Source of the DNA: a virus | DNA length: 64,000 nucleotides | Direction: 5' to 3' (one strand) | IMG/VR virus record: IMGVR_UViG_3300008516_000159 | Shown here: positions 1 through 64,000 of the stretch, piece after piece | How the letters are laid out: every line of letters begins with the position of its first letter | How positions within the stretch are numbered: the first letter of the stretch is position 1 | Position numbers and translations under genes: made by a program | Notes under the pieces: generated by a model | Told to the model about the DNA's origin: nothing | What the model saw: only the letters and a program-made list of their open reading frames with translations | Databases searched by the model: none

Positions 1-233
1 TCGGCTTTTCTTAATCCACAAGCGCCATAAGCATACTGTATAACCTCTATTGTGGTGCGACCGCGGTCCCGAAAATAGCCATCGACAGGGTCTTGACCAA
101 AAAATATTACCGATACCTTTAGATTATCACTATCCCAATCGTCTCTCTCGATGTCCACTCCATCAAGTCGAAATACTTGCCTAGCGCCGTCTGCCACTCG
201 ATAGGAATAAAACTTTCCCGCTTTGAGTCGCAT
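1..233 (-). CDS. Hypothetical protein, partial (runs off window start)
   Basis: Manual translation from ATG at 233: MRLKAGKFYSYRVADG...YGACGLRKA, open to position 1; N-terminus resembles the G-K-Y-Y starts of ORFs 52011 and 58294. Confidence 0.5.
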   Translation of the reverse strand, partial: MRLKAGKFYSYRVADGARQVFRLDGVDIERDDWDSDNLKVSVIFFGQDPVDGYFRDRGRTTIEVIQYAYGACGLRKA

Positions 234-650
234 ACGTTTCAATTCTTCCACATAAGAGTCGCGACGACGCTCGGCCTCTTTTTGTTCTGTAACGCTAGGA
301 TCCGGATCTATCATTTTACAGAGAGTTTCTCATCAGGCTTACAAAAACAGATTTAGCTTTGCGGGGTTTAGGTCCGAGTATAGTCCAGCTTTTCAAGTAC
401 ATATCTATCAGCAAATCACCGGTTTTCCCCATTGAATTAATAACCTGACTGAAGGAGCATGAATTAGTTTTGGCCTGTGTCATAACCTTTTTAAGCTCCC
501 CAATGTCGACCTTATTCTGCCTCTTGCTCCACTTCTTTATGAGCGATCTGATTTCTTTCGAAATCTCAATCTTTCGTTCATGCATGTTTTCCATTGCTCT
601 TCTTTCGTACTGCGAAATCCAATATCTCATTTTCTTACCCTCCTGTATAT

Positions 651-679
651 ATTATAATACAGAAGGGGTATATTGTAAA
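651..679 (-). promoter_or_regulatory. Sigma70-type promoter
   Basis: TTTACA-N17-TATAAT upstream of ORF 316..630. Confidence 0.7.
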
Positions 680-680
680 G

Positions 681-1670
681 TTATTCCTTTATGACTTTCT
701 TCAGTGCTTCAAAATATTCTTTATTTAGATATCCCTTTTTGACTTCTTCTTCCATGATTTCAAAAGCTTCCTCTGGCTTGTTTTTTTGTCGGTAGCTTCT
801 ATCGGTCGTAAGAGCGTCATACACATCTGCAACAGCAGCAATTTGGGCTATCAGAGGCATTTCTGCTTTTGATAAGTGGTCCGGATAACCGCTGCCATCC
901 AATCTCTCATGATGATTTCTGATAACAGGCAAGGCGGCTTTTAGGTTTGTCAGATCCTTGCAGATTTCATAGCCCTTGATTGTATGCTGTTTCACAATGT
1001 CATATTCCTTGATGTTCAACGGGCTATTTCTGGATTTTAGAATACGATCGGGAATACCTATTTTACCTATGTCGTGCAATAAACACCCTACGTATAGAGC
1101 GTTTCGATTTTCACCATTCTCTATTTTAACGTTGTCAAAGATCTTAAGACTATACTGACCGACTCTTGTTGAATGACCTTCGGTGTATTTGTCTCTGGCC
1201 TCAACTGCTCGGTTGAGAGCAGTAATCATATCTTCGGCGTTAACAAGATCTTTGCGCGCCTTGCTCAATGATAACAAGTTCCTGCTCAATGTGAGAAACT
1301 CTGTTATCTCCAAAGGCTTTAATAGAAACACATTTACGCCGGCCTCTAATGCCGCTTCTTTGACGCTGTCCGCATGACCTGTGATCATCAAGATCGGAAG
1401 CCAGCTGTTTTGCCTTTTGATCTCCGCTGTCAAATCTATACCGGATCCATTCAGAAGCTTATAGTCTACTATCGCCAGATCCAAATCTATTTTTTGGATC
1501 AGCTCTTGAGCTTCCTTGTAAGTTCCGGTCTGATAAATCTTTACGTCATCATCTAAAAACGATTCCAGACTGTTGACGATCACATCCAACGTAGGAGGGT
1601 GATCATCAACAACCAATATATTATACACTTGCCTACCTAACCAAATGGGGCGATTGCGATGTGTATCCAT
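681..1670 (-). CDS. Response regulator receiver + HD-GYP cyclic dinucleotide phosphodiesterase (RpfG-like)
   Basis: REC motifs ILVVDD, AIVDY, MITG, FLLKP; HD-GYP motifs HSTRV, LHDIGK, HHERLDGSGYP. Confidence 0.92.
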   Translation of the reverse strand: MDTHRNRPIWLGRQVYNILVVDDHPPTLDVIVNSLESFLDDDVKIYQTGTYKEAQELIQKIDLDLAIVDYKLLNGSGIDLTAEIKRQNSWLPILMITGHADSVKEAALEAGVNVFLLKPLEITEFLTLSRNLLSLSKARKDLVNAEDMITALNRAVEARDKYTEGHSTRVGQYSLKIFDNVKIENGENRNALYVGCLLHDIGKIGIPDRILKSRNSPLNIKEYDIVKQHTIKGYEICKDLTNLKAALPVIRNHHERLDGSGYPDHLSKAEMPLIAQIAAVADVYDALTTDRSYRQKNKPEEAFEIMEEEVKKGYLNKEYFEALKKVIKE

Positions 1671-1712
1671 TCACCCTCCCTATTTAGATTTTCACTCGTC
1701 AAGAAAAGAAGC

Positions 1713-2510
1713 TTAGCTTTTATCTTCTTCCTTGTCTTTCGCTTGCCACTTGTCGATATCATCCAGCTTCTTTTGGGTCTCGTCCCAATCAACCAGCGCG
1801 GGGTTCTTTACTGGTTCGGAGCCGCTATAAAAAGACGCTGTACCAGTTCCGCCGCTTCTGCGCATGCTGTAGTACTTACCAAGAGCTTGATTGTGTGCTA
1901 CCGTCATACTTTTAACACCAGCGTTTGTTCCACGCCAGCTCAAAGTGTTACCGACAGACACAGAAAGATCATTAACAGCTGTGCTCATGACATCCTGATT
2001 GGCACCCAAGTATGTGAATGTCCACCGGCCGGTTCCTTCGAGGTCTTCTATTTTAGACTTGAGTTTTTTGCGACCTTCTTCACCAGCATAATCACTTGAG
2101 CTGTTTTCCCAGCCATCGGTAATGATGGTAAACAGCACAGCCACATCCGGATCGTGTATGTCAGGAATGTCTTTCATAAATTTTTCGATTGTAAAGCCAA
2201 TCGCATCGTAGAGGGCTGTCATGCCATCTGGCCTGTAGTCGTCTACACCCAACTCCTCTACATCGTTGACATCTTCGTTGAAAATCGCGGTATCGATTTT
2301 CTCGTTGAAAGTAACAAATGTAAGTTTTGTTTCAAGGCCTGATGTCGGTTGACCTTGAAGCAACTTTTTAGCCACGTTACTAGGCTTGTTGGATTCTTCC
2401 TTGAGAACCTGCAGCTGCTCATTAAAGTTATTACGAGCTTCGTCTTTAATGCTGCACATGCTGCCGCTTCTGTCAAGAATAACCGCAACGTAAGTCTTTA
2501 GTGTTGTCAT
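1713..2510 (-). CDS. von Willebrand factor A domain protein
   Basis: MIDAS motif DRSGSM, GMTALYDAIG, IITDGWENSS. Confidence 0.85.
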   Translation of the reverse strand: MTTLKTYVAVILDRSGSMCSIKDEARNNFNEQLQVLKEESNKPSNVAKKLLQGQPTSGLETKLTFVTFNEKIDTAIFNEDVNDVEELGVDDYRPDGMTALYDAIGFTIEKFMKDIPDIHDPDVAVLFTIITDGWENSSSDYAGEEGRKKLKSKIEDLEGTGRWTFTYLGANQDVMSTAVNDLSVSVGNTLSWRGTNAGVKSMTVAHNQALGKYYSMRRSGGTGTASFYSGSEPVKNPALVDWDETQKKLDDIDKWQAKDKEEDKS

Positions 2511-2530
2511 TCTTTACTCCTTGTTATTTT

Positions 2531-2604
2531 TACCACCGCCGGGATTCGAACCCAGAACATCTCGCTTTTGAGGCGAGCGCCTCTACCAGTTGCGCTACGG
2601 TGGC
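2531..2604 (-). tRNA. tRNA-Leu(CAA), short variable loop
   Basis: Cloverleaf; anticodon arm CTCGC-CTCAAAA-GCGAG; T loop TTCGAAT. Confidence 0.9.
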
Positions 2605-2616
2605 TCGTAATATTAT

Positions 2617-2805
2617 CTATGTGTCAAAGCGCCTCCAACGCGAGCAACCCTCACTGTTAGGCGCTGTAGAGATTGCATAGTAGAAACAATGATACTCATC
2701 TTGATCATCATTTTTATAAAAGCAGTTGCTGCAGGTTTGATTTCCTAAAAGCAATTGCTTTGCAATCTTCTTCTTCATCGATGTGCTTATTTCGTATCTA
2801 TGCAT
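2617..2805 (-). CDS. AKxLL-CxxC microprotein
   Basis: KKKIAKQLLLGNQTCSNC...C...CSRW. Confidence 0.7.
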   Translation of the reverse strand: MHRYEISTSMKKKIAKQLLLGNQTCSNCFYKNDDQDEYHCFYYAISTAPNSEGCSRWRRFDT

Positions 2806-3368
2806 TCAACAACCCTTGCGTTGAAATTCAGAAACTCTAACCAACCAAACCTTTCTGCCTTGTCTCTGGAAATAACCAGGAACGGCATATATTTGGGCTC
2901 AAATGGCTTCTTGATTAAATGCATGTGAGCTTCCTTTAAGAGCTTGTTGCCCTTTTTGCGGTTACACTTCTTACATGCGGCAACCTGATTCTCCCATGCG
3001 TTAACGTGCGCAGGCCTTATTTTTGGCGATATTTCGTGCCAACGAGAAACAGGAATGACGTGGTCAACCGTTAACTCGTTGATTTGATAACGCTCGCCAC
3101 AGTACATACACTTCATATCATCACGATATATGATGTTTAGACGCGAGTAAACGACCTTGCGCTTTGGAATCTTGTTGAAGTCAAGCAACATGATTACGCG
3201 TGGCAAAGGTATCGACAGATACTGTGACCTGATAGGCTGGGCTTCATCTTCGCGTATTGCGCGCGACTTGCCCAATACCAACGAACAAACGGCTTCCCTG
3301 ACATTACAAACGTCAACCGGAACCATTCCACTGTTCAATGTTAAAACCGGTGCATATAGATTAACCAT
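2787..3368 (-). CDS. HNH endonuclease (McrA-like)
   Basis: CMYCG, LTVDHVIP, NQVAACKKCNRKKGN. Confidence 0.9.
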   Translation of the reverse strand: MVNLYAPVLTLNSGMVPVDVCNVREAVCSLVLGKSRAIREDEAQPIRSQYLSIPLPRVIMLLDFNKIPKRKVVYSRLNIIYRDDMKCMYCGERYQINELTVDHVIPVSRWHEISPKIRPAHVNAWENQVAACKKCNRKKGNKLLKEAHMHLIKKPFEPKYMPFLVISRDKAERFGWLEFLNFNARVVECIDTK

Positions 3369-3381
3369 TTACGCCTCCTAT

Positions 3382-3456
3382 TGGGCGGGGAGGGATTCGA
3401 ACCCTCAACATCCAGATTTTAAATCTGGCGCCTCTACCAAGTTGCGCTACTCGCCC
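3382..3456 (-). tRNA. tRNA-Leu(UAA), short variable loop
   Basis: CCAGA-TTTAAAA-TCTGG anticodon arm; full cloverleaf. Confidence 0.9.
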
Positions 3457-3666
3457 CTGTTCTTGTCTATCATATGATTCTTAAGGCGGCCGCCACTATT
3501 GCCGCCACAATCCACACTGCGATTAGTATAAAAAACATGATCTTCGCATTTTTTGGCTGGTTATAGTTTTCCTCTCCTTTTTTGAATTTCTTCACTTTAA
3601 AATCCCACCAGCTTTCCCAAACGTGCCATTTTCTCACAATACCCCCTCCTCATTACATTATCTTTG

Positions 3667-3743
3667 TACCCCGGGGAGGACTCGAACCTCCAGACAACCC
3701 ACGTTCTGAACGTAGTGGCTATACCCGATTCGCCTACCGGGGC
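3667..3743 (-). tRNA. tRNA-Leu(CAG)
   Basis: CTACG-TTCAGAA-CGTGG anticodon arm. Confidence 0.88.
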
Positions 3744-3748
3744 TAGTG

Positions 3749-3823
3749 TGCCCGCGAGAGGATTCGAACCTCCAACATCACGGTCCTAAGCCGTGCGCCT
3801 CTGCCAGGTTGCGCTACGCGGGC
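3749..3823 (-). tRNA. tRNA-Leu(UAG)
   Basis: CACGG-CTTAGGA-CCGTG anticodon arm. Confidence 0.9.
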
Positions 3824-4182
3824 TAATCTTTCAATATAAGCTTCGCAACTTCTTTACGATGCTCAGGAAGCACTTCTAAATCAGCGAAAGCTTTGATTAA
3901 TGTGTATATCCCCCTTGGTGTTATTTTCCACCAATTAGAGAGATAGTACGTTGCCCCTCCTCTAACCGAAGCATTTACTGGTCTGTGTTTTGTTATCTTC
4001 AATACCTTTTTCTTCTTCATTTCGTACAAATAACATCTGGTTTTAGAAGAACTATACGCCACACCTTCAAACAGAAAACAAGCCTGTGCCGTACGAAAGG
4101 TTTCTATTCCGAATTCCCCATACACTTCGCGCAAGCGCTCCATGTATTTGTATATTTCAACCCCATCTTTGTTTATAAACAC
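3823..4182 (-). CDS. Hypothetical protein with C-terminal AKxLL-like motif
   Basis: Ends RKEVAKLILKD; G of the TAG stop is tRNA nucleotide 1. Confidence 0.65.
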   Translation of the reverse strand: MFINKDGVEIYKYMERLREVYGEFGIETFRTAQACFLFEGVAYSSSKTRCYLYEMKKKKVLKITKHRPVNASVRGGATYYLSNWWKITPRGIYTLIKAFADLEVLPEHRKEVAKLILKD

Positions 4183-4375
4183 GGCCGTACTTTCTCCTCG
4201 CAGCCTCTTCGCATCTATCTAATATGTGCCTTTTGAGCTTATCGGCGGTTACACTTAAAGACGAAACTGCAACTGCGGCCGCAGCCGCCTTGTAACCTGC
4301 CTCATAAGCGTCACTTACTAATTCAGCATAACGCTCAGCGGTAATCGTGATAGTTATTGCCATGTTTTCTCCAAT

Positions 4376-4448
4376 CGTGCCGAGCGGGTTTCGAACCCAC
4401 GACCTATGGCTCCGCAGGCCATCGCTCTGTCCCCTGAGCTACCGGCAC
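4376..4448 (-). tRNA. tRNA-Arg(GCG)
   Basis: ATGGC-CTGCGGA-GCCAT anticodon arm. Confidence 0.9.
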
Positions 4449-4449
4449 T

Positions 4450-4761
4450 TTAGACCTTATCAACCGCATCGGCGATTTTTTTATAATATTCCTGCATCTT
4501 TTCAAAAGATTCCTTGTCTAGATACTGACAGCTTAGAAAAGTCGGCATTCCGTTTATTGCCACAGGGCACGCCTTGTTTATGTATTCAAAGATCAAGAAA
4601 GGCTTATTTTTGTTAAATTGTTTTCGAGCCTTTTTGTCCATAAAAGCAAGAGGCATGAATATGTGATCTATGAAAGATTTATTCTCGCACTGCTTGTCGG
4701 TGAAAACCTCGCCCGAATAAATGTCAAGAGCGAGCTGTTTTAGTTCCTCGTTGCTTCTCAT
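4450..4761 (-). CDS. Hypothetical phage protein
   Basis: 103-aa ORF packed between adjacent genes. Confidence 0.6.
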   Translation of the reverse strand: MRSNEELKQLALDIYSGEVFTDKQCENKSFIDHIFMPLAFMDKKARKQFNKNKPFLIFEYINKACPVAINGMPTFLSCQYLDKESFEKMQEYYKKIADAVDKV

Positions 4762-4955
4762 TTTCTCACCTCTATTTGTTGATCTCTTTTATAAGAGACA
4801 CAACCTTTAAATCGATCTACATTAATTTTTAGGCCGCCTGCATTATTTATTGTACACCAGTTCGCGAACGCCGCGTAATATTTGCAAGTTGAACAGACAG
4901 AATGAACACTGTCACTTACCAATAAACGTTTGGCTTCTTGAGCTTTATGATTCAA
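4758..4955 (-). CDS. AKxLL-CxxC microprotein
   Basis: Probable TTG start at 4955 (the longer ORF overlaps a tRNA); KAQEAKRLL...CSTC...C...C. Confidence 0.65.
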   Translation of the reverse strand: MNHKAQEAKRLLVSDSVHSVCSTCKYYAAFANWCTINNAGGLKINVDRFKGCVSYKRDQQIEVRK

Positions 4956-4967
4956 TTTAATTCCTTT

Positions 4968-5041
4968 TGGGCCAGGAGGGAATCGAACCCCCAACTCCTT
5001 GATTAAAAGTCAAGTACGCTGCCTAGTTGCGTCACTGACCC
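4968..5041 (-). tRNA. tRNA-Lys(UUU)
   Basis: CTTGA-CTTTTAA-TCAAG anticodon arm. Confidence 0.9.
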
Positions 5042-5505
5042 GCTACTACTTACTTCTTCTTGGCTATGTCTTGCATTATCAAACCTACAAGCTTGTGTAT
5101 CCCGTCGTCACGATTATGATACGTATGTCCCTTTGTTGCTTGTTTGTCTTGTCTATCATACCTAACATAATCATATCCGCACAGGTTGTCCTCAATAGTT
5201 AGCACATTTGTACAATCTATAAGCTCGATCAAAGTGCCGTTTACTTCTATTTTTATCGTCATCATTTTTCATTCTTCCTTTGAGAATAGTGCTTCCAATC
5301 TGTTCTGTACACCCTGCGCTTCATCAAAGGTGACACAGTTGAGCATATATGTATCGTGCTCAGCTTGAGCCTTGTAGAACCTTAGTTTTTTACCGAACGT
5401 TTTTTCAATTGCTTCTTCGTTCAACACCGTGTTCATGGGAACCTGTAAAAACACGGTGTTTGTTTTTAGTGATATAAATATTCGCTTTTCCATGCTATTA
5501 TCTAT

Positions 5506-5625
5506 GTCTCAAGCTCTCTCCGGGCACTGCGGTTAGATGTCTCCAATTTAGCTATACCGCACCTCGATCGTGGAGACCGGTTCACGTAAAGAGGTGAGAC
5601 ACGGCGCCCGGACAGAGCTCGAAAC
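5506..5625 (-). ncRNA. Candidate ~120-nt structured RNA, unknown family
   Basis: Long closing stem GAGCTCT-G-TCCGGGCGC / GTGCCCGGA-GAGAGCTT; internal CACCTC/GAGGTG and CGTG/CACG; directly 3' of tRNA-Tyr. Confidence 0.55.
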
Positions 5626-5629
5626 CATG

Positions 5630-5711
5630 TGGGCCGGGGAGGACTCGAACCTCCGAAGTCCGAAGACGTGTGGTTTACAGCCACGTGGAATTGCCACTAT
5701 CCGACCGACCC
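5630..5711 (-). tRNA. tRNA-Tyr(GUA)
   Basis: Loop CTGTAAA; long variable arm. Confidence 0.9.
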
Positions 5712-5861
5712 TTTTGTTTCTTTTACAACTATCGCATAACATTTATCACAAAGACCGTGAGAAATAACCGGTTCCTTGTATTTAGGATTATCCGGCCATT
5801 CTTCTTCGCGGATGTCTTTACCGCATTTACTACACCGTATTATTGCCTTCATATATTATAT

Positions 5862-5890
5862 ATTATAACCTATTTCTAAAGAATTGTAAA
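5862..5890 (-). promoter_or_regulatory. Sigma70-type promoter
   Basis: TTTACA-N17-TATAAT. Confidence 0.7.
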
Positions 5891-5898
5891 GCTAAAGC

Positions 5899-5924
5899 AA
5901 AAAAAAACTTCCCCGCAGGGAAGT
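5899..5924 (-). terminator. Intrinsic terminator
   Basis: ACTTCCC-TGCG-GGGAAGT followed by a T run. Confidence 0.75.
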
Positions 5925-6050
5925 CTGTTAATCTGATCTCAGGTCCCTGTGGTTATGGCGTAATCCTGGCGAGTAGTAAATACAAATCGCCATAACGTTT
6001 ACACAGGTAATGTCTCATTTCTTTTTCCTCTCGTATATGTATGTCTTATC

Positions 6051-6269
6051 TTAAGACATATTCACATAATGCTTGTATTTCGGAGGATGTTTTTTCTCCC
6101 AATCGAGGCAGCCAAATTTATCAGGTAGATCTATGATTTTAAAGCTATATAGACCGCACACAGGCTCATCTATATACTTTTGGCGTTCGCTACTTCTTAT
6201 GAACCAGTGACAGTCTACACAGACGTTACCGATCAGAAGTTGTTTGGCTTTTTCTGTTTTCGTTGTCAT
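6051..6269 (-). CDS. AKxLL-CxxC microprotein
   Basis: MTTKTEKAKQLLIGNVCVDC...C...CLDW. Confidence 0.7.
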   Translation of the reverse strand: MTTKTEKAKQLLIGNVCVDCHWFIRSSERQKYIDEPVCGLYSFKIIDLPDKFGCLDWEKKHPPKYKHYVNMS

Positions 6270-6412
6270 CACAATACGATGGTTCATAATATTTGCAAGC
6301 TGGAACAGTCTCTGGATCATATATGATCCCACCATCAACTTCACATAAGTGAAAATGATGTGGTGTTCCTGCGCATTTTAGACAAGTTATGCACGTCTTT
6401 TTATCGTTCATT

Positions 6413-6486
6413 TGAGCGATAGTGGGTTCGAACCACTGACCTCTTGGACGTCGACCAAGCGCTCATACCAACTGAGCTAATCGCCC
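6413..6486 (-). tRNA. tRNA-Val(GAC), C at position 33
   Basis: CTTGG-TCGACGT-CCAAG. Confidence 0.88.
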
Positions 6487-6821
6487 TGTTCCTCCACTTT
6501 AGCATCATACTCAGAAAGATTACTAATCACATCGGCTTTTTCCTGCATTTCTCTATTGTCTAATTGAAAAATCAAGTTAACACATACGCACGCCATTTGC
6601 AAAAGCCGTTTTTTCAATTCAATTTTAAAATATGGATTTGATACATCCAACTTATCAATTTTCGCAAGACGCTTTCGTAACATTCTACGAAACTCTTCTA
6701 TTCCTGCATCTTTGTTTAGGTCGCTCCACAAAAACTCTTGAATCTTTCTGGCGGCTATCATGACATCCACCATGATTTTTTCTTCATCAGATAATCTTTT
6801 AGAATCCATGTTATCCTCGTG

Positions 6822-6894
6822 TGCGGAGTGAGGGAGTCGAACCCCCGACTTTCTGAATGTAAGTCAGACGCGCTACCAGCTGCGCTAACCCCGC
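6822..6894 (-). tRNA. tRNA-Val(UAC)
   Basis: TCTGA-CTTACAT-TCAGA. Confidence 0.9.
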
Positions 6895-7007
6895 TAAAGA
6901 ACTCTGGTGAAATTTCCTACCAAAAGCATATCTCTCTTTTTGCTTAGCAGGCGGATCAGAGAGCCATTTCTTTTTTCACACGCCGTCTCGCTATTACAGA
7001 GTTCGTG

Positions 7008-7080
7008 TCCCCCGGGACAGTATCGAACTGCCTACGCTCTGGCCTTCAACCAGACGCTCTACCTATTGAGCTACCGAGGG
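7008..7080 (-). tRNA. tRNA-Phe(GAA)
   Basis: TCTGG-TTGAAGG-CCAGA. Confidence 0.9.
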
Positions 7081-7105
7081 TTAATCAAATCATGATATGT
7101 CTTGC

Positions 7106-7318
7106 TCAACGAGGCCGCCGCGCGTCGTTAAGCTCAACAGCACGCCAACGAGTAATCTTTCGCCAATGCTCACATGTTCTCACTAGTGGCAATCTTAGGT
7201 TTTTTGACTCAGGCCTAAACCTATAACATTTTCCCGTAGCATCAAACCAATAACAATTTTCACAAACCTTACCGATTAATAAGCTTTTAGCTCTTATCGC
7301 TTTATGAATTTTTCGCAT
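7106..7318 (-). CDS. AKxLL-CxxC microprotein
   Basis: KAIRAKSLLIGKVCENC...C...CEHW. Confidence 0.7.
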   Translation of the reverse strand: MRKIHKAIRAKSLLIGKVCENCYWFDATGKCYRFRPESKNLRLPLVRTCEHWRKITRWRAVELNDARRPR

Positions 7319-7512
7319 GTTCTTGTCAATGGCGTCATAACCTTAAGATTGTGACATTCTCCATCTAAGATTTTCAGCTTGCAACCGAAAGCCCTAATCA
7401 TTTCTTCTGCATCTGGCAATGTCTCAAATATCAACTGCTTCGGAAACACGCAGTTGTTGCATGTTTTGTCCGTCAAAATGGCCATGGCTGTTTGTTTTTT
7501 ATCTAACTTCAT
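7294..7512 (-). CDS. AKxLL-like CxxC microprotein (variant)
   Basis: KKQTAMAILTDKTCNNC...CEKF; start trimmed to avoid the tRNA. Confidence 0.6.
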   Translation of the reverse strand: MKLDKKQTAMAILTDKTCNNCVFPKQLIFETLPDAEEMIRAFGCKLKILDGECHNLKVMTPLTRTCEKFIKR

Positions 7513-7527
7513 TTCTATGTAAATCAT

Positions 7528-7599
7528 TAGGCCCTGAGGGAATTGAACCCCCGGCACCTAGATTAAGAGTCTAGTGTTCTTCCGCTGAACTAAGGGCCC
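7528..7599 (-). tRNA. tRNA-Lys(CUU)
   Basis: CTAGA-CTCTTAA-TCTAG. Confidence 0.9.
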
Positions 7600-8024
7600 G
7601 GTATAACTGAGTAATCTTCAGCCAAATGAACTCTCTGTTGTTGATTGTTCTTAGCTGGTTCTACTCTTAATGATATATTATCACCAGAAAAATCTACTAT
7701 AGGTATAAAATATAACCTTTTATTATTTGGACAATAAACGACAACCAAATCAATTTCATCTTTTCTGGCTGGTCTCCTCCGCTTTCCTTGGTAAGGTCCT
7801 GAACTACTTATATCAACAAGCAACGCTCCATTGGTTTTTTTCCCTTCGCGAATAGAAATATATTTTACTTGGACTCTTAAACACTTTCCGTTCTTATACG
7901 CAATAAAGTCAAATGGCAAATGCTCGCTTATTGTTGTAAAAATATAGTATCCACTTTCCGCAAAAGACAATTGAGCTTTGTAGACGGCCAAATCTCCTTT
8001 ATCTGCAGTAGGGTGTTTATTCAT
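7590..8024 (-). CDS. PD-(D/E)XK endonuclease (group I intron-associated-type, free-standing)
   Basis: KGDLA, PFDFIA, RVQVK; stop codon lies inside tRNA-Lys. Confidence 0.85.
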   Translation of the reverse strand: MNKHPTADKGDLAVYKAQLSFAESGYYIFTTISEHLPFDFIAYKNGKCLRVQVKYISIREGKKTNGALLVDISSSGPYQGKRRRPARKDEIDLVVVYCPNNKRLYFIPIVDFSGDNISLRVEPAKNNQQQRVHLAEDYSVIPGP

Positions 8025-8218
8025 TAAGAGCCCCTATTTTCAAAACGCTCACAATACTTTGGCATTTCGATTATTTCGCCAGTCTTGTCACAATAATATT
8101 TATTTAAAGCAAATGATACATTTCTCCATATGCAAGACTCGCAGTTTTCATTCTTGAGAATATGTTTTGCAACTTTAGACTTGTTCACTTTTACCTGTCC
8201 AAAATTCACACGTGCCAA
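8024..8218 (-). CDS. AKxLL-CxxC microprotein
   Basis: KSKVAKHILKNENCESC...CERF. Confidence 0.7.
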   Translation of the reverse strand: MARVNFGQVKVNKSKVAKHILKNENCESCIWRNVSFALNKYYCDKTGEIIEMPKYCERFENRGS

Positions 8219-8390
8219 ATGTAGGCCTCTGCTTCATATCGTGAGTGTGATTTTTTTCCGGCCAAGCGTAATGAGACTGATCTCTACACCAGCTTTTAAA
8301 AGAGATGCCTTCGTAGTCAAGACATTCCTGGCATTTATGGCCAGTTAATAAATGTTTGGCTATTTTTGCTATTTTTTTAATTGCTATCAC
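8175..8390 (-). CDS. AKxLL-CxxC microprotein
   Basis: KIAKIAKHLLTGHKCQEC...CEFW. Confidence 0.7.
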   Translation of the reverse strand: MIAIKKIAKIAKHLLTGHKCQECLDYEGISFKSWCRDQSHYAWPEKNHTHDMKQRPTFGTCEFWTGKSEQV

Positions 8391-8406
8391 CTCTCTAAAT
8401 AATATG

Positions 8407-8479
8407 TGTGCACGGCTGGACTTGAACCAGCTGCCTCAGAGTTATCAGCTCTGTGCTCTACCAGCTGAGCTACGCGCAC
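8407..8479 (-). tRNA. tRNA-Ile(GAU)
   Basis: CAGAG-CTGATAA-CTCTG. Confidence 0.92.
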
Positions 8480-8830
8480 TTATTTCTCTCTAATAGCTTT
8501 CTGCCAAACAATACCGACGAAAATAATAATCGTACCGGCACTAATCAAAATCCAACTTTGTAGTACTTGACTCATTCTTTTTTCCCTGCTAAAACTATTC
8601 TCAAATCTTGCTCAATCATACCGTAAAGCTCATCAATTAATATTTCTCCGAGTTCTCCATATTTCTTTTCCAACTCAGCAACGCCAAGCTCGTTTTCATC
8701 GAGACGCATTGAAGGCTGGTCATCTATAACCAGACATCCCTCTTTGATCTCAAACTTGTATCCTGGAAAATCTTGTTTGAGCCGCGTCAAAATTTCTGCA
8801 TTAAAATCCATATATTATTCCTTTCACCCG

Positions 8831-9277
8831 CTAGGACACTGGTGTGAATCTCCCCTGTTTACTTAGATCCCTCCTTTCATAAGCCCATTTGGAGCGACAG
8901 GATTTCGAACAAAACGTGTTTGTAATTCCTCTTTTCATCCTCTTGCGATGATCTCGCTCTAATCTTTCAAACCGCATGCCGCATTCGTTGCACACGAGAG
9001 TGATTTGTGGAGATTTTCGCGGCCGAGGACGGTTGCGCTTTCTGTGGCTAAAAGCGATATTATCCAAATCAAAGAAAAGTTCGATTGGATCCTTGCTGTG
9101 TAGCCACGGCACCTTATGTTCTATACTCAACTCATCGGCGCCTTCAATCCTCTTTCCGCATCGAAAACAAACATCTTCTCCCAAACGTCGAACCATATTG
9201 AACAACAACATTTTTTTCAGTTTGGAGGCGGCAGTTGTGTGGCTCACACCCAACTGTTCTTTTTTGGAGTCACTCAT
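8831..9277 (-). CDS. HNH endonuclease with C-terminal zinc finger
   Basis: CFRCG, LSIEHK, NIAFSH; CNECG...FCSKSC. Confidence 0.8.
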   Translation of the reverse strand: MSDSKKEQLGVSHTTAASKLKKMLLFNMVRRLGEDVCFRCGKRIEGADELSIEHKVPWLHSKDPIELFFDLDNIAFSHRKRNRPRPRKSPQITLVCNECGMRFERLERDHRKRMKRGITNTFCSKSCRSKWAYERRDLSKQGRFTPVS

Positions 9278-9296
9278 TTTAAGCCTTTTTTAAAAG

Positions 9297-9551
9297 AATA
9301 ATAGCTCTCATAACCTGGATTCTGATTAAATCTACATCTATCTCAGCCTTAGACTGGCCCTTGCGAGCTGCCCGCTACCCGCTCATCATGATGCCACTTA
9401 CGCATTAGAGCTGCTTGCGGTCGCACGGTAGATCGCCATAGCGATCTTTATGAGTGGTAAAACGGCTTGTGGCCTCCCACACTAAGTGGACCGTGTCCAG
9501 AGTTTTCTCTACATATTGTGAAATATGCAGCGTAGATCCGGAGCTATTATT
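9297..9551 (-). ncRNA. rnpB: Ribonuclease P RNA (minimal, ~255 nt)
   Basis: P1 AATAATAGCTC/GAGCTATTATT; P2 ATCTACG/TGTAGAT; P3 GCATATT-TCAC-AATATGT; P4 AAC(T)CTGGA/TCCAGGTT in contexts GAGAAAACTCTGGAC and CAGAATCCAGGTTAT. Confidence 0.88.
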
Positions 9552-9623
9552 TAGGCCGAGCGGGATTCGAACCCAGCATTGAGCGGTTATAAGCCGCCGA
9601 GTCTACCATTGACTTACCGGCCC
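9552..9623 (-). tRNA. tRNA-Ile(UAU)
   Basis: GGCGG-CTTATAA-CCGCT; 3' end abuts the RNase P RNA. Confidence 0.88.
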
Positions 9624-9729
9624 GTGCGCTTGGCAAACTTCTCAGCGAGCTTTTCTGTCGCTATTGTTTCTACGTATAGTATACCAAGCAATCCTAAAAT
9701 TGTAAAGGTATTAATTAAAATCTGCATCT

Positions 9730-9903
9730 CTATATCTCCATAGCCGATTCATCGATACAACTAGCACAGAGCCAATGTTTAGTATAATCACCATACATGT
9801 CGGCAGCATATGGATCTTCAGTGTATTCTGCGTTAGGATTGCCACACCTTTCGCAGGGTTTGGATAATAAAAGCTCTTTTGCTTTTTCGGCCTTTTGTTT
9901 CAC
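9730..9903 (-). CDS. AKxLL-CxxC microprotein (57 aa, not in ORF track)
   Basis: GTG start; VKQKAEKAKELLLSKPCERCGNPNA...EDPY...HWLCASC; paralog of the next two ORFs. Confidence 0.75.
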   Translation of the reverse strand: MKQKAEKAKELLLSKPCERCGNPNAEYTEDPYAADMYGDYTKHWLCASCIDESAMEI

Positions 9904-10127
9904 GTGTTAACCCCCTGTGATAACGCGAACCATTTTGAAAGATCTCTGTCTGTTGGAATTGCCACATCTAATTCTTCGAGACAATTGTAGCAAAGCCAAT
10001 GTTTATCATGGTTATCGAACATCTCAGCATCATACGGATCTTCAACGTATATTGCGTCAGCGTTGCCACACCTGTCACAAGGTTTAGATAACAAAAGCTC
10101 TTTTGCTTTTTTGGTCTTTTCTTTCAT
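9900..10127 (-). CDS. AKxLL-CxxC microprotein
   Basis: MKEKTKKAKELLLSKPCDRCGN...HWLCYNC. Confidence 0.8.
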   Translation of the reverse strand: MKEKTKKAKELLLSKPCDRCGNADAIYVEDPYDAEMFDNHDKHWLCYNCLEELDVAIPTDRDLSKWFALSQGVNT

Positions 10128-10138
10128 GACATTATCTA

Positions 10139-10300
10139 TTACGCGTCAACTGAAACACATTTATCACAAAGCCAATGTTTAGTGTGATAACCGTTGGCCA
10201 GAAGAAATGGATCTTCAACTTTCGTAGCGTTAGGGTTGCCACACCTTTCACACGGCTTGGATAATAAAAGCTCTTTTGCTTTTTCGGTTTTTTCTTTCAT
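10139..10300 (-). CDS. AKxLL-CxxC microprotein
   Basis: MKEKTEKAKELLLSKPCERCGN...HWLCDKC; start trimmed to avoid the tRNA. Confidence 0.78.
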   Translation of the reverse strand: MKEKTEKAKELLLSKPCERCGNPNATKVEDPFLLANGYHTKHWLCDKCVSVDA

Positions 10301-10316
10301 GGCATTATCTATGTCT

Positions 10317-10402
10317 CGGAGACGCGGGGATTCGAACCCCGAACCCGCTTCCGCGAGCACCTGTCTTCCAAACAGGCCGACTACCAGTTATCACACGTCT
10401 CC
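10317..10402 (-). tRNA. tRNA-Ser(GGA)
   Basis: CCTGT-TTGGAAG-ACAGG; long variable arm. Confidence 0.9.
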
Positions 10403-10415
10403 CTGTGTCCTTCAT

Positions 10416-10643
10416 TCAGCATCTATTATTGGCTAGCACTATTTCAAGTCTACAGGCTCGACACACACTCAATATGGTACCGTCTTCTAATCGTTCCCAA
10501 CCAAAGTATTTACACATATACCTTCTTGGATAATAATGCCCACATATTTCACACTTGTATTTCCTTCTCCTCATTTTAGCGCACTCTTCACAACAGTACC
10601 TGGATAATAAAAAATCCTTTGCTTTTTTGGTCTTTTTCTTCAC
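10416..10643 (-). CDS. AKxLL-CxxC microprotein
   Basis: KTKKAKDFLLSRYCCEEC...CEICG...CRAC. Confidence 0.72.
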   Translation of the reverse strand: MKKKTKKAKDFLLSRYCCEECAKMRRRKYKCEICGHYYPRRYMCKYFGWERLEDGTILSVCRACRLEIVLANNRC

Positions 10644-10662
10644 GGCCTTATCTATGTCTCAA

Positions 10663-11067
10663 TTACATAGGTGACTTTTCTTCAACCACTCCGCGGTCTT
10701 CCAACTCAGGTCTGTGTCGGTAAAGCAAAGGTCTTTGGATTTTGACCAGCTCATAACCTACAATATCACCGAGAATTTTTAGCCATGTTCCACGGCAAAA
10801 AGGCCCATCGGCCAAGTCGCTACCGCGTGTCCATTCTTCTCCGGCTCTTGGTTTTCTTGAGCTGGCTATACATCCAAGATAACCATCGTCTTTTCCGCCT
10901 ATTGGTGGTCTGGCTGATATACCATAAGAATGATCATTGGTATACAACTTCAAATAAACACGACCCTTTTCCTCGGCAACATAAATACAGTCTTCTTCTT
11001 TGTAACCGGCGTATCTTAATTCGCCAACCCACTCCATTAGTTGATTCTTGATATCCTCGAGTTCCAT
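10663..11067 (-). CDS. Hypothetical phage protein
   Basis: 134-aa ORF with an SD-like GGAGG upstream. Confidence 0.65.
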   Translation of the reverse strand: MELEDIKNQLMEWVGELRYAGYKEEDCIYVAEEKGRVYLKLYTNDHSYGISARPPIGGKDDGYLGCIASSRKPRAGEEWTRGSDLADGPFCRGTWLKILGDIVGYELVKIQRPLLYRHRPELEDRGVVEEKSPM

Positions 11068-11137
11068 AACAGAACCTCCTAAACTTTTAATTTGCCATAA
11101 CGGCTATTATTCCTTGTGTCTCTAAATAGTGTTGCTT

Positions 11138-11572
11138 TTATTCCTCTGTCGCCGGCTTAAAATAATATACATTCCAGCCAGTAGTCCGGTTATCAATCAT
11201 CCTTATCCCACTGTCGCCTATTAGTATATAGACATCGTCACCCACATCGCAGTTCAAAAATAAATCGCGATTGTCAAACGACCACGAACCATTTCTTTCC
11301 AGATTTTTTTCTATTGTTTCTTTTTCGGTCGTCTTGATACAAATAATCTCGGTCAGGGTTCCAGTTATATGTGTGTAATACTTATTTTCACTCACGAGCA
11401 ATTGATCTACCACACGACCAGCATAAGCATATGAAGTCTTGGCATCTAATCTAGATTCGTCTTGTATCTTAAAGTTCGCTGGATTGTATAATAACACATA
11501 ACACAAAAGTGTACACAGTCCTGCGGCCGCAAACACAACACTTACTTTAAACCAAAATCTATTCTTACCCAT
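11138..11572 (-). CDS. Membrane-anchored hypothetical protein
   Basis: N-terminal hydrophobic segment. Confidence 0.6.
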   Translation of the reverse strand: MGKNRFWFKVSVVFAAAGLCTLLCYVLLYNPANFKIQDESRLDAKTSYAYAGRVVDQLLVSENKYYTHITGTLTEIICIKTTEKETIEKNLERNGSWSFDNRDLFLNCDVGDDVYILIGDSGIRMIDNRTTGWNVYYFKPATEE

Positions 11573-11595
11573 TTTTATCTCCTTGTACCTATATT

Positions 11596-11683
11596 CGGAG
11601 AGCTAGAGATTCGAACTCTAAAAGCAACAATTGTCGCTTTACTGCTTTTCGAAAGCAGCTCCTCATCCAACCGGATGCCCTCC
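11596..11683 (-). tRNA. tRNA-Ser(CGA)
   Basis: CTGCT-TTCGAAA-AGCAG; long variable arm. Confidence 0.88.
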
Positions 11684-12082
11684 ATTATATTTCTCGTAGT
11701 ATTTTTTTCGATATCTATTATAATTATTATTACAACCCCTATTTCTACCTGCAAATGTAGTTGTTTGGCTATTACAGTTAGAACAAATAAGTCTCAAATT
11801 ATTTTTGCTGTGATTTATATTATTTCCGTCAATATGATCCAATACAAATATAAGATCTTTGTTGTTCCAAACATTTTCCATTCCACATATGGCGCATTGA
11901 TTATTCTGTTCACTTAATAGATATCGTCTGATCCAAATACCAGGCTTTTTAGATGTTGCTCCACTTTTTAGCCATTCTATAATATATATTTCTTCGCGAT
12001 GTCTTCTACTACAGCTGTCACAACATTCGCTGTTGCTGTAAATCTTTCTTCCACAATTACAAATTTTATTCTTTTGTGGCAT
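11663..12082 (-). CDS. HNH endonuclease
   Basis: CAICG, LDHIDGN, NLRLICSNCNSQ; stop codon inside tRNA-Ser(CGA). Confidence 0.88.
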   Translation of the reverse strand: MPQKNKICNCGRKIYSNSECCDSCSRRHREEIYIIEWLKSGATSKKPGIWIRRYLLSEQNNQCAICGMENVWNNKDLIFVLDHIDGNNINHSKNNLRLICSNCNSQTTTFAGRNRGCNNNYNRYRKKYYEKYNGGHPVG

Positions 12083-12716
12083 GCATATATTCCTTTACTG
12101 GTTTGTAGCTTCTTCTGTGTATCTCACAAGGTCCGTATTTCAGCAGGCCCTTGATGTGTTCTCTTGTCGGATAACCTTTGTTTTTATCAAAATGGTAACC
12201 GTCAAAATGGTAGTTCATATCTATCATATGATCATCTCTTATTACTTTAGCCAAGATGCTTGCCGCAGCAACAGCCAAACTTTTGTCTTCGCCATATACA
12301 AATGAAATAGTCGGTACTTTTAAATATAACCAGTTTAATTTAACAGCATCCACCATTACATATTCTAGTGTTTTACTATACTTGGCTAAATCTTCTCGAG
12401 CAGAAATTATAGCCATTTTCATCGCCATTTTCGTGGCTTTCAATATGTTTATGTCATCTATAGTAAAGGCGTGAACAGTTCCCCAACCATAGGCAACAGC
12501 GCTGCTTTTTATATCAACACACAATCTTCTTCTCTGCCAATTAGTAAGCTTCTTGGAATCTTTTATGCCTTGCGGTATATTGTCGTAATCCAACACCACA
12601 CAGGCCGCAATAACCGGGCCAGCTAAACTTCCACGGCCAGCTTCATCTACTCCAGCTATTGTGTAGTACCCAAGATTCCTCAGGAAATCATCTATCTTGT
12701 TCATCTTCAGCACCAA
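12066..12716 (-). CDS. rnhB: Ribonuclease HII
   Basis: AGVDEAGRGSLAGPV, DSKKL, VDA, AAASILAKV.RD, KGYPT..H. Confidence 0.95.
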   Translation of the reverse strand: MVLKMNKIDDFLRNLGYYTIAGVDEAGRGSLAGPVIAACVVLDYDNIPQGIKDSKKLTNWQRRRLCVDIKSSAVAYGWGTVHAFTIDDINILKATKMAMKMAIISAREDLAKYSKTLEYVMVDAVKLNWLYLKVPTISFVYGEDKSLAVAAASILAKVIRDDHMIDMNYHFDGYHFDKNKGYPTREHIKGLLKYGPCEIHRRSYKPVKEYMHATKE

Positions 12717-12963
12717 GCTGGCTTAACCACATTTCTAATTGATGATAGAAATCATCATCGAAAGCTACCTTTTCCATGAAGGCCCATATGACTTGTTTGT
12801 TCTTAACTTCGTCCCATAGTTCCTTTGTGATCTTTTTAGCCAATTGATATTCATAGCCCGCTTTCCAGCATTTTTCGCAACAATATTCACTTTCCCAGAA
12901 ATTAGACAGACTGCAGCTGGTGCAGTGATGATATTTTTTACCACAACTTTTACATATAGCCAT
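12688..12963 (-). CDS. Zinc-finger hypothetical protein
   Basis: CKSCG...CTSC...CCEKC. Confidence 0.6.
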   Translation of the reverse strand: MAICKSCGKKYHHCTSCSLSNFWESEYCCEKCWKAGYEYQLAKKITKELWDEVKNKQVIWAFMEKVAFDDDFYHQLEMWLSQLGAEDEQDR

Positions 12964-13110
12964 TCAATATCTCATATACATATGCTTTTAATAATATAGA
13001 CGCCGCCCCGTTGTTACGAGTATATATATCAAGCTCCTTAACTTGACCCCGCGTTGCCTACCGAACCTGGGGCTGCGCGCCTATTGGCGATCAAGAAGGA
13101 TCGACCAATA

Positions 13111-13196
13111 CGGAAGGCCGGGGATTCGAACCCCGAAGCCACTTGCGCGACCAACAGATTAGCAATCTGTCCGACTACCAATTATCGCAGCCTTCC
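13111..13196 (-). tRNA. tRNA-Ser(GCU)
   Basis: ACAGA-TTGCTAA-TCTGT; long variable arm. Confidence 0.9.
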
Positions 13197-13600
13197 AAAA
13201 ATTCCTTATAAAAAGGCCTCTCGTTAGATTTCTTTTTTTTAGCTTCCAACACTCTTATAGAAAAATAATGCTCACAACTGCCGTCTAAGTGTTTTTTTGA
13301 AATATACAACACTTTATCTACATCTGGAACATATACTGCCCAACCATCTATTAAATCCATGTCTATAGCCACTTCTTTGCTATTTACAACATTGTAAAAA
13401 GGTATATGAATCAAACCTTCCCAGCCTTTTCTATTAACCGATCTATACTTCACTTGCAGTCTTACGGTCTTTGATCCTTTGACCGCAATCAGATCAACAG
13501 AGGAATAATCTCCGAATGGCAAGAAGATTTCGTAACCTCTATCGATTAAATCGTCAATTACTTTAGTTAAGCCTTTTACGCCCTTTTCGTTTGTGTTCAC
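13175..13600 (-). CDS. PD-(D/E)XK endonuclease (paralog of 7590..8024)
   Basis: KGVKG, VDLIA, RLQVKY; stop codon inside tRNA-Ser(GCU). Confidence 0.85.
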   Translation of the reverse strand: MNTNEKGVKGLTKVIDDLIDRGYEIFLPFGDYSSVDLIAVKGSKTVRLQVKYRSVNRKGWEGLIHIPFYNVVNSKEVAIDMDLIDGWAVYVPDVDKVLYISKKHLDGSCEHYFSIRVLEAKKKKSNERPFYKEFLEGCDNW

Positions 13601-13607
13601 TGTTTTA

Positions 13608-14003
13608 TCATTTCAAAAGTCTTTTTGCTTTTAAACGCTTTTCGTCTTTCTCTTTTAGCATTGGAATATCGAGCCCGAATTGTTTGTTAAACAATCTCCG
13701 GCCGTCAGATGAATGAACCAATGTTAAGTTGCTATAAACACAACCGCCAACACCATTGGCTTTTCTGTGTATAACGCGAACATTAGTTTGAGGCCAGACA
13801 ATACCAGCACCATCTTTTTTAACGACGGTTTTCAAAGGTGTGATAACAGCAAGAGTATCTCCAACATCAAGTTCAATTCTCTCTAGCAAGCCAATGGCAC
13901 CAATGAGTCTTTCATTGCCATTTTCGTCAGGCGCGGATATAGTAAATCCAGAAATGTTACAGGGTTCTAAAAGTGGCCCAAACACGAGTTTTTTCGTCTT
14001 CAT
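13608..14003 (-). CDS. Hypothetical protein with C-terminal AKxLL motif
   Basis: Ends KRLKAKRLLK. Confidence 0.65.
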   Translation of the reverse strand: MKTKKLVFGPLLEPCNISGFTISAPDENGNERLIGAIGLLERIELDVGDTLAVITPLKTVVKKDGAGIVWPQTNVRVIHRKANGVGGCVYSNLTLVHSSDGRRLFNKQFGLDIPMLKEKDEKRLKAKRLLK

Positions 14004-14407
14004 ACTATGATCCTATTAAATTAATTCCTATTTCCTAAGCAATTTAAGTGCAAAATCAGACGCCTTGTCGAACAATATAATGATCTCCATTCGCGAGTTT
14101 TCGCCTGAAACTGATTTGATCGTATGGTTTACAAAACAAATATCACCACTCCACTGTTCCATCCAATCACGAAGTCTCTCGAAGGTGTCAGCTATTATTT
14201 CAATCATCCTACGAGTTCTTATACCAAAGAATGATACTCTTACCCCAACAGAAAACGACTGCTTGCGACTATCAAGCTTTCCACTCTTGCTAACAAAAAC
14301 ATCATACGGTAGCGAATCTATAGAGACAGCATCGCTGCTTCCTTCAATTTTGTCATACAAAGAAAGTATTATATTTTGGTATGTTTCTATATCTAACATT
14401 TTCTATG

Positions 14408-14490
14408 CGGAGGCGGAGGGATTCGAACCCCCAAGCCGTTACCGACCACTCGGGTTCAAACCGAGCTGACTACCGTTATCACACGCCTCC
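14408..14490 (-). tRNA. tRNA-Ser(UGA)
   Basis: CTCGG-TTTGAAC-CCGAG; long variable arm. Confidence 0.9.
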
Positions 14491-14679
14491 TACTTCATCC
14501 CGTATCGTTTTCTTATTTCTTCCCAGGCTATATTATGACGAATCAAATCCTTTGCCCACTCGGCCCGATGCCGCTTTCTTTCTTTGTTAAGTCGTCGACG
14601 CGCTATAATAAACAATACAGTCGCGACGAACATGCCAAAAACAGCAAGCAAAAATCCAAGTATTTTTACAAAGTCCATT

Positions 14680-14753
14680 CTGGCCTGAGAGGATTTGAAC
14701 CTCTAGCCTTCTGATTCAGAGTCAGACGCTCTACCAAATTGCGCTACAGGCCA
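14680..14753 (-). tRNA. tRNA-Gln(CUG)
   Basis: TCTGA-CTCTGAA-TCAGA; U1-A72. Confidence 0.9.
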
Positions 14754-14852
14754 TCGCGTCGCCTAACAGCTCATCTACATCATTACAATGTTGATTTTGG
14801 CATAAGCCTCAGGAATCCTGGTATGCGACGCAGTACTACGATCCCTTTTTCC

Positions 14853-15224
14853 CTAAAACGGCATTGGTATTAAATAGCTACGCGTATATGAATCGTTTAC
14901 GTACATCGGACCAATTCGGCTGTCAGAAAAGGTACTCTTTTCCACTTCCAGTTTAGCAACGCCTTTTTTATCCACAAAAGCCTTGAACCGGCTTTGCTCT
15001 ATCAACATAATACAATAGTATTCGCCGTCGTCGGAGATCATAGTTACAGCGTACACGAATTCGCCAAAAACACCACCCATGAACTCAACGATTGGTACAT
15101 CAAAGAGACCTTGATATTTAATAGTAATATCATGATCTACGCCATATGCTCTGAATGTGCTTTCTTCGGCATATGCCATGGTAACCATAAAAAACAACAC
15201 CATAAAAATCAAAAGCTTTTTCAT
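14853..15224 (-). CDS. Secreted hypothetical protein
   Basis: Signal peptide MKKLLIFMVLFFMVTMAYA at the internal ATG 15224. Confidence 0.6.
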   Translation of the reverse strand: MKKLLIFMVLFFMVTMAYAEESTFRAYGVDHDITIKYQGLFDVPIVEFMGGVFGEFVYAVTMISDDGEYYCIMLIEQSRFKAFVDKKGVAKLEVEKSTFSDSRIGPMYVNDSYTRSYLIPMPF

Positions 15225-15449
15225 ATTATCCATCCTAATGTCAAGCTGTTCTATCCTTGTTACAACATTGTGCTCGTCCCAATTCCCGGTGGGCAATCTG
15301 AAATCATCCATGCAATTGCAAGAATAAAAAAGTAGGCTATCAATATTGCTCCTATCCAAACAGGGCATGTGTGTCGATAAATTATGGCGAGTATAAAACC
15401 ACCAAGCCCAACTGCTGTCAAGATACACAAAATCCCTTGCACTTTCATA

Positions 15450-16469
15450 TTATCCTTCGTATTCCTCATGCTGCTGCGTCACTCTTATAAAAGTGGTACA
15501 CTTGCTGAGTTGTTTCAATGATGGCGCACCAACATAAGTACAGGTTGACCTAAGCCCGCCCAATATTTCTCTAATCGTGTCTATGACACGCCCTTTGTAC
15601 GCCACATCAATGGTCCTCCCTTCTGAGGCACGGTGAGCTTTAGGCCCACCATGGTACCGTTTTTGCGCCGTCTCTGAGGACATGCCATAGAACTTCATAT
15701 TTCCTTGTTCATCAACATTACCACATTCACTATGGCCAGCTAACATACCACCAAGCATAACGAAGTCAGCACCAGCTCCGAAAGCTTTCGCGACATCACC
15801 GGGACATCTGCAACCGCCATCAGATATAATATGTCCTTTCAGGCCGTGGGCCGCATCAGCACATTCAATAATAGCCGAAAGCTGTGGATAACCGACCCCA
15901 GTCTTCAATCTTGTAGTACAAACCGATCCCGAACCGATACCAACCTTGACTATATCAGCACCGGATAAAATCAATTGTTCAGTCATCTCCGCAGTTACAA
16001 CGTTACCGGCTATTATAGTAACTTCAGGAAATCTTTTGCGAGCTTTTTGAACAAAGTCCGCAAAATACTCTCCATAACCGTTAGCCACGTCGATGCATAT
16101 GAACTCCAGGAAATCAGTTGTCAGCTCGCCTATTGCTTCAAATTTATCTAACTCTTCCTCGCGAGCACCTATACTAATCGCTCCGTAATATGGAAAGAAC
16201 ATATGTATGTTTTTTTTCCAATCTTCCAAATTATAATACTTATGTATAGCTGTAAATATATATTGATCTCTGAGAGCAGAGTGCATCTCAAAGCTACCTA
16301 TCGTGTCCATGTTAGATGCCATTATTGGAATGCCTTTCCAATAAAGACCAGAATGTTTAAAATGGTAATCGCGTTCTAAATCTACATCTTTCCTGGATCG
16401 CAATGTACTTCTCTTTGGACGAATCAAAACGTCCTTGAAATCAAGTTTTACGTCATCATCTAATCTCAT
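15450..16469 (-). CDS. guaC: GMP reductase
   Basis: [43 protein letters not shown]. Confidence 0.95.
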
Positions 16470-16478
16470 TTTAAGGCC

Positions 16479-16709
16479 TTACCATATCATTTCGGAAAGT
16501 AACCACTTTTCACATATTCTAGAGAACGGTATCACCACGCCATCTGGCCCGAATTTAATATCCCCCCTGCTGTTATGAGGGTCGCAATCTGACGGATACA
16601 TGCAACTTTTATCGTAATAATGACAGCTGTCGCACGATCTACCATATTGCAAAAGGAGCTTTGCACGTTCTATTTTTGTTCGACCAGGTATTGATACACA
16701 AGACATCAC
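16479..16709 (-). CDS. AKxLL-CxxC microprotein
   Basis: KIERAKLLLQYGRSCDSC...CEKW. Confidence 0.75.
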   Translation of the reverse strand: MMSCVSIPGRTKIERAKLLLQYGRSCDSCHYYDKSCMYPSDCDPHNSRGDIKFGPDGVVIPFSRICEKWLLSEMIW

Positions 16710-16993
16710 TCAAACCGCTTCGCCGCTTCTCTTTCAGCCTGAATAGAGGTAACTGCCAGTTCAGCAAGCGCCCATCTGGCACATACTCTCATTTCTGGTA
16801 TTTCGCCATGACGCGCCGACAAACCGCGATCTAAGCCGACCGTGCATTTTTCATTAGGACCATAAAAATCATAAGCCAATGATTCTTCGCAATGATGATT
16901 AAAATATTCACAGCTATCGCAAGATCTGCCGTATTTCAAAAGTAGCTTGCTGCGCACTATTTTTATTTGACTCTCTTCTGCTACGTAATGCAT
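16706..16993 (-). CDS. AKxLL-CxxC microprotein
   Basis: KIVRSKLLLKYGRSCDSC...CARW. Confidence 0.75.
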   Translation of the reverse strand: MHYVAEESQIKIVRSKLLLKYGRSCDSCEYFNHHCEESLAYDFYGPNEKCTVGLDRGLSARHGEIPEMRVCARWALAELAVTSIQAEREAAKRFE

Positions 16994-17004
16994 TTTTTCG
17001 TGTT

Positions 17005-17271
17005 TTAATCAGCCTCTTCGTCATCTTCAAACGTTACTTCAGATATTTTTAGCTTAGCGAGCACCCAGCTGTCGCATGTTCTTGTTTCCGGTAAATCTAA
17101 GCCTCGCTCTGTGGTTAACATACACGCCTCGCTGAAGCCATAAAAACCATGATCCCGTGGCTCCTTGCAATTATAATCAAAGTGTTCGCAGCTATCGCAA
17201 GATTTGCCGTATTTCAAAAGCAGCTTAGTGCGCTCTGTTTTTATTTGACTCTCTTTTGGTACGTAATACAT
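17005..17271 (-). CDS. AKxLL-CxxC microprotein
   Basis: KTERTKLLLKYGKSCDSC...CDSW. Confidence 0.75.
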   Translation of the reverse strand: MYYVPKESQIKTERTKLLLKYGKSCDSCEHFDYNCKEPRDHGFYGFSEACMLTTERGLDLPETRTCDSWVLAKLKISEVTFEDDEEAD

Positions 17272-17474
17272 TCAGATAGTATCCAGTAACCGCACATCTT
17301 TTCTTTTGGCATATCGCCGAAAACACAATCTACGTAATCCTCTCCATCAAACGTTTTGAGCAAACAATAATAATTGACTTTAAAACGACCGCAACTTTCA
17401 CAAGCTCGTCCACATCTTAAAATTAATTTAGCTTGTTCTCTCTTTATTTCATTTTCATCTGTTCTGTAATACAT
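17241..17474 (-). CDS. AKxLL-CxxC microprotein
   Basis: KREQAKLILRCGRACESC...CGYW; start trimmed to avoid the tRNA. Confidence 0.72.
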   Translation of the reverse strand: MYYRTDENEIKREQAKLILRCGRACESCGRFKVNYYCLLKTFDGEDYVDCVFGDMPKEKMCGYWILSECITYQKRVK

Positions 17475-17492
17475 TTCATACTTATATATGTA

Positions 17493-17568
17493 TGGGTGAC
17501 CGAAGGGATTCGAACCCTCGAATACCGGTTCCACAGACCGGCGCCTTTACCGCTCGGCCACGGCCACC
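17493..17568 (-). tRNA. tRNA-His(GUG)
   Basis: CCGGT-CTGTGGA-ACCGG; encoded G-1, C73 and CCA. Confidence 0.92.
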
Positions 17569-17573
17569 GCGTG

Positions 17574-17647
17574 CTGACCCGAGTGGGATCGAACCACTAA
17601 CATCCAGATTCAAAGTCTGGCGCTCTACCAAATTGAACTACGGGTCA
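17574..17647 (-). tRNA. tRNA-Gln(UUG)
   Basis: CCAGA-CTTTGAA-TCTGG. Confidence 0.9.
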
Positions 17648-17869
17648 TTCTCTGAGGCGCGCTCTCAACATCGCTCCGACAACATGAGCCGCCATTTTAA
17701 CCATATCTTTATTACGTTCTGTTGAGTATATCGAAACTACAGATTGCTCTATGTCTACATGTACGTTAGGAATGGTCGATATGGTGAGAAGTGCTTTTTT
17801 GATGCCAACAACCCTTTCGGGCGTAAGGCCATCAACAAAGTAGCTATACCATTTCAGCTTTGCAGTCAC
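17645..17869 (-). CDS. Small ferredoxin/HMA-like fold protein lacking CxxC
   Basis: VDGLT..RVVGIKKAL...IPNVHVDIE pattern; TGA stop is tRNA nt 1-3. Confidence 0.45.
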   Translation of the reverse strand: MTAKLKWYSYFVDGLTPERVVGIKKALLTISTIPNVHVDIEQSVVSIYSTERNKDMVKMAAHVVGAMLRARLRE

Positions 17870-17931
17870 GAGCTTTCTCCTGAATGCTTATCATTGTATC
17901 GCTTCTTTGTTGTTTTGTAAAGCTATAAGCG

Positions 17932-17989
17932 CTCCCCCGGATAGACTCGAACTATCATCTCCAGCCCAAGCGGCTGGTGTCTTAAGGGA
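17932..17989 (-). pseudogene. D-arm-less tRNA-like element
   Basis: T arm GATAG-TTCGAGT-CTATC and arm CCAGC-CGCTTGG-GCTGG, but no D arm. Confidence 0.5.
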
Positions 17990-18073
17990 CGTCTCCCCAC
18001 GAAAGTAACTAACATATAAACCAACTAGTATGTTTAAATGTGTTTTCTTTCTCCATGCTAGACGACGAGAGAT

Positions 18074-18146
18074 TGGAGCTGGGGGGATTCGAACCCCCAA
18101 TATCCTGAGTGCAAATCAGGCATCTTCCCAGTTTGATCACAGCCCC
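18074..18146 (-). tRNA. tRNA-Ala(UGC)
   Basis: CCTGA-TTTGCAC-TCAGG; G3:U70. Confidence 0.92.
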
Positions 18147-18529
18147 TAGGGTAATGTTAAAGCGTATTTGGCCTGTGCGGCTTTATTTGCTAACCTAACA
18201 TGACCATTTTTGATCATATTTTCTATGATGGTGTATGACACGTGCATAACCTTGTTGATAGTACCATCCTTCATAACGGCCGCAAAAATAACCGCGTTAT
18301 CTCTTACGTAATATTCAGGTCCACTTATGTGTAGGACGCCATCAAATCTGACGTATTTGGTAAGTTTTTTAAGTTCTTCTTTTGTTATAACAGAATACGC
18401 TGGCAGCATAATCTGTTCTTTCTCGACTGGATATTTATTCCAGTCTATTTCGTAAACCTTGGCTAATTTAAAAAAATTATGTTCGGGTTTCATTGTTAGT
18501 GTGATTTCGGTAACTTCGTCCGTGTCCAT
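18146..18529 (-). CDS. Hypothetical protein with C-terminal AKxLL-like motif
   Basis: Ends KAAQAKYALTLP. Confidence 0.6.
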   Translation of the reverse strand: MDTDEVTEITLTMKPEHNFFKLAKVYEIDWNKYPVEKEQIMLPAYSVITKEELKKLTKYVRFDGVLHISGPEYYVRDNAVIFAAVMKDGTINKVMHVSYTIIENMIKNGHVRLANKAAQAKYALTLP

Positions 18530-18556
18530 GTAACGATCCTTAAAAAAAAAATATAA

Positions 18557-19410
18557 AGCCTGAGACTAGAGCTCTATATGTTAACCCTTTCATTCCCTTA
18601 CGGTTTGGGTGCTATCCAAACCTTAGGAACTTATCCACCGATCCAGGACCGGTAGGTTAACACAGCTGCTTTTTTATACTGGTAGCGGTTCCAGTGTCGC
18701 ACTGAATCACTCGGCTATCTGGGTACCGTCAGCCTTGCGAGCTGTAAAGAGGCGCTAACCTCACCGTGCTCCTTTCAACCAACCTTCCGCCGCCTTGCGA
18801 GCCTTGGAAAGTCCATATTCCCCGAAGGGTACGGAGTTGAGCTGCTTTCATCCAGCACCGGGTCAGTCTTTGCAGATATTCCAACGTATCGGAATCGAAC
18901 CGATCACATTATGCTCCTCAAGGCATACGCTCTACCAAACTGAGCTAACATTGATAAAACGGGTCACCCCGCGGCAACACCGTGCTAACCCACCAGTTTC
19001 ATAGGCTTTTGGCCTACGGAATGCCGGACGGTGCTTGTCTTTCCCTTGCCAGGTACTGAACGGTTTTTCAAGATCGATGTGCTCCCAACGCATACCGTTG
19101 GGCGGATATGCCCACCAACCTATCAAACTGCTATGAGGCGCTCACTTGCGAGGCTCGCACAACATAACTACTGTTCACTCTCCTGTTTGACCGATTTTGG
19201 TTGCAAGTAATCGATTTCCAGTCGAAAGAAATAATGCCAGTGTTACCCACATCATTTCCTGTCCTTGCTCGGCGTCCACACAAGCTCCGCGAGGACCGCG
19301 AAGCCATTGGAGTGTCAGCTTGCTTGAATTGACCATCCGAAGATGGCGACGGTCGCCAACCCGCCTTTACAGTCCTTGCGAACTGCTGTCAATGTCAAGC
19401 CACTATATAC
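18557..19410 (-). ncRNA. Giant ornate ncRNA, GOLLD-like, with embedded tRNA
   Basis: ~850 nt with no credible ORF; many GCAA/UUCG-capped hairpins; boxA-like GTTCTTTGAAA upstream; ends AGTCTCAGGC then a T run. Confidence 0.7.
18880..18954 (-). tRNA. Atypical tRNA (Leu GAG-like) with 8-nt anticodon loop
   Basis: TATGC-CTTGAGGA-GCATA; canonical D and T arms. Confidence 0.75.
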
Positions 19411-19723
19411 TTTTTTCAAAGAACAATCTTTTCTTGGAATGCAGAGTTATATATGCTTCCAGAAATAGCTTTTTTTTATCTTTTTTAATAACCGCTTATC
19501 TCAATACTTCTGGATGTTCCACAGCCAGGGCACTTAACATCAACAGAAAGTTCTCCGTGAGATCCACAAAGCTCACAAGGACTACTCCAGTGATTAAACG
19601 CAAACTCGTCAACTTTCACTCTGTGTGATTTATCACACTTGCTGCAGTGAAACTTCACAGTAATACTTTCTAAAGTGAATTCGATCTTCTTGCCTCTGGC
19701 CATGTTATCCTCCTAAGATCTAT

Positions 19724-19752
19724 ATTCTAAAGCTTTTTAGTCTTTTTGTAAA
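19724..19752 (-). promoter_or_regulatory. Sigma70-type promoter
   Basis: TTTACA-N17-TAGAAT. Confidence 0.6.
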
Positions 19753-19791
19753 GTTTTTTCTATGTCAAAGAGCTAAGACTTTTTTGTTACT

Positions 19792-19866
19792 TCGGCCATC
19801 TCAGATTCGAACTGAGGATCTCATGCTCCCAGGGCATGCGGAGTGACCAAACTCTCCTAATGGCCG
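19792..19866 (-). tRNA. tRNA-Pro(UGG), C33
   Basis: CATGC-CCTGGGA-GCATG. Confidence 0.85.
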
Positions 19867-19900
19867 TTCCAACTTTGTTTTACATAATCAATCCAATAAT

Positions 19901-19974
19901 TCGGGACGGCTGGATTCGAACCAGCGACTACCTGATCCCAGGTCAGGTGGGGTAGCCAGCTCCCCTACGCCCCG
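19901..19974 (-). tRNA. tRNA-Pro(UGG), C33, second copy
   Basis: CCTGA-CCTGGGA-TCAGG. Confidence 0.85.
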
Positions 19975-20052
19975 TGGCACGTCCGCCAGGATTCGAACCC
20001 GGAACCAACTGCTTTGGAGGCAGCCGCTCTGCGCAATTAGAGCTACGGACGC
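19975..20052 (-). tRNA. tRNA-Trp(CCA)
   Basis: GCTGC-CTCCAAA-GCAGT; encoded CCA end. Confidence 0.9.
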
Positions 20053-20136
20053 TTATTTGTTGGCGCTACAAGCAGATCTTACACTACACCATGGTAGTTA
20101 GTTTGGGATCTTGGCAGGGAAGCGCCAACTTCAGTG

Positions 20137-20211
20137 TGCCCGAGAGAGGAGTTGAACCTCCAAATTACACTGGTTCTAAGCCAGCAGCCTTTGCCATTTA
20201 GCCACTCGGGC
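20137..20211 (-). tRNA. tRNA-Leu(UAG), second copy
   Basis: GCTGG-CTTAGAA-CCAGT; short variable region. Confidence 0.88.
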
Positions 20212-20215
20212 AATA

Positions 20216-20282
20216 AGGATAGACAGGATTCGAACCTTTTCTTTCATAGCGCGCCCTTTGAAAGTTTTACCTTTGTCTATCC
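20216..20282 (-). pseudogene. Degenerate tRNA-like element
   Basis: Closing stem GGATAGAC/GTCTATCC and a GGTTCGAATCC T-loop, but a malformed anticodon arm. Confidence 0.45.
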
Positions 20283-20285
20283 ATG

Positions 20286-20357
20286 AGCGAGTGAGGGGAC
20301 TCGAACCCCTAATAAGTAGCTTGGAAGGCTACCGCCCTACCATTGGACGACACTCGC
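20286..20357 (-). tRNA. tRNA-Gly(UCC)
   Basis: GTAGC-CTTCCAA-GCTAC. Confidence 0.92.
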
Positions 20358-20555
20358 TTATTTCAAAGACCATTTATCACAGCCCCTGTTAAATATAACA
20401 TCGAGGACTAAATCTTTTTTCAAAAAACAATACTCATATACTCCAATTGGAGGACCGGCATCATCCTCTTTACAGTGCCGGCAATTACTGCATCTCTTTC
20501 CGTGCTTTAAAAGATCCTTGGCTGCATCCCTCTTCGCGTCTGACCTGCCAGTCAT
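20358..20555 (-). CDS. AKxLL-CxxC microprotein
   Basis: KRDAAKDLLKHGKRCSNC...CDKW. Confidence 0.72.
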   Translation of the reverse strand: MTGRSDAKRDAAKDLLKHGKRCSNCRHCKEDDAGPPIGVYEYCFLKKDLVLDVIFNRGCDKWSLK

Positions 20556-20697
20556 CACAATTCTTTCCTTTTTGCAGGTGCACAGTTGGTGTCGAATCGA
20601 AAAAACACATCCTAGCTCTTTGAACCACGCTAGCATACACACAATTACTGCATCCTCTTCCGTGCTTTAAAAGATCCTTGACTAATTCACGTTTCAT
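20485..20697 (-). CDS. AKxLL-CxxC microprotein
   Basis: MKRELVKDLLKHGRGCSNC...CDDW. Confidence 0.72.
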   Translation of the reverse strand: MKRELVKDLLKHGRGCSNCVYASVVQRARMCFFDSTPTVHLQKGKNCDDWQVRREEGCSQGSFKARKEMQ

Positions 20698-20900
20698 TGC
20701 CAGTATTTACATATCCCATCTACTGGAAACGCCATTGCGTATTTACCGGCATCCCCTTTTTCGTATCTACGATACTCAGAAGTGCAAAAAGCAATCGACA
20801 TACAAGTACGCCCGTCGGGGTTCAGAGCCATAAACTCACAACTCCGACACACTTTCCCGTATTTTAAAAGCCTCTTGGCTTTATTAGCAGACCGCTTCAT
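20694..20900 (-). CDS. AKxLL-CxxC microprotein
   Basis: SANKAKRLLKYGKVCRSC...CKYW. Confidence 0.75.
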   Translation of the reverse strand: MKRSANKAKRLLKYGKVCRSCEFMALNPDGRTCMSIAFCTSEYRRYEKGDAGKYAMAFPVDGICKYWQ

Positions 20901-21103
20901 TGCCAGTATTTACACACCCTCTCTTCTGGTAACGGCATAGTATCTATCAACATAAAACGGTACTTCTTCGTGAGCCTGAGTTCATGATCACAGCGATAAA
21001 AAGGCTCATCATTCACTGTGAAAGCGTGGCTATGAAACTCGCAACTCCGACACTCTTTCCCGTATCTTAAAAGATCCTTAGCTTTACTCACAGACTGTTT
21101 CAT
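20897..21103 (-). CDS. AKxLL-CxxC microprotein
   Basis: SVSKAKDLLRYGKECRSC...CKYW. Confidence 0.75.
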   Translation of the reverse strand: MKQSVSKAKDLLRYGKECRSCEFHSHAFTVNDEPFYRCDHELRLTKKYRFMLIDTMPLPEERVCKYWQ

Positions 21104-21123
21104 CGCACGATTATATATGTCGC

Positions 21124-21150
21124 AAAAAAAAACCTCCCTTTGAGGGAGGT
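21124..21150 (-). terminator. Intrinsic terminator
   Basis: ACCTCCC-TCAAA-GGGAGGT plus T run. Confidence 0.75.
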
Positions 21151-21877
21151 ATAACTATAATAGTCCGTCCCTCAGGTGCGCATAATTGGACCTACTCCGG
21201 CTATCGCGGAATGTGACCAAATAATACTAAACTGTTGCGGCTTGAGGTGTAACATATCCTTTTCCTTTTGTGTGTATTATTATCTTGGCTCTTTTTTGTC
21301 TTCGCTCTTAAAAATCAGATCAAGCAACGGGTCAAGATATGCTGCCAAACCACACAATGCTACAAATATTAATCCGACGCCAATCATTTGTATTTATCGA
21401 CCTTAGATATTTTCTCATTGCCCTTTTCAAGGTTATACTCACGGACACTACATCGCACCGCCAGTAAGATACTTATTAGGCTGCCAGACAGTTGTTTTCT
21501 GTCTGAATATATTTTTGAGTATAGTCTTGCCGCGACTATAAAAATATTGCCTTAGGAACTTAAAAGCTTTTTCATAATCTTCCAGGGTCTTGAACGGTTC
21601 TCCATGTTCAATTGGCGCTGGCATATTCGATCTTCTGGCTGCAAATGTATGCTTGCGAATGTAACCTGAGCTGGGTGTAATATAAAACCTGGATTCCATT
21701 ATTAATGTTTCGAATGTAAAAGAACCGCGACCTCTGGTCGCCTTGGGTGTAACATCACGGAAACCAGCGTCAATCAAAAGCTTATATTGCTTGCTGTTTT
21801 TAGCATCTTCATATATGCCCATTGCTTATTCCTACCCCTGCTGCTTTCACTTATAACTATCTTCGGTCTTATGAAAT

Positions 21878-22210
21878 AAAAGAGCTGGGTTGGCTAGCAA
21901 CCCAGCCCGAAATATTGCGACTTAAGAGGCTGCGCTTACGAGATCAATCGGGTTTTCCACCAGATCCCTTTAACTCGCATCCTAAGATGGGGGAAATGTA
22001 CTTCAGTCATCAACCTCAATGAGCCGGCAGGGAGGCGAATACTCACCCGTAGTCAGGTTTTTAATGCCGATATTCAACCGGGGATAGTATGGCCCTCGGC
22101 TGGAAGGGTTCGACTACTTCAGAAAACCAGTCCAAAACCTAATTCTGGATTGCATTTACTAGAAACACAACCAGTCGTATATTGTATCCATGTGCCTTTG
22201 AACCCTGCTA
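21878..22210 (-). ncRNA. Candidate ~300-nt structured RNA, unknown family
   Basis: Own sigma70 promoter, boxA-like GTTCTTTTAAA and terminator; helices GCAGGG/CCCTGC, GTAGTC/GACTAC, GAGGTTG/CAGCCTC, TCCAGAA/TTTTGGA. Confidence 0.62.
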
Positions 22211-22228
22211 TTTAAAAGAACTAATTAC

Positions 22229-22257
22229 ATTATATCAGCACATATGCGTTTTGTAAA
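22229..22257 (-). promoter_or_regulatory. Sigma70-type promoter
   Basis: TTTACA-N17-TATAAT directly upstream of the candidate ncRNA. Confidence 0.72.
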
Positions 22258-22492
22258 GCTTTTTTTTATTTTTCTTCGGAAAGGACAACCTTTTCAAGCT
22301 CTGTGATAAGCTTTTTTATTGTTTCATGTGCCTTTGAACACGCGCAAGCGATTACGTGCGGCGCGCCAGCGCCATGACCAACGCACGATGCGTGTTTCCA
22401 AAGAGTGTCAATGGCGGTCAAATAAAGCTCTACTTTTTCTTTATCTTCAACTTTTACCATTTTTATCACCTCACCTCAATATATATGTTTTG

Positions 22493-22567
22493 AGCCCGCG
22501 GCCGGATTCGAACCGACACACCCCTGTTTACGGGACAGGACTCTGACCGAGTTTGAGCTACGCGGGC
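22493..22567 (-). tRNA. tRNA-Thr(CGU), C33
   Basis: CCTGT-CCCGTAA-ACAGG. Confidence 0.85.
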
Positions 22568-23431
22568 TTGAATGTATTTACTTATCGGCTTCGGCAAATC
22601 TCTTTTCATTTTCCTTTCTTATCCTTTCCATTGTCTTTTTCCATTTCCTTTTTTTTACCTCATCAGGATCGTTTTTTTTGCCTTTGCCAACTAATTTCAT
22701 GATTTCAGTCAAGTGCTCAGTTTCGTCCTTAATGGAGCCTTCCAGATATTGTATCTTAAATTCAATATCTTCACACTTTTTTGCGATTTTAGAATCTGGC
22801 ACCCGTTTTGTGTTAATTATTTCCCATTCAATTTTTCTGAATTTATCAGACCACGAATGTCCATCCGCCTTTGTGTCTACATGTAATTCTTTTATTTCTT
22901 CAGTATCTACCTTGTCGGCATAAAGAGGGATGTATTCCCAGTCAGAGCATCCCCATGCCCAAGTGCTTCTCATCTTGAGCCATTTCATATTTACTCCTCC
23001 AATCAATATTAATAGCAGACAGACAGAATTAACTGTTATAATCTCTCGATCGTCTTGCCAGAATCATTCAACAAATACGCTTCTTGAACAGCAAGCACTC
23101 TCGTATCGCCAGAATTAAGAAAAAGATATAAGATGCTAACATATTCAGAATCTTCATTTGACAATTGAACCTGCTGACATTCATAAACAGGATATTCACC
23201 TGGTATCTCTTCGCAAGAACTTCTACCTCGTGGAACGTAAATAAGAGGAAAAACCTTACCATCCTTCATTATTCCAGAAGTAGTACTGATTTCATGAATA
23301 TCCTCTATGAATCTCCAAGTAGTTGAGCGCTCACCCAACAAATTTGTACTTTTTACTTTAAGTATCATAATCTTCCTTCCTTTCTATCTATTTTCTACCT
23401 GTCTGCTTGTTTGTTGTATACATATGTTATG

Positions 23432-23504
23432 AGCTGACGCCGGGAATCGAACCCGGGACCTGCTGATTACCGATCAGCTGCGCTACCGCCTGTGCCACGT
23501 CAGC
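23432..23504 (-). tRNA. tRNA-Thr(GGU), C33
   Basis: GCTGA-TCGGTAA-TCAGC. Confidence 0.88.
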
Positions 23505-24407
23505 TTAGTTCATTTTATGTTTTTCATTTAAGCTCTTTCGAATAGCCAGGTACTTTACCCGGGCCATGACAAAAAACATCGCGACGATACAGAGAGTTAA
23601 TACTACAATTAGACTATAGAAAGTAACCTCTATGTTCTTTGCGCTAGCCAGAAAAAAGTTGGCAATCAAAAGTGGCGAAGCACCCAACAACAACCATCCA
23701 AATCTACATTTTCGATTGTCATACCACGCATTCAACCTGTACTGCCATTTTGATATTCTCATTTTAATTAAACTTCATTCAATTGAAACCTTTTAAAGAG
23801 ATTCTCGTCAGTAATCCCAATAGACCGGCAAAACTCCATATTATGCAATTTTTCGGTCGCTTCTTCTACAGTATCCGCCTCAACGGTTATTACTGTTTTT
23901 GGCTCCACAACACCGTTTTTAAAAGCAATCGCATATGATCCTGACGAATCCGGATTCTCAAAAAGAATGGCGTATCTCACAGCTGGACCTCCTTTTAAAG
24001 CTATTTGTTCTTAGTAACGGCAAGCGTTACGTTTTTTAACTCCCAATCGTTCATTTATGTGGTTATTCAGTATAATCCCACGGCCATCCTATAAAGCCCT
24101 TGCCTTTAATGCAATGACCGATTAAACACCCAATGCCAGTACAAAACAATAGACCTATATAAATGATCATACCTATTTCCCACCATTCCATTTTATCACT
24201 CCTAATCAATCCTCTAAAATGTGCTGGTGCCAGATTGCGAAACACAAATCGCGGCGAATCGGCCCATTGGAGTGTGGCACCATCCAACGGATACTATCCA
24301 ATTTACAGTCCTCGCAATCTTGCCAATTAAAATCTTTGATATCATTATAGCGATTTAAATGCTTACAACGAGCTCTTATCGCCGCTTTCAAGAGCTGGTC
24401 CATTTCA

Positions 24408-26219
24408 CTATCTTTTTTTAAGAACATTTGAGGCTTTCGCTTCATCATACCACCATGTATCTATGAAACCCAGAGCATATTTGGGTTGTACTTTAGGCCG
24501 ACCAAACATATCCCAATATGACACTCTATAAACAGTAATGTGCCAGTGAGGTATCACATAATGTCCCCACAAAAGCACCCTGTCTAGCGCGCGGCAAGCC
24601 GTGATAAGCTCTTCTCTTGTCTTAGCGTGGATAACCTTTTCGATCAAACCATCTACCACGGGATCCTCGATACCAATGTAGTTCCCGGAACCGGACAAAT
24701 TTGCTGTATATGAACCCCACATGTTTCTCTGTTCGTTACCTGGAGAATTGCTTTGACCCCAACTACCAACTATCATGTCGAAATCGAAAGCATTTAGCCT
24801 ATTTATATATTGAGAACTATCTACCAATCTAATCTCCATCTCGATACCAACTTTTTCCAGGTTTTGTCTGAACGGCATGCTGATTCTTTCGAAACCAGGA
24901 CTAACCAGGAGGATCTCGAACTTGAACTGTTTTCCATCTTTCATAAGACGGTTTTTATCGTCCAGCACCCAACCGGCCTCTTGTAGTAAAGTCATGGCAT
25001 TTTCGAAATTGTTTCTCATATTTTTTGCGCCGCCAGTAGGAGAACTATATTCTGTTGTGAACACCTCATCTGGTAACTGATCCCTATAAGGCTCTAATAA
25101 CTTTAATTCAGACCTGCTTGGTAAATTGTAACTGGCCAATTCTGAATTAGAGAAATAGCTATGAGTTCTTTCATAGGCACCGTAGAACAACGCCTCGTTT
25201 GTCCACTCGAAGTCAAACAGATATGTCAAAGCCAATCTTACCCGCTTGTCCTTGAACAGGTCGCGACGAATATTGAAAGCGAACGATTGCATGCCTGTTG
25301 GATTTCCATTGGGTAGCTCTTCTTTTATTATGTAGCCTTTCTTGAACATCTTTCCTTCATAGGCTGTTGCCCACACTTTCGAAGTGTTCTCCATTCTGAA
25401 ATCGTATTCGCCAGATTTAAAGGCTTCGACAACCACGGTCTCATCACGGTAATATTCGTATGTTATTGTATCAAAATTGAATGTCCCTTTTCTAACAGGA
25501 ATATTCTCGCCCCAGTAATCTGTCACCCTCTCATATGTAATAGAGCGGCCGGCATTTAACATCAACACCCTGTAAGGGCCGCTTCCAACAGGAAAATCAA
25601 GACTAGTCTTGTCAAACTCGTGCTCGGTGAAATACTTTTTCTGGATAATAGATATCTGACCCATTATCAAGGGAAGCTCTCTGTTTACTTCTCCCTTTTT
25701 GAAGATGAATTTAACCTTGCGATCATTTATTTTAACAGCCTCATTTACGCTAGCGTAGTACATACGGTAAAACGGAGATGCCTTTTTTGACATAAGCATC
25801 TCAAAAGAGAATATAACATCATCAGCAGTGACCGACGTACCGTCGTGCCAACGGGCTTCCTCTCTTAGAGTAAACGCAACCCAGGAGCCGTCCTTGGGGA
25901 CCTCGATGCTTTCGGCCAATAATCCATATACTGAAAATGGCTCGTCATCGGCATTTACAGTCAATGTTTCATATATCAGACCAATACCGGCGGCGGAGTT
26001 GCCCCTTAGGATGAATGGATTGAGGCTGTCAAAAGTGCCGACCGCGGCTAAAGTAATGTCGCCTCCCTTGGGTGCATCTGGATTTACATATTCGAAATGT
26101 TTAAAATCTGCAGGATACTTAAGATCGCCATGCATGGCAAGACCGTGACTTTCGCCGGCGAATATAGGCATGGCGCTCAATAAAAACGCCAAAAAACCAA
26201 CGATACATAATGTTTTCAT
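24408..26219 (-). CDS. ABC transporter family 5 extracellular solute-binding protein (YejA-like)
   Basis: Signal peptide, then HGLAMHGDLKYPADFKHFEYVNPDAPKGG, FDSLNPF, WGQSNSPGNEQ. Confidence 0.92.
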   Translation of the reverse strand: MKTLCIVGFLAFLLSAMPIFAGESHGLAMHGDLKYPADFKHFEYVNPDAPKGGDITLAAVGTFDSLNPFILRGNSAAGIGLIYETLTVNADDEPFSVYGLLAESIEVPKDGSWVAFTLREEARWHDGTSVTADDVIFSFEMLMSKKASPFYRMYYASVNEAVKINDRKVKFIFKKGEVNRELPLIMGQISIIQKKYFTEHEFDKTSLDFPVGSGPYRVLMLNAGRSITYERVTDYWGENIPVRKGTFNFDTITYEYYRDETVVVEAFKSGEYDFRMENTSKVWATAYEGKMFKKGYIIKEELPNGNPTGMQSFAFNIRRDLFKDKRVRLALTYLFDFEWTNEALFYGAYERTHSYFSNSELASYNLPSRSELKLLEPYRDQLPDEVFTTEYSSPTGGAKNMRNNFENAMTLLQEAGWVLDDKNRLMKDGKQFKFEILLVSPGFERISMPFRQNLEKVGIEMEIRLVDSSQYINRLNAFDFDMIVGSWGQSNSPGNEQRNMWGSYTANLSGSGNYIGIEDPVVDGLIEKVIHAKTREELITACRALDRVLLWGHYVIPHWHITVYRVSYWDMFGRPKVQPKYALGFIDTWWYDEAKASNVLKKR

Positions 26220-26748
26220 ATTTTCCCTCATCTTTTCTTGCTCCAATGGTTAACTCGTGAAACACTAAACACAATGGAGCCAAGACATAATATTAACACC
26301 ACAAAACAACAAAAAGGATCTACGCTGTTGAACCTTGCTTCAATATTTAATATGACGAACACGATCAACCATGGGAAAAACAAAAGGAGTGTGTTACAAA
26401 ATTTTCTGTAGCTGCTCAGACCATCGTACCATATGTTATATTTCTGAAAGAATTTTTTAATTGTCAACGGTAACTACCTTCATTTGCCGACCAATACAAT
26501 TCTATACCAAGAATTCGAGCTCTTGTGTCCGCACATTCAGGGCAGAGCAGGCCAGCTTCACCTTCTTTGGGTGTTATTATTTTCCATACTTCATCAGGTA
26601 CAAGGTAGACTGTTTCATATGCTTTGCCACAAACCTGACAATGTTCCATAGTACCTAAAGAGTCCTCATCCAAAGTTGTTCCATCCCATTGATCCATCAG
26701 CCTAACAAGTTTTTCCTTCTTGACATTTAGCTAGTTTCATCTAACTAG

Positions 26749-27354
26749 CTACTCATTGTTGTTTTTATCTATTGTCAGATTTTCTTGATCTGTTGTTATT
26801 AAGCTTTCTGTTTCTACTTCTGGCTCTGGCTCCTCTTTTATTATTTCTCTCAATACCCAGTCACCAGTTAATTGCCGGTGTATTTTTATGGATACCTTAT
26901 ACTCGAACCAATTTAGAACAATTTCTTGATATACCATACCCGATTGAGAAATAATATTCTCTTCTGTTTTGTCAGGCAAGCCATACTCTTCCATATAAAG
27001 ATCCACTGACTCTCCTAAAGATTTGCCAGTTAACTTCCTATGAAATTCTATACTAAGATTTTGTTTTTCCCATTCTAAAACAACTGACTGATAAAGTATA
27101 CCTGCGCGCGAAATAATATTTTCTTTAGCGCTATCTGGTAACCCATACTCATCTATGTAGTCTTCAACTAAGTCATTCAATACGTTAGTCTTGATGGCCC
27201 CGCCTTCCATCCGCACCACGATACCTTCACTAACATCGGCGGCTTCTTTCGACACTTCAGGCACTTCAGACCTTTCAGCTGTTCCGCCAGCATAAAGGCT
27301 TGAGAAGGCAAACAGCATTGAAGCTACTATAAAACATACTTTAACAAACTTCAT
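26749..27354 (-). CDS. Secreted protein with internal tandem repeat
   Basis: Signal peptide ending LYAGGTAE; two copies of EYGLPD...ENIIS..G..YQ..VL.W. Confidence 0.7.
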   Translation of the reverse strand: MKFVKVCFIVASMLFAFSSLYAGGTAERSEVPEVSKEAADVSEGIVVRMEGGAIKTNVLNDLVEDYIDEYGLPDSAKENIISRAGILYQSVVLEWEKQNLSIEFHRKLTGKSLGESVDLYMEEYGLPDKTEENIISQSGMVYQEIVLNWFEYKVSIKIHRQLTGDWVLREIIKEEPEPEVETESLITTDQENLTIDKNNNE

Positions 27355-27392
27355 TTTTTTTGTTTCCTCTTTCTTTTGTCGTATATTCCATG

Positions 27393-27465
27393 AGCCGGCG
27401 ACAGGATTCGAACCTGCATCATCCTCATTACAAGTGAGGCGCTCAACCATTGAAGCTACACCGGC
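27393..27465 (-). tRNA. tRNA-Thr(UGU)
   Basis: CCTCA-CTTGTAA-TGAGG. Confidence 0.9.
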
Positions 27466-27643
27466 TAATCCAACACCTCTAAAATATCAATATTACCAAC
27501 CCACTCGCCTTTGTTCATTTCAACGACAATCATGTCCGTGTTAGGAATTTGGCGCACCTTTTCAACCTTGCCCCTTATACTGTGTCCGAATGCGCTTTTG
27601 TGTTCAACCGTTTTACCGACCAGCTTGCGAGCCTCTTCTAATG

Positions 27644-28006
27644 TCATTCCTCTTCATACCTTTCTGGATTTTCACTAATAGTCACAACCAATTCATTACC
27701 ATCAGTGCTGAACATGTAATATGTCTCGCCGAATTCAGGTTCTATTCTTATATTCAAAGGCTCTTCTGTCTCGTCTAAAGCTCTTAATACAAAAGTAGAA
27801 TGAGGTCCGTATTGAGTAAGATTGTGTGTCACAAAATCATAGGGACCCGTGCTGCTATGCGTGCTATATATAAAACCGGCGACTGTTATTTCACCACACA
27901 TTAACTCCCATCGTCCACTATAACTTACCTGGACTTTGTAGCATTGCGCGAACAGCGGCACGCCAATCAAAAGAAAAATCAATGTAAGAAAAATCAGCTT
28001 TTTCAA
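27644..28006 (-). CDS. Secreted hypothetical protein
   Basis: Signal peptide MKKLIFLTLIFLLIGVPLFA. Confidence 0.6.
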   Translation of the reverse strand: MKKLIFLTLIFLLIGVPLFAQCYKVQVSYSGRWELMCGEITVAGFIYSTHSSTGPYDFVTHNLTQYGPHSTFVLRALDETEEPLNIRIEPEFGETYYMFSTDGNELVVTISENPERYEEE

Positions 28007-28030
28007 AAAACCTCCTATATATAAAATCGA

Positions 28031-28292
28031 AAAGCAGGTGGGCGTCCAACGGATTATCCTCTTAACGCATTATAATCGGCCATAAGATCAAATAAATCTA
28101 ATCTTTTAATTTTGATTTACTGGTCCTATTATCCATTAATTTTAACGCGGCGTAATGAGAGGTATTTCACCTACTCGCATTTTTCTAGTTACCGCGGCGG
28201 TCTATTCCCATCGCTGTCACTAATGGCCTAGTCTGTCTTTCCAGATTGTCAGCGCGTATCCCTCCTGTTTAAGTTTTAGCGGGACCTGCTCT
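28031..28292 (-). ncRNA. Candidate ~260-nt structured RNA, unknown family
   Basis: Closing stem AGAGCAGGT/ACCTGCTTT; GGCCAT/ATGGCC; CGCGG/CCGCG; hairpin TCTG-GAAAGA-CAGA; boxA-like GTTCTTTGAAA upstream. Confidence 0.62.
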
Positions 28293-28324
28293 CCAATTTC
28301 AAAGAACAAATTTGTGCTATTCTT

Positions 28325-28411
28325 CTGTCCCGGCTGGATTCGAACCAGCGTTCACCTTGTAAGGGCCTTTGATTTAACGGACCAACGCTCTACCAGCTGA
28401 GCTACGGGACA
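28325..28411 (-). tRNA. Atypical tRNA-Asn(GUU), C33, long variable region
   Basis: TTGGT-CCGTTAA-ATCAA; ~19-nt variable region. Confidence 0.72.
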
Positions 28412-28919
28412 TCAACCAGGTTAATCACTGTCATCTAGCATATTCTTTACTGCCTGACTCACAGGGTTTCTTTCGTCTACCAGATCGTGTATATTAATCG
28501 GCGTACCATATTTATCAGTCAACGATTTATATTCCGCGACAAATACCCCATCTTTGATTACGACTGCGCCGCCATAATCTAGATATATACCGTCTGGAAT
28601 AAAGACCTTGTCGCCTATTTTATAAGCATTAAGCTCACATGGGCCAACTTTGAGCTGACAATCTCCATAACAATCATACACTCCCACTACTCTACCTCCT
28701 TCGGTAAATCCAGGGTTCCCAAGAGTTTTTGGGCAACAACTCGCGAGATTTGGACCTTACAATGAGGATTTTTCCATTTCTCATCCCTTTTCAAATCAAT
28801 AGCCCCTGGATAATCCGGTGAATATCCATTAGCCATAACTTCTAGGCATTTTGGATCTATTCTTAACTCTGATAATAAATCAAAAACGGCATTTTGTAAA
28901 GCATTATAATCTTTCATAT

Positions 28920-29132
28920 TTACCCCCATACAACATCAAACTTCCTTTTACCATCATCAAGTTGCCAATCTTTACAGTATGACAAATCGTTTATTATTAA
29001 AGACTCCAATGGTCCCTTGCCCTTGTCGACCAAAAGGAGACAATAGCCATTTGATGTCTTAAAATTACAAGTTCTGCAAAATTTGTTGGCCAATAATCTT
29101 TTAGCCAGCAAAAATTTCTTTTTCTTTCTCAT
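28920..29132 (-). CDS. AKxLL-CxxC microprotein
   Basis: KKFLLAKRLLANKFCRTC...CKDW. Confidence 0.72.
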   Translation of the reverse strand: MRKKKKFLLAKRLLANKFCRTCNFKTSNGYCLLLVDKGKGPLESLIINDLSYCKDWQLDDGKRKFDVVWG

Positions 29133-29403
29133 TCTGCCGCCACCAGGTGTGCCGTCTCGCGCGCCAGCGGGGAGATAGAGTTCGCGCGATGAACTGCTGG
29201 ATGCGGCCGCAGGCCGGTACCCATCGCTCACAATATTTGATCCTGCTAATATCACTACGCCTCACGGTATTTATCTTAAATACGGAACCATGCCCTGTTA
29301 TTCTTAACCAACAATAACCGTTTGATGACGCGTAATCGCAGTTTTGACATCCTCGATTAAGCAGAGCGCCCTTTGCCAGTACTTTCTTTTTCGATTTATT
29401 CAA
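29101..29403 (-). CDS. AKxLL-CxxC microprotein
   Basis: KKKVLAKGALLNRGCQNC...CERW. Confidence 0.68.
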   Translation of the reverse strand: MNKSKKKVLAKGALLNRGCQNCDYASSNGYCWLRITGHGSVFKINTVRRSDISRIKYCERWVPACGRIQQFIARTLSPRWRARRHTWWRQNEKEKEIFAG

Positions 29404-30083
29404 CTGACCCCTCTTGCGAAATCAATGGCCATTTGTTTGGCATCTTCCATGGTCTTGGCCTTCCACTCGCCGCGGCCCCACGCAGGATACGTAGTGAATA
29501 TATCATGATTTATTGTCCCACCATCATCTTGTACAGTTGTAAATGTCAACCGCATTCCTTTTTCATTAGTATATTTGTCCAGATGATCCAACTCATATTT
29601 GATATTGGTATCATCGTCGTCGGTATAAAAGTTAACAGTATCCTCAACGAACTCTTGTTTGTTGCGAGGAGTAAAGCCGCAACTGCCTTTTACAACCTTG
29701 CTGCCGATGGTGAATCCGTATATGGCTCTGTGCGACCAGCCATACCATTTATTTTCTTCTTCACAAAAACCAATCGAGCAAGGCCGCATAGTTTCATCTT
29801 CACCCTCTTTTAAAAGTCGCTTGGCTTTCACAGCTTTCGGCAGCTCTTTCCTTTGGATTTTTTCCGGCTTTATACCACGTTTGGCGCAAATATAATATCC
29901 AATTTTCTTGTCTCCAATATACCAACCGTCGGGCCAGGTAAAAGCCGTACACATATCAAAATCTTGACAGCCATACGTAGCGCCATAGACGGTGTAGTAT
30001 GCTAATTGATAACCATGGTTCTTGTACCTAATAACCTTGTTTATCTGTTTTACGTCTTTGCCGTACCTTTCTATATCTAACAT
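29400..30083 (-). CDS. Hypothetical phage protein with internal AKxLL motif
   Basis: KAVKAKRLLKEG precedes CSIGFCEEENKWYGWSHRAIYGF. Confidence 0.7.
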   Translation of the reverse strand: MLDIERYGKDVKQINKVIRYKNHGYQLAYYTVYGATYGCQDFDMCTAFTWPDGWYIGDKKIGYYICAKRGIKPEKIQRKELPKAVKAKRLLKEGEDETMRPCSIGFCEEENKWYGWSHRAIYGFTIGSKVVKGSCGFTPRNKQEFVEDTVNFYTDDDDTNIKYELDHLDKYTNEKGMRLTFTTVQDDGGTINHDIFTTYPAWGRGEWKAKTMEDAKQMAIDFARGVS

Positions 30084-30095
30084 ATTAATTCCATT

Positions 30096-30170
30096 CGGAG
30101 ACGAAGGGATTCGAACCCTTAACCTTTTGATAGACAGTCAATTGTTCTAGCCAATTAGAACTACGCCTCC
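30096..30170 (-). tRNA. tRNA-Asp(GUC)
   Basis: TTGA-CTGTCTA-TCAA. Confidence 0.88.
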
Positions 30171-30576
30171 TGGTTTTCTTCTATACCGACTTTAGTGGCT
30201 CATCGTTTGTCGAAGCCGCTTCTGGTTTATAAACTTCCCATGACTTCCCGATTTTTATTTCTGGAGTCAAACCCTTTTCCGTTAGTTCATCGAAAAGATT
30301 CTTTCGAGCGACCTGAGCATCTTCGGTAGCATCAACAGCCTCTTTGAAAAGACAAGCATCGTGCCTTGGTATTTCTATTTCCTTGGCGTCCTTTTCGTCA
30401 ACCCTTGGCTTATCTGAATGAAACATCCCGGCGGCATCGTTTACGCATATATCAAACTCCGGTAACCACAGCTCCCAGATTTGGTGTTCAAAACAACTAT
30501 GAGCGATCACCGCACCGGGATTAACAGTAATCTTATACAGCAAAGCCTTCATAGGGACACTCCTGCTATTTATATG

Positions 30577-30648
30577 AGCGGCCAACGGGACTCGGACCCG
30601 TGTTTTCACCTTGGCAAGGTGGTGTAATAGCCCCTATACGATGGCCGC
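30577..30648 (-). tRNA. tRNA-Gly(GCC)
   Basis: CACC-TTGCCAA-GGTG; T loop TCCGAGT. Confidence 0.86.
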
Positions 30649-30719
30649 TAAATAAATACTGCCTCTGGTTCTTCCAACAGCGGCATTTTATTGTTTGTCG
30701 TCAAGATTATATATGCTAT

Positions 30720-30791
30720 TGCCTCAGACCGGATTTGAACCGGTATACTCTTCCGTATGAAAGAAGCGCTAAGCCATTTAGCTACTGAGGC
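30720..30791 (-). tRNA. tRNA-Met(CAU), elongator or Ile2
   Basis: CTTCT-TTCATAC-GGAAG. Confidence 0.85.
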
Positions 30792-31382
30792 TTAAAGATA
30801 ATTCAAATCCGTTAGAATGCGCTTGAAATAATTAAGCTTTACGTCTTCGTAAGCCAAAAACTCCCAATCGATAGTCAATATTTTTACACAGTACCGATCA
30901 GAATAAGCTTTGTAAAAGATCTCGTAATATTGTACATCCGGCCTATTCAATCTATAAACAAGCCCTATATAAATTTCTTTTTTTACTCTTTCATTGGCCT
31001 TGCGACAACAATCAAGAAAGCTATCTCCCGGACTACTTAGTATTCCTAAAAGAATAACGGTTGCGATTATAGAAAAGATGATCCTTTTCATTTACGGAGC
31101 CTTTGTACTACATCGAATATTTTGTTCAATACTTCATTCTCAAAAACTCTGTCGTCTTTTATGAATGTATCCCCACATAAATCCCAGTCCATCTCGTGTT
31201 CCATCTCACGCAAGATATCGCCCAGCTCTAACAACATATTTGACAGTTCCGGAAACCGATCTTTAACATACGGATCCCTAGCGATATTGTCTAGATCATC
31301 CTCAAGCCTGGCTCCAGAATAACCGAAATGTCCACCACTCATCTTAACTCGATCCTTTCTTGTTAGCAAAATCTAATTTCAT

Positions 31383-31454
31383 TAGCGGGGACAGGACTCG
31401 AACCTGTGACCTTTGGGTTATGAGCCCAACAAGCTGCCTCTGCTCCACCCCGCA
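31383..31454 (-). tRNA. Initiator tRNA-fMet(CAU)
   Basis: 1:72 mismatch; three G-C pairs in TTGGG-CTCATAA-CCCAA. Confidence 0.88.
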
Positions 31455-31463
31455 TCGTTTACT

Positions 31464-32219
31464 CTATCTATAAAGAGTAAGTATATCGGGTTCACCATCT
31501 CGCACCAATATGGTGTGTTCAAAATGGGCTGATGGTGTGCCGTCCTTTGTGACAACCGTCCACTTGTCGTCGCTGACATACACTTCATACCCACCAACAT
31601 TCACCATTGGTTCAATGGCGAGTGTCATCCCTGCGCGCAAACGCGGCCCTTTGCCCGGTACTGGTGCTTTAAAGTTGGGTATGCGAGGCTCCTCGTGCAA
31701 TCTCTTACCAACACCATGCCCAACAAAATCGCGAACTATTGAAAATCCATCACCTTCCACCACGTTTTGAACAGCCCGAGATATATCGGCCACATGATTG
31801 TGGTGAACCGCTTTTTCTATTCCCGCATAAAGAGCACGCTCTGTCGTTTCCAGAAGCTTTCTCTTTACCTCTGATATGCGACCGACAGGGATAGTAACGG
31901 CTGCATCACCAAAATACCCGGCCGTGTTCACTCCCACGTCAACACTCAGTATATCGCCTTCTTGCAGCCTGTACACACCCGGTATGCCATGAATAACCTC
32001 TTCGTTGATCGACGAACAGATTGTAGCCGGGAACCCTTTGTAATTCTTAAAGGCCGGTATTGCACCACGTTTCTCTATAAACGCTTCCGCCTTTTTATCT
32101 AGCCATTCCGTGGTAACGCCGATTTTTACAATCTCTCTCAAATACTCAAGCAGTTCGGCAATGATCCTGCAGGACTGTCTGATATACTTAAGCTCTGTCT
32201 CGTTCTTCAACTCGTGCAT
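31464..32219 (-). CDS. map: Methionine aminopeptidase type I
   Basis: CSSINEEVIHGIP, DVG...YFGDAA, GHGVG..LHEEP, AIEPM, SAHFEHT; start trimmed to avoid the tRNA. Confidence 0.95.
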   Translation of the reverse strand: MHELKNETELKYIRQSCRIIAELLEYLREIVKIGVTTEWLDKKAEAFIEKRGAIPAFKNYKGFPATICSSINEEVIHGIPGVYRLQEGDILSVDVGVNTAGYFGDAAVTIPVGRISEVKRKLLETTERALYAGIEKAVHHNHVADISRAVQNVVEGDGFSIVRDFVGHGVGKRLHEEPRIPNFKAPVPGKGPRLRAGMTLAIEPMVNVGGYEVYVSDDKWTVVTKDGTPSAHFEHTILVRDGEPDILTLYR

Positions 32220-32252
32220 CCTGCTCTGTATATATGCTTCGCGAAAATTAAT

Positions 32253-32324
32253 TAGCCCGTAGGGGAATCGAACCCCTATCATCAGGTTGAAGGCCTGGCG
32301 AACTGACCATTATTCGAACGGGCC
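32253..32324 (-). tRNA. tRNA-Glu(UUC), C33
   Basis: CAGG-CCTTCAA-CCTG. Confidence 0.88.
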
Positions 32325-33056
32325 TTATGCGTATTTCAACAAAATCTTTACTACTTCTTTTCTATTCGACACATTGCGAGATGGAATAAGACAATATCTA
32401 TCCTTGAATACTTCTATTTCGCAGGATCTTGGATTATACTGGAAAACCAGATCCATACCCCAGGTAGTAAACGTACCCTCTTTTCCAAAATATTCTATTT
32501 CTCCATTTGGATATATTCCGATTATCATAACCTAAACATGACGACCAAAGGTTGTGCTTTCGTCAGTACACTCCATTAAAAACGTATCGCCTATTTGCGG
32601 GCCGTTGTGTCATTTTTCTTTCTCAAATATATTTGTCACCAAATGTTTCTTAAATACATCTGGTACAGTTGTTGTTGCCGATTCGACGTGTACGCCTTCT
32701 AGCACTATGTCCTTGTCGCGATATATGTCCCACCCGAATCTATATGGGTCATCCTCATCTTCCTGAAAATATATGAAATCACCGCGGGCCTTCCAAACAT
32801 CCCAGAGTCCATCTTTAGCTTGGTGCTTGCGATTTATTTTCATCAAATACTGCTCTACAACATCTTGTTGACGATTAGGGTACGCGATATATATGGCGCT
32901 TCCTGGCTTTAATTTTCCAAAGGCCTCTTGTGTCATTTTTTGTTACCCCAGATTTATTATGACATATTCAGATACAGACAGTACTATCTTTTCAAATCCA
33001 TGTATAACGCCAACTGCGTGGCACAAATTGCCGAGCTCCTGGCGCGCCCGTGACTA

Positions 33057-33251
33057 TCATATTTTATCTTCCAAAAGATACTTAGCAGTAGCTTTTTTCC
33101 GGGCTCTCGCTTCAGCCGCAACATGAAGATCGTGATCTAAACCGGCTATTTCATCGCCCAAGTTGTCCCAAAAATAAAGAGGGTCCACCTCGGCCTCAAT
33201 AACATATTCCTCACCGGCATATTCAACTTCCATATAAACCTTTGCTTTCAT
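33057..33251 (-). CDS. Small protein with C-terminal AKxLL motif
   Basis: Ends RKKATAKYLLEDKI. Confidence 0.65.
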   Translation of the reverse strand: MKAKVYMEVEYAGEEYVIEAEVDPLYFWDNLGDEIAGLDHDLHVAAEARARKKATAKYLLEDKI

Positions 33252-33263
33252 AATAACCTTCTT

Positions 33264-33335
33264 TAGCCCCGATGAGAATTGAACTCACGTCTCGAGATTG
33301 AGAATCTCGTGGCCTTACCACTAGCCGACAGGGCC
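33264..33335 (-). tRNA. tRNA-Glu(CUC)
   Basis: CGAGA-TTCTCAA-TCTCG. Confidence 0.9.
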
Positions 33336-33562
33336 TAACAATCTTCTGCGCCTTGATTTTCCAGAAGAGCCTCTTTAGCGCGAAATCTCCTGTCTACCCG
33401 CCACTCTTCTTTGAGCCTGGAAAAAAGGTCCTTGGTGTCATTGCCATATATACCAGCACAATAGTAAACACCGCTGTCAACGTATCTGGCGTTTTCTTCA
33501 AAGAACTCGAACAGTGCTTTTTCGTCTGGAATGTTCCAGAGACTATTGCGAAAACCTCTCAT
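33335..33562 (-). CDS. Small protein with C-terminal AKxLL-like motif
   Basis: RRFRAKEALLENQ; internal ATG with SD downstream of a promoter. Confidence 0.62.
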   Translation of the reverse strand: MRGFRNSLWNIPDEKALFEFFEENARYVDSGVYYCAGIYGNDTKDLFSRLKEEWRVDRRFRAKEALLENQGAEDC

Positions 33563-33581
33563 ATTTTTCTTCCTTATTACT

Positions 33582-33610
33582 ATTATATATGTCAAAGAGC
33601 ATATTGTAAA
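33582..33610 (-). promoter_or_regulatory. Sigma70-type promoter overlapping GACATATATAAT motif
   Basis: TTTACA-N17-TATAAT. Confidence 0.72.
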
Positions 33611-33632
33611 GTCCTTTATTCAACAACAAGCG

Positions 33633-33691
33633 AAAAAAAATCCCTCATCAACTGATGAGGGAGTATAAGTCACAAGCGTATTACTCCCTCA
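33633..33691 (-). terminator. Terminator with mutually exclusive antiterminator hairpin
   Basis: CCCTCATC-AGTT-GATGAGGG-A-T8; upstream TGAGGGAGTA pairs with TACTCCCTCA. Confidence 0.65.
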
Positions 33692-34213
33692 CATATCATC
33701 ACCTTCCTCATTGGTATTCATCGTTGTGAGAGATAAAAATTGCATTTTCTGTTGTTCTATCCTTTGCCTTTATGTATGTCTTATCTTGGTAACTTTCGGC
33801 TAAAACATTAAGAATTATTCGCCTTCATAGAGTTCCTTGAATCTGGCGTACTTGGCAACCCCATACTTGGCGATCATGAGCTCGCGGCAACCTTTGAGCT
33901 TAAAAAGCCTGATTGTATGCATGTGCTGATGATTGTCATATGTTGTAAGATCTATAGTTACGGCGCGAACATGGCTATTCATAATCAGCGTGGTAGGAGG
34001 ACCTGGTGAGTGTTTTTCTATGTACTTTTCGTCTGTATAATCAGTTACAAACTTTACACAAAGCTTGCGGATTTTATCAATAAGTGTTTTGAGATCGTCT
34101 TCTACCCACAAGTACGGCTGCAAATGGATCATACCTGTGCTAGACTCTCCGCCGGAGTGTCGTGTGTGAACGTTAGCTGACCATATATATATTGTCATGT
34201 TTTTATATATGCC

Positions 34214-35062
34214 CTAACTGTAAATTAAAACCTCAGAAACCTTGGGTCTTCTGTTTTTATTAGGGCCCATGATATATTGGTGGTCCACTATAGTGTGATC
34301 GAAGTCTTTGTATATTTTGAGCAGCTTCTTGTTCTTTTTACCTTTGTATAGATATATATTACTCAATATGAACTTGGCGCCACGATCGTGAGCTTTGAAG
34401 ATTTCTTCGTGCAACAATCGCTCTCGTTCTTCATCCCAGACAAAACCACAATATCGATTATAGTCAGTACTTAGATATGGAGGATCTGCATATATAATAT
34501 CACCTTTGCCAGCCATTCGGATAGTATCCTCGAAAGAACAAACATCAAAGAGTTTTTTGCCTTCGTTCAATATCCTACTGGCCTCCATTATTACTTTGCC
34601 GTATTCTTCTGTGTAAACGCAACCATTGGTTTTCTTGGAACCGCGTTTGCCCCATGGAACATTCCAACAATTGTCTTTGTTGAACCTGATAAGACCGTTG
34701 AAACCAGAACGAACCAAAAATATAAACAGGGCGGCTCTATCTACCGTCGGCATTTCTCCTTTTTCGCTATTATATTCTTCTCTGGCTATATAATAAAACT
34801 CTCCTCCACGCGTCCACAACATAGCTGTATACTTGCGAAGCTGCTCTTTTATTCCTTTTGGATCGTCCTTTATGGCTTCCATTACCATGGGAGATTCTGG
34901 TATTATATCTGAACAAAACGCTTGCTTAGGGTTGACATTCAAAAGAACGACACCGGAACCCAAAAATGGCTCATAATAACAGTTATATTCTTGCGGCATC
35001 AAATCCAGAATATGTTTCACCAGCTTTGCTTTGGATCCAGTCCATTTGAGGGGAGATCTCAT
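34214..35062 (-). CDS. dam: DNA adenine methyltransferase (D12 class)
   Basis: SPLKWTGSK, YYEPFLGSG, FNGLIRFN, IYADPPY. Confidence 0.93.
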   Translation of the reverse strand: MRSPLKWTGSKAKLVKHILDLMPQEYNCYYEPFLGSGVVLLNVNPKQAFCSDIIPESPMVMEAIKDDPKGIKEQLRKYTAMLWTRGGEFYYIAREEYNSEKGEMPTVDRAALFIFLVRSGFNGLIRFNKDNCWNVPWGKRGSKKTNGCVYTEEYGKVIMEASRILNEGKKLFDVCSFEDTIRMAGKGDIIYADPPYLSTDYNRYCGFVWDEERERLLHEEIFKAHDRGAKFILSNIYLYKGKKNKKLLKIYKDFDHTIVDHQYIMGPNKNRRPKVSEVLIYS

Positions 35063-35339
35063 TTAGTAAGCTCTTTTTTTGCCACTTCTCTTTTTATAAG
35101 TTTCTTCATATTAACCGACTTTCTGTTTGAGCAGATGGTACAGGCGAACGGTATGTTCATTCCGTGAATAGAAATAACAACCTTGGCTGTGTTACTAACC
35201 AACTTTTCTATGGTGTTCGATCCGAAGTTGCTTAGCCTGGTCTTGTAAGATCTCCACGCGTCAGGCTCGCTATAACAGTCAGGGTGTTCCGGACAATCGA
35301 CATGTTCGCAAAAGTCTTTTATATAATCCATTTGTTCTT

Positions 35340-36236
35340 TTAATGAGTCTGATCATATTTTTCTATTTTTTTAAGTACCTTATCATGTGCTTCAGAATAT
35401 ATTTCTTGAATATCTGGATCGTAGAAATTATAGAACCTATTTTCCTGCGGCTCCTTGCCTACTTTGTTCATGAATCGCTTTTGAAAATCTTTTAGGTCCT
35501 TGCCGTATATGTGATACGAGTCAGCATGCCAATTGAGCCGATTCATGTATATATCACACGGGGTTTCCATGTAAGATTGAATCTTGGGTATAACCACGTC
35601 TCTGGTAAATATGGTTATGCCAAACATATTCATAAAGGCCGCGCCAAAGGCATCATTCGAACGGATCCTCACATTGGTATGTATATACCATTCCTTGCGA
35701 TAATCTTCGGTAGTGTTTTCCGTGATTCGATACCATATTGATTGGAGACAGGGCGGGTCATAAATGTTATTATCCAAAAAAGGCATCCACGTTGTCATTT
35801 GAGCCTGTCTTGTATATGGTTGTTCAGCCAGTTTGCGGGCGACTATATCCACTTGGTCTATCGGGTTGCCTATTCTAACCTTCTTTGTCCCGTCAAACTC
35901 ATAGTATGTGCCCCATTCAGCGAACCTTTGATGGTATGTATATTCCCACCGTTTGTCGTCAGGATCGTTCATGTTCTTTGTCCAATGATCTTTGTGTCCT
36001 TTGAGTTCTAATACATATTCATGAAGGTCCTCTATCCCGCCTGGAAACACTTTATGAATCATGGGGTCGGCCAGTGGTTCATCGACCGTTATGTTCATTG
36101 TAGCGTCAACACTTGGAGGATTATCGCCGTCATATTGGGTTTTTATTCTTATTCCGTTTTTCCAGAGCTCTTTTAGCGCGGACTCATGCGCCTGCGCGAG
36201 CGTTGCGGCTCTAACGGTTAATACTGGTATAGGCAT
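35340..36236 (-). CDS. thyA: Thymidylate synthase (ThyA family, divergent)
   Basis: YTYHQR, RQA, PPCLQ catalytic Cys, RSND....FMN (Asn specificity residue), SYHIY. Confidence 0.85.
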   Translation of the reverse strand: MPIPVLTVRAATLAQAHESALKELWKNGIRIKTQYDGDNPPSVDATMNITVDEPLADPMIHKVFPGGIEDLHEYVLELKGHKDHWTKNMNDPDDKRWEYTYHQRFAEWGTYYEFDGTKKVRIGNPIDQVDIVARKLAEQPYTRQAQMTTWMPFLDNNIYDPPCLQSIWYRITENTTEDYRKEWYIHTNVRIRSNDAFGAAFMNMFGITIFTRDVVIPKIQSYMETPCDIYMNRLNWHADSYHIYGKDLKDFQKRFMNKVGKEPQENRFYNFYDPDIQEIYSEAHDKVLKKIEKYDQTH

Positions 36237-37288
36237 TATTATATTTCCTTTGTATAGATTGTATATACTTTTATTGGTTCATCATTGTTAACATATACAA
36301 ACGTATGTAACGCATTAAACTCCACGGCACACGTCAATACGGCGCTCCTGATTAAAAGGCCGCTCTTCTTGACTATTTTTTCAAACCAATTGGCTACCTC
36401 TTGAACATCCGAATAGTTACGCAAATCACCAAATACATTGATCGTATACTGAGCCATACAGCTTGGGTTAGGATTTTGCCATATGTTAATCTGAACACTT
36501 CCCTCGCTACCGCAAGGCACGTTACACTCGTCCCATTTCTCTTCAGGATCATCGTAGTCAACTGTCTTGAATAAATCGCCAAACAGAGGTTTTGGTATTA
36601 AGCCTCCTAATCCATCAACTCTAATGCTTCCGTTTATGTGTGACCACTGAGACATACTTTATTCCTTGAGTCGTTTCTTTGCTGTATCTCTCACTATTGT
36701 ATCCATGAGTTCATCAGGCATAAAAAACTCAGAGTTCTCAGGATGGTCGCCGGGGATAGAACGAATAAAATGCCAGCCGCACGAGTTGTCATCGTACCAA
36801 AATCTATAATGGGCGATGCCGCCCGAGTATACTTTGCTGAATTCATATACTTCAGTTTTTTTTACTTGCTCTAAGAATGTTACAGTTTTTATTTCAAGCT
36901 TTGACATGGGTTAGTCTGGCACAATCACATGAAATCCATCTTTCGGATCCCATTCGTAGCTCAGCCTTGGATCGAGACTGTTGATTGGGCATCTCCAAAA
37001 ATCAAAGTTAACGTTGTCCGGGCAAAACATCTTGATAGCCTCGTGTAATCCATGAGGACCTTCGCCACCATATCCGATTGAGAAACCGGAAGCACTGTAA
37101 GACGTCTGATCCTCAAAGAAGAACTGACACCGAATATCCATGGTGGTTCCGCCAAGAATTCTCACACCAATTAGTTCAGCCCCGTCGTCTTTGATTTTCT
37201 TGAGGGCATCAATGCTAATGGCCGTTACCCCATCATAATCTGCCCCACGACTTGCGAACTTAAGAATACCATCCATTTTTCACTCCTG

Positions 37289-37486
37289 TCATCTTTTAAG
37301 TATAATAGCGAAAATAACAACTACTATTATAATAAATGCTACCAATGCCGCGGCAATCCATAAGGGAGAAAATACCCAAATCCAGCGCCAATCGATAACA
37401 CCAGTAAGCTTAAGAACCAAGAACACAACAAACAAAACAGCCGATAATCCTAAACTACGACCGCCTGATGCTGAAGCAGTACTCAT
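37289..37486 (-). CDS. Small two-TM membrane protein
   Basis: LFVVFLVLKLTGVIDWRWIWVFSPLWI. Confidence 0.65.
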   Translation of the reverse strand: MSTASASGGRSLGLSAVLFVVFLVLKLTGVIDWRWIWVFSPLWIAAALVAFIIIVVVIFAIILKR

Positions 37487-37919
37487 TTGTTTCTCCTTTC
37501 TTGTTATATATGTTTTATCAGTCCTTATTGTGATGATTATTGCACCCTTTTGCTTACGAGACGCATGATTCCACAACAAATGGCTGCAGTGATCAACGGT
37601 ACCACAATAACTGCCACGTACCAAACCGCAGTATTTGTGGCAAGGTTCCCAAATAGGCTAGTTGTAATCATTTTGCCACCTTCCCCTACATATTTTTAGG
37701 ATCATTTCAACCCAAAGCCTTGCTTATTTCGGGAGTAAATCCACCAAACCCTTTTAGTCTATCAGTAATCAATAGCATTATTTTTGCTTCTCTCTGTAGT
37801 GCACTCTCAAACTCAGAATTCTTTGTGGTATTCATACCGGGCGACGGCAAAAATCTGTACCATCTACACAGCTCCATACGAGTTGCCTTTTGTACTTCTT
37901 CAATAGTCGGATATTCCAT

Positions 37920-38132
37920 TTACTCCACCGATTCAAACAGTTTTTTGCACATCTTGCTATTATAAACAGAAAGAGTTGAGTTAGAAGCTTGCGCGCCGCA
38001 CATATCTATAAGAAGCTGCGACTCGCGCCATCGACATATTGCGCAATTTGGCTTTGTTTTTCTGCGAGGCTTCTTACCGCTCAATAACACTTTAGCGGCC
38101 GCCCTTTTGATTTCTTTACTTTTCACGGTCAT
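37920..38132 (-). CDS. AKxLL-CxxC microprotein
   Basis: EIKRAAAKVLLSG...CAIC...CKKLF. Confidence 0.68.
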   Translation of the reverse strand: MTVKSKEIKRAAAKVLLSGKKPRRKTKPNCAICRWRESQLLIDMCGAQASNSTLSVYNSKMCKKLFESVE

Positions 38133-38418
38133 AGAACCCTTCTGTATATTCGGCCGCGCGCCTCAACGCTACAGATTTTCCGCGCTGCAGCCGTTCGTTT
38201 TCAGGTTTGTTTTTATAGTCGCCGTTTAATATGCCTTCGTCTATCGCAGATTTCCATTTATAAAATATGCGTGATAAATCAGACGCGTTTACATAAACGT
38301 CTTTGTCTCGAATCAAAGTACGAACACCAACAAAAGGCCTGTTGTTTTCTTCGGCTTTCTTTTCTTCTTCTTTTAATAATACTTTCGCTGCCTTTTTCTT
38401 AAGCTCGCGGTCCTTCAT
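38116..38418 (-). CDS. Small protein with N-terminal AKxLL motif
   Basis: ELKKKAAKVLLKEEE. Confidence 0.62.
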   Translation of the reverse strand: MKDRELKKKAAKVLLKEEEKKAEENNRPFVGVRTLIRDKDVYVNASDLSRIFYKWKSAIDEGILNGDYKNKPENERLQRGKSVALRRAAEYTEGFYDREK

Positions 38419-39265
38419 TTTCCCTCTTTGAGTTGTATATTTTATAAACTATTCTCTGTTGATTCGGAGAAATATAACCTTTTTTGTTGAGCTGTTCGTA
38501 GACTGATTTAACAAAGTCAGAAGGGTCATGAGCCATTAGAAAGGATAACACCTGAGGAGCTTTTTCTTTCATGATGAGAGACCTGGCATATTCTTCTTGT
38601 TTGTCAGAAATCCTGCCATTCCTGATGAATCTGTCCCGGATATCCCTGATTATATAGTTGCTTCCTGAATACCTGATTAGCCACTTGTATTTTTCGTTCT
38701 GCTTGTCCAATTGTTCCTGGATTCTTTTCGATCTCTCGGCGACTTGCTTGGCAAAGTCCTGAGCTCTTTCAAGTTCTTTGTCAAGTCCAAGATCCAGAAT
38801 ATCGTTGATTTGTTGTTTAGAAAGGATGGCCTTGTTTATTGCAACATCGCGCAACAGATCCTTTGCTTGTTCGCGCATGAAATATTTGATGGTCAACTGT
38901 CGCTTATCTTCTATTGAGAACTTTTCGTAAGATTCTTTATCGATATCAGATCTCATTTCTTTGCGGGCTATCAGGACGGTTTTTCGTATCCTCTTGAGAA
39001 GACCTAGAGCTAAATCGATGTCAACGCCCCTCCCTTGAAAATGGTGAATACACTCAGAACCCACATCGAGCTGCCTATGTGTCTTAAGGTTTTCTATGGT
39101 GAATTGGTATACACAATGCTGATGTCCGCAGAGTTCACAATTGAATGGATAATAACTGGTTTTTATTAGTTTGAACTCATCGGTGGGTGAAGAGGAAATG
39201 TTAGCCAAGCTGATTTCTATTTTTGTTTGAAATGAGCTTGATTTGTATTCTTTATAAAGATCCAT
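38399..39265 (-). CDS. Zinc-finger hypothetical protein
   Basis: CELCGH...VGSECI; C-terminal ISDKQ and ISPNQ repeats. Confidence 0.65.
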   Translation of the reverse strand: MDLYKEYKSSSFQTKIEISLANISSSPTDEFKLIKTSYYPFNCELCGHQHCVYQFTIENLKTHRQLDVGSECIHHFQGRGVDIDLALGLLKRIRKTVLIARKEMRSDIDKESYEKFSIEDKRQLTIKYFMREQAKDLLRDVAINKAILSKQQINDILDLGLDKELERAQDFAKQVAERSKRIQEQLDKQNEKYKWLIRYSGSNYIIRDIRDRFIRNGRISDKQEEYARSLIMKEKAPQVLSFLMAHDPSDFVKSVYEQLNKKGYISPNQQRIVYKIYNSKRENEGPRA

Positions 39266-39576
39266 TTTGTTCTCCTTGTATATAATATAACACAGGACCG
39301 TGTATTTGTAAAGCTAATTCGAATATCCTAAACATATTCGAAGGCCGCCTTGAAATCACCCTAGGCATAGATTCTATATTTTCGAAGCACATCGTCAGCT
39401 GTACGGTAGGCTCTATCAACATCACACACCACACTTCGTGTCATAGAGCACCATCGAAGATTCTTTGTTACGTCCTTCAAAGCTTCTTCATAATCTGACA
39501 CCTTGTGTTCTAAAATTCGGATCTCTTCTTCAGTCATATCCCCCACTCCTCTCGTGTGTTTATATATGTTATATCC

Positions 39577-39924
39577 TTAAAACTCAAAACCTATGCTGAC
39601 GTTGGTAGATAAATATGTATCTGCGGGAAGAGGGAAACTGACGAAATACTCTACCTCTATCAAAAACCAATCCATGAAGATCTTCCCTCCGAAATGGGAT
39701 TCAATATCATAGATATAAAATAAACCTTCCCTTTCGGCGCCGAAAGCCTCCACGCAAAACTCAAGGCCACTATATAAATCAATCTCGCTTCCTACCAAGA
39801 AAGGAAAATTGTAGCCGATCTCTAGGTGAGTGTTGTGTCCAAACGCCCCGCTACCGAAGAAATCGGCCATACTCAGAAGCGGAACAAATACAAACAACAG
39901 AGCGATGATGATTAGCTTTCTCAT
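39577..39924 (-). CDS. Small outer-membrane beta-barrel-like protein
   Basis: Signal peptide; amphipathic strands; terminal SIGFEF. Confidence 0.55.
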   Translation of the reverse strand: MRKLIIIALLFVFVPLLSMADFFGSGAFGHNTHLEIGYNFPFLVGSEIDLYSGLEFCVEAFGAEREGLFYIYDIESHFGGKIFMDWFLIEVEYFVSFPLPADTYLSTNVSIGFEF

Positions 39925-39966
39925 TTTGAATCCCTTTCTAATATATATTTGATATCCATTGTTTAG

Positions 39967-40503
39967 TCAGTCAATCACATAGGGAAGATCTGAAAGGATC
40001 ATATATCCATTGGCACGGGCCATCGCCATATCATAAGGTATGCTATCTACAATATCCCACCACTCAGCGGTTGCCTTTTCATAAGGGTCAGGACAACTTG
40101 TGGGATCGTAATAATACTCGCCATATTCGCTGATGGCGTGAAAACCTCCTTCGTAAACTTCCAACACTAACATAGGGCACTTCACATCAAAATAATAATA
40201 AACCAAATACATAAATAGAATTGCATGATCTTCACAATCACCAGTACGATCTTCAAGGGTAACGTGTGGAGGTTGCCAGTACTCTGGCATTCCCCACTTG
40301 CTCATATCACTCATATATGAGATATTGAAGTAAACCCACTTGTTTATACTCTCGAAATCTACGGCGACCTCATCGAGATCCGCATCATAATACTTGTGAA
40401 AGTCATCATCCCAAGGGTTTCCGTCCTCCCGTACTTGGGTAACACACCCACATACAGAAAGAAACAGAGACATCGAGATTAAAAGAATAACAAGTTTTCT
40501 CAT
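39967..40503 (-). CDS. Transglutaminase-like cysteine protease lipoprotein
   Basis: Lipobox-like SVCGC; YWQPP...TGDCEDHAIL; FHA; YYYDPT. Confidence 0.8.
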   Translation of the reverse strand: MRKLVILLISMSLFLSVCGCVTQVREDGNPWDDDFHKYYDADLDEVAVDFESINKWVYFNISYMSDMSKWGMPEYWQPPHVTLEDRTGDCEDHAILFMYLVYYYFDVKCPMLVLEVYEGGFHAISEYGEYYYDPTSCPDPYEKATAEWWDIVDSIPYDMAMARANGYMILSDLPYVID

Positions 40504-40544
40504 TTTTAAACCTTTCTTGATATATGTTATGTCCATTATTTTTT

Positions 40545-41075
40545 TTACCAATCAAGTATATAGGGAGAGGGAGTATCAGCAAGAATTGAGGCACCCCTAA
40601 CGTACATCATTACTGTATCGAACGATATGCTGTCAATAATTATCCAATCTTCCCCTGACTGTTTATCGTACATAAGGGTCGGATCGTAATAGTAACCATC
40701 ATAATAACTAACAGCGTGTAATCCGTCCCCCCAGTAATCCATAGCTAACAAAGAACACTTTACATCAAAGTAGTAATACATCAGATACATGAACAAAATT
40801 ACATGATCTTCACAGTCACCAGTACCATCCTCCATGGTAAGCTGAGGATGTTGCCAATATTCCGGTATCCCCCACTTTGTTGAATCGCTTACGCCCCTGG
40901 TGTTATCATTAACCCAATTACTAAGGCTTTCGGCATCTGTGGCTATATCGGCAAGATTGGGATCAAAATATTTTAGCCGCTCGTCGTCGTCCTGCCAAAT
41001 GTCGGTTACAAAACCACATCCACATACAGAAAAAAACATGGCCATTAAGATTGAAAGAATAATAAGCTTTTTCAT
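40545..41075 (-). CDS. Transglutaminase-like cysteine protease lipoprotein (tandem paralog)
   Basis: SVCGC; YWQHP...TGDCEDHVIL; LHA; YYYDPT. Confidence 0.8.
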   Translation of the reverse strand: MKKLIILSILMAMFFSVCGCGFVTDIWQDDDERLKYFDPNLADIATDAESLSNWVNDNTRGVSDSTKWGIPEYWQHPQLTMEDGTGDCEDHVILFMYLMYYYFDVKCSLLAMDYWGDGLHAVSYYDGYYYDPTLMYDKQSGEDWIIIDSISFDTVMMYVRGASILADTPSPYILDW

Positions 41076-41103
41076 TTATAAACCTTTCCTAACCTTTTGT
41101 ATG

Positions 41104-41132
41104 ATTATATCATGGTTAGAAAGGTTTGTAAA
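41104..41132 (-). promoter_or_regulatory. Sigma70-type promoter
   Basis: TTTACA-N17-TATAAT. Confidence 0.7.
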
Positions 41133-41149
41133 GGTGTTTGTTATATCTA

Positions 41150-41539
41150 TTAAAACTCGAATCCTACACTGACGCTGGTTACATTGTCATTAAAAAGTGG
41201 TTCGATGTCGTAGGTGGTGAGATGTTCTACTTTTACGAAAAAACGATCCAGGAATATCTTTCCACCGAAACTGTAATCCACATTGTAGATGTAAAACAGT
41301 TTATCTCCCGCGGGCTCGACTTCTGGTCCATACATATCAACCCCGAGGCCACCATATAAACCAATCTCGGTTCCTGCCAAGAAAGAAAATTTGTAGCCGA
41401 GCTCGCAATCGGCAAAAAAATCACGCGGTTGAACATTATATCCAAACTCCCCGCTGCCGAAAAAGTCAGCCATACTTATAAACGGAACAAACACGAACAA
41501 CAGAACTACTGCCAACGCTACTAATAGAATCTTCTTCAT
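41150..41539 (-). CDS. Small outer-membrane beta-barrel-like protein (paralog of 39577..39924)
   Basis: ADFFGSG.FG; terminal SVGFEF. Confidence 0.55.
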   Translation of the reverse strand: MKKILLVALAVVLLFVFVPFISMADFFGSGEFGYNVQPRDFFADCELGYKFSFLAGTEIGLYGGLGVDMYGPEVEPAGDKLFYIYNVDYSFGGKIFLDRFFVKVEHLTTYDIEPLFNDNVTSVSVGFEF

Positions 41540-41563
41540 TTTTAAACCCTTTCTGCCTCAATT

Positions 41564-41881
41564 TTAATATGATACCTGCAATATCCAAATATGACCCGCT
41601 TCCGTTATTGTTAACTCCTCAGGTCCCCACGATAAAGAGCCACTAATCCCTTCTAAAGTGTGCTCTCCGACCGGTACTTCCCATTCAACACATTCGCTTG
41701 CGACAAGAGTGTCCACACATACACCGTTCAAGTGAATATCAATGCTATAGTCTGATTGATTTTCTATCTCGAGCAACCCCATTCCGGGCACCGGCTCTGG
41801 TTCCGGATCGGGTGCGCTTGGGCATCCAACAAGACCCAGCATCAAAACCATCACCAACGCTACAAATAAAATCTTCTTCAT
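41564..41881 (-). CDS. Lipoprotein, PEGA/Ig-like beta domain
   Basis: Lipobox LVGC; GLLEIEN...IHLNG...VPVGEHTL. Confidence 0.6.
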   Translation of the reverse strand: MKKILFVALVMVLMLGLVGCPSAPDPEPEPVPGMGLLEIENQSDYSIDIHLNGVCVDTLVASECVEWEVPVGEHTLEGISGSLSWGPEELTITEAGHIWILQVSY

Positions 41882-41896
41882 TTTACTACTCCTTAT

Positions 41897-42280
41897 TTAT
41901 TCATAATCAATAGATAACCACACCGACTCCATAATCCCAGAGACAGAACCAACCCAGCAAGAAGTGTCAGGCAGTTTCACAGATAATAGTAATCTACCAT
42001 CTTTTGGGGCTGCAACAATCAGATAACGCTTTCCCGCGCCGGAGGTTTTTAGCACAGGATACCTCTCTGAAGCGGGGAAAGCCCCTTCCGCGCGGACTTC
42101 ATATACTTTGGTGCCTTCGTTATACATATTTATAAATATACGATAATCGTATTCGGAATAAATCTCAAACTCCCAAACGAAGACCTTTGGCATCGCTGTG
42201 TCTGTTTCCACCGCATCTTGCGCAAAAGCAAAGCTGACTGCCATTACAAGCATCATGGCTACTAGTAAAATCGTCTTCAT
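41897..42280 (-). CDS. Secreted hypothetical protein
   Basis: Signal peptide MKTILLVAMMLVMAVSFAFA. Confidence 0.6.
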   Translation of the reverse strand: MKTILLVAMMLVMAVSFAFAQDAVETDTAMPKVFVWEFEIYSEYDYRIFINMYNEGTKVYEVRAEGAFPASERYPVLKTSGAGKRYLIVAAPKDGRLLLSVKLPDTSCWVGSVSGIMESVWLSIDYE

Positions 42281-43278
42281 TTTTTAACTCCTTATTTATT
42301 CCAAAACTACTTTAGTTACACTCAGAAGTAAAATATTTTCGATCTCGCGAGACTCAGTCATATAATACGATCCATAGTATTGCCCACCGCGGGGAGCAAC
42401 AACCTTATCCGACACAGTCACATCCTGTCGCTCGCACAGTATTAATTGTTTACCCTGGGTATTCATATATGCATAACTATATTCTATGGTCCAACCCACT
42501 ACCACACTTTTGCCCTTGTTAGTTAAAATATAGTCTACTGTGACCCAGTTCTCAACCTGTTTCCAATCTTGTAGTTCAACTTCAACAGGAGACATTATGC
42601 CCTGTTTATTATAAACAACCTCAGGTCTAGAATGATATATGAGCATAATAGATACTGCGCTCATCAGAATAATACCAAACACAACCCAGAAAATATTCTT
42701 ACAAAAATTTTTCATCTTTAAATCCTTTCTACCTCAAAATTTTAATATGATACCTGTTGTTATCAAAGTAAAACTGCGCCCCTCCGACGATTTTAAAATC
42801 TGTTACCGGAACCTTGAAAAGAACCAGGCGTTTATCGTCGTGAGCGTATTCTTCCGGCATATGCCATCCCGAAGCGTACGCGTCTTCATTCGGCAGCTGC
42901 TCATGTAGGGTATATGAATCATGGTCGGGTGTTTCTATGATGTATATATCATAGGTCATGGTATCATAATCGCGTAAATACTTGCCGAACACCGTTCGAT
43001 AATCCAAATAATCTTCCTCACCTTCGATAAACATGTCGTTTCGAGGATGAAGCCACACTTTGCAAAAAATAGTATCCCTAATAAACTTCTCGTTATATAT
43101 AGAGTCCTGCCAGGTGTATAAAGCCTTGCCATCCTTGGTACAAAGATTATCCTCTCTGAAACTTTCAAGGTGATGTTTAAGTTTTATTTCGGTTGGGATC
43201 AATCCGCAAGCCATTATCGATCCGCGATTGTGAGTTGGAGATATATGAACTACTTTCATTTAATTACTCTAAGTGGCT

Positions 43279-43644
43279 CTATTTGCACATTCTACTGTCA
43301 AAACCAACGGTAACAACACCGCCTCCTTTAGTTATCAAGTCAGCGTAGTCTCCCACATATTCAAGCTTTAGCTCAAAGTATCCAAACTCAACAGCAAGTC
43401 CAAAGGTGTAAAGCAACAGTTCGGATTGGAAGCTGAACTCCCCACGATAGTCTGAAAAGTATTCAACACCTCCAAAAAGGTTAAATCTGGCGTCGTCAGC
43501 GTCCAGATATAAACCGGTTTGCATTCCCATACCGTAGATATTATTTTCAATGTCGTAGCTCATTTTTGTTGCGGACCAAGGTTCAACAGCAAGCAACGAG
43601 CCTGGAACGATAACAAGCAACAGTATTAGTAATAGTTTCTTCAT
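43279..43644 (-). CDS. Secreted beta-rich protein
   Basis: Signal peptide MKKLLLILLLVIVPGSLLA; alternating aromatic strands. Confidence 0.55.
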   Translation of the reverse strand: MKKLLLILLLVIVPGSLLAVEPWSATKMSYDIENNIYGMGMQTGLYLDADDARFNLFGGVEYFSDYRGEFSFQSELLLYTFGLAVEFGYFELKLEYVGDYADLITKGGGVVTVGFDSRMCK

Positions 43645-44169
43645 CTTATTTCTCCTGTAATTGTTTGTCAATCCAAAGGAATCAGCGCATATCTTTTATA
43701 CTTGGCGTGATCGTGCGCATCTTTCCCGTTTTTGCTCAAGTCTCTGTATAGTGTTATTATTTTCATATCCGGATACTTTTTCTTGATCTCATTTAAGGCG
43801 GTAGCCTTGTCGTTTCTTCCTAGGAGTTGAGTTTTAAAATAAGCATTTGGTTTTAACTCCATCAGCTTCATCTTACCATTGTAGCCGTCGACTCGGCCGA
43901 AATTAGTTATAACACTAAATCGCTGGTAACCATCTTCGAAATATAGGTTAAAAGTAGTGTGGCAATCTCTACAGGTCAATAACCGTCTGGCGGTGAGATC
44001 GGTTGAGTGACACTCAGGACACTCAATGTAATATAAATCGCCGTCACGATTGACAACAGAGATGTCTTGATGTTGGCCGTAGCCTTCGATTTCTTTGATG
44101 ATATCTAAATCTTGTTTTGTTGATTCTTCATTGTCTTGTGTATCTGACATGTTAGCTCCTTGAAAATAT

Positions 44170-45486
44170 TTAATCCACTCTTTTAAGCCGCGCTAAAAAA
44201 TGTCTTAATGTTGGAGGACTCGATACAATCTTGAGACCTTTTATTTCGTGCCGCCTCTTGAAAACTTTTTGAACCGCATCAGCAACATAATCCATATGGC
44301 GGTCCGTATAAACTCTCCTTGGAATGGCCAACCTAAGCAGTTCTGTGTTTGTGTTTTCAAAAGCAAGATTCCCCAACCCAACACCTCTTACTCCTGATTC
44401 TATATACAACTCTACAGCCAGAGCTTCAGCAGGAAACTGCTCTCGGGGAATGTGGGTAAAAAACGAAACGGCATCTATGAAAACAGCATGACCTCCAACT
44501 ATAGTTTTAATGCCCACGCTATCTAATCGGTCTCCTAAATATTCGACTTGTCTTACTCGGTCTGCTATATAATCATCGCCCGTCATCTCTTTTAATCCAA
44601 CTGATATTGCCTCAATATCGCGACCAGACATGCCACCATAACTAACGAAGCCTTCGTATAATATCAAGTTAGGCAAGATTTTTTCATAGAGATTTTTATC
44701 TCTCAAAGCGATGAGTCCGCCCATGGATACAATAGCGTCTTTCTTTAAACTAAAGGTACATCCATCTGCGTAAGAGAATTGCTCTTTTATAATTTGCGCT
44801 ATCGTTTTGTCGTTATATTCTCTTTGTTGAACAAAGTAAGCGTTTTCTGCGCATCGAGCAGCATCAAAGAAAACAGGTAGGTTATATTTATCGGCAATAT
44901 TTCTTACTGCGCGCATATTTTGTATTGAAACTGGCCGCCCGCCTCCACTATTATTGGTAATCGTAAGCATAATGAATGGAATTCTGATCGTCTCATAAAA
45001 ATTTATCGTTTGTTCTAACTTGTTTATATCGACATTGCCCCTGAAGGGGTGATTGTCTTCACAATCAATCAAGCAGCTTTTAAAGCTAGCACCAGCGTTC
45101 GCTATGTGTGCAGCTGTTGTATCGAAAGGCTGGTTAAAAAGTATTACATCTCCTTTGTTTACTAAAGCTTTAAAAAGCAGGTGCTCTGCCGCTCGACCTT
45201 GATGACATGGAATTGTGTATTCAAAACCGAGCGTTTCCATAACTACTTTTTTGAGTTTTTCAAAGCTTCGAGATCCTGCATATGATTCGTCTCCGAGCAT
45301 CATTGCGCTCCACTGTCGATCTGACATGGCATTTGTTCCGCTGTCGGTTAAAAGATCGATATAGACATCATCAGATTTCAAGTTAAAGACATTATAATGG
45401 GCTTTTACGATTGCTGCTATTCTTTCGCTTTTGCTCACTAATTTGATGGGCTCTATTACTTTAATCTTCCAGGGTTCTGGTAACAT
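44170..45486 (-). CDS. tnaA: Tryptophanase-like PLP beta-eliminating lyase
   Basis: IDLLTDSGT, GDESYAGS, SLKKD PLP lysine; FDTT and LRHF match tryptophanase rather than tyrosine phenol-lyase (FTTT, LRFF). Confidence 0.85.
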   Translation of the reverse strand: MLPEPWKIKVIEPIKLVSKSERIAAIVKAHYNVFNLKSDDVYIDLLTDSGTNAMSDRQWSAMMLGDESYAGSRSFEKLKKVVMETLGFEYTIPCHQGRAAEHLLFKALVNKGDVILFNQPFDTTAAHIANAGASFKSCLIDCEDNHPFRGNVDINKLEQTINFYETIRIPFIMLTITNNSGGGRPVSIQNMRAVRNIADKYNLPVFFDAARCAENAYFVQQREYNDKTIAQIIKEQFSYADGCTFSLKKDAIVSMGGLIALRDKNLYEKILPNLILYEGFVSYGGMSGRDIEAISVGLKEMTGDDYIADRVRQVEYLGDRLDSVGIKTIVGGHAVFIDAVSFFTHIPREQFPAEALAVELYIESGVRGVGLGNLAFENTNTELLRLAIPRRVYTDRHMDYVADAVQKVFKRRHEIKGLKIVSSPPTLRHFLARLKRVD

Positions 45487-45565
45487 TGGTATTCAGCTCC
45501 AAATAATGTATCTAGATATATCTATGTCTCAGCCGGTAAGGTTGTTCGGTGAGGAGGTCTTAGGT

Positions 45566-46042
45566 TCATGATGCTTCTCTATTGTGGATTTTATCATGGC
45601 AATCTGCGCAAACTACAACTAGATCCTTCGAAGATTCTTCACCACGAGACCTATAATTTTCATGGTGAACAACCAAAGCCTGTTTCCCACCACACAATTG
45701 ACATTTGTACAATACGCGATGTAGCTCACGCCACCTGATATCATCCCAGTGCTCAGTAAACAAATAATCTTTATAGGGCATTGATTTAAGTAATCTTATA
45801 TTACGTGTTGTTGTTGTGTCGTAGCACATTTGACATAAAGTCATCGAGATGGCTCGTCTGCTCCTGTGGTTACCCCACGTTCTTTCGCTGCAATAATAGA
45901 TTAAATTCCCAGTATTGCCGCAGCGGTTACACCGTGTCTGCTTGGTCGTTTCATTTTTCTGTTTTTCTTGGTGATTAATGACCGCCAGCTTAATGAGCCC
46001 TATAACTACAATTATAATAAATATTACAAAAAGCCCTGCCAT
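45566..46042 (-). CDS. Membrane-anchored protein with C-terminal HNH domain
   Basis: N-terminal TM; CQLCG, VVHHENY, LVVVCADCHDKIH. Confidence 0.75.
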   Translation of the reverse strand: MAGLFVIFIIIVVIGLIKLAVINHQEKQKNETTKQTRCNRCGNTGNLIYYCSERTWGNHRSRRAISMTLCQMCYDTTTTRNIRLLKSMPYKDYLFTEHWDDIRWRELHRVLYKCQLCGGKQALVVHHENYRSRGEESSKDLVVVCADCHDKIHNREAS

Positions 46043-46418
46043 TATATCCAGCCTTTTATCTTATGTTTGATCAGAGTGACGGCCGCCATGTTTCTTTTAT
46101 CCGCAGAAAAAGATATTGGCAATTGTAGCTATCAAAATAATAGCTGTCATTATGGTTATCAATTTTGTGCATTTACACACTGCGTTTGTGCATCTAAGCA
46201 TTTTATCTGTGCACTTGAGCATTGCGTTAGAAATTTTAGCATTGTCGCGGCGATATATTTCATTTAGATAGTGTTTTGTTCCAACTTGTGTGCTTTGTGC
46301 GTGTTCGTCGTGTTTTGATATTAATTGTTCATAAGATAACGATCTAAGATCTTTCAATCTTTCAGACATTAAAAATCTCCTTTTTTTTTATATACCATAA
46401 GGTAAGTTAGAGGCCCCT

Positions 46419-47309
46419 ATGAAATCACTACTTTATATATGCCTTGTTGTTATGCTGGCAATTTTAGTCAGCTGTACCTCCATCCAAACCCAGAACTATA
46501 GCTCTCTGCTTGAGACAGCACAAACCAACGCAGAAATGATCGATAAGATCCTGGAAGAAAACTATAAACTAGAGATTGACATTCTCATAGAAGAAATCGT
46601 ATTAGACGAACGTGATTTGTACGACGTGTTCCTGAACCGCGAAGAGAGTTATATCACCAAATTAGAAACAACAACCCTTATGTTGGAAACCATTTATACG
46701 GCAAGAGTGGCGCTGGCAAACTACAACGCACTTACTATTAATTATATACAACTGTTATCTGCGCTATCTGGGGCTGTGGTAAATCAAGAGAGTTTCACCG
46801 AACTAGCCAAGATTATAGACAACACTTCCGATTCAATAGTGTCTGAGTTACGCGTGGCGTTACCAGCCGAAATCATACCAGTTTTGAGTTTATCCGGAAC
46901 AGAGATAGCCAGGCTGTTGGTAGAGCGGCAACGCAAAAAACTACTGGTAGAAGTCCTAGAAGGCAACCAGCCGGTCATAGAAGCATACAGCTTACAGTGT
47001 ATAAAAATCGTAGATAAGATCGAACTAGGGTTGTATCACACCTACAGCAAGTTGTTCGCCAAACTGGAAGAAGAATTATACAATGAAGAAAGACTGGATG
47101 CCAGGCGGGATCTAATCAATATGATCATCAAACTAAACAACAGATACACCAAAAACGTAGAGGCGCTGAGAATAGTAAAAGAAATATACGCCAGCTTGCC
47201 AGAGGTTCACGCGTCACTTAGTGAGTTGAAATACAACAAAGCCATAAGAGCCTTTGTCAAATACGGATCTCAATTACAAAAAGCATATAACGAAATATCT
47301 GGAGGATAA
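46419..47309 (+). CDS. Helical lipoprotein
   Basis: Lipobox LVSC; SD-like GAGG; opposite strand to its neighbours. Confidence 0.75.
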   Translation: MKSLLYICLVVMLAILVSCTSIQTQNYSSLLETAQTNAEMIDKILEENYKLEIDILIEEIVLDERDLYDVFLNREESYITKLETTTLMLETIYTARVALANYNALTINYIQLLSALSGAVVNQESFTELAKIIDNTSDSIVSELRVALPAEIIPVLSLSGTEIARLLVERQRKKLLVEVLEGNQPVIEAYSLQCIKIVDKIELGLYHTYSKLFAKLEEELYNEERLDARRDLINMIIKLNNRYTKNVEALRIVKEIYASLPEVHASLSELKYNKAIRAFVKYGSQLQKAYNEISGG

Positions 47310-47310
47310 A

Positions 47311-47643
47311 GTGTCAGATGATATATTAAACGCCTTACAAACATCCTTGACTGAGATGCGAGCTCAGTACCGCAAGATCCGCGGGAGACCAGAGGCCGCA
47401 GAAGTCAAGCTTAAAATACGAGAGCTCGAAAAACACTTTGAAACGATTCTTCTGTCGGATATGAAGCGCTTGGGCAAGAATACAGAATTAATCGAGAACC
47501 TGAACCTTTTGATTAAAGAAACAAAGCTTGCTGTTGATAAAATGAAAAAGGTCGTAGATAGAGTGGAAAAAGTGGCAAATGTAATTGATAAGATAAATGA
47601 TGTACTGAAAATTGCCGCAGACGTAGCCAGACAGGTTTTATGA
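47311..47643 (+). CDS. Coiled-coil hypothetical protein
   Basis: GTG start after GGAGG, directly after the lipoprotein stop. Confidence 0.65.
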   Translation: MSDDILNALQTSLTEMRAQYRKIRGRPEAAEVKLKIRELEKHFETILLSDMKRLGKNTELIENLNLLIKETKLAVDKMKKVVDRVEKVANVIDKINDVLKIAADVARQVL

Positions 47644-47952
47644 TATATCTAACATTTCAAATAAGGCTTCCAAGTGATCTTCTCTGACACTTCCGTTGAA
47701 TAATGTTGTATCCTCACCGTGATCGAACAAAGTAATTATAATAGACCGATGGTGTTCGCGCCAGTCGTCCTCATTGGCAGGTCCAGCATCCCATATTTGA
47801 TAATACCATTCGGAATTTTTAGGGCTAGTGAACCACCAAGTATCAGAATCCTTGGATTCTTCTTTAAACCCTCTTTTCTTTAAAAACGATGTGAACCAAT
47901 ATTCGTGGTCGTCTTTTAGGTAGGCTTTTGCTTTTCCGACTTTATCTTCCAT
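47638..47952 (-). CDS. Small protein with N-terminal AKxLL-like motif
   Basis: MEDKVGKAKAYLKDD. Confidence 0.6.
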   Translation of the reverse strand: MEDKVGKAKAYLKDDHEYWFTSFLKKRGFKEESKDSDTWWFTSPKNSEWYYQIWDAGPANEDDWREHHRSIIITLFDHGEDTTLFNGSVREDHLEALFEMLDIS

Positions 47953-48494
47953 GCCAACTGCGGTTCTGGTAATGCTTTTTCCATCTGTCGAATCTTCTTT
48001 GACGTCTCTCTTTATGCTTTTTTTCCGCTTCTCTTATCGCTTTATAATCTATCTTTTTACAAAAAGGACACGATAAATCATCAAAGTCATCGAACAATAT
48101 CATATAGTGTAATTGCATCCTCATCCATCTGCCGCGGTTAGTTATACCTGTTCGTACCGCGTATCGTCCGAACTTTCTTATGGCCCTTTTGTTGGTGCAC
48201 CACGGCCCACTCAAGGACGCATGTTTACAACTTGTTTTATTTTTGTCATGTGGGTTTCTACACTCTTTCATGATATGCCTTGTGTTTATATGGTGGGGCG
48301 AAGTAACAAAGAACCAGAAAAGACTTTATTTGGATTAGTCTTGAATCTTTAGTCTTTCGTGCCGCAATCGATTCTTTGGTTCTGCCTAGTGGCCAGAGGC
48401 CGGTGAGTTTTGAAAACCGTCAACGATTTAAGCCTTCAAGGAGGTATGTCCTCTAAGTAAGACTCTTCTGTGAACTTTGGCCCCGCCCCTCGTT

Positions 48495-48929
48495 TTATTC
48501 CAGTTCTGTCTGCCAGTTTATGCTTTGAATTTCACGATCGAGTTTGCGTCTTTCGATTTCAAAAAGTTCGATTTCCTCATTGAGCCTGGTTATATCGTAG
48601 TTCCTTTCATAAACAGGTTCTTCGCGGTACATTGACGAGTGCTCCGACAGCAACGTTTTTCGGCACTGCTTGTAGAAAATCATGATTGAATCGAGAATGC
48701 GAAGCGCGTTGAGTTTTTCGGTTAGATGATCGGCGTTTGCTTTGTCGATCCTGAGGTTAAGGCTCTCGAGCATGGCTTGAAGTTCTTTGTAATCAGCGAA
48801 AAGCAAGTCCATGTCGAACGGAAGCTGAAAGCCCTGACGCGTCACCAGATTGCTTGTGATCTCCTCCTTGATGTTGTTGATCTTTTTTATAAGATCTTTT
48901 CTTTCCATGAGTGCTTCTGAAAGTTTCAT
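48495..48929 (-). CDS. DIP1984/septicolysin-like helical protein
   Basis: MKLSEALMERKDL...RKLDREIQSINWQTEL termini typical of this family. Confidence 0.7.
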   Translation of the reverse strand: MKLSEALMERKDLIKKINNIKEEITSNLVTRQGFQLPFDMDLLFADYKELQAMLESLNLRIDKANADHLTEKLNALRILDSIMIFYKQCRKTLLSEHSSMYREEPVYERNYDITRLNEEIELFEIERRKLDREIQSINWQTELE

Positions 48930-49151
48930 ATACTACCTCTTCTTGGTCTGTATAATATATATGTCTCCAGGAGTATTTATTTTTCCTGGCTCTTACGATA
49001 TTTCCTCATTTGTTCAACCGCATGCGGAAAAGAGCGGCACCTCGGACACACCATTCCTTCTTTGAAGAACGACCATCGTTTCTTTTTCTCTTTAAAAGCT
49101 TTTCTATCTACTATTTCCTGATAGCCACAAATCATACAGGTTAAAAAGAAC

Positions 49152-49778
49152 TCAGTCCTCATTTTTAACCTCTAAATGCACAATCAACGCCTTGTGTTTT
49201 TCTTCTTTGTCTTGAACTTCAACTTCTTCAGGTTTCTCGGTGAGATCAAAATACTTTTCACAGACAGATATAAACTCTTTGGGATTTAGTTCATTTCTTC
49301 CTTTTCCGATGAAAACATATATAACGGCTTTTCCGTCGTCATTTAACACTCTTCGAATTTCTTTTAATGACTTGTTGATGTCTGTAGTGTGCAATACAGA
49401 TAAAGAATAAACAAAGTCAAAAGCTTCGTCTTTATATTTTAAATCTTCAGCGTCTCCGGTCCTGAATTTTACCTTGTCCCGAATTCCTTTCGGTTGTTCT
49501 TTAAGATTTTCCTTTGCCATTTCGATAGCTTCTGGAACTATATCTATTCCAACGATTTCGTCCCTGGCGATTGTAGCCAATAAAAACGTATCAACCCCGG
49601 CAGCACAGCCTATTTCTAAAATCCTATCGAATTTGCCGTAATTTTTGACGATATTTTTTGTTAAATTACTCGGCTTTTTTTTAGTCCAATGTTCTTCGCC
49701 ATCATCATAAACCTTCTTCCAGAATTTTTTATCAGATTCATTAAGAACCTCTTTCATTACATCTTTAACTGATTTCAT
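49152..49778 (-). CDS. Class I SAM-dependent methyltransferase
   Basis: ILEIGCAAG, GIDI, GDAE.L, FDFVYS. Confidence 0.9.
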   Translation of the reverse strand: MKSVKDVMKEVLNESDKKFWKKVYDDGEEHWTKKKPSNLTKNIVKNYGKFDRILEIGCAAGVDTFLLATIARDEIVGIDIVPEAIEMAKENLKEQPKGIRDKVKFRTGDAEDLKYKDEAFDFVYSLSVLHTTDINKSLKEIRRVLNDDGKAVIYVFIGKGRNELNPKEFISVCEKYFDLTEKPEEVEVQDKEEKHKALIVHLEVKNED

Positions 49779-49781
49779 AGT

Positions 49782-51014
49782 TCACCTCTTCTCGCTGTCT
49801 GTGCTTTCGTCATTTTTGTTTGTATTCTTTTTCGGCTTTACGCCATCTTTCTCGGGTGCCGATTCAGCTGGAGGCTCTGGCGCTTCTTCGGTTTTTGTCT
49901 CGATAGGTTGTTCTGCTGTGGCTTTATCCAGCGACGCTTGAATAATATTTAAAAACTCATCGCCGCCCTTGACACAAAACGTAATAATATCATCTTCCCG
50001 GAACTTGCCTGATTTATGAAACTTTCTTACAGCCTTATCTATTTCTGGATAATGCCAGGCTTTTATCGTCCAGCTGCCTGTTGATTTCTTTGGAACTCTT
50101 TTTTCTTTGAGTTGCTCTTCCAGTTCTTTCGAGGCAGGTATGATGATTTCATAATCTTTCAGTATATTAAATAAACCAGAATAAGGGTCCAATCCATGGG
50201 ACATGTCGAAAAGAAAGCTCATTTGCTTACCAAACGTGCCCATTCTGGACTTGATGATCTTAGCCCTGAGACCGACAACACTAACACCTTTGGCAGATTT
50301 GTCTATCTCGAACAAATCTTTGTCGAACGATAACTCCACTGTCAAAGATGGGGCAAACAACATAATAGTACCGCCGCCAACAACCTTTTTGGGACCATAT
50401 AAATCCATTGATTGCGTATAATGCGCCGTCATGAGCAGACACATATTCATTTTTTGGATTTTCCGTGCGTAAGTTCTGAAATATTCTCTGACCTGTTTGG
50501 CTTTTGCACCCATGTCAGAGCCCTTTGCTGGGTTGATTTCTTTCTCAGTCGAGATCATTGACATAGAGTCAATAACCATTAGAACTTTCTTGTTGGATTG
50601 ATTCTTTTCGATGATATCGATAACCTTGCCCATTTTAGCCTTGAGTTCGTCCATGATATCGACAGGCGAATATAGAATTTTGTTCGGGTCGGCACCAATA
50701 AACTTCGCAAAATTTGCATCTGCGCCGCCACCTTCTGCGTCCAAATATATAATCAAATCAATGTTTGGATCTCTCATACAAGAGAGAACCATGGCTGTTT
50801 TACCTGTACTCGGATCTCCAACAAAACAAACAGATCTACCAGTTGGCAGACCCTTAAATAAACTCTTGGAACATATCCAGTTTAACGCATAATTAGATGT
50901 GCTGATCCAACCAGGTATTTGACCGTACTTTTTATCTTCACCGAATACAACCAGAGGATTTTCTGGGTAATCGGCCTTGAAGCTTTTTACCAACTCTTTC
51001 GTAAGGGTATCCAT
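49782..51014 (-). CDS. uvsX: RecA/UvsX-like recombinase
   Basis: WISTSNYALN, GLPTGR, GDPSTGKT Walker A, MVIDSM Walker B, GGG. Confidence 0.9.
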   Translation of the reverse strand: MDTLTKELVKSFKADYPENPLVVFGEDKKYGQIPGWISTSNYALNWICSKSLFKGLPTGRSVCFVGDPSTGKTAMVLSCMRDPNIDLIIYLDAEGGGADANFAKFIGADPNKILYSPVDIMDELKAKMGKVIDIIEKNQSNKKVLMVIDSMSMISTEKEINPAKGSDMGAKAKQVREYFRTYARKIQKMNMCLLMTAHYTQSMDLYGPKKVVGGGTIMLFAPSLTVELSFDKDLFEIDKSAKGVSVVGLRAKIIKSRMGTFGKQMSFLFDMSHGLDPYSGLFNILKDYEIIIPASKELEEQLKEKRVPKKSTGSWTIKAWHYPEIDKAVRKFHKSGKFREDDIITFCVKGGDEFLNIIQASLDKATAEQPIETKTEEAPEPPAESAPEKDGVKPKKNTNKNDESTDSEKR

Positions 51015-51272
51015 ATAGGTAATGCTCCTAACTAGGCTTTTATACTATATATGTTTTATACTAGTGGCGCTAATGTATTTAAGGCGGCCCAAATATTCTT
51101 GAGCTCCTTGGCAACTTCACGCTTGAACTGCTTGGGCGAACCCTTGTGTTCGGCAATACGAGTTTCTATTCTATCGCACGCCTTCTGGAGGTAATCAACC
51201 CTCACCCCTTTATCGTACGGTACCGCTCCGCGGATGTTACGTAACTTGTTTCTCATTATCTTCAACCTCTGT

Positions 51273-51755
51273 TTATATAGTTGGATGTTTCTTGGGATCT
51301 TCAACAAACTCTCCCTCCCCAGAATCAACCAGTGTTTTAATTGTTATGCCTCTTAGGTGGTCATACTCATGCTGAAACACAATCGAGTTCAAGCCAGAAT
51401 ACTTTTTAATCAGTATCCTGTTGCCATCACTAAACCTGACTTTCACTTCGGCCGGTCGAACAACTTTAACTGTCATTCCCGGATAACTCAAGCAGCCCTC
51501 TTCTGTCGATATGGTTTCCGGCGAAAGCATGATGAACTCTGGGTTAAAAAATACTGTCCATATGCCATCCATCCTTGCCACAAAGAAACAATCAAACAGA
51601 CCCAATTGAGGTGCCGCGAGACCAACGCCATTATTCGCTCGACAAAACTCAACCATTTTATGTGGAATCTTGTTTTTGAAATGAGTGATCATTCGATTTC
51701 GCGATAACGGCTTACTTACAACGTCCTCGATCCTTTTTGCCTCCGCCAGGATCAT
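51273..51755 (-). CDS. def: Peptide deformylase
   Basis: GVGLAAPQ, EGCLS, QHEYDHLRG. Confidence 0.95.
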   Translation of the reverse strand: MILAEAKRIEDVVSKPLSRNRMITHFKNKIPHKMVEFCRANNGVGLAAPQLGLFDCFFVARMDGIWTVFFNPEFIMLSPETISTEEGCLSYPGMTVKVVRPAEVKVRFSDGNRILIKKYSGLNSIVFQHEYDHLRGITIKTLVDSGEGEFVEDPKKHPTI

Positions 51756-52010
51756 AGTCCCCTCCTAATCTATCTACACTTAAATTCATAACTTCCTTTA
51801 TAATTTTCACAGACGTGGCTTTCGACATAAACAGCTCTGCGCGCATTAAGTCATCGTGCTTTTCGCTGCGCATCAATATACAATCGTTGCCGTCTGTGGC
51901 TATAACGCTGAATTCTTCTCCCGGTTTTATCTTACTGCCGTGATCGCCATCAAGCTCTATTATATTGATAACTACATCTCCAGGCATCAAAGACATTGTT
52001 AGGTCATCTT

Positions 52011-52316
52011 TCATTTTAGGTTCCTTCTGAGTAATAGCTTGGCCACCTTTGCTTTGTATTTATCACTCCTCTCGTCTATCTCCACCATTGAACTACCCTT
52101 TGTGGCGAACCTGTCGAGGTCTTTAGGTGTAAAGCGAACTATACCATTTGAATATGCAGGCGTCGAATCTTGGGGAAAGAACTCAAGAAAGTATATCGGG
52201 CCGTCGTTATTCCAGAGGGCAGGCCCATTCTCGACAGCTCTGCAGATCACTATCCATCTTTCTTTTGTAGAGTTCACGAACTCGTAATACTTACCGACGC
52301 TCATTTTTGATATCAT
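52011..52316 (-). CDS. Small protein with C-terminal AKxLL motif
   Basis: KAKVAKLLLRRNLK. Confidence 0.65.
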   Translation of the reverse strand: MISKMSVGKYYEFVNSTKERWIVICRAVENGPALWNNDGPIYFLEFFPQDSTPAYSNGIVRFTPKDLDRFATKGSSMVEIDERSDKYKAKVAKLLLRRNLK

Positions 52317-52557
52317 TGTTTTTTACCAATAAAAGAAACTTGGCCGCTTCTGTTTTGCTTGCTTTTTTATAACCGCGTTTGAGTGAATGTTGTTGTTCTT
52401 CGTTCAAAGACAAACTTACTGTATCAGTAAGCTCTGCTGTTTCGTTATATCTATGCAATGTTGCACAATCTTCATCACGAAAAATGGCTATGTATTTAAA
52501 CCAAAACACCGCGGTCTTACTCGATCCTGGCTTTCGGATATATAAATCAAAGTCCAT
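52291..52557 (-). CDS. Small protein with C-terminal AKxLL motif
   Basis: KTEAAKFLLLVK. Confidence 0.65.
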   Translation of the reverse strand: MDFDLYIRKPGSSKTAVFWFKYIAIFRDEDCATLHRYNETAELTDTVSLSLNEEQQHSLKRGYKKASKTEAAKFLLLVKNNDIKNERR

Positions 52558-52792
52558 ATAGTTTAGCCTTGGCTAGTTCTATTCTCGTCACGCGTCTTAT
52601 TTTTATATCTTCGAAAATGTCAGTCTGTATCGGCACACCATTTACTCTTTCTAGTTGTCTAGGTCCAGCTAAATAAACATCTATCAGATCTCCTGAACGA
52701 GCATTAACAGTATACTTGATAAACGACCATTCAGGTTCGGTTTCGATGCTCAAGAAATATATCTCTCCAGGGATTGTTTCTTGCCAGATCAT
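52547..52792 (-). CDS. Small protein with C-terminal AKxLL-like motif
   Basis: RIELAKAKLYGL. Confidence 0.6.
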   Translation of the reverse strand: MIWQETIPGEIYFLSIETEPEWSFIKYTVNARSGDLIDVYLAGPRQLERVNGVPIQTDIFEDIKIRRVTRIELAKAKLYGL

Positions 52793-52814
52793 TTTGTTAT
52801 ATATATGTCACAAA

Positions 52815-53099
52815 TCAGAAATACTCTATATCTACTTTTTCCTTGTGCTTGTCAAAATCATCTTGAAAGCTTTCTGCGGCTGGTTCATTAGCAAAATGAG
52901 TTAGAACTTCTATTCCGCAGACAAGACACTTAAACATATCGGCGTGCCAAATTTTATAGTCCTTGTCGTTTTTTAATAGCTCTTTGGCGACCTTGGTTTT
53001 GTTGCCATCAAATATATTCTTTTTTAGTTGATGAACAACGACGCCATTCTTAAGTGGCAACATTTCCCTGTGACATTTAACGCAAACCGGTCTTTTCAT
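52815..53099 (-). CDS. Zinc-ribbon protein with inserted AKxLL motif
   Basis: CVKC...KTKVAKELLKND...CLVCG. Confidence 0.65.
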   Translation of the reverse strand: MKRPVCVKCHREMLPLKNGVVVHQLKKNIFDGNKTKVAKELLKNDKDYKIWHADMFKCLVCGIEVLTHFANEPAAESFQDDFDKHKEKVDIEYF

Positions 53100-53319
53100 T
53101 TTATCCTCATGGTTTATAAGTTTTTATTTGGATTTTGATGTTAGGTCTGATTTTGAGAAGATCAGGTATGGCTACCTTGATGTGCTTCATATCGCCATAA
53201 TAGAGGTTCCACTTTTCATCGCCGTCTTCGCATTCCAGGTAATAGTTGATGTTCTGGAAAAATGGGACAACTCTGATTCCTTTTCCCAAAGATAAGTTTT
53301 GAAAGAGTTTCATACTATT

Positions 53320-53348
53320 AATATATCACATTATAAAGGTTTTGTAAA
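53320..53348 (-). promoter_or_regulatory. Sigma70-type promoter
   Basis: TTTACA-N17-TATATT. Confidence 0.55.
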
Positions 53349-53354
53349 GGGAAA

Positions 53355-53639
53355 ATGGCCAGATTTAAAAAAGGAAACGTTATTCTTGCTAGCCTCTGGC
53401 CTCAAGCCGATGCTATTGACTATGTGATAGATGAGAAAATGGACGAGATTTATTTATCTGAAATTGGATGGTTCAAAAAAGGCGAAAAGGTACCTGTGAT
53501 AAATCCAGGATGGGCCAAAAAGTACACCCATAAGGCCAGCCATATGGACCTCAGGGCATCTTGTTATAAAGAAATAGGAGATACATTACAAGAAGGTAAA
53601 TGTAGATTAATAAAAATGACATTCGTAAGAAAAAAATGA
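53355..53639 (+). CDS. Small hypothetical protein
   Basis: FKKGNVI N-terminus; ends RLIKMTF. Confidence 0.65.
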   Translation: MARFKKGNVILASLWPQADAIDYVIDEKMDEIYLSEIGWFKKGEKVPVINPGWAKKYTHKASHMDLRASCYKEIGDTLQEGKCRLIKMTFVRKK

Positions 53640-53905
53640 AATATAAACCAGGGGATGTTCTAGAGTATGAAATAGAGCCAGGAGAATCATTAAGAATACT
53701 CGGACTCGTGTTTCGCATAAAAGACGGCAAATATCACTGTGTGACATTGGGATATACTATACAGGGTAAAGAACTTTTTTTCTGGGATACCGCAGAGGGC
53801 CATGACTTTAGCACATTTGATCCAAATGAAATTACCGGCAAAAGAAAAATTGACATTATTCTTAAACTTAAACACGATATAATGCATGGATTATTTGTTA
53901 AATGA
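53636..53905 (+). CDS. Small hypothetical protein
   Basis: YKPGDVL; ends DIMHGLF; ATGA overlap with the previous ORF. Confidence 0.68.
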   Translation: MKYKPGDVLEYEIEPGESLRILGLVFRIKDGKYHCVTLGYTIQGKELFFWDTAEGHDFSTFDPNEITGKRKIDIILKLKHDIMHGLFVK

Positions 53906-54201
53906 AAATCGAACCTGGAGATGTGTTAGCGACTGGCAGAGGAGTAGGCGTTTCGACTCTTCGCTTGGTTTTCGCCGATAGAGGCAAGCGATATGATTAT
54001 GTTTTGATAGGATACTATAATCCTGACCGAGACGGTTATGAATTTTGGGATAAACTCGAAGACTATATGACAGCAACGGCCGACGAAGTGAGACTGACCC
54101 ATCTTGACAAAGTAAAATTTAAAATTCCACCAGATCTCAAATGGAAAATAGTTCAAGGATTATTTCTAAAGGGAAACGATGGAAGAATAATAACGAATTA
54201 A
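53902..54201 (+). CDS. Small hypothetical protein (paralog of previous)
   Basis: IEPGDVL...FWD; KIVQGLF. Confidence 0.68.
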   Translation: MKIEPGDVLATGRGVGVSTLRLVFADRGKRYDYVLIGYYNPDRDGYEFWDKLEDYMTATADEVRLTHLDKVKFKIPPDLKWKIVQGLFLKGNDGRIITN

Positions 54202-54223
54202 GATGCGCTCCCGAGAGAAATAT

Positions 54224-54595
54224 TTAGGATTCGCAGTTCTTAGGCTTCGAGTTAAATGGATCCATTTGACCTGGCCACTTGTCTTTGTGTAGCAACAATC
54301 CAATTATAGCATAAACAGATACATCCAGCCAGGTATCCTCAATACTCTCATGATGCGGTTTCTTATTCTTGAGAAGAAGATTTTTGAGCCTGGAGAATTT
54401 ATCGTTCATCCGAATAAGAACACCTATTTCCCCGAACTCAGCAATATTTTGTGTGGAGTAATCTCTTTGCTTGGTATCAAATGTGATTGCGGTTTGTATT
54501 ACTTCTCTCAAGTATTCTTTGGTGAGTGGTACTTCTAACTTGAGGTTCTCGTACAACACGTCGACGACTTTATCGATTCGTTCATCAGATGCCAT
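54224..54595 (-). CDS. Nucleotide-modification-associated domain (DUF1599/Nmad1-like)
   Basis: KQRDY...GVLIRMNDKFSRLKNL...ESIEDTWLD...YAII. Confidence 0.8.
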   Translation of the reverse strand: MASDERIDKVVDVLYENLKLEVPLTKEYLREVIQTAITFDTKQRDYSTQNIAEFGEIGVLIRMNDKFSRLKNLLLKNKKPHHESIEDTWLDVSVYAIIGLLLHKDKWPGQMDPFNSKPKNCES

Positions 54596-54635
54596 GTTTT
54601 TCTCCTTGTTTTGTTGACTGTATTATATATATGTT

Positions 54636-54887
54636 TTATTCTTCGTCGTAATAGTTCCTCTTAATCATCCTCTTAAATTCTTCGGAGCCTGCAAAATTTG
54701 TCATACTCTGATATACCCTTCTGTGATAATCGTCGCCATCGAACGCTGGGCCGTCTACTGTCCATCTTTTACAGCTATTTGGATAGCTCGTAAACTCAAA
54801 CATTTGACACGCCGCACGAAAATAACAACTCTCGCAACTCTGCAATAAGAGTGACTTCGCTTTAGACGATTTTGATAAGCTCTTCAT
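54636..54887 (-). CDS. AKxLL-CxxC microprotein
   Basis: KSSKAKSLLLQSCESC...CKRW. Confidence 0.72.
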   Translation of the reverse strand: MKSLSKSSKAKSLLLQSCESCYFRAACQMFEFTSYPNSCKRWTVDGPAFDGDDYHRRVYQSMTNFAGSEEFKRMIKRNYYDEE

Positions 54888-56622
54888 AATATCGCCTCAT
54901 TGGAAACTCAATCTCTTCGTCAAAATCTTCCTTGTAGCTGTGCCATATTCTCACATCTTCTATGAACTTGTTGAGCAGATCGCTATCATCTACCCGCGGT
55001 GAGATTTTGATGATTTTGACAAACACTTCTTCATTCGGCTCACCCGTTTCAACAACGCTTTGAACGAGCTCATGTAGAAGGGATTTTATTTGTCCCTGCT
55101 CGTCCGCCGTGAGTTCTTTACGAGAGTCGCTCTCAACACTACGGCGTATTATTTTTAGCCGATTGTTGCCATTGTTCTTGCTTATTATCTGTACTTTTAT
55201 CGATGCCATTGGATATTGAAATACCCTCCGTACATTTTTTAAGTTGTTCTATCGAAGCAACACACAAATCCATCAATTTCCTATAAAATCTCTTGATATC
55301 TACCAGCTCCTCGACTACGCGTGGAGAAATAAACTTGAGTATCATATAAGTTTTGTTTTTCCTGCGCTGCATTATGGTGCGTATTAAATCCTTGTCGTGG
55401 ATATGATACACTATAACTTTTGCGCGATCTGTGTCTGTCTCGATCTTCTCTTCAACATCGAAACACTTGAGCTCGTCAGTGCCAATAAAGAAATCCTTCC
55501 TTGGTACGGCGTCCAAGGCTTGAACCGTTTCTATCCAATCGCCATAATCGGCTTTCATGTTATCCAGCTCTGCTTCTAACAAAGAAACCATTCCGGCAAT
55601 CTCAAAAGGATTATAGTTCTCATTGACCAAATCGCAAACCTGATGCACATATCGCGCGAGCTTATCTGGTATCTTTTGACCTGTTGCGCTATTATATGCT
55701 ATCATAGATACTTGTTCATTTCACCGATGAGTTTGTCCTGTTGCTCTAGCAACCTGCTCTTTGTTATTTCGATGAAATCGTCCACGATGGCCAAAACCCT
55801 AAGCACTACATCACCCCTAATAGCAAAGTTATACACATCCTCCTGCTTCTTGTTGGTAGGATCCTCGCTAATGACAAGCTTTTTCTCGGTCCTCATTCTG
55901 TTGCAGTTCTCTATCAACGATGCCAGACTGTTCAACTGCGCTTTTGTTTTGAGAATATCCTGCTTGAGAGTTTCTTTTTCACCCAACTGTGGTGCTGTCG
56001 GTTCTACTGGCACTGTTCCGGGGGCTTGGATTTTGGTGCTTTTCTCTTCTTCTTTGGGTTTATTATCATTTACGCCCTTCATATTTTTAGCTCCTTGTTT
56101 GTTATGTTGCACCGCCTGGTCTAGGCAATCTTTGACCTGTCGGTTTTGCTTTTTGTTGTGCTATCTGTACATCCAAATTCTGCACGTCTTGCTGAAGCTT
56201 GTTTATTTGTCGCATCATGTTTTGTTTTTGCATCAATAATCTTTCCAGTGTGGCATTGCCGGTTTCTTTTGCTGTCTCCAGCTCTTTATCTGTTGCAGTA
56301 CCGGCAGCCTGAGCTGGGGTTGCCACGGCGGCCTGTTCTAGAATATCATTCAGTTTCGCCATTTATTTCTCCTCATACAAACCGAATATGTAATCTGCTG
56401 CATCTTCTGCGTCATCAAACGCATATTCGTCTACGCGTATTTTCCCTTCTGATATGTTTGCGCGCACCATATTTCTTTTGGCGCTGCAATCTACAATACT
56501 GCTCTCTCTGACCACTATGCTGGCTTCGATATGATTGGAACGAAACTTGTTTCTTAGCCTATTCACCAGCGATACTTCATTGCTTAAATCCACACAAAGC
56601 TTGTTGTTTTTATATATAGCTT

Positions 56623-57303
56623 TCATATTTTGTTGCCCTTGCTTCTGTTGTCCTTTTTCCACAACGGCTCCAGATTTGTCATCGCCCAACACTGTCTAAA
56701 CTCACGATCGTCGGGCTCTTCGAATTCCCAATAACTAATTGGTATTTTATGATGCACTTCCCAAACTTCGCCATAATTACTAAATAACATTGGTGTTTTG
56801 CTCGGATGCCGCGCATTTTTATCTGACATCAGTGCGGCAAAATTAGACTTCAATGCCTCAAAGGTATAACAAACAAGCCGTTCCCAACGCACACTTGTCT
56901 TGCCATGTCTTAAAGATCTACGTATGGCGCTTGACATGGCGTTATTTAATCTGTACTTTGGATCGCCGTTGCGCTTATCGCGAAGCCATTGAGCCTGTAG
57001 CGACCTCATGTGCTTATGGTTTTTCTTAACCCAATTCTCTCTATATAATCTCATTTGCACAGAATGATTTTTTTGCCACCCATTAGCTCGACGTCTGTTC
57101 TCATTTTGGAATTTAACATCATTCTTTCGTAATTCGTACTGTTTTTTACTACGCAGCTTAGCCTTCTCGGAATATTGTCGACAATAATCTTTAAAACACT
57201 CTTTGCACCATGCTTGCAAACCATCCTTGCTGTTGGAATTCTCAGCGTAGGCGATTACCAATTTCGATTTGCCGAATTTGCGGCATCGTTTAGTTATCAT
57301 CAA
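56623..57303 (-). CDS. HNH-type homing endonuclease
   Basis: CRKF...WCKEC; WEVHHKIP...CWAMTNLEPLW..DN.SK. Confidence 0.8.
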   Translation of the reverse strand: MMITKRCRKFGKSKLVIAYAENSNSKDGLQAWCKECFKDYCRQYSEKAKLRSKKQYELRKNDVKFQNENRRRANGWQKNHSVQMRLYRENWVKKNHKHMRSLQAQWLRDKRNGDPKYRLNNAMSSAIRRSLRHGKTSVRWERLVCYTFEALKSNFAALMSDKNARHPSKTPMLFSNYGEVWEVHHKIPISYWEFEEPDDREFRQCWAMTNLEPLWKKDNRSKGNKI

Positions 57304-57692
57304 ATATACTCGTCTTCATCATATAAATCATCATCAGGATCTGGTGGAGTCACTACAGTATTATCTGGTTCTGGTGTCGGCTCGGGTTCTGGAATCGGAT
57401 CCGGTGTTGGTTCAGGTATCGGCTCGGGTTCTACCGGAGGTTTTTCTGGGATCACATGTACTTTGTTAACATCGCCCGTCGTAATTTTGATTGGCTTCTC
57501 TTTTGTTGGCTCAATTTTTTCAAGCACATATTCCTCAAACTTGCCGATAGGTAAAATATATTGCTTGCTGTTTATTTGAACAACTACTTTATCAGACAAA
57601 AAATATTTAACCTCTGCCACGTTTGATTCTGGCCTGTGTAATAACACATTTCCGAGCTGTTTTGAAATTATGAATTTATCTCCACGCTTCAC
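57300..57692 (-). CDS. Protein with Pro-Glu-rich tail
   Basis: PEPIPEPTPDPIPEPEPTPEPD repeat. Confidence 0.6.
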   Translation of the reverse strand: MKRGDKFIISKQLGNVLLHRPESNVAEVKYFLSDKVVVQINSKQYILPIGKFEEYVLEKIEPTKEKPIKITTGDVNKVHVIPEKPPVEPEPIPEPTPDPIPEPEPTPEPDNTVVTPPDPDDDLYDEDEYI

Positions 57693-58293
57693 TGTAATTG
57701 CCCTTTAAATGAGTTTTTCTCCATTTTCAAAGAAAAGATCACCATGCTCGTTGAAATGGAGGTTAGCTTGATCCTCTATTTTTATAACCTTTAATTGCAA
57801 TCGCCTCTCTTTTGCATTATCCGCATAATAAGCAACAAAATATTCTTTGTCAAATGTAAAATCTGCGCCCGAGCTCAACAGCGCCGCGACAAGGTACTGT
57901 ATCTTGTCCTTGTCTTTATTGAAACTGTCAGCTATGACGACAGGTTTTTCTTGCGCTTCGGCTTCAAATACTTCCTTACCAACAACACTTTTGTAAGCAT
58001 CATCCCTAAACCAGAATCCGGCAAAGATACTCTTGAGCTTTTTTATTTCTTCTTGAAGCGCAACATTATTATTCAGCCTGAAATTACCTGTAATCATGAA
58101 ACGCCAGCCATAATTGCTGTCGTCTTCTCTTTCTAGTATAAGTCTAAACCGACTATACTTCTTTTCAAAGAAATCTTTGCCTTCTTCGGCCCAGCCGTTG
58201 CCCAGGAGATAGTCTTTTATTTCTTCGTCTGATTTGAGCTTATATAGGCTTGTCTCTGCACATTCTGACATGACTTTCTCCATGCGATTATCT

Positions 58294-58560
58294 TTACGAC
58301 GGCCAGCCTCCTCGTAGCAAGAACTTTGCTTTTTCTTTTTTCGGCATTGGTGTCATGGGGTTGTTTTTCAAATAAGATTTTAGCTCGGGTTTGTTTTGAA
58401 AAATAATCAAGCCGCCCAGCGCCACATCTATTTTTCTACCCCACGTGTTATACTTTTGGAACACATATTTCGCATACATTTTACTATAGCCCATATATTG
58501 CCAAAACCCTGGGCCGCGGTACAAGTAAAATTGCCCTGTTATTAGCTCTCTGAATTTCAT
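58294..58560 (-). CDS. Small protein with C-terminal AKxLL motif
   Basis: KKEKAKFLLRGG. Confidence 0.65.
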   Translation of the reverse strand: MKFRELITGQFYLYRGPGFWQYMGYSKMYAKYVFQKYNTWGRKIDVALGGLIIFQNKPELKSYLKNNPMTPMPKKEKAKFLLRGGWPS

Positions 58561-58580
58561 CTCTTCTATATATGTAATAT

Positions 58581-58865
58581 TCAGTTAACGTATTTGTTGT
58601 TTGTAAGAAAAGCCTTCGCTACCTCTTTTTTTGTCGCTTTCCTTATTATGCCACTTTCCCAATGTTCCCGCAGAGCTGTTCCTTCCAACTCATAAGTCAG
58701 CGCAATTTGCGGGTTATCTGTCGGATGGAATCGCAAGCCGCCATCTTTAATGGTAATAGAGTGGCACGATTCACCCTGCGCAAATCTTAAAATGTAGTAA
58801 CTATCCAGGTGCCACGTTATTGGCTTCAGCTTACGCCGCGAGGATTTTTGAGACGCCTTGTTCAT
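58581..58865 (-). CDS. Small protein with C-terminal AKxLL-like motif
   Basis: KKEVAKAFLTN. Confidence 0.55.
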   Translation of the reverse strand: MNKASQKSSRRKLKPITWHLDSYYILRFAQGESCHSITIKDGGLRFHPTDNPQIALTYELEGTALREHWESGIIRKATKKEVAKAFLTNNKYVN

Positions 58866-60711
58866 CTTTATATATCATCATTGAGTTATTAAAATATGCT
58901 TTGAAGTTGTCTTTGTGTGATATGACATATACGGAGTTGCCGCGCTCTTTCAAGTCATCAATAATCTTTAACAACGCGGTGATTCCATTTTCATCCAGGT
59001 TTCTGTCAAGGACCTCGTCCATGAATATCATATTTATATCGTTGCCGAGATTGACCTTGACTAAATCAAACAACGAAAAGGCAATAGCAAGATTAACCCT
59101 CTGCTCTTCACCGCCCGACAATTGAGCCAGGCTCACATCATGACCATTCTTAGATATTCTATGATCCATTTCTCTATTCAAAGAAAAATCGATTTCTTCA
59201 TTAAAGAAGACACTCAAATAATGATTTATTCTGGAATTGATGAAGTCAATAACCTTGTTTATGAGGAAGGATCTAACTGTGTTTTCGCCTTTGGAAAAGG
59301 CGTGTATCCAAAAGTTAACGTGCTTTATATCATCCTGCAGATTGTCCAGTTCTTTCTGAAGATCGCGTACCGTGTTCTTCGCAGTCTTGATCTGAATTTT
59401 TATATTATTAATGTATTCCATATCTATGATGTTCTGGCGCTGTTCTGTCAATGTCCTTGTTTGCCCGGCTAATTCCCCGATTTGCTCCTTGACGTGCTCA
59501 AGCTCCTCGAGCGTCATTTTCGGTTTAAGAAACTTTATAGCGCCTATCTTGACATCCAACTTATCTGCGTCTTCTTTGTACTGAGCCCCATATTTCGAAG
59601 CAGCTTCCAATCCTTCTTCCAAGGTGCCCAATCCGGAGTCAAGCCTGTCTATTTCTTTTTTCATGCGGCCTACTAATTCTCGCCTCTCGTTGATATATTT
59701 ATCCATTAATTCACGATTGACCACATTACCACAAGTGGGGCAAGTGTTAGGATTCTCTTTGGCGGTAATTATTTCGGCGTTGGCTTTGTCGACGGCTTCA
59801 CCGTCTCTCCTAAGAGCGCTGTTTTTTTCTTTTATCTGTTTTTTCTGAGGACCTATTTTTTCGGCTTCATTGTCTTCTTTTATGCGAAGCTCATCTCTGG
59901 CTTTTACAAGTTTGTCTTTGCGTTTCTTGAAAGAATCATTTTTTCTATGCTTTTCTTTTTCTGAAGCTATGTCCACTTTTTGGAGCTTGTCCAACTCTTT
60001 TTTGATATCAGTTATGTCGTGGGACAGTTTTTTAAATTTGATCTTACATGACGTGAAATAATCTTGTACGGTTTGAGTTAGGTTTTCAGCAAGCTCTCTC
60101 TTGCCTTTTTGATCATGATAGTATTCATCATATTCGCTTTGAGCGTTGGTTTGTTCATTCTTAAGAAGCTTTTCATATACACTTAGGTTATCTACCTGCA
60201 ACACATTCTCGACTATCTCTTTGCGTTTCGCAGTAGAGGCGTCCGTAAAGCTGAATATCCTATCCTGAGAAAACATCACAGAAGAGATAAATGATCTGAA
60301 ATTGATTTTGATTAGATCGTTTACCCTGTCTTGAGTGTCATTCATATTGGCGAGAGATTTATCATTACCGTCGACTTTGAGTATAAGTTTGTTTTTGAGC
60401 CTCTTGCCGCCTATCTTTCTCCATCTTGTTATCTGGACATGTTTAGGACCAATGGTGAATTCCAAATTCACCATACAGTTTCCGCCCGCTATATTATTAA
60501 CAACCTCATCGGCAGCCAACCCTTTTGTGGTCTTGCCATAAATAGCCCAAACGATGGCATTAAAGATGGTGGTTTTACCGGCACCATTACTGCCGCCTTC
60601 TTGAAGATTTTGGCCTAAAACAAGAATTATGTCGTTATCGACAAAACGAATAAACTGCTCATCCTCGCCAAAAGAAAGGAAGTTCCTAATACGCATTTGA
60701 CGAAATTTCAA
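58831..60711 (-). CDS. SbcC/Rad50-like ATPase (T4 gp46-like)
   Basis: GSNGAGKT, coiled coil with CPTC zinc hook, LSGGE, FMDE. Confidence 0.95.
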   Translation of the reverse strand: MKFRQMRIRNFLSFGEDEQFIRFVDNDIILVLGQNLQEGGSNGAGKTTIFNAIVWAIYGKTTKGLAADEVVNNIAGGNCMVNLEFTIGPKHVQITRWRKIGGKRLKNKLILKVDGNDKSLANMNDTQDRVNDLIKINFRSFISSVMFSQDRIFSFTDASTAKRKEIVENVLQVDNLSVYEKLLKNEQTNAQSEYDEYYHDQKGKRELAENLTQTVQDYFTSCKIKFKKLSHDITDIKKELDKLQKVDIASEKEKHRKNDSFKKRKDKLVKARDELRIKEDNEAEKIGPQKKQIKEKNSALRRDGEAVDKANAEIITAKENPNTCPTCGNVVNRELMDKYINERRELVGRMKKEIDRLDSGLGTLEEGLEAASKYGAQYKEDADKLDVKIGAIKFLKPKMTLEELEHVKEQIGELAGQTRTLTEQRQNIIDMEYINNIKIQIKTAKNTVRDLQKELDNLQDDIKHVNFWIHAFSKGENTVRSFLINKVIDFINSRINHYLSVFFNEEIDFSLNREMDHRISKNGHDVSLAQLSGGEEQRVNLAIAFSLFDLVKVNLGNDINMIFMDEVLDRNLDENGITALLKIIDDLKERGNSVYVISHKDNFKAYFNNSMMIYKDEQGVSKILAA

Positions 60712-60974
60712 TTGCTGCTCCTATTATATCCGTCCTGAATATACGTGATGCCTGGGCCCGGACCGCTATAATTATCGTTCCACATTTGGCACCAAATAGC
60801 TTTTGTGTCGCTTATTTTGAGGTACCTTGTTTTGTTATATTCACACACGCAGGTATGATACCCGTGATCCGAACGCTCTTCCCATTTCAAATACTTACAC
60901 GAAACGCATTCAATATCATCCTTGAGCAAAGCCTTGGCTTTAGCTAGCTTAAGCTCTTTGCGTGAGATACTCAT
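60708..60974 (-). CDS. AKxLL-CxxC microprotein
   Basis: KLAKAKALLKDDIECVSC...CQMW; sits between the gp47-like and gp46-like genes. Confidence 0.7.
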   Translation of the reverse strand: MSISRKELKLAKAKALLKDDIECVSCKYLKWEERSDHGYHTCVCEYNKTRYLKISDTKAIWCQMWNDNYSGPGPGITYIQDGYNRSSN

Positions 60975-61974
60975 CGTTTACTTTCTCTAGTATTGATATA
61001 AGCCTCTTTTTGCTCAAGCCCTCCGGTATGTCTACATTATCCAAAAACTGTTTGGCAAGATTCAAGATACTTGATTTATTCAGTTCCTCAACAAACTCAA
61101 GCTCTTTTATGAGTTCTTCTGATGCGGTGGTTACATCGCAAGAAAGAGCGCCTTTGAGACGCATCTTTTCAAATATAGGCCTTGTGTTTTTTATATCAGA
61201 GGGAATAATAACTTTGACAAAGCAGTTTTCTACATTTACTTTTTCTATTTGGGAGTATTCTACATACTTGAACTTCGGAGCATCCTTGAACTCATGAAAC
61301 CTCCACTCAAGAGTTTTGGTATCAAGAGTGACAAAGCCATGTCTGGTGTCCCGCTCACCAAAATTAGTTTGAAAAGGAGCGCCGATGAATACCACATTTC
61401 CATTCTGCTGATGTAAATGATAATGGCCGGAAAAAACCATGTCCATTTTTTTGAACTGATTTAGTTTAAAACCCACATCACTTACGTGCAGGTTATTCAT
61501 TCGGAAGCCGGCCATGTCCTGATGCATGAATAATACATTCTTGGTATCTTTATTATAATCAAACTTTGGCAGCAAGAATGAATCTATGCCGTTCTTTCTA
61601 TATGACATCATGTGAAATCTAACATTGTCTATATCGTAATAGTTATAGTTGCCAACAACTTCTCCATATTCGTCAAAAGCAAACATGATAGAACCCTTGG
61701 TTGATTCTGGCAACGGCATATCATGATTGCCTATGAGAAAATACATTTTAAGCTCGTCTCTCCATTGTCTGATGATGTCTCGTATAAAAATAAAGTCCAT
61801 GGAGTCGACTCTGGTTTTTATCTGAAACATATCGCCTAGGAAGAAGACGTGCTTTATTTTGTGCTTAATGGCATATTCTCGTGTGTGATTAAGGAAATTA
61901 CCAGCCGTCTTCACAAAGAGATTTGAGCCCATATGCCGATAGGCATGTAGATCACAATATAATAATAGTTTCAA
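60949..61974 (-). CDS. SbcD/Mre11-like nuclease (T4 gp47-like)
   Basis: CDLH, LGD, IGNHD, SGHYH, GAP. Confidence 0.93.
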   Translation of the reverse strand: MKLLLYCDLHAYRHMGSNLFVKTAGNFLNHTREYAIKHKIKHVFFLGDMFQIKTRVDSMDFIFIRDIIRQWRDELKMYFLIGNHDMPLPESTKGSIMFAFDEYGEVVGNYNYYDIDNVRFHMMSYRKNGIDSFLLPKFDYNKDTKNVLFMHQDMAGFRMNNLHVSDVGFKLNQFKKMDMVFSGHYHLHQQNGNVVFIGAPFQTNFGERDTRHGFVTLDTKTLEWRFHEFKDAPKFKYVEYSQIEKVNVENCFVKVIIPSDIKNTRPIFEKMRLKGALSCDVTTASEELIKELEFVEELNKSSILNLAKQFLDNVDIPEGLSKKRLISILEKVNDEYLTQRA

Positions 61975-62009
61975 GCGATTGTCCTTGTAAGATTACTATT
62001 ATATATATG

Positions 62010-62261
62010 CTACATCTTAATACGAGGGTTCAGTTTAGGAGGCCTGTGAGGCACATTCGGTTTCTCCTTTCCAGCCCCTTTATATAAATCCTCTTCTTTC
62101 TTTTTAACTTTAATTAGAAGATCCATAAAGTAGTTTCGATCCTCTGTTGCCATGTTCTGTGTAAACAGAGGATCGATACCACCATGATATGCTAACTCGA
62201 ACTGCTGTTTAAGGAGAGCTTTATAATTCTCCGAATTAGTTTCCTCACCGGCCGATTCGAA
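62010..62261 (-). CDS. Start-less +1-frame extension of the upstream chaperone (probable programmed frameshift product)
   Basis: 83 open codons (FESAGEE...LLKQQFELAYHGGID...RNYFMDLL...) entered from GAG TTT TTT CGA; no start codon in the first ~35 codons. Confidence 0.65.
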   Translation of the reverse strand, partial: FESAGEETNSENYKALLKQQFELAYHGGIDPLFTQNMATEDRNYFMDLLIKVKKKEEDLYKGAGKEKPNVPHRPPKLNPRIKM

Positions 62262-63138
62262 AAAACTCTGCCGTTATAGGAATTTCTTCGTCAAACATTT
62301 CGTCACAGTATGGACATTGTATGTTTTTGACAGGCTCTATGCCAGCGTCTTTGCCGCTCATATCTTCTCTGATTACCGCCGAGTCATAAGCAAGCAGCGA
62401 ATTGAGAAATTTATCCCAAAGATTAGGATTTAATTCTTCACCTTCGGGTGTGACAATCCTATCCGTAAGGAGTTTTAGTCTATCTGTCGCCGCGTTGTCC
62501 ACTTCTGAAAATTTAACTGCGGCTTTGTCCCTCAACGCTCGTGCTTGTTCCTCAGTATACCCTCTTGGAAGCCTGTAAAAAATAGTAGCCCCAGATTTTG
62601 GAAGCTTGAGTTCAACCGGCTCAATAAAATCTTTTGATATTTCTTTTACCGGCTGTTGTTTTATGTCCACTCTATACTTGAATTTTCTGGTGCACGTTGG
62701 GTTCGGACAGTGCAACGTGAACTCATACTCTGCACCATACGAAAGAGCTCGCAGCCAAAACATCAAAAATATTCGATCTGACGAAAGCAAATCTTTCGGG
62801 TCTATATCCGATTTAATGCAGTTCCTAAACATCATGTCCAACGCCTGACCTGTTTTGATTAGGCGGCTGGTGGCAAGGATTTTCTCTTCGACCATGGTCA
62901 TCGGTCTAATCATAATTTTACCAGATAAAACCAACTTGTCTGTGGTTACATCCTTGTATAAATAACCATGAGACGGAAGAGGTGCCTCTTCTGCTGGAGG
63001 CTCGAAATCTGGCTGAGCGATGGCGTAGTCTTTTCTTGCGCCATGCCTTACTGAATCTTCCGGCGGCTTGTTTTTAACGTTCAGCTCCGATAGATTTACA
63101 GGAGCTCTTGAGTCCTGCGTTTCCGGCGTTTTAGCCAT
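62245..63138 (-). CDS. Tail assembly chaperone / baseplate hub assembly protein (T4 gp26-like)
   Basis: LPSHGYLY, IRPMT..EE, DR.FLMFWLRA.SYG, CPNPTC, CPYC, ends AEFFR; downstream of the tail tube gene. Confidence 0.72.
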   Translation of the reverse strand: MAKTPETQDSRAPVNLSELNVKNKPPEDSVRHGARKDYAIAQPDFEPPAEEAPLPSHGYLYKDVTTDKLVLSGKIMIRPMTMVEEKILATSRLIKTGQALDMMFRNCIKSDIDPKDLLSSDRIFLMFWLRALSYGAEYEFTLHCPNPTCTRKFKYRVDIKQQPVKEISKDFIEPVELKLPKSGATIFYRLPRGYTEEQARALRDKAAVKFSEVDNAATDRLKLLTDRIVTPEGEELNPNLWDKFLNSLLAYDSAVIREDMSGKDAGIEPVKNIQCPYCDEMFDEEIPITAEFFRIGR

Positions 63139-63402
63139 TATTTACACCTCCTCATTCTGTTCCGAGAGCACACCAAAGTTTCCTTCTTTGTATTCTCGGA
63201 TTACGTGTTTTGCACCCATATCTGTTAGCTTTTTTATGGAGATTCCAGTTTTTTTCGAAATCTCCTGTAACTCTTTCTTTTCTTTTTCAGAAATTCGGGT
63301 GGTTTCTGACATTTATACTACCCCCTTCTGTTGTTACTCCCTGTATCCAAATGTTACTCATTGCTTACCTTTGAACTCGAAATAAAATCTTAGCGTTTTC
63401 GC

Positions 63403-63429
63403 AAAAAAAAAGGGCCACGTGGCCCTTTT
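63403..63429. terminator. Bidirectional terminator
   Basis: A run, palindrome GGGCCACGTGGCCC, T run. Confidence 0.75.
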
Positions 63430-63752
63430 CCCTTATACAACAATATGTTTATAATTTCAACTTAAGTTCTTTGGCGAGATCTAGTTTTTGTTCCAAACTC
63501 ATTTCCTCAACTTTTTCCCTTTTCACTCTGGCTGACAACAATGCTTTTGTAACAATATTATCGGCTTCTGTTTTTGGTACCATTTTGTCGCCGACTTTCC
63601 AGAGATCCCTCACTCCTGGCGGAAGCTTACTTTTCTCCCAACCCCTGGACATTTTTTGTGTCGCGCGAAGACCACCATATTCCGAACCAATAGTTGTTGC
63701 GCGCAACTCATTCAACGCGGTTGACAGTTTCATGGTTTTATCCTTACGTTAT

Positions 63753-63780
63753 AAAAAGGCCCGAGTTGCCCCGGGCCTTT
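63753..63780 (-). terminator. Intrinsic terminator
   Basis: AGGCCCG...CGGGCCT flanked by A and T runs. Confidence 0.72.
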
Positions 63781-63807
63781 CTATGATCAGATTATATATA
63801 ACTTCTC

Positions 63808-64000
63808 TTATGAAGAAGGTATATTGCCCTGGGTTGTATCTTCCTGCAAGATAGCATAGTCAAAATTTAACGTCATGTTCGCCTGTAAGGCTTCATAACC
63901 ACCGTAAGTAACTTCATTGTATGTAACATTGTCTGGATAACATCCAAACAAGTCCCAAGTCTCAGCGATTGAACCATCAGGAGACAGGATAACGAGAGTT
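63808..64000 (-). CDS. Contractile tail tube protein (gp19-like), 3' end, partial
   Basis: Manual translation: LSPDGSIAETWDLFGCYP...MTLNFDYA. Confidence 0.75.
   Translation of the reverse strand, partial: TLVILSPDGSIAETWDLFGCYPDNVTYNEVTYGGYEALQANMTLNFDYAILQEDTTQGNIPSS

Follow-up and report, generated by a model that had tools for sequence, protein, structure and literature searches.

About 35 proteins encoded in the window, the 64,000-nucleotide stretch of viral DNA analysed here, carry a short helix motif with the core AKxLL, either at one extreme end of the chain, N- or C-terminal, or in an inserted loop. The enrichment of this motif is genuine and lies far above chance. Other huge T4-like phages, likewise uncultured, show the same distribution, so that the motif resembles a recognition tag common to them, and a slim balance of probability favours reading AKxLL as a portable recognition helix with a putative single reader that co-evolves with the phage lineage.

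The fuller form of the motif is K/E-x-x-[IVK]-A-K-x-L-L-x-[GND]. Among the 114 open reading frames (ORFs) on the minus strand of the window, AK.LL occurs 21 times, whereas 500 shuffles of the residues gave 0.48 +/- 0.72 copies and never more than 3, an approximately 40-fold enrichment, and permuted control patterns (KA.LL, LL.AK etc.) give only 0-2 copies in the window ORFs. When all three frames are read, 28 copies fall on the coding strand and 1 on the opposite strand. Selection acts at the protein level, and not on a DNA repeat, because the A, K, L and L codons of the copies vary without constraint. The presence of UvsX, gp46/47-like genes, a T4 baseplate protein and sheath and tube genes marks the phage as T4-like; the 10-kb tail-gene module adjoining the window contains zero AKxLL carriers, which counts against the recognition-helix reading. 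An earlier note on this DNA had claimed some 40 carriers of such a motif. Every instance that it listed was found in the ORF concerned and the excess over composition-matched shuffles was borne out, while the number of carriers was revised to about 35, comprising 22 members of a family that we call Cys4 miniproteins and about 12 other proteins.

The Cys4 miniprotein family

The carriers had previously been described as unrelated and not as one domain family. For two thirds of them this description fails: 22 carriers (about 24 N-terminal carriers with a CxxC domain had been proposed) form a single paralogous family, in which an N-terminal helix, K-x3-AK-x-LL, is followed by CxxC...C...P-x3-C-x2-W. 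Of these, 21 can be aligned and 16 group by BLAST alone, while the remaining member (7294..7557) has a decayed motif, A-M-A-I-L, with a CxxC and a C-x2-F that were judged by eye to be in the family register.

All 22 genes lie on the minus strand. Members with AKxLL are found at 2617..2805 (N-terminal, Ala codon 2763), 4758..4994 (Ala codon 4934; the start is uncertain because of an overlap with a tRNA-Lys), 6051..6344 (motif at 6248), 7106..7318 (7291), 8024..8218 (8170), 8175..8390 (8360), 16479..16709 (16664), 17241..17474 (17432), 20358..20564 (20522), 20694..20900 (20879), 20897..21103 (21082), 28920..29141 (29105), 54636..54887 (54860) and 60708..60974 (60938). The last of these sits between the gp47-like and gp46-like genes, and its ortholog occupies the equivalent position in a related phage, L001. 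Three members, at 9730..9903 (9882), 9900..10127 (10106) and 10139..10300 (10279), constitute a subfamily with two CxxC pairs. Motif variants occur at 10416..10643 (a Cys-rich miniprotein with AK-x-F-L), 16706..16993 (S-K-x-L-L) and 17005..17271 (T-K-x-L-L), and the Cys-containing miniprotein at 37920..38132 has its N-terminal AKxLL (38096) separated from the CxxC by a longer spacer.

No model in Pfam or PHROG matches the Cys4 family. It is widespread among huge phages from metagenomes: one genome of 388 kb has 17 copies, and one fragment of 114 kb has 42. Across an alignment of 119 sequences, K, the second L and three of the cysteines are invariant, and A, the first L, the fourth Cys and W are each at least 90% conserved, so that the helix is as well conserved as the cysteines. 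These miniproteins presumably bind zinc. Structure prediction for the member at 7106..7318 gave a model of moderate confidence (pLDDT 73.7). Within this family the helix could be purely structural, for example packed on the small zinc domain.

Carriers outside the Cys4 family

The claim of unrelatedness stands for the remaining carriers, about 12 in number, which share no detectable similarity with one another except the motif. A scoring matrix built solely from Cys4-family members outside the window, when applied to the non-Cys4 proteins within it, returned 11 matches of at least 10 bits; 0.53 were expected, no more than 3 appeared in any of 300 shuffles, and reversed sequences gave 0. In 7 of the 12 non-family carriers the motif lies no more than 12 residues from the C-terminus (null 0.127, binomial p = 2e-4).

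These seven, all on the minus strand, are mutually unrelated proteins of 119 aa (3823..4182, motif at 3846, 2 residues from the C-terminus), 131 aa (13608..14003, 13628, 1 residue), 64 aa (33057..33251, 33086, 4 residues), 101 aa (52011..52316, 52043, 5 residues), 88 aa (52291..52557, 52344, 12 residues), 88 aa (58294..58560, 58329, 6 residues) and 94 aa (58581..58865, variant AK-x-F-L, 7 residues). An ortholog of the first, 82% identical, preserves the A, K and L of the motif. Approximately 13 C-terminal carriers had been proposed; seven are firm, and three weaker candidates (35059, 36659 and 52547) fell below threshold and were left out of this count. The motif is N-terminal in a 100-aa non-Cys protein (38116..38418, minus strand, 38388) and, as a weaker variant, AK-x-Y-L (8.9 bits), in a 104-aa non-Cys protein (47638..47952, minus strand). 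A 94-aa zinc-ribbon-like protein (52815..53099, minus strand) carries it between two CxxC pairs (52988). Internal matches in proteins of 288 aa (38399..39265, minus strand, 38866) and 265 aa (1713..2510, minus strand, 2372) may be due to chance.

The protein encoded at 29400..30083 (minus strand) is a homolog of Tad6 (PF25188; E = 2e-41, above the cut-off), a type I Thoeris inhibitor. It differs from most Tad6 homologs in having an insertion of about 28 residues, within which AKxLL is found (29825, residues 87-91). Such an insertion is present in 25 of 120 Tad6 homologs, 18 with an exact AK.LL and the others with near variants, and the linkers differ although the motif is kept. In a quick tree of these homologs the insertion state switches only about three times. 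The structure model places the insertion helix (residues 83-93) between linkers of lower confidence and gives the helix a pLDDT of about 82, the linker that follows it about 68 and the body of the protein at least 96. Among five contigs compared, those bearing the insert have 5-10 motif matches per 20 kb, while the two without it have 0.

The pattern recurs beyond the window phage. An independent 388-kb genome (G001) contains AK.LL 48 times versus 3.4 +/- 1.8 expected, and 31 of its 37 non-Cys copies are terminal (13 N-terminal and 18 C-terminal, in null zones of 15% and 7%). Seven MORN_2 paralogs are among the G001 carriers, as is a Tad6-like protein that has the insertion. In a 735-kb phage that does not have the Cys4 family, AKxLL occurs at background only. 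The residues around the motif are genome-specific, yet common to unrelated carriers inside each phage, which fits one co-evolving partner: the flanks are basic (+1.4) in the window phage versus acidic (-0.8) in G001 (p = 3e-5), Cys4 and non-Cys carriers of each phage have equal flank charge, and the proteomes of the two phages are similar in composition. Most metagenomic members, like G001, have acidic or neutral flanks, and Asn at +2 is strictly conserved in the metagenomic members. Dissimilar carriers, the Tad6 insertion, terminal bias, recurrence in independent phage genomes and genome-specific flanks together support the portability that the earlier note had suggested.

Candidate partners and alternative explanations

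Should a common partner exist, the prohead interior would be our first candidate, a Clp-type AAA+ protease or its adaptor the second and a modifying enzyme the third. The earlier note had put forward capsid packaging, phage-compartment import, a protease adaptor, RNA polymerase and the ribosome as candidates. In T4, the capsid targeting sequence (CTS) occurs at the N-terminus only, where the prohead protease cleaves it off. It resembles AKxLL in being a short conserved peptide on diverse small proteins of a T4-type phage (IPI, IPII, IPIII and Alt), many of which are anti-defence proteins, and it is portable to foreign cargo (PMC3012670). By analogy, the AKxLL helix might dock its carriers to the prohead scaffold, core or portal, so that they are packaged and injected with the DNA; we consider this specific form of the recognition-helix reading rather unlikely. 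The T4-like character of the phage and the Tad6 homolog among the carriers are consistent with it, as are matches in two G001 proteins, the large terminase (at residue 7) and the prohead protease (after the catalytic domain). However, neither of the latter two is conserved in the related genomes G005 and G004, and about 2-3 chance matches are expected for a proteome of this size; the capsid link is thus by analogy only. The CTS is found on a handful of proteins, whereas AKxLL, which differs in sequence, is found on 35-45 per genome, with half of its copies C-terminal or internal. Nor is a cleavage site of the T4 L-x-E type conserved, since Glu directly follows LL in some carriers only.

It is unlikely that the helix has no common partner and is a structural element of a mobile mini-module, such as a stabilising cap, spread by domain shuffling and kept for folding. 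Within the Cys4 proteins it belongs to a domain of 50-60 residues and is probably needed for the hydrophobic core, and in the Tad6 homolog and the 52815..53099 protein it adjoins Cys pairs. This explanation does not account for the fact that non-Cys proteins from different families obey the same sequence requirements, for motif positions 1-12 residues from the C-terminus, or for a flank that switches genome-wise and simultaneously across all carrier classes.

A degron or adaptor-docking signal, whereby the terminal helix would send carriers, or the targets bound to them, to ClpXP-like degradation, is quite unlikely; through it, early proteins could be cleared at a set time or host defence proteins destroyed. 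ClpX recognition signals form N-terminal and C-terminal classes, and the strict terminal preference of AKxLL is what pore-engaging degrons require. AAA+ protease signals of this kind (ClpX N- and C-motifs, and the tails with which adaptors contact the zinc-binding domain of ClpX) likewise bring unrelated proteins to one machine through a short signal at either terminus. Phage ClpP genes adjoin AKxLL carriers in two lineages: in L062 the ClpP gene directly precedes a C-terminal carrier, and one G001 ClpP gene has a Cys4 gene as its neighbour on one side, with a DnaJ-like gene and a C-terminal carrier on the other. However, carriers make up about 6% of G001 genes, so that chance adjacency to ClpP should be fairly frequent; a second G001 ClpP gene has no neighbouring carriers, and ClpP was not found in the window or in four incomplete genomes. 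The Tad6 copy is internal, and AKxLL is not known to match any of the established ClpX motif classes.

Very unlikely, in our estimation, is a leader-like recognition sequence for a modifying enzyme, for example a radical-SAM/SPASM maturase that works on the Cys-rich bodies, or an enzyme whose target is the invariant lysine. The six consecutive conserved positions cover the whole circumference of the helix and include an invariant Lys, and the many tandem paralogs with a constant leader and a variable Cys-containing body resemble multi-precursor RiPP systems. In G004, L011, L012 and L062, Cys4 arrays have a radical-SAM/SPASM-like gene of about 290-330 aa next to them. Sactipeptide and ranthipeptide maturases are among the partial matches of this gene, but all matches to named maturases are far below cut-offs, and the adjacency carries little weight because huge phages often have radical-SAM genes and Cys4 genes are dense. 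No radical-SAM domain was detected among the 10 larger window proteins scanned with Pfam. Conserved Cys spacing, Pro and Trp suggest a folded zinc domain over a RiPP core, and the MORN and Tad6 carriers are full-size folded proteins. A membrane-targeting amphipathic helix, like the terminal helices of MinD or FtsA, fits the terminal, amphipathic and Lys/Arg-flanked motif of the window but is highly improbable given the acidic or neutral flanks elsewhere, only about four hydrophobic residues, and a strict conservation of Ala, Lys and (in metagenomic members) Asn +2 that is unlike such helices.

A putative portable recognition helix

The reading that we favour is the portable recognition helix itself. 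Poxvirus ankyrin/PRANC F-box proteins, a viral paralog family in which a constant docking motif is joined to a variable binder, offer a comparison: AKxLL carriers are likewise expanded, fast-diverging modules (Cys4 loops, MORN repeats) with one short constant motif. They differ in that this motif spans about 10 residues and that their phages, being bacterial viruses, have no ubiquitin system. A clade of uncultured huge T4-like phages would display the helix on many otherwise different proteins, at either extreme end or in an inserted loop that is exposed, and one partner, co-evolving with each phage lineage, would read it. With the prohead interior as that partner, carriers may be loaded and co-injected on the model of the T4 CTS. 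The variable bodies (Cys4 loops, MORN repeats and Tad6) may be diversified binders or anti-defence modules, which the helix would couple to their common partner.

Frequency and genomic setting of the AK.LL motif

The earlier note claimed that about 40 unrelated small proteins share a portable [KR]xxAKxLL targeting or docking tag. All the instances it listed are present in ORFs of the window, and its expectation of a frequency above that of shuffled sequence was borne out: the 114 minus-strand ORFs (15,980 residues) contain 21 copies of AK.LL versus 0.48 ± 0.72 in residue shuffles (maximum 3 in 500). The same residues in permuted order are found 0-2 times per pattern in window ORFs, and the three coding-strand frames together hold 28 copies of AK.LL versus 1 on the opposite strand. 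A scoring matrix derived from 106 members of the Cys4 miniprotein family described below, none of them from the window, was scanned on the 115 window proteins outside this family and returned 11 matches of at least 10 bits versus 0.53 expected (maximum 3 in 300 shuffles), with none at that level on reversed sequences. Chance or composition as the cause of the motif is ruled out by the shuffles, the permuted patterns and the reversed sequences. A DNA-level repeat or recombination scar can also be dismissed. Ala is encoded by all four of its codons, Lys by both and Leu by several and, because these codons vary, the constraint acts on the protein and not on a DNA repeat; furthermore, the A, K and L of the tail of protein 3823 (carriers are named by start coordinate) are kept in its one ortholog, which is 82% identical. 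A link to the promoter-like motif CATATATA was likewise rejected, as its 18 coding-strand sites show no preference for carriers.

The window is gene-dense, almost every gene lies on the minus strand, and 37 tRNA genes are found between 2.5 and 33 kb. Its T4-type markers are UvsX, a T4 baseplate protein and the gp46/47-like genes. Sheath, tube and gp15-like genes are located just past its end, and the tail-gene module adjoining the window holds no carriers. Proteins of the window are found on contigs of up to 191 kb. By UvsX comparison the nearest phage record is a 735-kb uncultured phage (29.5% identity), and tblastn found no relatives among cultured phages.

Several other genes were observed in this setting. 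A PDDEXK_5 endonuclease-like gene (13175-13600, minus strand) adjoins a tRNA-Ser gene (13110-13197); it is present in related loci L002, L003, L006 and L007, but L004 and L005 have the same neighbouring genes without it, a pattern that looks like a mobile gene with presence/absence polymorphism. Another gene similar to it lies at 7590-8024. Within an ORF-poor stretch, ARAGORN called a tRNA-like gene (18880-18954, minus strand) with a four-base anticodon (tgag) and no amino acid assigned. Unusual phage cargo is encoded at 681-1670, 24408-26246, 31464-32282 and 44170-45486 (all minus strand), where Pfam identifies a response-regulator receiver fused to an HD domain, a family-5 solute-binding protein with a hydrophobic N-terminal leader and a beta-eliminating lyase, while the product of 31464-32282, judged by eye, has the look of a methionine aminopeptidase. 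Finally, a run of about eight small proteins at 39577-43671 (minus strand), including the paralog pairs 39577/41150 and 39967/40545, has signal-peptide or lipoprotein-like N-termini, and none of these proteins bears the motif.

A family of Cys4 miniproteins and the carriers outside it

The description of the carriers as unrelated holds for about a third of them and fails for the other two thirds, since 21 ORFs align as one family, to which one further member with a decayed motif can be added; for the same two thirds, the statement that the flanking sequences are not homologous is wrong. The alignable pattern shared by these Cys4 ORFs, 16 of which cluster by BLAST alone, consists of an N-terminal helix K-x3-AK-x-LL, 3-6 residues, CxxC, a variable loop, Cys, a second variable loop and P-x3-C-x2-W. 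A profile of the family has 120 matches at E < 1e-3 among 1.8 billion representative proteins, nearly all of them from other metagenomes and sharing the consensus. In the combined alignment (119 sequences) the K, the second L and three Cys are invariant, and the A, the first L, the fourth Cys and the W are at least 90% conserved. These miniproteins constitute a new, unnamed family that combines four conserved Cys (CxxC, C and C-x2-W) with the N-terminal AKxLL helix, and their Cys pattern suggests that they are putative zinc-binding proteins.

Pfam and PHROGs gave no family match for the Cys4 proteins, nor for the other window carriers except a Tad6 homolog (PF25188). An AlphaFold model of one Cys4 member (pLDDT 73.7) has an N-terminal helix followed by short hairpins; fold searches with this model against the PDB (Foldseek), PDB representatives (VIA-align) and the ESM Atlas (by shape) returned no informative match, and a search of the ESM Atlas by sequence features returned no usable one. 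One Cys4 gene (60708-60974, minus strand) lies between the gp47-like (60949-61974) and gp46-like (58831-60711) genes and overlaps both, a placement that is kept in related contig L001. The gp46-like gene is followed by two C-terminal carriers. Some complete Cys4 proteins from other metagenomes (P0022, P0106, P0076, P0059 and P0061; L008, L009 and L013) have C-terminal pieces that match positions 6-46 or about 128-194 of PF07068, the T4 major capsid protein model. Recent papers describe the recognition of capsid proteins by TIR (Thoeris) sensors, and these tails are possibly capsid-fragment decoys or capsid-binding pieces.

Outside the Cys4 family, the 11 matrix matches are joined by protein 13608, which ends one residue past the motif and is not scorable by the matrix, giving 12 carriers. 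The motif is within 12 residues of the C-terminus in 7 of the 12 (3823, 13608, 33057, 52011, 52291, 58294 and 58581; null 0.127, p = 2e-4) internal in 4 and N-terminal in one (38116); a weaker N-terminal copy is found in 47638. Among these carriers phmmer, at E up to 10, found no similarity except the motif itself, which rules out hidden homology of the C-terminal ones. The next gene or tRNA starts 0-21 nt after the C-terminal carriers, a gap too short to hold a decayed Cys4 remnant, and an overlap with the Shine-Dalgarno sequence is ruled out as the cause of the C-terminal copies by the position of the purine-rich stretch, which comes after the motif. No ortholog of protein 13608 was found outside its own phage.

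The Tad6 homolog (29400-30083, minus strand) matches positions 3-145 of the 145-position PF25188 profile with its residues 19-227 (E = 2e-41, 141.8 bits versus a cut-off of 27) and is longer than the model. Of its 580 homologs, 120 were aligned, and this alignment places the motif in an insertion of about 25-35 residues just ahead of a conserved C-x4-C...W-x-G-W-S-H block. The insertion is present in 25 homologs, 18 of them with an exact AK.LL and the rest with near variants, and absent from 95; the linker residues differ. A quick tree, made after removal of the insertion columns and two short rows, shows only about 3 changes in insertion state, and the insertion is therefore old and retained. 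In a structure model (pLDDT 92), the insert comprises a helix at residues 83-93 (about 82) and then a linker (about 68) on a body of at least 96, which fits a tethered, exposed helix; a PDB fold search of this model gave no informative match. According to a review (PMC13728456), Tad6 binds ThsB and blocks its active site through a loop, and ThsB blocking is a putative function of the window homolog that we take from this review.

Motif carriers in other phage genomes

A back-translated DNA pattern led to related loci, and G001, a 388-kb huge-phage genome, was retrieved whole. Comparison with related phages, as the earlier note had suggested, gave the same picture as the window. G001 as a whole has 48 copies of AK.LL versus 3.4 ± 1.8 expected, and 43 matrix matches versus 2.4 expected. 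In L011, a 20.8-kb piece of a 732-kb contig, 10 copies are carried by Cys4 genes, a Tad6 insert, non-Cys paralogs in tandem that have the motif at the N-terminus, and one more N-terminal carrier, while a 4.5-kb contig (L008) holds one Cys4 gene, one N-terminal non-Cys carrier and one C-terminal carrier; L012 and L013 resemble these two. The motif is real and generalises beyond the window.

Among the 37 non-Cys copies of AK.LL in G001, 13 are N-terminal, 18 are within 12 residues of the C-terminus and 6 are internal (null zones 15% and 7%); in N-terminal copies the Ala is typically at residue 7. Among the carriers in this genome are seven paralogs with MORN_2 repeats and a Tad6-like protein that has the insert. 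Cys4 matches number 17 in G001 (98% complete) and 42 in G004, a 114-kb fragment, mostly in tandem arrays. One such array, of about 15-25 genes in 6 kb, is located at G004:C1:65069-71440 (L055), and ahead of it are a radical-SAM/SPASM-like gene (63473-64468), a RelA/SpoT-like fragment (64506-65060) and two non-Cys carriers. In the 735-kb phage, used as a control, the Cys4 family is absent and motif matches are only at background. Two contigs whose Tad6 has no insert show no motif matches in 20 kb each, versus 5-10 on three contigs whose Tad6 has the insert. In a further genome, the large terminase ORF (994 aa; G005:C1:77383 onward, L050) has an apparent intein-type insertion soon after residue 100.

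Candidate partners of the motif

All six consecutive positions around A-K are conserved, and the motif is placed terminally or in an exposed insert. Its flanks differ between phages: the six residues upstream have a net charge of +1.4 (basic) in the window phage versus -0.8 (acidic) in G001 (p = 3e-5; C-terminal carriers alone, p = 0.005), and LL is followed by K, R or L in the former and by L in the latter. Within each genome this flavour is equal in Cys4 and non-Cys carriers, and overall Lys, Asp and Glu content is similar. A co-evolving partner would be predicted to cause such concerted change in unrelated carriers, a prediction that does not follow from a purely structural helix or from a generic membrane or nucleic-acid binder. 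A membrane-targeting amphipathic helix is very unlikely, as the basic and hydrophobic character is not conserved and the flanks are acidic or neutral in G001 and most metagenomic members. A portable docking tag read by a putative partner is the best available reading, one towards which we lean.

The closest precedent for such a tag is capsid loading. The internal proteins of T4 are diverse and anti-defence, and have only the capsid targeting sequence in common (PMC3012670). The large terminase and prohead protease of G001 carry motif matches; however, their homologs in G005 and G004 do not, which rules out these two proteins as conserved carriers, and the G001 matches may be due to chance. The position of the motif also differs from that of the T4 sequence, which is found at the extreme N-terminus of the precursor: it is C-terminal in 7/12 and internal in 4 of the non-family window carriers, and C-terminal in 18/37 of those in G001. 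The T4 prohead protease cleaves at L/I-x-E, but no such site is conserved after the tag, since at +5 from the motif Ala the residue varies with the genome (L, K, R, E or Q) and Glu is not conserved.

Gene order is suggestive of a Clp protease as partner. In L062 (16716-17695) a phage ClpP gene is directly followed by a C-terminal carrier, and in G001 (G001:C1:62973-64939) a ClpP gene is flanked by a Cys4 gene on one side and by a J-domain (DnaJ-like) gene, encoding 345 aa, and a C-terminal carrier on the other, although carriers are dense enough to weaken the meaning of this adjacency. A possible likeness of the motif to a helix of ribosomal L7/L12 (A-K-D-L-V) and to the N-termini of ClpX zinc domains is limited to 3-4 residues. 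A modifying enzyme, such as a maturase of RiPP precursor peptides with a leader and a core, is a further candidate, in that a radical-SAM/SPASM-like gene lies near Cys4 arrays in G004, L011, L012 and L062, but this gene is generic and far below all NCBIfam cut-offs, and no such maturase was found among the window proteins scanned. A C39 peptidase (PF13529), whether as a conserved partner or acting on a bacteriocin-type double-glycine leader, is dismissed by its absence from G001 (98% complete) and G002-G005; it is present in L013 and L062.

A more specific version of the docking-tag reading is tentative, and we would not expect it to hold in full: in a clade of huge T4-like phages, 35-45 proteins per genome would bear the same helix of about 10 residues, at either terminus or within a loop, and this helix would link fast-diversifying binders (Cys4 knuckles, MORN repeats and Tad6-type immune inhibitors) to a single lineage-specific machine, either for capsid loading and co-injection or for feeding carriers and their bound host targets to a protease.

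Eukaryotes and their viruses offer well-known examples of short linear motifs through which many proteins are brought to one partner. In phages, to our knowledge, few such motifs have been described, among them the T4 capsid targeting sequence, and the literature that we searched contains no description of the present motif or of the Cys4 family. Here, a putative tag of this type is found on about 6% of the genes of a huge phage, at either terminus or in a loop, and in several uncultured lineages. Its partner, once found, would place dozens of uncharacterised proteins per genome, the very large Cys4 family among them, in a functional context, could show how huge phages deploy their anti-defence arsenals, and would provide a small portable engineering tag. 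If the motif is indeed part of an addressing system, it would represent a phage counterpart of the adaptor families of eukaryotic viruses, with a portable tag ready-made.

Follow-up and report, generated by a model that had tools for sequence, protein, structure and literature searches.

In the secG-leuU and tRNA-tufB operons of E. coli, an mRNA and a tRNA are made on one transcript and separated by RNase P. The punctuation of transcripts by tRNAs in animal mitochondria has been reviewed (PMC8601606; PMC4394434). In the record of coliphage T5 (NC_005859), hegC, hegD, T5.069, and T5.057 overlap tRNAs while T5.065 abuts tRNA-Lys. SegB of phage T4 is a homing endonuclease encoded inside a tRNA cluster; it cuts tRNA genes at the conserved T-arm motif. 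For related Seg endonucleases, the DNA on either side has been described to undergo co-conversion (PMC2330249).

The locus described here is a tRNA island of an uncultured marine-sediment phage, located at positions 2531-33335 of a stretch of 64,000 nucleotides that was analysed as a whole (the window). It is fairly likely to be an island of the T5 type whose tRNA transcripts have acquired small accessory genes, lodged in their 5' leaders and packed up against them. This arrangement probably has no dedicated regulatory role and does not act as a control switch.

Anatomy of the tRNA island

All 37 tRNA genes of the island are encoded by the minus strand, and the ORFs that meet tRNAs at the junctions discussed below are on that strand as well. 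These ORFs encode 51-144 amino acids. All 16 junction ORFs scored as coding in their own frame, with negative scores for the two alternative frames, the HNH ORF at 11663-12082 only marginally so. The two sides of the tRNAs differ. Coding sequence reaches a stop-to-G1 distance (d) of at least -2 on the 5' side in 16 of approximately 26 junctions, whereas most 3' sides are spacers of 11-23 nt with Shine-Dalgarno sites and only two or three ORFs begin within 0-1 nt of a tRNA 3' end. In 36 of the 37 tRNAs, the base after the discriminator is an A. Adjacent genes in the window are packed closely too, with a 4-nt overlap at 13 of 90 gene-to-gene junctions and a 1-nt overlap at three. A GOLLD RNA was identified in the window with Rfam (155.7 bits), and the metatranscriptome contigs cover the GOLLD region only.

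Stop codons at the tRNA borders

The original prediction listed TAG, TAA, or TGA stops at ten tRNA starts. The 5' ends of all ten tRNAs named are identical in ARAGORN and in the Rfam tRNA models, and direct reading confirmed each of the stops. At single-base resolution, the G of a terminal TAG doubles as nucleotide 1 of a tRNA for five ORFs. These are ORF75 (33335-33562; TAG 33335-33337) at tRNA-Glu(ctc) (33264-33335), ORF60 (27465-27647; TAG 27465-27467) at tRNA-Thr(tgt) (27392-27465), ORF127 (18146-18529; TAG 18146-18148) at tRNA-Ala (18074-18146), the membrane-like ORF62 (14490-14678; TAG 14490-14492) at tRNA-Ser(tga), and ORF119 (3823-4182; TAG 3823-3825) at tRNA-Leu(tag) (3748-3823). ORF62 occupies the entire gap between two tRNAs, its ATG coming 1 nt downstream of tRNA-Gln(ctg). 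Four other ORFs end in a TAA directly before the first tRNA nucleotide: ORF67 (32325-32528; TAA 32325-32327) at tRNA-Glu(ttc) (32253-32324), ORF99 (30792-31091; TAA 30792-30794) at tRNA-Met (30720-30791), the membrane-like ORF85 (23505-23762; TAA 23505-23507) at tRNA-Thr(ggt) (23431-23504), and ORF92, of a Cys4 miniprotein family (20358-20636; TAA 20358-20360), at tRNA-Gly(tcc) (20285-20357), the first in a run of five tRNAs. A unit of promoter, Shine-Dalgarno sequence, and ORF74 (17645-17921) ends in a TGA (17645-17647) that forms nucleotides 1-3 of tRNA-Gln(ttg) (17573-17647), after which tRNA-His starts within 5 nt. One border stop was found in addition to those predicted: ORF103 is a bare cassette of Shine-Dalgarno sequence, ORF, and TAA (4450-4761) with its stop (4450-4452) at -4 to -2 of tRNA-Arg (4376-4448), 1-2 nt before G1. 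The proposal that coding sequence makes up many of the pre-tRNA 5' leaders is supported.

A comparison of stop-to-G1 distances with other phage tRNA islands, suggested along with the prediction, revealed that exact abutment is enriched. Using the same mechanical pipeline for all phages and ORFs of at least 50 amino acids, a stop ending at -1 or +1 was found at nine of 29 junctions here versus one of 47 in seven phages chosen as tRNA-rich, namely T5, IME-SM1, KVP40, Bxz1, S-CRM01, CcrColossus, and Atu_ph07 (Fisher p = 5e-4). Reading more than 2 nt into a tRNA was not commoner here than in these seven phages (7/26 vs 12/29). Stop triplets as such pile up at the tRNA starts of the island, at d = -1 in nine, d = 0 in eight, and d = +9 in 24 of the 37.

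The base at position -1 is an A in 29 of the 37 island tRNAs versus 35 of 178 tRNAs in the seven other phages (p = 1.5e-11), in which T is found 110 times. In bacteria, U is the commonest base at this position, with a share of approximately 60 % (PMC10465520). The A is also present in 20 of the 28 island tRNAs at which it is not used by an ORF stop, and in every tRNA of the contigs of related phages. A U at -1 rules out a stop codon ending at -1 or at G1; TAA before G1, or TA completed by G1, is possible only with A(-1), and this rule is thus the proximate reason for the frequent exact abutment.

A cut at G1 was originally expected to leave some mRNAs ending in UA, and the five TAG junctions do read in this way. 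As they would lose their stop on cleavage, selection might have put the stop codon on the RNase P site: release of the tRNA would yield a UA-ended non-stop mRNA, to be cleared by tmRNA and exonucleases, which would time or limit the expression of small proteins. The enrichment relative to other phages and the position of ORF62 between two tRNAs are consistent with such coupling. However, TAA before G1, a stop that survives cleavage, is as common as TA completed by G1 (four to five vs five), as expected from how often each base occurs at -2 and -3. In addition, the abutting ORFs come from families that are unrelated and share no function, and no tmRNA gene was detected in the window by ARAGORN.

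Reading frames that end inside tRNAs

Five ORFs have their stop inside a tRNA. Four of these stops, at 6477, 7590, 11663, and 13175, had been predicted and were found in place upon direct reading; the fifth, at 5697-5699, is new. It belongs to ORF51, which together with its promoter (5890-5862) spans 5697-5890 and ends at nucleotides 13-15 of tRNA-Tyr (5629-5711). ORF110 (6477-6809) extends 10 nt into tRNA-Val(gac), and its TAG (6477-6479) is the U8-A9-G10 of the tRNA. The same three nucleotides of tRNA-Lys(ctt) (7528-7599) serve as the TAG (7590-7592) of a PD-(D/E)XK endonuclease gene (7590-8024; PF11645, E = 7.6e-26; PDB 2OST, E = 2.7e-4). A second PF11645 endonuclease gene (13175-13600; E = 4.4e-13) stops at nucleotides 21-23 (13175-13177) of tRNA-Ser(gct) (13110-13197), and a gene for an HNH-like endonuclease with a weak Pfam match (11663-12082) stops at nucleotides 20-22 (11663-11665) of tRNA-Ser(cga) (11595-11684). 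Three of the five ORFs reading into tRNAs are therefore homing-endonuclease-like. Further HNH genes were identified in the island with Pfam at 2787-3368 and 8831-9277. The structure 2OST is presumably that of I-Ssp6803I, an endonuclease of a tRNA-fMet intron.

Junctions in related phages

The relatives comprise four contigs only, all of them short, in which five junctions are visible. Two of the five keep their layout; at the other three, the stop has moved or ORFs have been gained or lost, and in all three cases the change is located in the pre-tRNA leader. The junction of ORF127 with tRNA-Ala is kept in two relatives, the protein being 71-79 % identical, and the layout of ORF74 and tRNA-Gln(ttg) is also present in relative L004. 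The promoter at 17921-17893 is 100 % conserved in the relatives and sits before ORF74, not before the tRNA. At the tRNA-Lys junction, the ORF has a TAA of its own at -9 in the relatives versus a stop at nucleotides 8-10 of the tRNA in the window, with a 3-nt indel between them. L020 and L021 carry an ORF of 155 amino acids (ORF155) between ORF119 and tRNA-Leu(tag). ORF103 is missing in L020, in which the promoter matching that at 5890-5862 would drive tRNA-Tyr directly, without ORF51. ORF51, ORF103, and ORF155, none of which is common to the window and the relatives, are each located immediately 5' of a tRNA.

The conservation of the tRNA-Ala and tRNA-Gln junctions could be taken in favor of functional coupling between tRNA release and mRNA inactivation, but the drift of stops and the gain or loss of ORFs at three of the five junctions argue against a coupling device that is under selection, and such coupling is considered unlikely. 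Given the enrichment relative to the seven phages and the two junctions that were kept, some selection may nevertheless act on the border.

The insertion of small genes into tRNA leaders could account for these changes as follows. The pre-tRNA leader is removed whatever its content and would thus be a permissive landing place, which would at the same time supply a promoter. ORF cassettes would come and go, each ending at the first stop available. As base -1 is almost always an A in this lineage, the border often reads TAA followed by G, or TA followed by G; ORFs in the first frame would stop there, while those missing the border stop would end at U8-A9-G10 or further into the tRNA.

Transcription of the island

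Matches to TTTACA-N17-TAnnnT occur 13 times on the minus strand of the window versus 1.2 expected, approximately ten of them in the island. Another motif, CATA(T/G)ATA, occurs approximately 14 times on the minus strand of the island, which also contains four strong terminators. Although the island promoters are motif matches and not mapped RNA starts, their number, together with the terminators, contradicts the single long polycistron that was originally proposed.

There is no room for a promoter between the stop and G1 at abutting tRNAs, and recognisable promoters are located upstream of the ORFs, as at 17921 and at 33610, where TTTACA-17-TATAAT (33610-33582) precedes ORF75. Consequently, an mRNA is necessarily severed wherever RNase P cuts at G1. 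Alternatively, most or all tRNAs might be served by a promoter of their own that lies within the last part of the preceding ORF, in which case the overlaps would reflect economy at the DNA level and little coding RNA would be joined to tRNA. Promoter-like motifs are indeed dense in the island, and a CATAGATA-like motif is often present 9-12 nt before G1 in tRNAs with spacers of 9-14 nt, for instance at 2614-2621 before tRNA-Leu(caa). An own promoter for each tRNA had been named as evidence against punctuation. At nine of the ten abutting junctions, however, the upstream ORF contains no match to either promoter class; among the abutting ORFs, weak promoter-like sites (30958-30929 and 30916-30888) are confined to ORF99. 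Moreover, three stretches (17490-10656, 9706-5926, and 5506-2802), each with four to six tRNAs between ORFs, lack a recognisable promoter of either class, and the conserved promoter at 17921 precedes an ORF rather than a tRNA. Independent transcription of the tRNAs is thus quite unlikely.

From the layout of the DNA, it is very likely that ORFs and tRNAs are co-transcribed and that RNase P cuts within coding leaders. Transcription would start at the repeated promoters before ORFs, those of the sigma-70-like TTTACA-N17-TATAAT class and those of the CATA(T/G)ATA class, and the ORF would be translated from the precursor. Cleavage by the RNase P of the host at G1 and by a 3' endonuclease after the discriminator base would release the tRNA, and the coding leader would be discarded or decay.

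A structured RNA in the island

A structured RNA of 255 nt is encoded directly after tRNA-Ile(tat), at 9297-9551 on the minus strand. It has a folding z-score of -3.2 and a closing helix of 12 bp. By eye, the order P1-P2-P3-'AGAAAA-CUCUGGA' ... 'CAGAA-UCCAGGUUAU'-P1' seems to resemble E. coli M1 RNA in its CR-I and CR-V strings and in a P4 helix with a bulged U. In the original prediction, this was an encoded RNase P RNA, a claim that is not supported. None of the Rfam families matched the 255-nt RNA. The RNase P models (RF00010, RF00011, RF00373, and RF02357 among them), covering the bacterial A and B, archaeal, type T, and nuclear forms, gave no match at E<=10 on 9100-9750 or 9290-9556, and none reached the gathering score anywhere in the window.

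If the RNA were a minimal virus-encoded RNase P ribozyme favoring A(-1), to which the phage leaders have adapted, the phage would run its own punctuation. The strong A(-1) rule, the structured nature of the RNA, and its likeness to M1 RNA would fit, but with all RNase P models silent, no homologues found, and a likeness judged by eye, such processing is very unlikely. The promoter-free stretches of interleaved ORFs and tRNAs span 2.7-7 kb. A still more far-reaching scheme, in which multi-kb co-transcripts are cut between A(-1) and G1 by the RNase P-like RNA of 9297-9551, matching the A(-1) leaders, and tRNAs and UA-ended non-stop miniprotein messages are released at once, is highly improbable.

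Comparison with known systems

The tRNA punctuation of mitochondria, which had been offered as a model for this island, resembles it in some respects and differs in others. The tRNAs are flush with coding sequence on their 5' side, their excision would define the 3' end of an mRNA, and ORF62 has a tRNA on either side. In contrast to the one or two long transcripts of mitochondria, many promoters and terminators are present here. All stop codons are complete in the DNA, five of them borrowing the G1 of a tRNA, whereas the mitochondrial U or UA is completed by polyadenylation, and most downstream ORFs have leaders of 11-23 nt with Shine-Dalgarno sites.

As in secG-leuU and tRNA-tufB, a protein message and a tRNA are proposed, from the DNA, to share a transcript. 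The spacers in those operons are non-coding, whereas in this island stop and tRNA meet with a spacer of zero or less, some 16 times over. Endonuclease genes are found among tRNA genes here as they are for SegB and I-Ssp6803I, and the 2OST protein is of the same Pfam family as the ORFs at 7590-8024 and 13175-13600. The genes of the island differ in that they are not located in an intron but extend into a tRNA from its 5' side.

Homing-endonuclease-like genes reading into tRNAs are shared with both T4 and T5. The tRNA region of T5 (NC_005859, approximately 28-41 kb) alternates tRNAs of a single strand with small ORFs, some of them ending in tRNAs, and has homing-endonuclease genes, the HNH genes hegC and hegD, among or overlapping tRNAs. 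Both islands contain many promoters and stable non-coding RNAs, and in both an A usually follows the discriminator base. They differ in that T is found at -1 in 14 of 23 T5 tRNAs versus A in 29 of 37 here, and d = -1 or 0 occurs at one of ten T5 junctions versus nine of 29. The endonucleases of this island are mostly of the PD-(D/E)XK type (PF11645), and the sequences of the two islands are unrelated.

Stop codons at the borders of tRNA genes

All genes of the window lie on the minus strand. ARAGORN places 37 tRNA genes between 2531 and 33335, and Rfam agrees, with identical 5' ends. The original prediction listed ORFs with stop codons abutting or overlapping tRNA nucleotide 1 (G1), and all of its junction coordinates were found to be correct when the sequence was checked directly. 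Five ORFs end in a TAG of which the G is G1 (33335, 27465, 18146, 14490, and 3823), four end in a TAA at leader positions -3 to -1 (32325, 30792, 23505, and 20358), and in one the TGA forms nucleotides 1-3 of tRNA-Gln (17645-17647). Among the four listed ORFs with a stop inside a tRNA, those ending at 6477 and 7590 use the tRNA's own U8-A9-G10, a triplet that is present in 24 of the 37 tRNAs. Two further cases can be added: ORF51 (an ORF of 51 amino acids; the others are named likewise) stops at nucleotides 13-15 of tRNA-Tyr (5697), and the TAA of ORF103 (4450) lies one base before tRNA-Arg.

For 16 of 16 junction ORFs, scoring by the codon usage of the window is positive in the ORF frame and negative in the other two, with a small margin for the HNH ORF at 11663-12082. 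Several of them belong to a paralogous family of Cys4 miniproteins, and three are endonuclease genes. Both lines of evidence argue that the junction ORFs are real genes; a PHROGs search with the ten abutting ORFs gave no match. Flush ORF starts after tRNAs, which would give leaderless messages, were also considered as a common feature and rejected, as only ORF62 and ORF61 were convincing. The true start is unlikely to be the ATG at 7527, since the alignment of family members begins with the ATG at 7512.

Comparison with other phage tRNA islands

One mechanical pipeline was applied to the window and to the tRNA regions of T5, IME-SM1, KVP40, Bxz1, S-CRM01, CcrColossus, and Atu_ph07: for each tRNA called by ARAGORN, the same-strand ORF of at least 50 amino acids with the stop ending furthest downstream was taken, among stops located no more than 150 nt before the tRNA or 45 nt into it. 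Exact abutment is enriched in the window, where the stop ends at -1 or +1 in 9 of 29 junctions compared with 1 of 47 in the seven phages (p = 5e-4); within ±2 the numbers are 11 of 29 and 2 of 47 (p = 3e-4). The excess persists when compact junctions alone are considered (p = 0.004). Reading more than 2 nt into the tRNA is, in contrast, not commoner in the window (7/26) than in the seven phages (12/29). Thus, overlap of ORFs with tRNAs is ordinary in phage tRNA islands, whereas exact abutment is the special feature of the window. A set of 80 metagenomic GMP-reductase loci contained almost no tRNA islands and was useless for comparison.

The base preceding tRNA nucleotide 1

The last leader base (-1) is A in 29 of the 37 tRNAs of the window and T in only two, whereas the seven other phages have T in 110 and A in 35 of 178 tRNAs (p = 1.5e-11). 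U is also the commonest -1 base of bacterial pre-tRNAs, at about 60 % (PMC10465520). A U at -1 excludes stop codons ending at -1 or on G1. If -1 is A and +1 is G, TAG needs only a T at -2, and TAA needs TA at -3 and -2, so that exact abutment is possible in the window because A, and not U, is at -1. The stops do not account for this A, which is found in 20 of 28 tRNAs where no ORF makes use of it (p = 4e-5 against 32 % A in the strand), also stands before tRNAs that are preceded by another tRNA, and occurs in all tRNAs of four contigs from relatives, among them two tRNAs whose counterparts in the window have C or G. Whether genes may stop right at the RNase P site is thus decided by one leader base. 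The rule of A at -1 is a concrete and testable peculiarity in how this uncultured phage-host pair, which may involve Spirochaetota, processes its tRNAs.

Conserved junctions and gene flux in relatives

Homologues of ORF127, 71-79 % identical, are carried by two ENA contigs. In both, the TAG sharing G1 of tRNA-Ala is kept with one neighbouring codon changed, and the longer contig also keeps the TGA at nucleotides 1-3 of tRNA-Gln. Searches of IMG/VR and a first JGI scan gave no relatives of ORF127. An insert of about 145-152 nt (17922-18073) between tRNA-Ala and a conserved promoter is absent from both ENA contigs. It ends in the T-arm-like GATAGTTCGAGTCTATC; no tRNA was called in it, and its folding is not better than that of shuffled sequences (z = -0.45).

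The part of the island from tRNA-Tyr to tRNA-Leu is spanned by two JGI contigs with an ORF119 homologue (82 %), and comparison with the window shows it to be in flux. In the JGI relatives, ORF119 is separated from tRNA-Leu(tag) by a 155-aa ORF with a flanking duplication of about 17 nt of the ORF119 end. The window's ORF before tRNA-Lys(ttt) ends with its own TAA at -9, whereas the ORF of the JGI relative, which differs by a 3-nt indel, continues to a TGA at tRNA nucleotides 8-10. ORF103, a bare unit of Shine-Dalgarno site, ORF, and TAA ending 1-2 nt before G1 of tRNA-Arg, is missing in the JGI relative. ORF51 is missing there too, and tRNA-Tyr is driven by a conserved promoter through about 25 nt of leader; the C-terminal codons of ORF51 in the window are provided by the 13 conserved bases at the end of the leader, followed by the tRNA. 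Of four ORF-sized differences observed, three are in a pre-tRNA leader and one (ORF68) is just 3' of tRNA-Arg. The relatives show that pre-tRNA leaders of a large phage are landing places for small accessory genes. About 135 nt located 3' of tRNA-Tyr (5494-5628; 1348-1490 in one JGI contig, L020) are conserved to about 93 %, above the neighbouring ORFs; no credible ORF was found in this stretch, which is probably another structured RNA.

Other RNAs, gene content, and host

The original prediction also held that an RNase P RNA is encoded, which is not supported, as no RNase P model reached the gathering score in the window, nor E ≤ 10 in the candidate stretch. Directly 3' of tRNA-Ile(tat), behind a promoter at 9706-9678, lies an ORF-free RNA of 255 nt (9297-9551) which, as judged from its predicted folding (z = -3.2; 12-bp closing helix), is a structured RNA; it has no match among the Rfam families. 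Its end strings resemble the regions that form P4 in bacterial RNase P RNA. A GOLLD RNA is present at 18557-19036 (Rfam, 155.7 bits). Of all the tRNAs, only tRNA-Trp has an encoded CCA end; it adjoins nucleotide 1 of the next tRNA-Pro with a spacer of 0 (19901-20052), so a single RNase P cut would give both ends. In tRNA-Met(cat) (31383-31454), the acceptor stem begins with a mismatch of U1 and U72, reminiscent of bacterial initiator tRNAs with their 1-72 mismatch.

The auxiliary genes named by Pfam (SBP_bac_5, GMP reductase, methionine aminopeptidase (MAP), Dam methylase, RecA-like, SbcC/SbcD-like, and RNase HII) are typical of a large phage. Window DNA is present in marine-sediment metagenomes; megablast against the phage collection revealed no near relative among deposited phages. 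The phage MAP (31464-32219) is 87 % identical to a bacterial MAP on contigs of 30-73 kb that also carry NusB, SurA, tRNA synthetases, bactofilin, and DUF1577, and in which no tRNA was found in the 20 kb examined. The named relatives, 66-68 % identical, belong to Spirochaetota MAGs, and the similarity may serve as a clue to the host or donor. A scan of genome contigs with MAP gave relatives of only 49-59 % and no Spirochaetota genome; the MAP relatives in IMG/VR are without tRNAs.

Transcription of the island

The minus strand of the window has 13 copies of the promoter motif TTTACA-N17-TAnnnT compared with 1.2 expected. Two relatives, despite differing coding DNA, have the copy at 17921-17893 unchanged, and that at 5890-5862 is conserved in L020. 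The motif CATA(T/G)ATA, in its longer form (A/G)ACATA(T/G)ATA(A/T), is found 27 times on the minus strand (examples are 34204-34211, 32229-32236, 30708-30715, 22480-22487, 21112-21119, 19448-19455, 17483-17490, 10306-10313, 5499-5506, and 2614-2621), with 22 and 11 matches on both strands compared with 2.9 and 2.4 expected. It is usually located just 5' of gene starts and also before the GOLLD RNA; five times it lies 3-16 nt, often 3-4 nt, past a tRNA 3' end. It probably represents a second, phage-specific promoter class, and its frequent location 5-9 nt before the start codon would mean near-leaderless messages. These many motifs, together with four strong terminators in the island, contradict the single polycistron of the original prediction.

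No promoter-like site was found inside the upstream ORF in nine of the ten abutting junctions, and the stretches 17490-10656, 9706-5926, and 5506-2802, each with 4-6 tRNAs between ORFs, contain no recognisable promoter. Cotranscription of ORFs and tRNAs would be the simplest reading of both observations. A short unit at 5930-6045, located 5' of a terminator (5926-5905) and near-identical in a relative (about 1040-1190 in L020), consists of a GACATACATA motif, a Shine-Dalgarno site, and a 21-codon ORF. The contigs of two runs labelled metatranscriptomic match only the GOLLD region and pieces resembling tRNAs and MAP of other organisms. In each run, one whole contig (705 nt at depth 86 and 685 nt at depth 50) is identical to the GOLLD region (18668-19393) and almost no other phage sequence is present, a pattern that fits an abundant stable RNA, unlike DNA carry-over.

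Origin of the junctions

In the original prediction, release of the tRNA was suggested to be coupled to inactivation of the mRNA. This is possible in principle at the five junctions where the stop shares G1; however, junctions with TAA directly before G1 retain the stop and are as common, and the position of the stop drifts among the relatives. Should RNase P cutting really yield nonstop messages in such numbers, phage tRNA islands would offer a natural setting in which to study the competition of translation termination, tRNA maturation, and ribosome rescue.

We consider it rather probable that the junctions arose by insertion of accessory ORFs into pre-tRNA leaders, the ORFs ending at the first in-frame stop and endonucleases adding overlaps. 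As RNase P would remove leaders whatever their content, and leaders sit behind a promoter, inserted ORFs would be both tolerated and expressed. Each would end at the first stop in its frame, often the tRNA border because of the A at -1; an ORF missing the border stop would run on into the tRNA and end at U8-A9-G10 or at a triplet beyond it. Further overlaps would come from homing-type endonuclease genes (PF11645, HNH). The paralogous PF11645 PD-(D/E)XK endonuclease genes at 7590-8024 and 13175-13600 each directly precede a tRNA and extend into it; among solved structures, PDB 2OST is nearest (E = 2.7e-4). As SegB of T4 cuts tRNA genes at a T-arm motif and co-conversion of flanking DNA has been described for related Seg endonucleases (PMC2330249), such enzymes offer a route for moving flanking cassettes. 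The hegC and hegD genes of T5 overlap tRNAs in the same way as the PF11645 and HNH endonuclease genes of the window, and the finding mainly extends what is known of T5.

Follow-up and report, generated by a model that had tools for sequence, protein, structure and literature searches.

The stretch of DNA analysed here (64 kb, hereafter the window) belongs to a large, uncultured, T4-like phage. Encoded in it are a T4 baseplate protein, a UvsX/RecA-like protein and SbcCD proteins resembling gp46/gp47; the best matches of its proteins in known phages are less than 30% identical. ARAGORN detects 37 tRNA genes in the window, all on the minus strand (37/37). The 3' CCA is encoded by none of them (0/37), so that every tRNA of the phage must have its trailer removed and CCA added, and no CCA-adding enzyme was found among the Pfam matches of the window ORFs (searched as two sets, 316-31369 and 31464-63733). 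The part of the tRNA island that concerns us contains the following features, in the direction of reading:

9678..9706, minus strand: promoter-like site TTTACA-17-TGnTATACT, about 50 nt upstream of tRNA-Ile(UAU), identified as a consensus match only.
9552..9623, minus strand: tRNA-Ile(UAU), directly upstream of the RNA, CCA not encoded.
9297..9551, minus strand, read from 9551 to 9297: RNase P-like RNA gene of 255 nt, indicated by fold stability and family profiles.
8831..9277, minus strand: HNH endonuclease ORF, which begins 20 nt past the RNA and is missing here in the ortholog locus.

Seven promoter-like sites were found in the region, where 5.0 ± 2.5 were expected. An earlier note, made by inspection of the sequence, had proposed a phage-encoded minimal RNase P ribozyme at this place, starting immediately after a tRNA gene, and the element does start at the base that follows the discriminator A (9552) of tRNA-Ile(UAU). 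The longest open frame inside this non-coding RNA is at most 42 aa. Its minimum free energy is −84.5 kcal/mol (z = −3.2) and none of 200 shuffled sequences was as stable. The helices and joiners of the catalytic domain could be assigned by hand as follows:

9541..9551, minus strand: P1 5' strand AAUAAUAGCUC, pairing with 9297-9307 through 11 Watson-Crick pairs.
9531..9537, minus strand: P2 5' strand AUCUACG, 7/7 pairs with UGUAGAU at 9330-9336.
9509..9530, minus strand: P3 hairpin of 9 bp with loop UCAC, from the fold and from per-sequence reading.
9496..9509, minus strand: J3/4 GAGAA and P4 5' strand AAC-U-CUGGA with its bulged U, the P4 strand occupying 9504-9496.
9490..9495, minus strand: P5 5' strand CACGGU, pairing with ACCGUG at 9424-9429.
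9483..9489, minus strand: 5' strand CCACUUA of the P6 pseudoknot, pairing with UAAGUGG in the P17 loop at 9394-9400.
9421..9429, minus strand: P5 3' strand and J5/15 CGA, with G at the position of E. coli A248 and A at that of A249.
9372..9420, minus strand: P15 CCGC/GCGG, J15/16 AAGCA, P16 GCUC/GAGC, P17 AUGC/GCAU and L15 GGGUA, from covariation and the Rfam map of relative L213.
9320..9343, minus strand: J18/2 AGAUAGAUG, P2 3' strand UGUAGAU and J2/4 UUAAUCAGAA, matching the RF00010 consensus AGAugAAUG ... ACAGAA.
9312..9319, minus strand: P4 3' strand UCCAGGUU, then AU; 8/8 positions pair with AAC-U-CUGGA.
9297..9307, minus strand: P1 3' strand GAGCUAUUAUU, pairing with 9541-9551.

The four helices listed in the earlier note (P1, P2, P3 and P4) are thus all present at these coordinates on the minus strand. 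With the P6 pseudoknot, which is added to that list, the hand-built model amounts to a complete type-A catalytic domain, comprising P1-P5, P6, P15-P17 and the joiners J3/4, J5/15, J18/2 and J2/4. The 3' strand of P2 follows directly on J18/2, which is the type-A arrangement (reference J18/2 AGAUGAAUG). The joiners flanking P4 read GAGAAA for J3/4 (one G to A change with respect to GAGGAAA) and UCAGAA for J2/4 (as against ACAGAA); the deviating A of J3/4 in the window element is a G in all relatives described below. In type-A enzymes the GGU of L15 binds the 3' CCA of the tRNA (RCCA), and the J5/15 purines, A248 and A249 in E. coli, adjoin the cleavage site. Across the family the last A of J5/15 (A249 equivalent) is invariant, and its middle base (A248 equivalent) is A or G, G being the choice in the window. 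To our knowledge, the bulged U of P4 is universally conserved; in the syntenic ortholog (L091, see below) the P4 5' strand is AAC-A-CCGAA, where the bulge is an A instead of a U.

The remaining segments are where the element departs from a cellular RNase P RNA:

9454..9480, minus strand: stub, a 4-bp stem GUGG/CCAC around the hairpin GGC-CACAA-GCC, found de novo by RNAalifold, 3/4 pairs compensated.
9431..9446, minus strand: extra hairpin GAUCGC-UAUG-GCGAUC between the stub and the P5 3' strand, from sequence and fold.
9344..9368, minus strand: two small hairpins, GCUC-GCAA-GGGC (GNRA loop) and CAGUC-UAA-GGCUG (at the P18 position), from sequence and alignment.

Only about 60 nt separate the two strands of P5, and they hold the 4-bp stem, one small hairpin and the extra hairpin. 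Approximately 140 positions of the RF00010 model, corresponding to P7-P14 and the elbow-binding module, are replaced by this 60-nt stub; a specificity domain as modelled there is absent, and with it the module that reads the T-loop/D-loop elbow. The 4-bp stem may, by its position, be P7. The stub motif of the clade described below, GUGGGAG ... UACCAC, is present in the element at 9480-9474 and 9459-9454. As for the extra hairpin, it is missing in L091, and an insert of hairpin size occupies the same place in L213, L192, L194 and L190. The two hairpins that follow P15 exist in the window, L091, L095 and L191 and are missing from the other members. The register of the P18-position hairpin was picked by homology (CAG...CUG, common to L091, L095 and L191), and this replaced a GGCC/GGCU register for the same hairpin. 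Another candidate, a local hairpin CCAC/GUGG at 9489-9477, was discarded: it is unsupported by L102 and L171, its 5' segment forms P6 and its GUGG pairs with the downstream CCAC.

The earlier note had proposed an Rfam cmsearch as a check, and this gave no RNase P family match for the window element: none at the gathering threshold over the window, and none at E ≤ 10 on slices of 551 and 267 nt. RF00011 matched neither the window nor its clade, and RF02357 did not match the element. The gathering threshold (100 bits) is not reached in this group, the relatives from the clade scoring 43–75 bits. Because the window element is without an Rfam match, homology to RNase P RNA must be traced through intermediates. 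A blastn search with the element as query had no match among 50,697 phage records, and an exact 15-mer of the P4 5' strand had 57 matches in IMG/VR, all due to chance and none accompanied by the partner motif. Relatives were collected by motif-pattern scans of IMG/VR and of JGI metagenomes, filtered for P4 complementarity; since the patterns were taken from the element, the conservation of J18/2, J2/4 and P4 among these relatives is partly by construction.

The RNase P RNAs that the scans yielded from phage tRNA arrays form a graded series. At its upper end are near-full-length copies above the Rfam gathering score, namely L059 (143 bits), L062, L074, L114 and, of type B, L156. The clade of the window has at least 18 members, found on phage and metagenome contigs, of 200–283 nt and with the same architecture. 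Nine of them match RF00010 (RF00373 in the case of L190) over the full model, below the gathering score, with E values from 4e-10 to 8e-21. A nucleotide profile of these nine Rfam-supported relatives has a sole match in the window, at 9547-9306 on the minus strand (E = 1.8e-25, 83.5 bits), and a second family profile gives E = 9.4e-23 on the element. Clade members left out of the nine-member profile score 53.6 to 92.3 bits against it (L091 84.5, L171 88.1, L179 89.5), a range within which the window copy falls; phage copies bearing a specificity domain score about 44 bits and full-length copies of the cellular type about 20 bits. In the alignment of L213 with RF00010 made by Rfam, the labelled elements are those of our hand assignment in the window: in this relative 140 specificity-domain positions are reduced to 66 nt, and P18 is also reduced to a short insert. 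The window copy has no close relative, being 65–75% identical to the other members over aligned columns.

Even smaller RNase P-like RNAs adjoin tRNAs in two other phage contigs, of 46 kb and 328 kb: L077 (9729-9875 (+), 147 nt) and L129 (8982-9135 (+), 154 nt). Both comprise P1, P2, a P3 of 3 bp, P4, P15 and an L15 with the sequence GGGUAG, without a specificity domain, and they score 37–38 bits against the clade profile (E about 1e-10). A scan of genome contigs with the stub motif gave at least 120 loci; among the matches listed, the sole real family member is L284 (5352-5573 (+)), which is of the L209/L207 subtype and lies, with no tRNA within 8 kb, on a 22-kb contig of the MAG 'Deltaproteobacteria bacterium OFTM19'. 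This contig may derive from a phage and be mis-binned, or it may represent a prophage.

To assess covariation, 16 clade members were aligned by plain MAFFT and the window structure was projected onto the alignment (L213, L209 and L207 were left out of the statistics). Cells expected to be paired are so in 78.9% of cases, as against 62% in column shuffles (0 of 500 shuffles reach 78.9%), and the proportion drops to 36–41% when partners are slid by 1–3 columns. P15, P16 and P17, which played no part in finding the relatives, are paired at 100%, 93% and 82%, respectively, over the 16 sequences, with compensatory changes at 12/12 pairs. P4 is 98% paired over the same sequences and 5/8 of its pairs covary; pairing of P4 was partly a selection criterion, so its conservation counts for less. 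In P5 the first four pairs are kept in 16/16 sequences and 4/6 pairs covary. RNAalifold, run without an input structure, recovered P4, the stub stem, P15, P16 and P17, with 18/22 pairs compensated.

The 5' end was misaligned by MAFFT, hence P1-P3 were read sequence by sequence. P1 is a helix of 8–15 bp with unrelated sequences in 14/16 members (automatic reading gave 4 bp in L172 and none in L202), P2 has 7/7 pairs in 15/16 members, anchored right after J18/2, and P3 is a hairpin of variable length in all relatives. A P6 helix of 5–9 bp is found at the homologous place in 15/16 members, in at least 10 different sequences (CUGCUC/GAGCAG, CCGCUU/AAGCGG, AACAACA/UGUUGUU and others); in each member taken singly it is modestly above shuffles (p = 0.004–0.3), and its weight comes from recurrence at one place. 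Covariation in P1-P4 among homologs, another check named in the earlier note, is therefore present. That note had regarded the lack of an Infernal hit together with the lack of covariation as fatal to its reading; the former holds for the window copy, close relatives of which do have significant matches, and the latter is false.

A parallel in gene order is provided by an IMG/VR contig of 189 kb (G004, locus L091), whose UvsX homolog is 63–78% identical to that of the window. Both have, in the same local order, tRNA-Ile(UAU), the RNase P-like RNA, an 80-aa ORF (homologous to ORF 8572-8811 of the window), tRNA-Ile(GAU) and the tRNAs for Lys, Phe and Val, after which the order Tyr, Lys, Arg, Leu is also common to both. 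The two RNAs align end to end, and paired changes, read by eye from the alignment, distinguish them in P1 (all 11 pairs), P2, P3, P4, P5 and P15. The RNA gene has thus been inherited and kept by selection as a part of the tRNA island of the lineage. No HNH gene follows the RNA in L091, so that the one at 8831-9277 is a later insertion in the window. In the same contig, the UvsX/RecA homolog (C1 57550-59309) matches the window protein in two pieces about 480 nt apart; an intron, an intein or the insertion of an endonuclease gene could explain the gap.

Taken with the anatomy, the transitive homology, the covariation and the syntenic ortholog support the identification, made in the earlier note, of a phage-borne, size-reduced RNase P RNA (255 nt) with a cut-down specificity domain. 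A resemblance arising by chance in an unrelated structured RNA or a tRNA-array spacer, for which the lack of a direct Rfam match might be invoked, is for practical purposes refuted by the E value of 1.8e-25 with the profile of Rfam-supported relatives, the element-by-element match to RF00010 via L213 and the covariation of P6 and P15-P17 in the type-A arrangement.

The next question is what such an RNA might do, and with which protein. As the earlier note had said, the window contains no rnpA: 0/97 ORFs of at least 85 aa match PF00825 and the RNR motif occurs in no open frame. PF00825 was also without a match in five related large phage records (156–329 kb; three of them at least 90% complete), and the control search was positive in 10 known bacteria. 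The phage may encode a protein partner outside the 64 kb covered. With regard to the ends of the RNA, a mini RNase P RNA in another contig (L202, 7772-8165) has a tRNA gene on either side, at distances of 0 and 1 nt. This arrangement, and the abutment of the window RNA on a tRNA discriminator, indicate that the ends of these RNAs are probably made by tRNA end-processing; given a downstream tRNA at 0–1 nt, as in L202, cleavage by RNase P there would create the 3' end of the ribozyme itself.

[quoted passage not shown] From the tRNAs without CCA, the abutting ends, the promoter-like site, the absence of rnpA and these biochemical data, we infer an active enzyme that borrows host RnpA. We consider it likely that the phage has here a gene for a size-reduced RNase P RNA of bacterial type A, active with host RnpA on phage pre-tRNAs. 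Transcription, end formation, partnership with RnpA and catalysis are all predicted here from sequence. The RNA would be transcribed from the minus strand together with tRNA-Ile(UAU), and removal of the tRNA 3' trailer at the tRNA/RNA junction would free its 5' end. It would then fold into the complete catalytic domain, with P1-P5, P6, P15-P17 carrying the CCA-binding GGU loop, and the hairpin at the P18 position. Its most likely mode of action would be to pair with host RnpA and to cleave the 5' leaders of the 37 CCA-less pre-tRNAs of the phage, recognizing its substrates by acceptor end and leader only. The earlier note had suggested that the RNA processes phage tRNAs, either alone or with the host protein, and the lack of rnpA in the window and the five records agrees with this. 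Counted against our reading are the lack of a direct Rfam match, the J3/4 sequence GAGAAA instead of GAGGAA, the G at the A248 position, the missing T-loop-binding module and the rebuilt P18. We hold it an even call whether this T4-like lineage has a working domain-stripped ribozyme, freed by tRNA processing, that matures its CCA-less tRNAs without recognizing their elbow, with host RnpA or alone.

The same deviations can be read differently. The element may be a descendant of RNase P RNA that does not cleave tRNA and serves as a decoy or regulator, for example by soaking up RnpA or by binding the acceptor ends of pre-tRNAs, so that host tRNA maturation would be redirected during infection. 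The regions that contact RnpA (P2, P3, J18/2 and J2/4) and the CCA-binding loop are indeed kept, the elbow-reading domain is lost, two core bases deviate, and a phage rnpA was found neither in the window nor in the five related records. However, a decoy has no need of P4 with its bulged U, of J3/4, of J2/4 or of the invariant A of J5/15, which are selected across at least 18 divergent sequences, and isolated catalytic domains are known to have activity (PMC11143913). We regard this explanation as unlikely. Still less probable, and disfavoured, is that a host rnpB was captured and that the element is what its decay has left in the tRNA island, without a function. A length below that of cellular RNase P RNA, the lack of an Rfam match and the adjoining HNH endonuclease gene would all suit a remnant, but decay would break pairs at random, whereas here all helices are intact, the substitutions relative to the ortholog and to 14 other members are compensatory, and the same reduced architecture recurs in many phages.

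An RNase P RNA borrowing host RnpA, as we propose, can be placed among the known systems. Like type-A RNase P RNA (E. coli M1 RNA/rnpB, RF00010), it has P1-P5, P6 (J5/7 with the P17 loop), P15-P17, a GGGUA loop, the joiners J3/4, J18/2 and J2/4 and a J5/15 that keeps the A249 equivalent, and its relatives align to the full RF00010 model. It differs from type A in its length (255 nt against about 330–400), its 60-nt stub and rebuilt P18, its location in a phage tRNA array, its position below Rfam detection, and in having GAGAAA as J3/4 and G at the A248 position. Unlike type B (RF00011, with P5.1, P10.1 and P15.1 and without P6, P16 and P17), it does possess P6, P16 and P17. The type-T RNase P RNA of Pyrobaculum and relatives (RF02357) is also natural, about 200 nt long and deprived of most of the specificity domain; this is archaeal and chromosomal and works with archaeal proteins, unlike the phage RNA, which is of bacterial type-A descent. 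With other phage-borne RNase P RNAs the element shares its setting in tRNA arrays, and the window copy has the extra hairpin and the two hairpins after P15, which are missing from many members. In having a catalytic domain without a working specificity domain it resembles the engineered catalytic-domain-only or 'mini' bacterial RNAs (PMC11143913). These are laboratory deletions, unlike the phage gene, which is natural, conserved and endowed with its own replacement stub and extra hairpins.

No paper describing a phage-encoded RNase P RNA was found in the full-text literature, a coverage that leaves out most subscription journals, and in a 2024 review 'phage-encoded' is applied to tRNAs only (PMC11143913). 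The element is an RNase P RNA by descent and core architecture; what is new in it is that it is viral, stripped of a domain and below database detection. RNase P trims new tRNAs, and its RNA is regarded as a housekeeping ribozyme of all cells; with a conserved viral copy, the translation-related functions brought by large phages would come to include a ribozyme. It would also be the natural counterpart of the deletion made by biochemists, a catalytic domain with almost no specificity domain selected in many phages. Several matters would become directly testable: the amount of RNA that RNase P activity requires, the part played by the S-domain in vivo and the ability of host RnpA to serve a foreign RNA. 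If our reading is true, the tRNA supply of the phage would be independent of host RNase P RNA, and this would be the first virus-encoded tRNA-processing ribozyme as well as a natural test of the minimal bacterial RNase P RNA. Because Rfam does not detect these RNAs, they go unnoticed in the annotation of phages by pipelines, and they need a covariance model of their own.

Several other features of the window deserve mention. The same tRNA island contains a GOLLD RNA (RF02032, 155.7 bits) at 18557-19036 (-), in which a tRNA-like gene with a 4-base anticodon (tgag) is embedded at 18880-18954. A metagenome contig (L194) also has a GOLLD RNA (5302-5729 (+), 162.7 bits) and a mini RNase P RNA among its tRNAs; the two RNAs are thus found together in at least two phages. 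Just upstream of tRNA-Ile(UAU), at 9730-10643 (-), four paralogous ORFs of 57–75 aa are interleaved with tRNA genes and have in common the zinc-ribbon-like motif KAKELLLSKPCxRCGN ... HWLC..C. Similar ORFs are present in L091, at 1722-1865 and 2174-2461. Among the Pfam matches of the window ORFs are a Tad6 Thoeris inhibitor (E = 2e-41), RNase HII, two PD-(D/E)XK endonucleases, several HNH endonucleases, a methionine aminopeptidase (31464-32282), a peptide deformylase, a Dam-type methylase, a GMP reductase/IMPDH-like protein (15450-16469), a periplasmic solute-binding protein (24408-26246) and a tryptophanase-like lyase (44170-45486).

Follow-up and report, generated by a model that had tools for sequence, protein, structure and literature searches.

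A full-length GOLLD RNA gene with a boxA-type leader and a tRNA-shaped linker module in a large uncultured phage

The minus strand of the window (the whole 64,000-nt stretch of DNA analysed here) contains, judged by its sequence, a GOLLD RNA gene of approximately 860 nt that runs from about 19403 to 18545 and belongs to a large uncultured phage. We favor, with a probability of roughly 0.85, a joint explanation in which this gene encodes an RNA that would form a cage, is preceded by a boxA leader, and carries an insert kept for its tRNA shape and not for decoding. By the same sequence evidence nothing in this region constitutes a new RNA class; it is a member, distant in sequence, of the known GOLLD family. 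tRNAs embedded in the J13/15 linker of GOLLD are already documented, and the window provides a further full-length member. The following features, all on the minus strand, are listed from the 5' to the 3' end of the RNA.

19447..19462, minus: conserved upstream box CTGGAAGCATATATAA with -10-like TATATA/TATAAC (homologue conservation)
19413..19426, minus: boxA-type leader element TTGTTCTTTGAAAA, with the core GTTCTTTGAAA at 19424-19414
19037..19403, minus: GOLLD 5' domain, approximately 370 nt with 16 predicted helices, outside the Rfam model (RNAalifold)
18557..19036, minus: GOLLD 3' domain including the linker (Rfam RF02032, model 1-416)
18975..19036, minus: first hairpin of the 3' domain, 5' of the linker (Rfam model positions 1-62)
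18956..18978, minus: small G+C hairpin CGGGG-UGA-CCCG, then UUUUAU (terminator scan)
18880..18954, minus: nested tRNA-shaped module (ARAGORN 'tRNA-??? (tgag)'; Rfam tRNA)
18850..18859, minus: J13/15-side strand GGUGCUGGAU of a conserved long-range pairing (square-bracket columns of the Rfam consensus)
18698..18707, minus: L20-side partner strand AUUCAGUGCG (Rfam consensus and three-sequence alignment)
18542..18579, minus: 3'-terminal hairpin AUAUAGAGCU/GGCUUUAUAU with loop CUAGUCUCA, then a U-run (three-sequence consensus fold)

Family membership and domain organization

The region matches the Rfam model RF02032 over its full length (positions 1-416 of 416, untruncated) with 155.7 bits and an E-value of 1.1e-41 for the 64-kb window. 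The score exceeds the gathering threshold of 150 by 5.7 bits only; the 75-nt insert lowers it, and the E-value itself is secure. ROOL (RF03087), OLE (RF01071) and the other Rfam families gave no match at E <= 1 on either strand of positions 18300-19800. The RNA, taken as 868 nt, folds better than 20 out of 20 shuffles (z = -2.7), and together with the E-value of 1e-41 this places its features far beyond chance.

An earlier note, made from the letters alone, had called the stretch between 18557 and 19410 GOLLD-like and proposed a covariance model search as a check, which has now returned the full-length match above the gathering threshold. The features it listed are all present, and all lie on the minus strand. 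The block is richer in G+C (0.50-0.53) than its flanks (0.36-0.40), and hairpins capped by GNRA or UUCG loops are found throughout, e.g. CAGUUCGCAAGGACUG, GAGCCUCGCAAG, GGCUCGCAAGGC, CAGCUCGCAAGGCUG, CCAUCUUCGGAUGG, ACCCUUCGGGG and GGUUUGG...CCAAACC. The proposed 3' boundary at 18557 is the exact end of the Rfam match, and the proposed 5' boundary at 19410 lies approximately 10 nt or less from 19403, where conservation among homologues starts.

The genomic setting and the size are those expected of a GOLLD RNA. Its length of approximately 860 nt is above 800 nt, and the surrounding tRNA island together with replication and recombination genes (Rad50/Mre11-like, UvsX-like, thymidylate synthase) points to a phage origin and a tRNA cluster. 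The window holds 37 tRNAs, tRNA genes flank the RNA on both sides, and the tRNAs and nearly all ORFs are located on the same strand. For the 127-aa protein encoded downstream no relatives were found in viral contigs.

Two full-length metagenomic homologues were found, L010 (approximately 93% identical) and L003 (83% identical), both of them in the context of a tRNA array. Among isolated phages (50,697 records) similarity to the window RNA was found at the level of tRNAs only. Two other contigs, L008 and L009, were dismissed as homologues, as the 18-mer which they have in common with the 5' domain is a chance match and they contain no GOLLD signal. The covariation check that had been suggested alongside the model search could thus be made with homologues, and these support both halves of the RNA.

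The consensus structure of the 5' domain, obtained by RNAalifold on three sequences (window, L010 and L003), comprises 112 pairs, with 97.6% of the cells paired. Pairs changed on both sides occur 27 times compared to 10.5 +/- 2.6 in shuffles, and 0 out of 500 shuffles reach 27, where it must be kept in mind that the tested structure was derived from the same alignment. If the pairing partners are slid, four or fewer double-changed pairs are left. One hairpin of this domain (window positions ~19079-19097) is cleanly missing from L003. More distant traces are restricted to parts of the domain: its last ~90 nt have weak matches in L005, L006 and L004 (E-values of 0.0011, 0.0017 and 0.16), which adjoin the 3' domain on its upstream side, and the motif AGUUUGAUAG...CUUGAAAAACCGUU is visible in L078. 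From these alignments we read the 5' half as a separate, covarying multi-helix domain, in agreement with the less conserved 5' domain of approximately 400 nt that is characteristic of GOLLD.

The 3' domain is more constant. Its first hairpin is nearly invariant across L010 and L003. The pairing between J13/15 and L20 (18850-18859 with 18698-18707) is kept at nine of ten positions, and L003 shows two double changes therein, from C-G to U-A and from A-U to G-C. The cryo-EM structure of the env-38 GOLLD identifies this pairing as an intermolecular kissing bridge (PMC12286853). At the 3' end the last helix has ten pairs in the consensus fold of the window, L010 and L003, and a U-run is found in all three; in the window, 18557 is the last position of AGUCUCAGGCU, after which come UUAUA and a stretch of ten U, the T run noticed previously. 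The terminal hairpin and the U-run are probably an intrinsic terminator and, as far as the sequence can tell, form the 3' end of the RNA.

Leader region

The box upstream of the RNA shows no difference between the window, L010 and L003, whereas the bases next to it diverge. It contains the motif that had drawn attention before, with GGAAGCATATATAA at 19447-19460, and the CATATATAA motif is conserved in the homologues. The box is located 21-28 nt before the boxA-like element, and in other GOLLD leaders TATAAT-like -10 elements stand at the same distance from the box. No recognisable -35 was found for it. We regard the box as a putative promoter of the GOLLD gene. As a phage promoter recurring in the window, GGAAGCATATATAA was rejected: three matches with two mismatches or less occur, and 6 out of 100 shuffles reach three. 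Another motif, CTTTGACATAGAAA, upstream of a neighbouring ORF, was likewise set aside, being enriched at three mismatches only and showing no clear positioning.

L010 and L003 share the boxA-type element and its position in the leader; the transcription start in the window is deduced from the -10-like box alone. The core GTTCTTTGAAA agrees with the published boxA consensus GYTCTTTAANA (PMC5725501) at ten out of 11 positions; position 8 is G in the window and A in this gammaproteobacterial consensus. In several GOLLD leaders of the sample the published 11-mer is reproduced without a mismatch. To put this on a broader basis we counted leaders matching GYTCTTTRAAA with at most one mismatch, in a sample that had been chosen by a sequence pattern at the 3' end and is biased: 16 out of 32 GOLLD leaders match, compared to one out of 32 in each of two controls. 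In 14 out of 30 loci an exact core precedes the 3' domain by 348-574 nt, with approximately 0.02 expected per locus. The box at 19414-19424 that the earlier note had termed boxA-like is hence present, kept in homologues and statistically supported across the sampled GOLLDs. Many GOLLD leaders further contain a short hairpin before boxA, which corresponds to the boxB-boxA order of rRNA leaders.

The 14-mer TTGTTCTTTGAAAA of the window is identical to boxes of rRNA operons in 22 out of 122 sampled genome matches, being located 73-117 nt before the start of the 16S rRNA or in the 16S-23S spacer. The genomes concerned include Paenibacillus, Bacillus, Neobacillus, Clostridium and Mycoplasmopsis besides others, many of them Bacillota.

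One could object that the box GTTCTTTGAAA is a promoter-proximal or structural element, or a product of chance, and that GOLLD is transcribed without antitermination of the rRNA type. Half of the sampled GOLLD leaders possess no boxA, and two of the four copies on the minus strand of the window are doubtful (33497-33506, inside an ORF, and 28298-28307, after a tRNA and without a promoter), so that these two were not counted as support. Against this objection stand the fixed position of the box at the 5' boundary of the RNA, preceded by -10 elements and in many cases by a short hairpin, the 16-fold enrichment over both controls, the exact matches to the published 11-mer in several leaders, and the identity of the 14-mer with leader and spacer boxes of the rRNA operons of many bacteria. 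We consider the objection rather improbable.

If the element acts as a boxA, host NusB and NusE (S10) would bind the leader, a suggestion that follows from the leader sequence. The bound Nus factors could render RNA polymerase resistant to Rho on the long untranslated GOLLD transcript, as in rRNA operons, and they may also aid the co-transcriptional folding of the RNA, again as in rRNA operons. Within the literature collection searched, no paper was found that links GOLLD to boxA, NusB or antitermination.

The tRNA-shaped insert

The nested tRNA at 18880-18954 that had been reported for this region was called by ARAGORN as well as by the Rfam tRNA model (RF00005; 49.6 bits, gathering threshold 29). 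It possesses seven of seven acceptor pairs (five Watson-Crick, two G-U), canonical D and T arms, a canonical variable loop and A73, and CCA is not encoded. Its anticodon loop departs from the usual seven nucleotides with a three-nucleotide anticodon: it has 8 nt, CU-UGAG-GA (CUUGAGGA), closed by UAUGC/GCAUA. The loop is identical in L010; in L003 it has 9 nt on a four-pair stem. The body is closest to a tRNA-Pro(UGG) of an N4-like phage, with one extra A in the anticodon. An origin by local duplication was rejected, since none of the 36 other tRNAs of the window exceeds an identity of 0.62 to it.

The site of the module is the variable J13/15 linker, where it forms an unaligned insert between model positions ~104 and 105. 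The small G+C hairpin lies directly 5' of it and resembles, in sequence, a weak terminator or a tRNA leader; its stem is kept in L003 by a double change from CG to UA, and L078, a more distant GOLLD, does not show it.

Whether such inserts are common was examined in 43 distinct viral GOLLD 3' domains, which again were selected by a pattern in the 3'-end sequence and represent a biased sample. A tRNA occurs at the same linker site in 31 of them, and 12 contain none. The nested tRNAs align to each other, their stems change by compensatory pairs beside a nearly invariant core, and their anticodons vary widely, none being conserved. Anticodon loops of odd length are found in six out of 30 nested tRNAs compared to three out of 387 free tRNAs. 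Besides UGAG of the window, three independent 8-nt loops were observed (UUCA, UGAU and UUUG), and all four keep U33 and have a purine after the four anticodon bases. The long variable arm is missing from all ten nested tRNAs whose anticodon is of the Ser, Leu, Tyr or SeC type. The acceptor stems have on average 5.5 of seven pairs in nested and 6.9 in free tRNAs (p = 2e-26); only five of seven pairs are formed in 17 out of 28 nested stems, and the T-loop is kept in 27 out of 28.

This combination of variable anticodons, common 8-nt loops and a usually defective acceptor end is the argument that the insert is kept for its shape and not for decoding, and its sequence suggests a tRNA-shaped module held on a tether rather than a normal tRNA. 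The copy in the window is atypical of its class in having a complete acceptor stem and in being more conserved than core or flanks: between the window and L010 the nested tRNA is 97% identical, the GOLLD core 93% and the flanks 85%. For this individual copy a genuine tRNA function keeps some probability.

We also compared rates of change between pairs of GOLLDs. Hyper-fast evolution of the whole tRNA cassette was rejected, as its tenfold excess over the core mostly reflects an extremely constrained core; the DNA flanking the same pairs is 6-30% diverged. A real acceleration was found in the pair L078/L098 only, and there in the anticodon loop only: with flanks 97.5-100% identical, approximately half of the few differences in ~1 kb fall within this loop. 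A pairing of the anticodon loop with its own GOLLD RNA was likewise rejected, the longest complementarity being 6.58 nt to the own RNA and 6.59 nt to others.

It could be argued that the nested element is a real tRNA that is cut out by RNase P and RNase Z, with the cage serving as a store that delays its maturation. It would then decode by +1 frameshifting or as a quadruplet (UGAG reading CUCA), or serve as a conventional tRNA for Pro or Leu. The classical frameshift suppressors of the sufA/sufB type are variants of tRNA-Pro whose anticodon loop has 8 nt. The complete acceptor stem, A73 and canonical D arm, T arm and variable loop in the lineage of the window would agree with this, as would the U33 and the purine after four anticodon bases, which recur in the three other 8-nt loops, and the 97% conservation of the tRNA between the window and L010 compared to 85% in the flanks. 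An idea of inhibited storage has been published (PMC12990946). Across the GOLLDs, however, the acceptor is usually defective, the anticodon misfits the class of the body and none is conserved; the loop of L003 is different and also abnormal; CCA is not encoded; and for the pseudo-tRNA of the Mycobacterium GOLLD no released product was detected (PMC6582537). The window moreover already has normal genes elsewhere for the same decoding, namely two for tRNA-Pro(UGG) and two for tRNA-Leu(UAG). We therefore hold a real tRNA to be unlikely.

The tRNA shape could also represent a processing signal, with RNase P and RNase Z reading the acceptor and T-arm and the anticodon being irrelevant. The cuts would yield a 5' piece (5' domain and first hairpin) and a 3' core, which might stay assembled or become separate. 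Such a role explains the conserved cloverleaf and T-loop beside a variable anticodon loop, and it suits an insertion site fixed exactly between two structural domains, which fold separately in the published structure (PMC12286853). It is difficult to reconcile with the acceptor stem, the main determinant for both enzymes, being the least intact part (five of seven pairs in 17 out of 28), with the existence of tRNA-less GOLLDs (12 out of 43 sampled, and env-38 with its 42-nt linker), and with the assembly of uncut transcripts in vitro (PMC12286853). A processing signal thus appears quite improbable.

The earlier note had held open a new giant RNA class and had named the ORFs at 18932-19126 (minus) and 19197-19628 (plus) as possible refutation of an RNA. 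Neither is conserved, which leaves the RNA reading unharmed: each of the six overlapping ORFs is interrupted in L003 by stops and by indels (1, 2 and 22 nt), and one has a stop codon already in L010, so that a protein-coding block was rejected as far as sequence evidence goes. That the block is a new class unrelated to GOLLD, or coding, is practically negligible as an explanation: the Rfam score is near the threshold and ORFs of 53-143 codons overlap the block, but the idea is contradicted by the full-model match at E 1e-41 with its consensus pairs kept, by five other viral contigs with the same 3' motif that score 158-209 bits, by stops and frame-breaking indels in all candidate ORFs of L003, and by neighbouring real ORFs that are themselves without a Pfam family.

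Potential function and relation to known systems

Cryo-EM of two other GOLLDs revealed RNA-only cages of 12-14 subunits with the linker inside (PMC12286853, PMC12990946), and a closed homo-oligomeric cage is known only for these two, env-38 and the GOLLD of Streptococcus agalactiae (PMC12286853, PMC12990946). By analogy we infer that the window RNA self-assembles into an RNA-only cage of 12 to 14 subunits, and 12-14 copies of the tRNA-shaped module would then be located in its interior, an extrapolation from those two structures.

A linker module conserved in shape and free in sequence, with a defective acceptor end, favors a tethered mimic over a tRNA gene. Among the functional options we tentatively put forward, with low confidence, that during lytic growth the mimic interacts, within the cage, with a factor that binds tRNA. 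Candidate partners might be a host defence nuclease that targets tRNA, a processing or modification enzyme, or the ribosome. Rising expression during lytic growth is a trait of the GOLLD family.

More speculative, and in our estimation doubtful, is a Nus-dependent, rRNA-style GOLLD whose cage interior presents a dozen tethered tRNA mimics as bait for a host factor. The near-universal, fast-changing cassette would then be directed against an anticodon nuclease or another tRNA-directed defence, and the diversity of the loops, with the 8-nt loops that recur among them, would be the trace of an arms race instead of decay.

Although its cage structure has been solved, GOLLD still ranks with the largest non-coding RNAs of bacteria and phages that have no known function. 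The window adds a clean full-length representative from a large uncultured phage, and its two homologues define its 5' domain. Among the sampled viral GOLLDs a linker tRNA is the rule and not the exception, and the rRNA-type boxA leader of many of them predicts a dependence on host NusB/NusE and Rho. If the boxA leader, the common linker tRNA and the tethered mimic are confirmed, the search for what the cage binds would become narrower.

The leader is best compared to the boxA of rRNA operons, which has the same core and apparently a corresponding position, just after a promoter-like element and just before a long, structured and untranslated RNA. Here it precedes a phage non-coding RNA, and in the lineage of the window without a clear boxB hairpin. 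tRNA-Pro of the sufA/sufB type likewise joins a Pro-type body to an anticodon loop enlarged by one base; in the window this base is an A inside UGG, and the element forms part of a giant RNA. ROOL (RF03087) is also a large ornate RNA of phages and prophages that occurs close to tRNA islands and assembles into an RNA-only cage enclosing a linker, but its sequence and fold are unrelated to the window RNA.

The tRNA arrays of Mycobacterium similarly contain a GOLLD within an array of at least 30 genes in a cluster of phage origin, with an abnormal tRNA-like gene inside. The embedded gene has been described as a pseudo-tRNA or a tRNA-Phe (PMC6582537; Morgado 2020, as cited in PMC12990946), and for the pseudo-tRNA no separate transcript is reported (PMC6582537). 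The Mycobacterium GOLLD resides in a bacterial chromosome, whereas the one described here is part of a large phage contig, and its embedded body is Pro-like with an expanded loop and an intact acceptor stem.

The closest relation is to the GOLLDs of known structure, env-38 (14-mer, PDB 9MEE) and Streptococcus agalactiae (12-mer, PDB 9L0R). They have in common with the window RNA the 3' domain and its long-range pairing, a variable 5' domain of approximately 400 nt, a length above 800 nt, the phage origin and the tRNA island, as well as a variable J13/15 linker able to hold a tRNA. The window RNA differs in that its last helix is extended to ten pairs and followed by a U-run, and in the content of the linker, which in env-38 is a disordered stretch of 42 nt and in the window a cloverleaf of Pro type whose anticodon loop has 8 nt.

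A GOLLD RNA gene on a divergent large phage

The flagged block lies on the minus strand and can with high confidence be regarded as a GOLLD RNA gene. The earlier note had proposed a GOLLD-like giant RNA, and this is borne out by a match to the Rfam 15 GOLLD model (RF02032) at 18557-19036, which covers model positions 1-416 of 416 with 155.7 bits against a gathering threshold of 150 (E 1.1e-41 across the whole 64-kb window). In a permissive Rfam search of 18300-19800 the large RNA families ROOL and OLE gave no match, and the sole other match was the tRNA model at 18880-18954, where a full tRNA had been noticed. The block adds one more member to a known family; the suggestion of a possible new giant RNA class does not hold. 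Its G+C content is higher than that of its flanks (0.50-0.53 vs 0.36-0.40), as had been seen. The hairpins of the note all turned up where stated, and so did its CATATATAA motif, boxA-like box and U-run. The cmscan alignment leaves the nested tRNA unaligned, as an insert within the A-rich variable stretch of the model, 3' of the first hairpin and 5' of the conserved long-range pairing. A protein-coding role was rejected: in the homologue L003, stop codons and indels (1, 2 and 22 nt) interrupt every overlapping ORF, including the two that the note had named as a possible objection.

Viral contigs were scanned with a 3'-end pattern and then with Rfam, which yielded five more GOLLDs. One of these, L003, resides on a 189-kb contig with the tRNA order of the window and is 83% identical to it along the entire RNA. 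A second close homologue from a metagenome scan, L010, is about 93% identical to the window RNA and shares the upstream 72-codon Zn-ribbon ORF and tRNA-Pro. For the 5' half (19037-19403), which lies outside the Rfam model, these three sequences give a consensus fold of 16 helices and 112 pairs with 97.6% paired cells. Covariation among homologues, which the note had proposed to examine, is evident here from 27 double-sided pair changes, compared to 10.5 +/- 2.6 in shuffles (0 out of 500 reach 27) and at most 4 in a slid-partner control. One hairpin of this half is cleanly missing from L003. Similarity to other GOLLDs is detectable only in the last ~90 nt, in every case immediately 5' of their 3' domains, and also in the sampled locus L078; this agrees with a published account in which a divergent 5' region is joined to a conserved 3' region (PMC12286853).

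In the 3' domain the long-range pairing L20-J13/15, a kissing bridge in the GOLLD cryo-EM structure (PMC12286853), is kept at 9 out of 10 positions and covaries with L003 (C-G to U-A, A-U to G-C). In the window, L010 and L003 alike, the final helix reaches an extended length of 10 pairs with a U-run behind it, and the two together make a plausible terminator. The linker itself contains a terminator-like hairpin with UUUUAU (18956-18978, minus strand) directly 5' of the nested tRNA, kept in L003 via a compensatory change. It could serve the attenuation of transcription between the two GOLLD halves.

The carrier is a divergent large phage. Its ORFs lie nearly all on the minus strand, and isolated phages gave no match to the window beyond tRNA similarity. 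The ORFs encode Rad50/SbcC-like and Mre11/SbcD-like proteins, a thymidylate synthase and a UvsX/RecA-like recombinase, the latter being ~30% identical to homologues from T4-like cyanophages and a 735-kb uncultured phage. Four further genes are unusual auxiliary genes for a phage:

681-1670, minus: response-regulator/HD-GYP protein
15450-16469, minus: GMP reductase/IMPDH-family enzyme
24408-26246, minus: full-length family-5 (YejA-like) solute-binding protein, without transporter
44170-45486, minus: beta-eliminating lyase

ARAGORN reports 37 tRNAs, every one on the minus strand. Bacterial tRNA-Leu normally belongs to class II with a long variable arm. All five window tRNAs with Leu anticodons (CAA, UAA, CAG and two UAG) lack this arm and measure 74-78 nt, compared to 83-90 nt for the Ser and Tyr tRNAs of the window:

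2531-2604, 3382-3456, 3666-3743, 3748-3823, 20136-20211, minus: Leu-anticodon tRNAs

The linker tRNA in the window and in other viral GOLLDs

Linker tRNAs are an already known feature of GOLLD. They are sometimes present and would sit within the cage (Kretsch et al., PMC12286853); a 2026 review (PMC12990946) cites a Mycolicibacterium GOLLD with a tRNA-Phe in J13/15, and separate expression of a pseudo-tRNA gene within the M. aubagnense GOLLD was undetectable (PMC6582537).

The nested tRNA of the window possesses a 7-pair acceptor stem with two G-U pairs, A73, canonical D and T arms and a 5-nt variable loop; CCA is not encoded. Its anticodon loop has 8 nt (CU-UGAG-GA, closing stem UAUGC/GCAUA), and it alone among the window tRNAs receives a four-letter anticodon (“tgag”) from ARAGORN. 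A sequencing or assembly error was ruled out because the loop is identical in L010; in L003 a 4-pair stem carries a different loop, CUUAGAAAC, which is abnormal too. A recent copy of another window tRNA was rejected as well, since the best identity is 0.62. The closest body is the tRNA-Pro(UGG) of N4-like and T4-like phages, with an identical D arm and a nearly identical anticodon stem and variable loop; relative to UGG the nested anticodon has one inserted A. Between window and L010 identity rises from 85% in the flanks to 93% in the core and 97% in the nested tRNA, and the acceptor stem is intact. The window copy is therefore the most tRNA-like of its class, the loop excepted, and the conservation trend is reversed in its lineage compared to the other sampled GOLLDs.

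A looser 3'-end pattern led to 94 viral loci, and an nhmmer profile from seven Rfam-verified 3' domains to 50 full-length 3' domains, which reduce to 43 distinct ones. In 31 out of these 43, a pattern-selected sample and not a census, ARAGORN predicts a tRNA on the GOLLD strand at the linker position occupied in the window. The nested tRNAs are mutually alignable with unconstrained anticodons: bodies with the stem AATTCC/GGAAT carry GCU, UCU, UGA, UUU or the expanded UUCA and UGAU. Odd-length loops occur in 6 out of 30 distinct nested tRNAs (about four independent events) compared to 3 out of 387 free tRNAs of the same loci (Fisher p = 6e-6). The long variable arm is missing in 10 out of 10 nested Ser/Leu/Tyr/SeC-anticodon calls and in 14 out of 77 free ones. 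Acceptor stems are defective in 17 out of 28 nested tRNAs, with only 5 of 7 pairs, while 333 out of 379 free tRNAs form all 7 (p = 2e-26); 27 out of 28 nested tRNAs retain the T-loop. Five loci (L013, L063 and the copies L093, L094, L097) present the nested anticodon UCA, the “SeC” of ARAGORN and of opal-suppressor type, on 72-74-nt class I bodies.

Outside the tRNA the 3' domains of three loci (L018, L058, L048) are essentially identical, and all three tRNA stems are altered via compensatory pairs. Very fast tRNA evolution, suggested by a divergence of 29% in the tRNA vs 2.9% in the core, was rejected, as the flanking DNA of the compared pairs is itself 6-30% diverged; the sounder statement is that the GOLLD core is extremely constrained and the tRNA keeps its fold only. 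A real exception is the pair L078/L098, with flanks 97.5-100% identical. Over ~1,000 nt of leader, RNA and immediate flank about six sites are substituted, three differences falling in the anticodon loop (8-nt AUUGAUAA vs 7-nt AUUUUGA), one in the D loop and one just beyond the 3' end, where a 6-nt indel also lies. These loop differences are either a burst of change confined to this spot or the trace of a short conversion patch. The two contigs (L078:60-1100 and L098:850-1890, both minus) are ~99-100% identical over GOLLD, leader and ~2 kb of flank. Within the sampled set nested loops are no more complementary to their own GOLLD than to others.

The leader and its boxA-like element

The window, L010 and L003 share three conserved blocks 5' of the first helix:

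19462-19447, minus: CTGGAAGCATATATAA
19424-19416, minus: GTTCTTTGA, the boxA-like element noted earlier
19403-19393, minus: GTGGCTTGACA, start of the conservation of the RNA

An exact G[TC]TCTTT[AGT]A precedes the 3' domain by 348-574 nt in 14 out of the 30 loci with enough upstream sequence (background expectation 0.024 per locus), and the 14 matches sit at the 5' edge of the RNA. With up to one mismatch, GYTCTTTRAAA is found in 16 out of 32 leaders; controls taken from the opposite strand and from within the 5' domain gave 1 out of 32 each. Typically a TATAAT-like -10 comes first, accompanied in some leaders by TTGACA at -35, and is followed by a short hairpin, the box, 10-20 nt and the first helix. 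As the -10-like box of the window lacks a -35 and is not recurrent within the 64 kb, the transcription start there is putative.

Several sampled leaders contain the exact published boxA consensus GYTCTTTAANA (PMC5725501); the window has G at position 8. This G-variant is a real rRNA box. Of 122 sampled matches of the window 14-mer TTGTTCTTTGAAAA in species-representative genomes, 22 lie 73-117 nt before the 16S start or within the 16S-23S spacer. Among these genomes are Paenibacillus, Neobacillus, Bacillus, Clostridium, Mycoplasmopsis, Veillonella and Nitrospira, and spacer primers and probes for Mollicutes target the 14-mer as well. The literature searched yielded no paper on GOLLD together with boxA, NusB or antitermination.

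Two further elements of this kind were observed. A second boxA-like leader lies only a few bases downstream of a TTTACA-N17-TATAAT promoter; the stretch behind it, with no tRNA and no Rfam match, may be another structured RNA. A motif upstream of the Zn-ribbon ORF, conserved in all three sequences, fits both a boxA-like core (GCTCTTTGA) and a TTGACA -35 element.

22212-22257, minus: promoter and GTTCTTTTAA
19757-19779, minus: GCTCTTTGACATAGAAA (L010 about 38-60, L003 about 11130-11150)

A potential function of leader and insert

It would be reasonable to assume that NusB/NusE load on the leader boxA and shield the long untranslated transcript from Rho; perhaps they also help the RNA to fold. 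By homology to the env-38 and S. agalactiae GOLLDs, for which cage structures are published (PMC12286853, PMC12990946), the RNA may form an RNA-only cage of 12 to 14 subunits that encloses the linker. Our preferred reading, held with low confidence, is that the insert is a tethered mimic which engages a tRNA-binding factor within this cage. For the window it is possible that the insert is instead a processing signal or a releasable tRNA, perhaps a quadruplet decoder, because its acceptor stem is intact and well conserved; against release, the survey of sampled viral GOLLDs argues that the insert as a class would be retained for its tRNA shape and not as a decoding tRNA.

What is added here are numbers in support of the boxA leader and of a conservation of the linker tRNA in shape only. 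The order of hairpin and box in GOLLD leaders is that of boxB and boxA in rRNA leaders.
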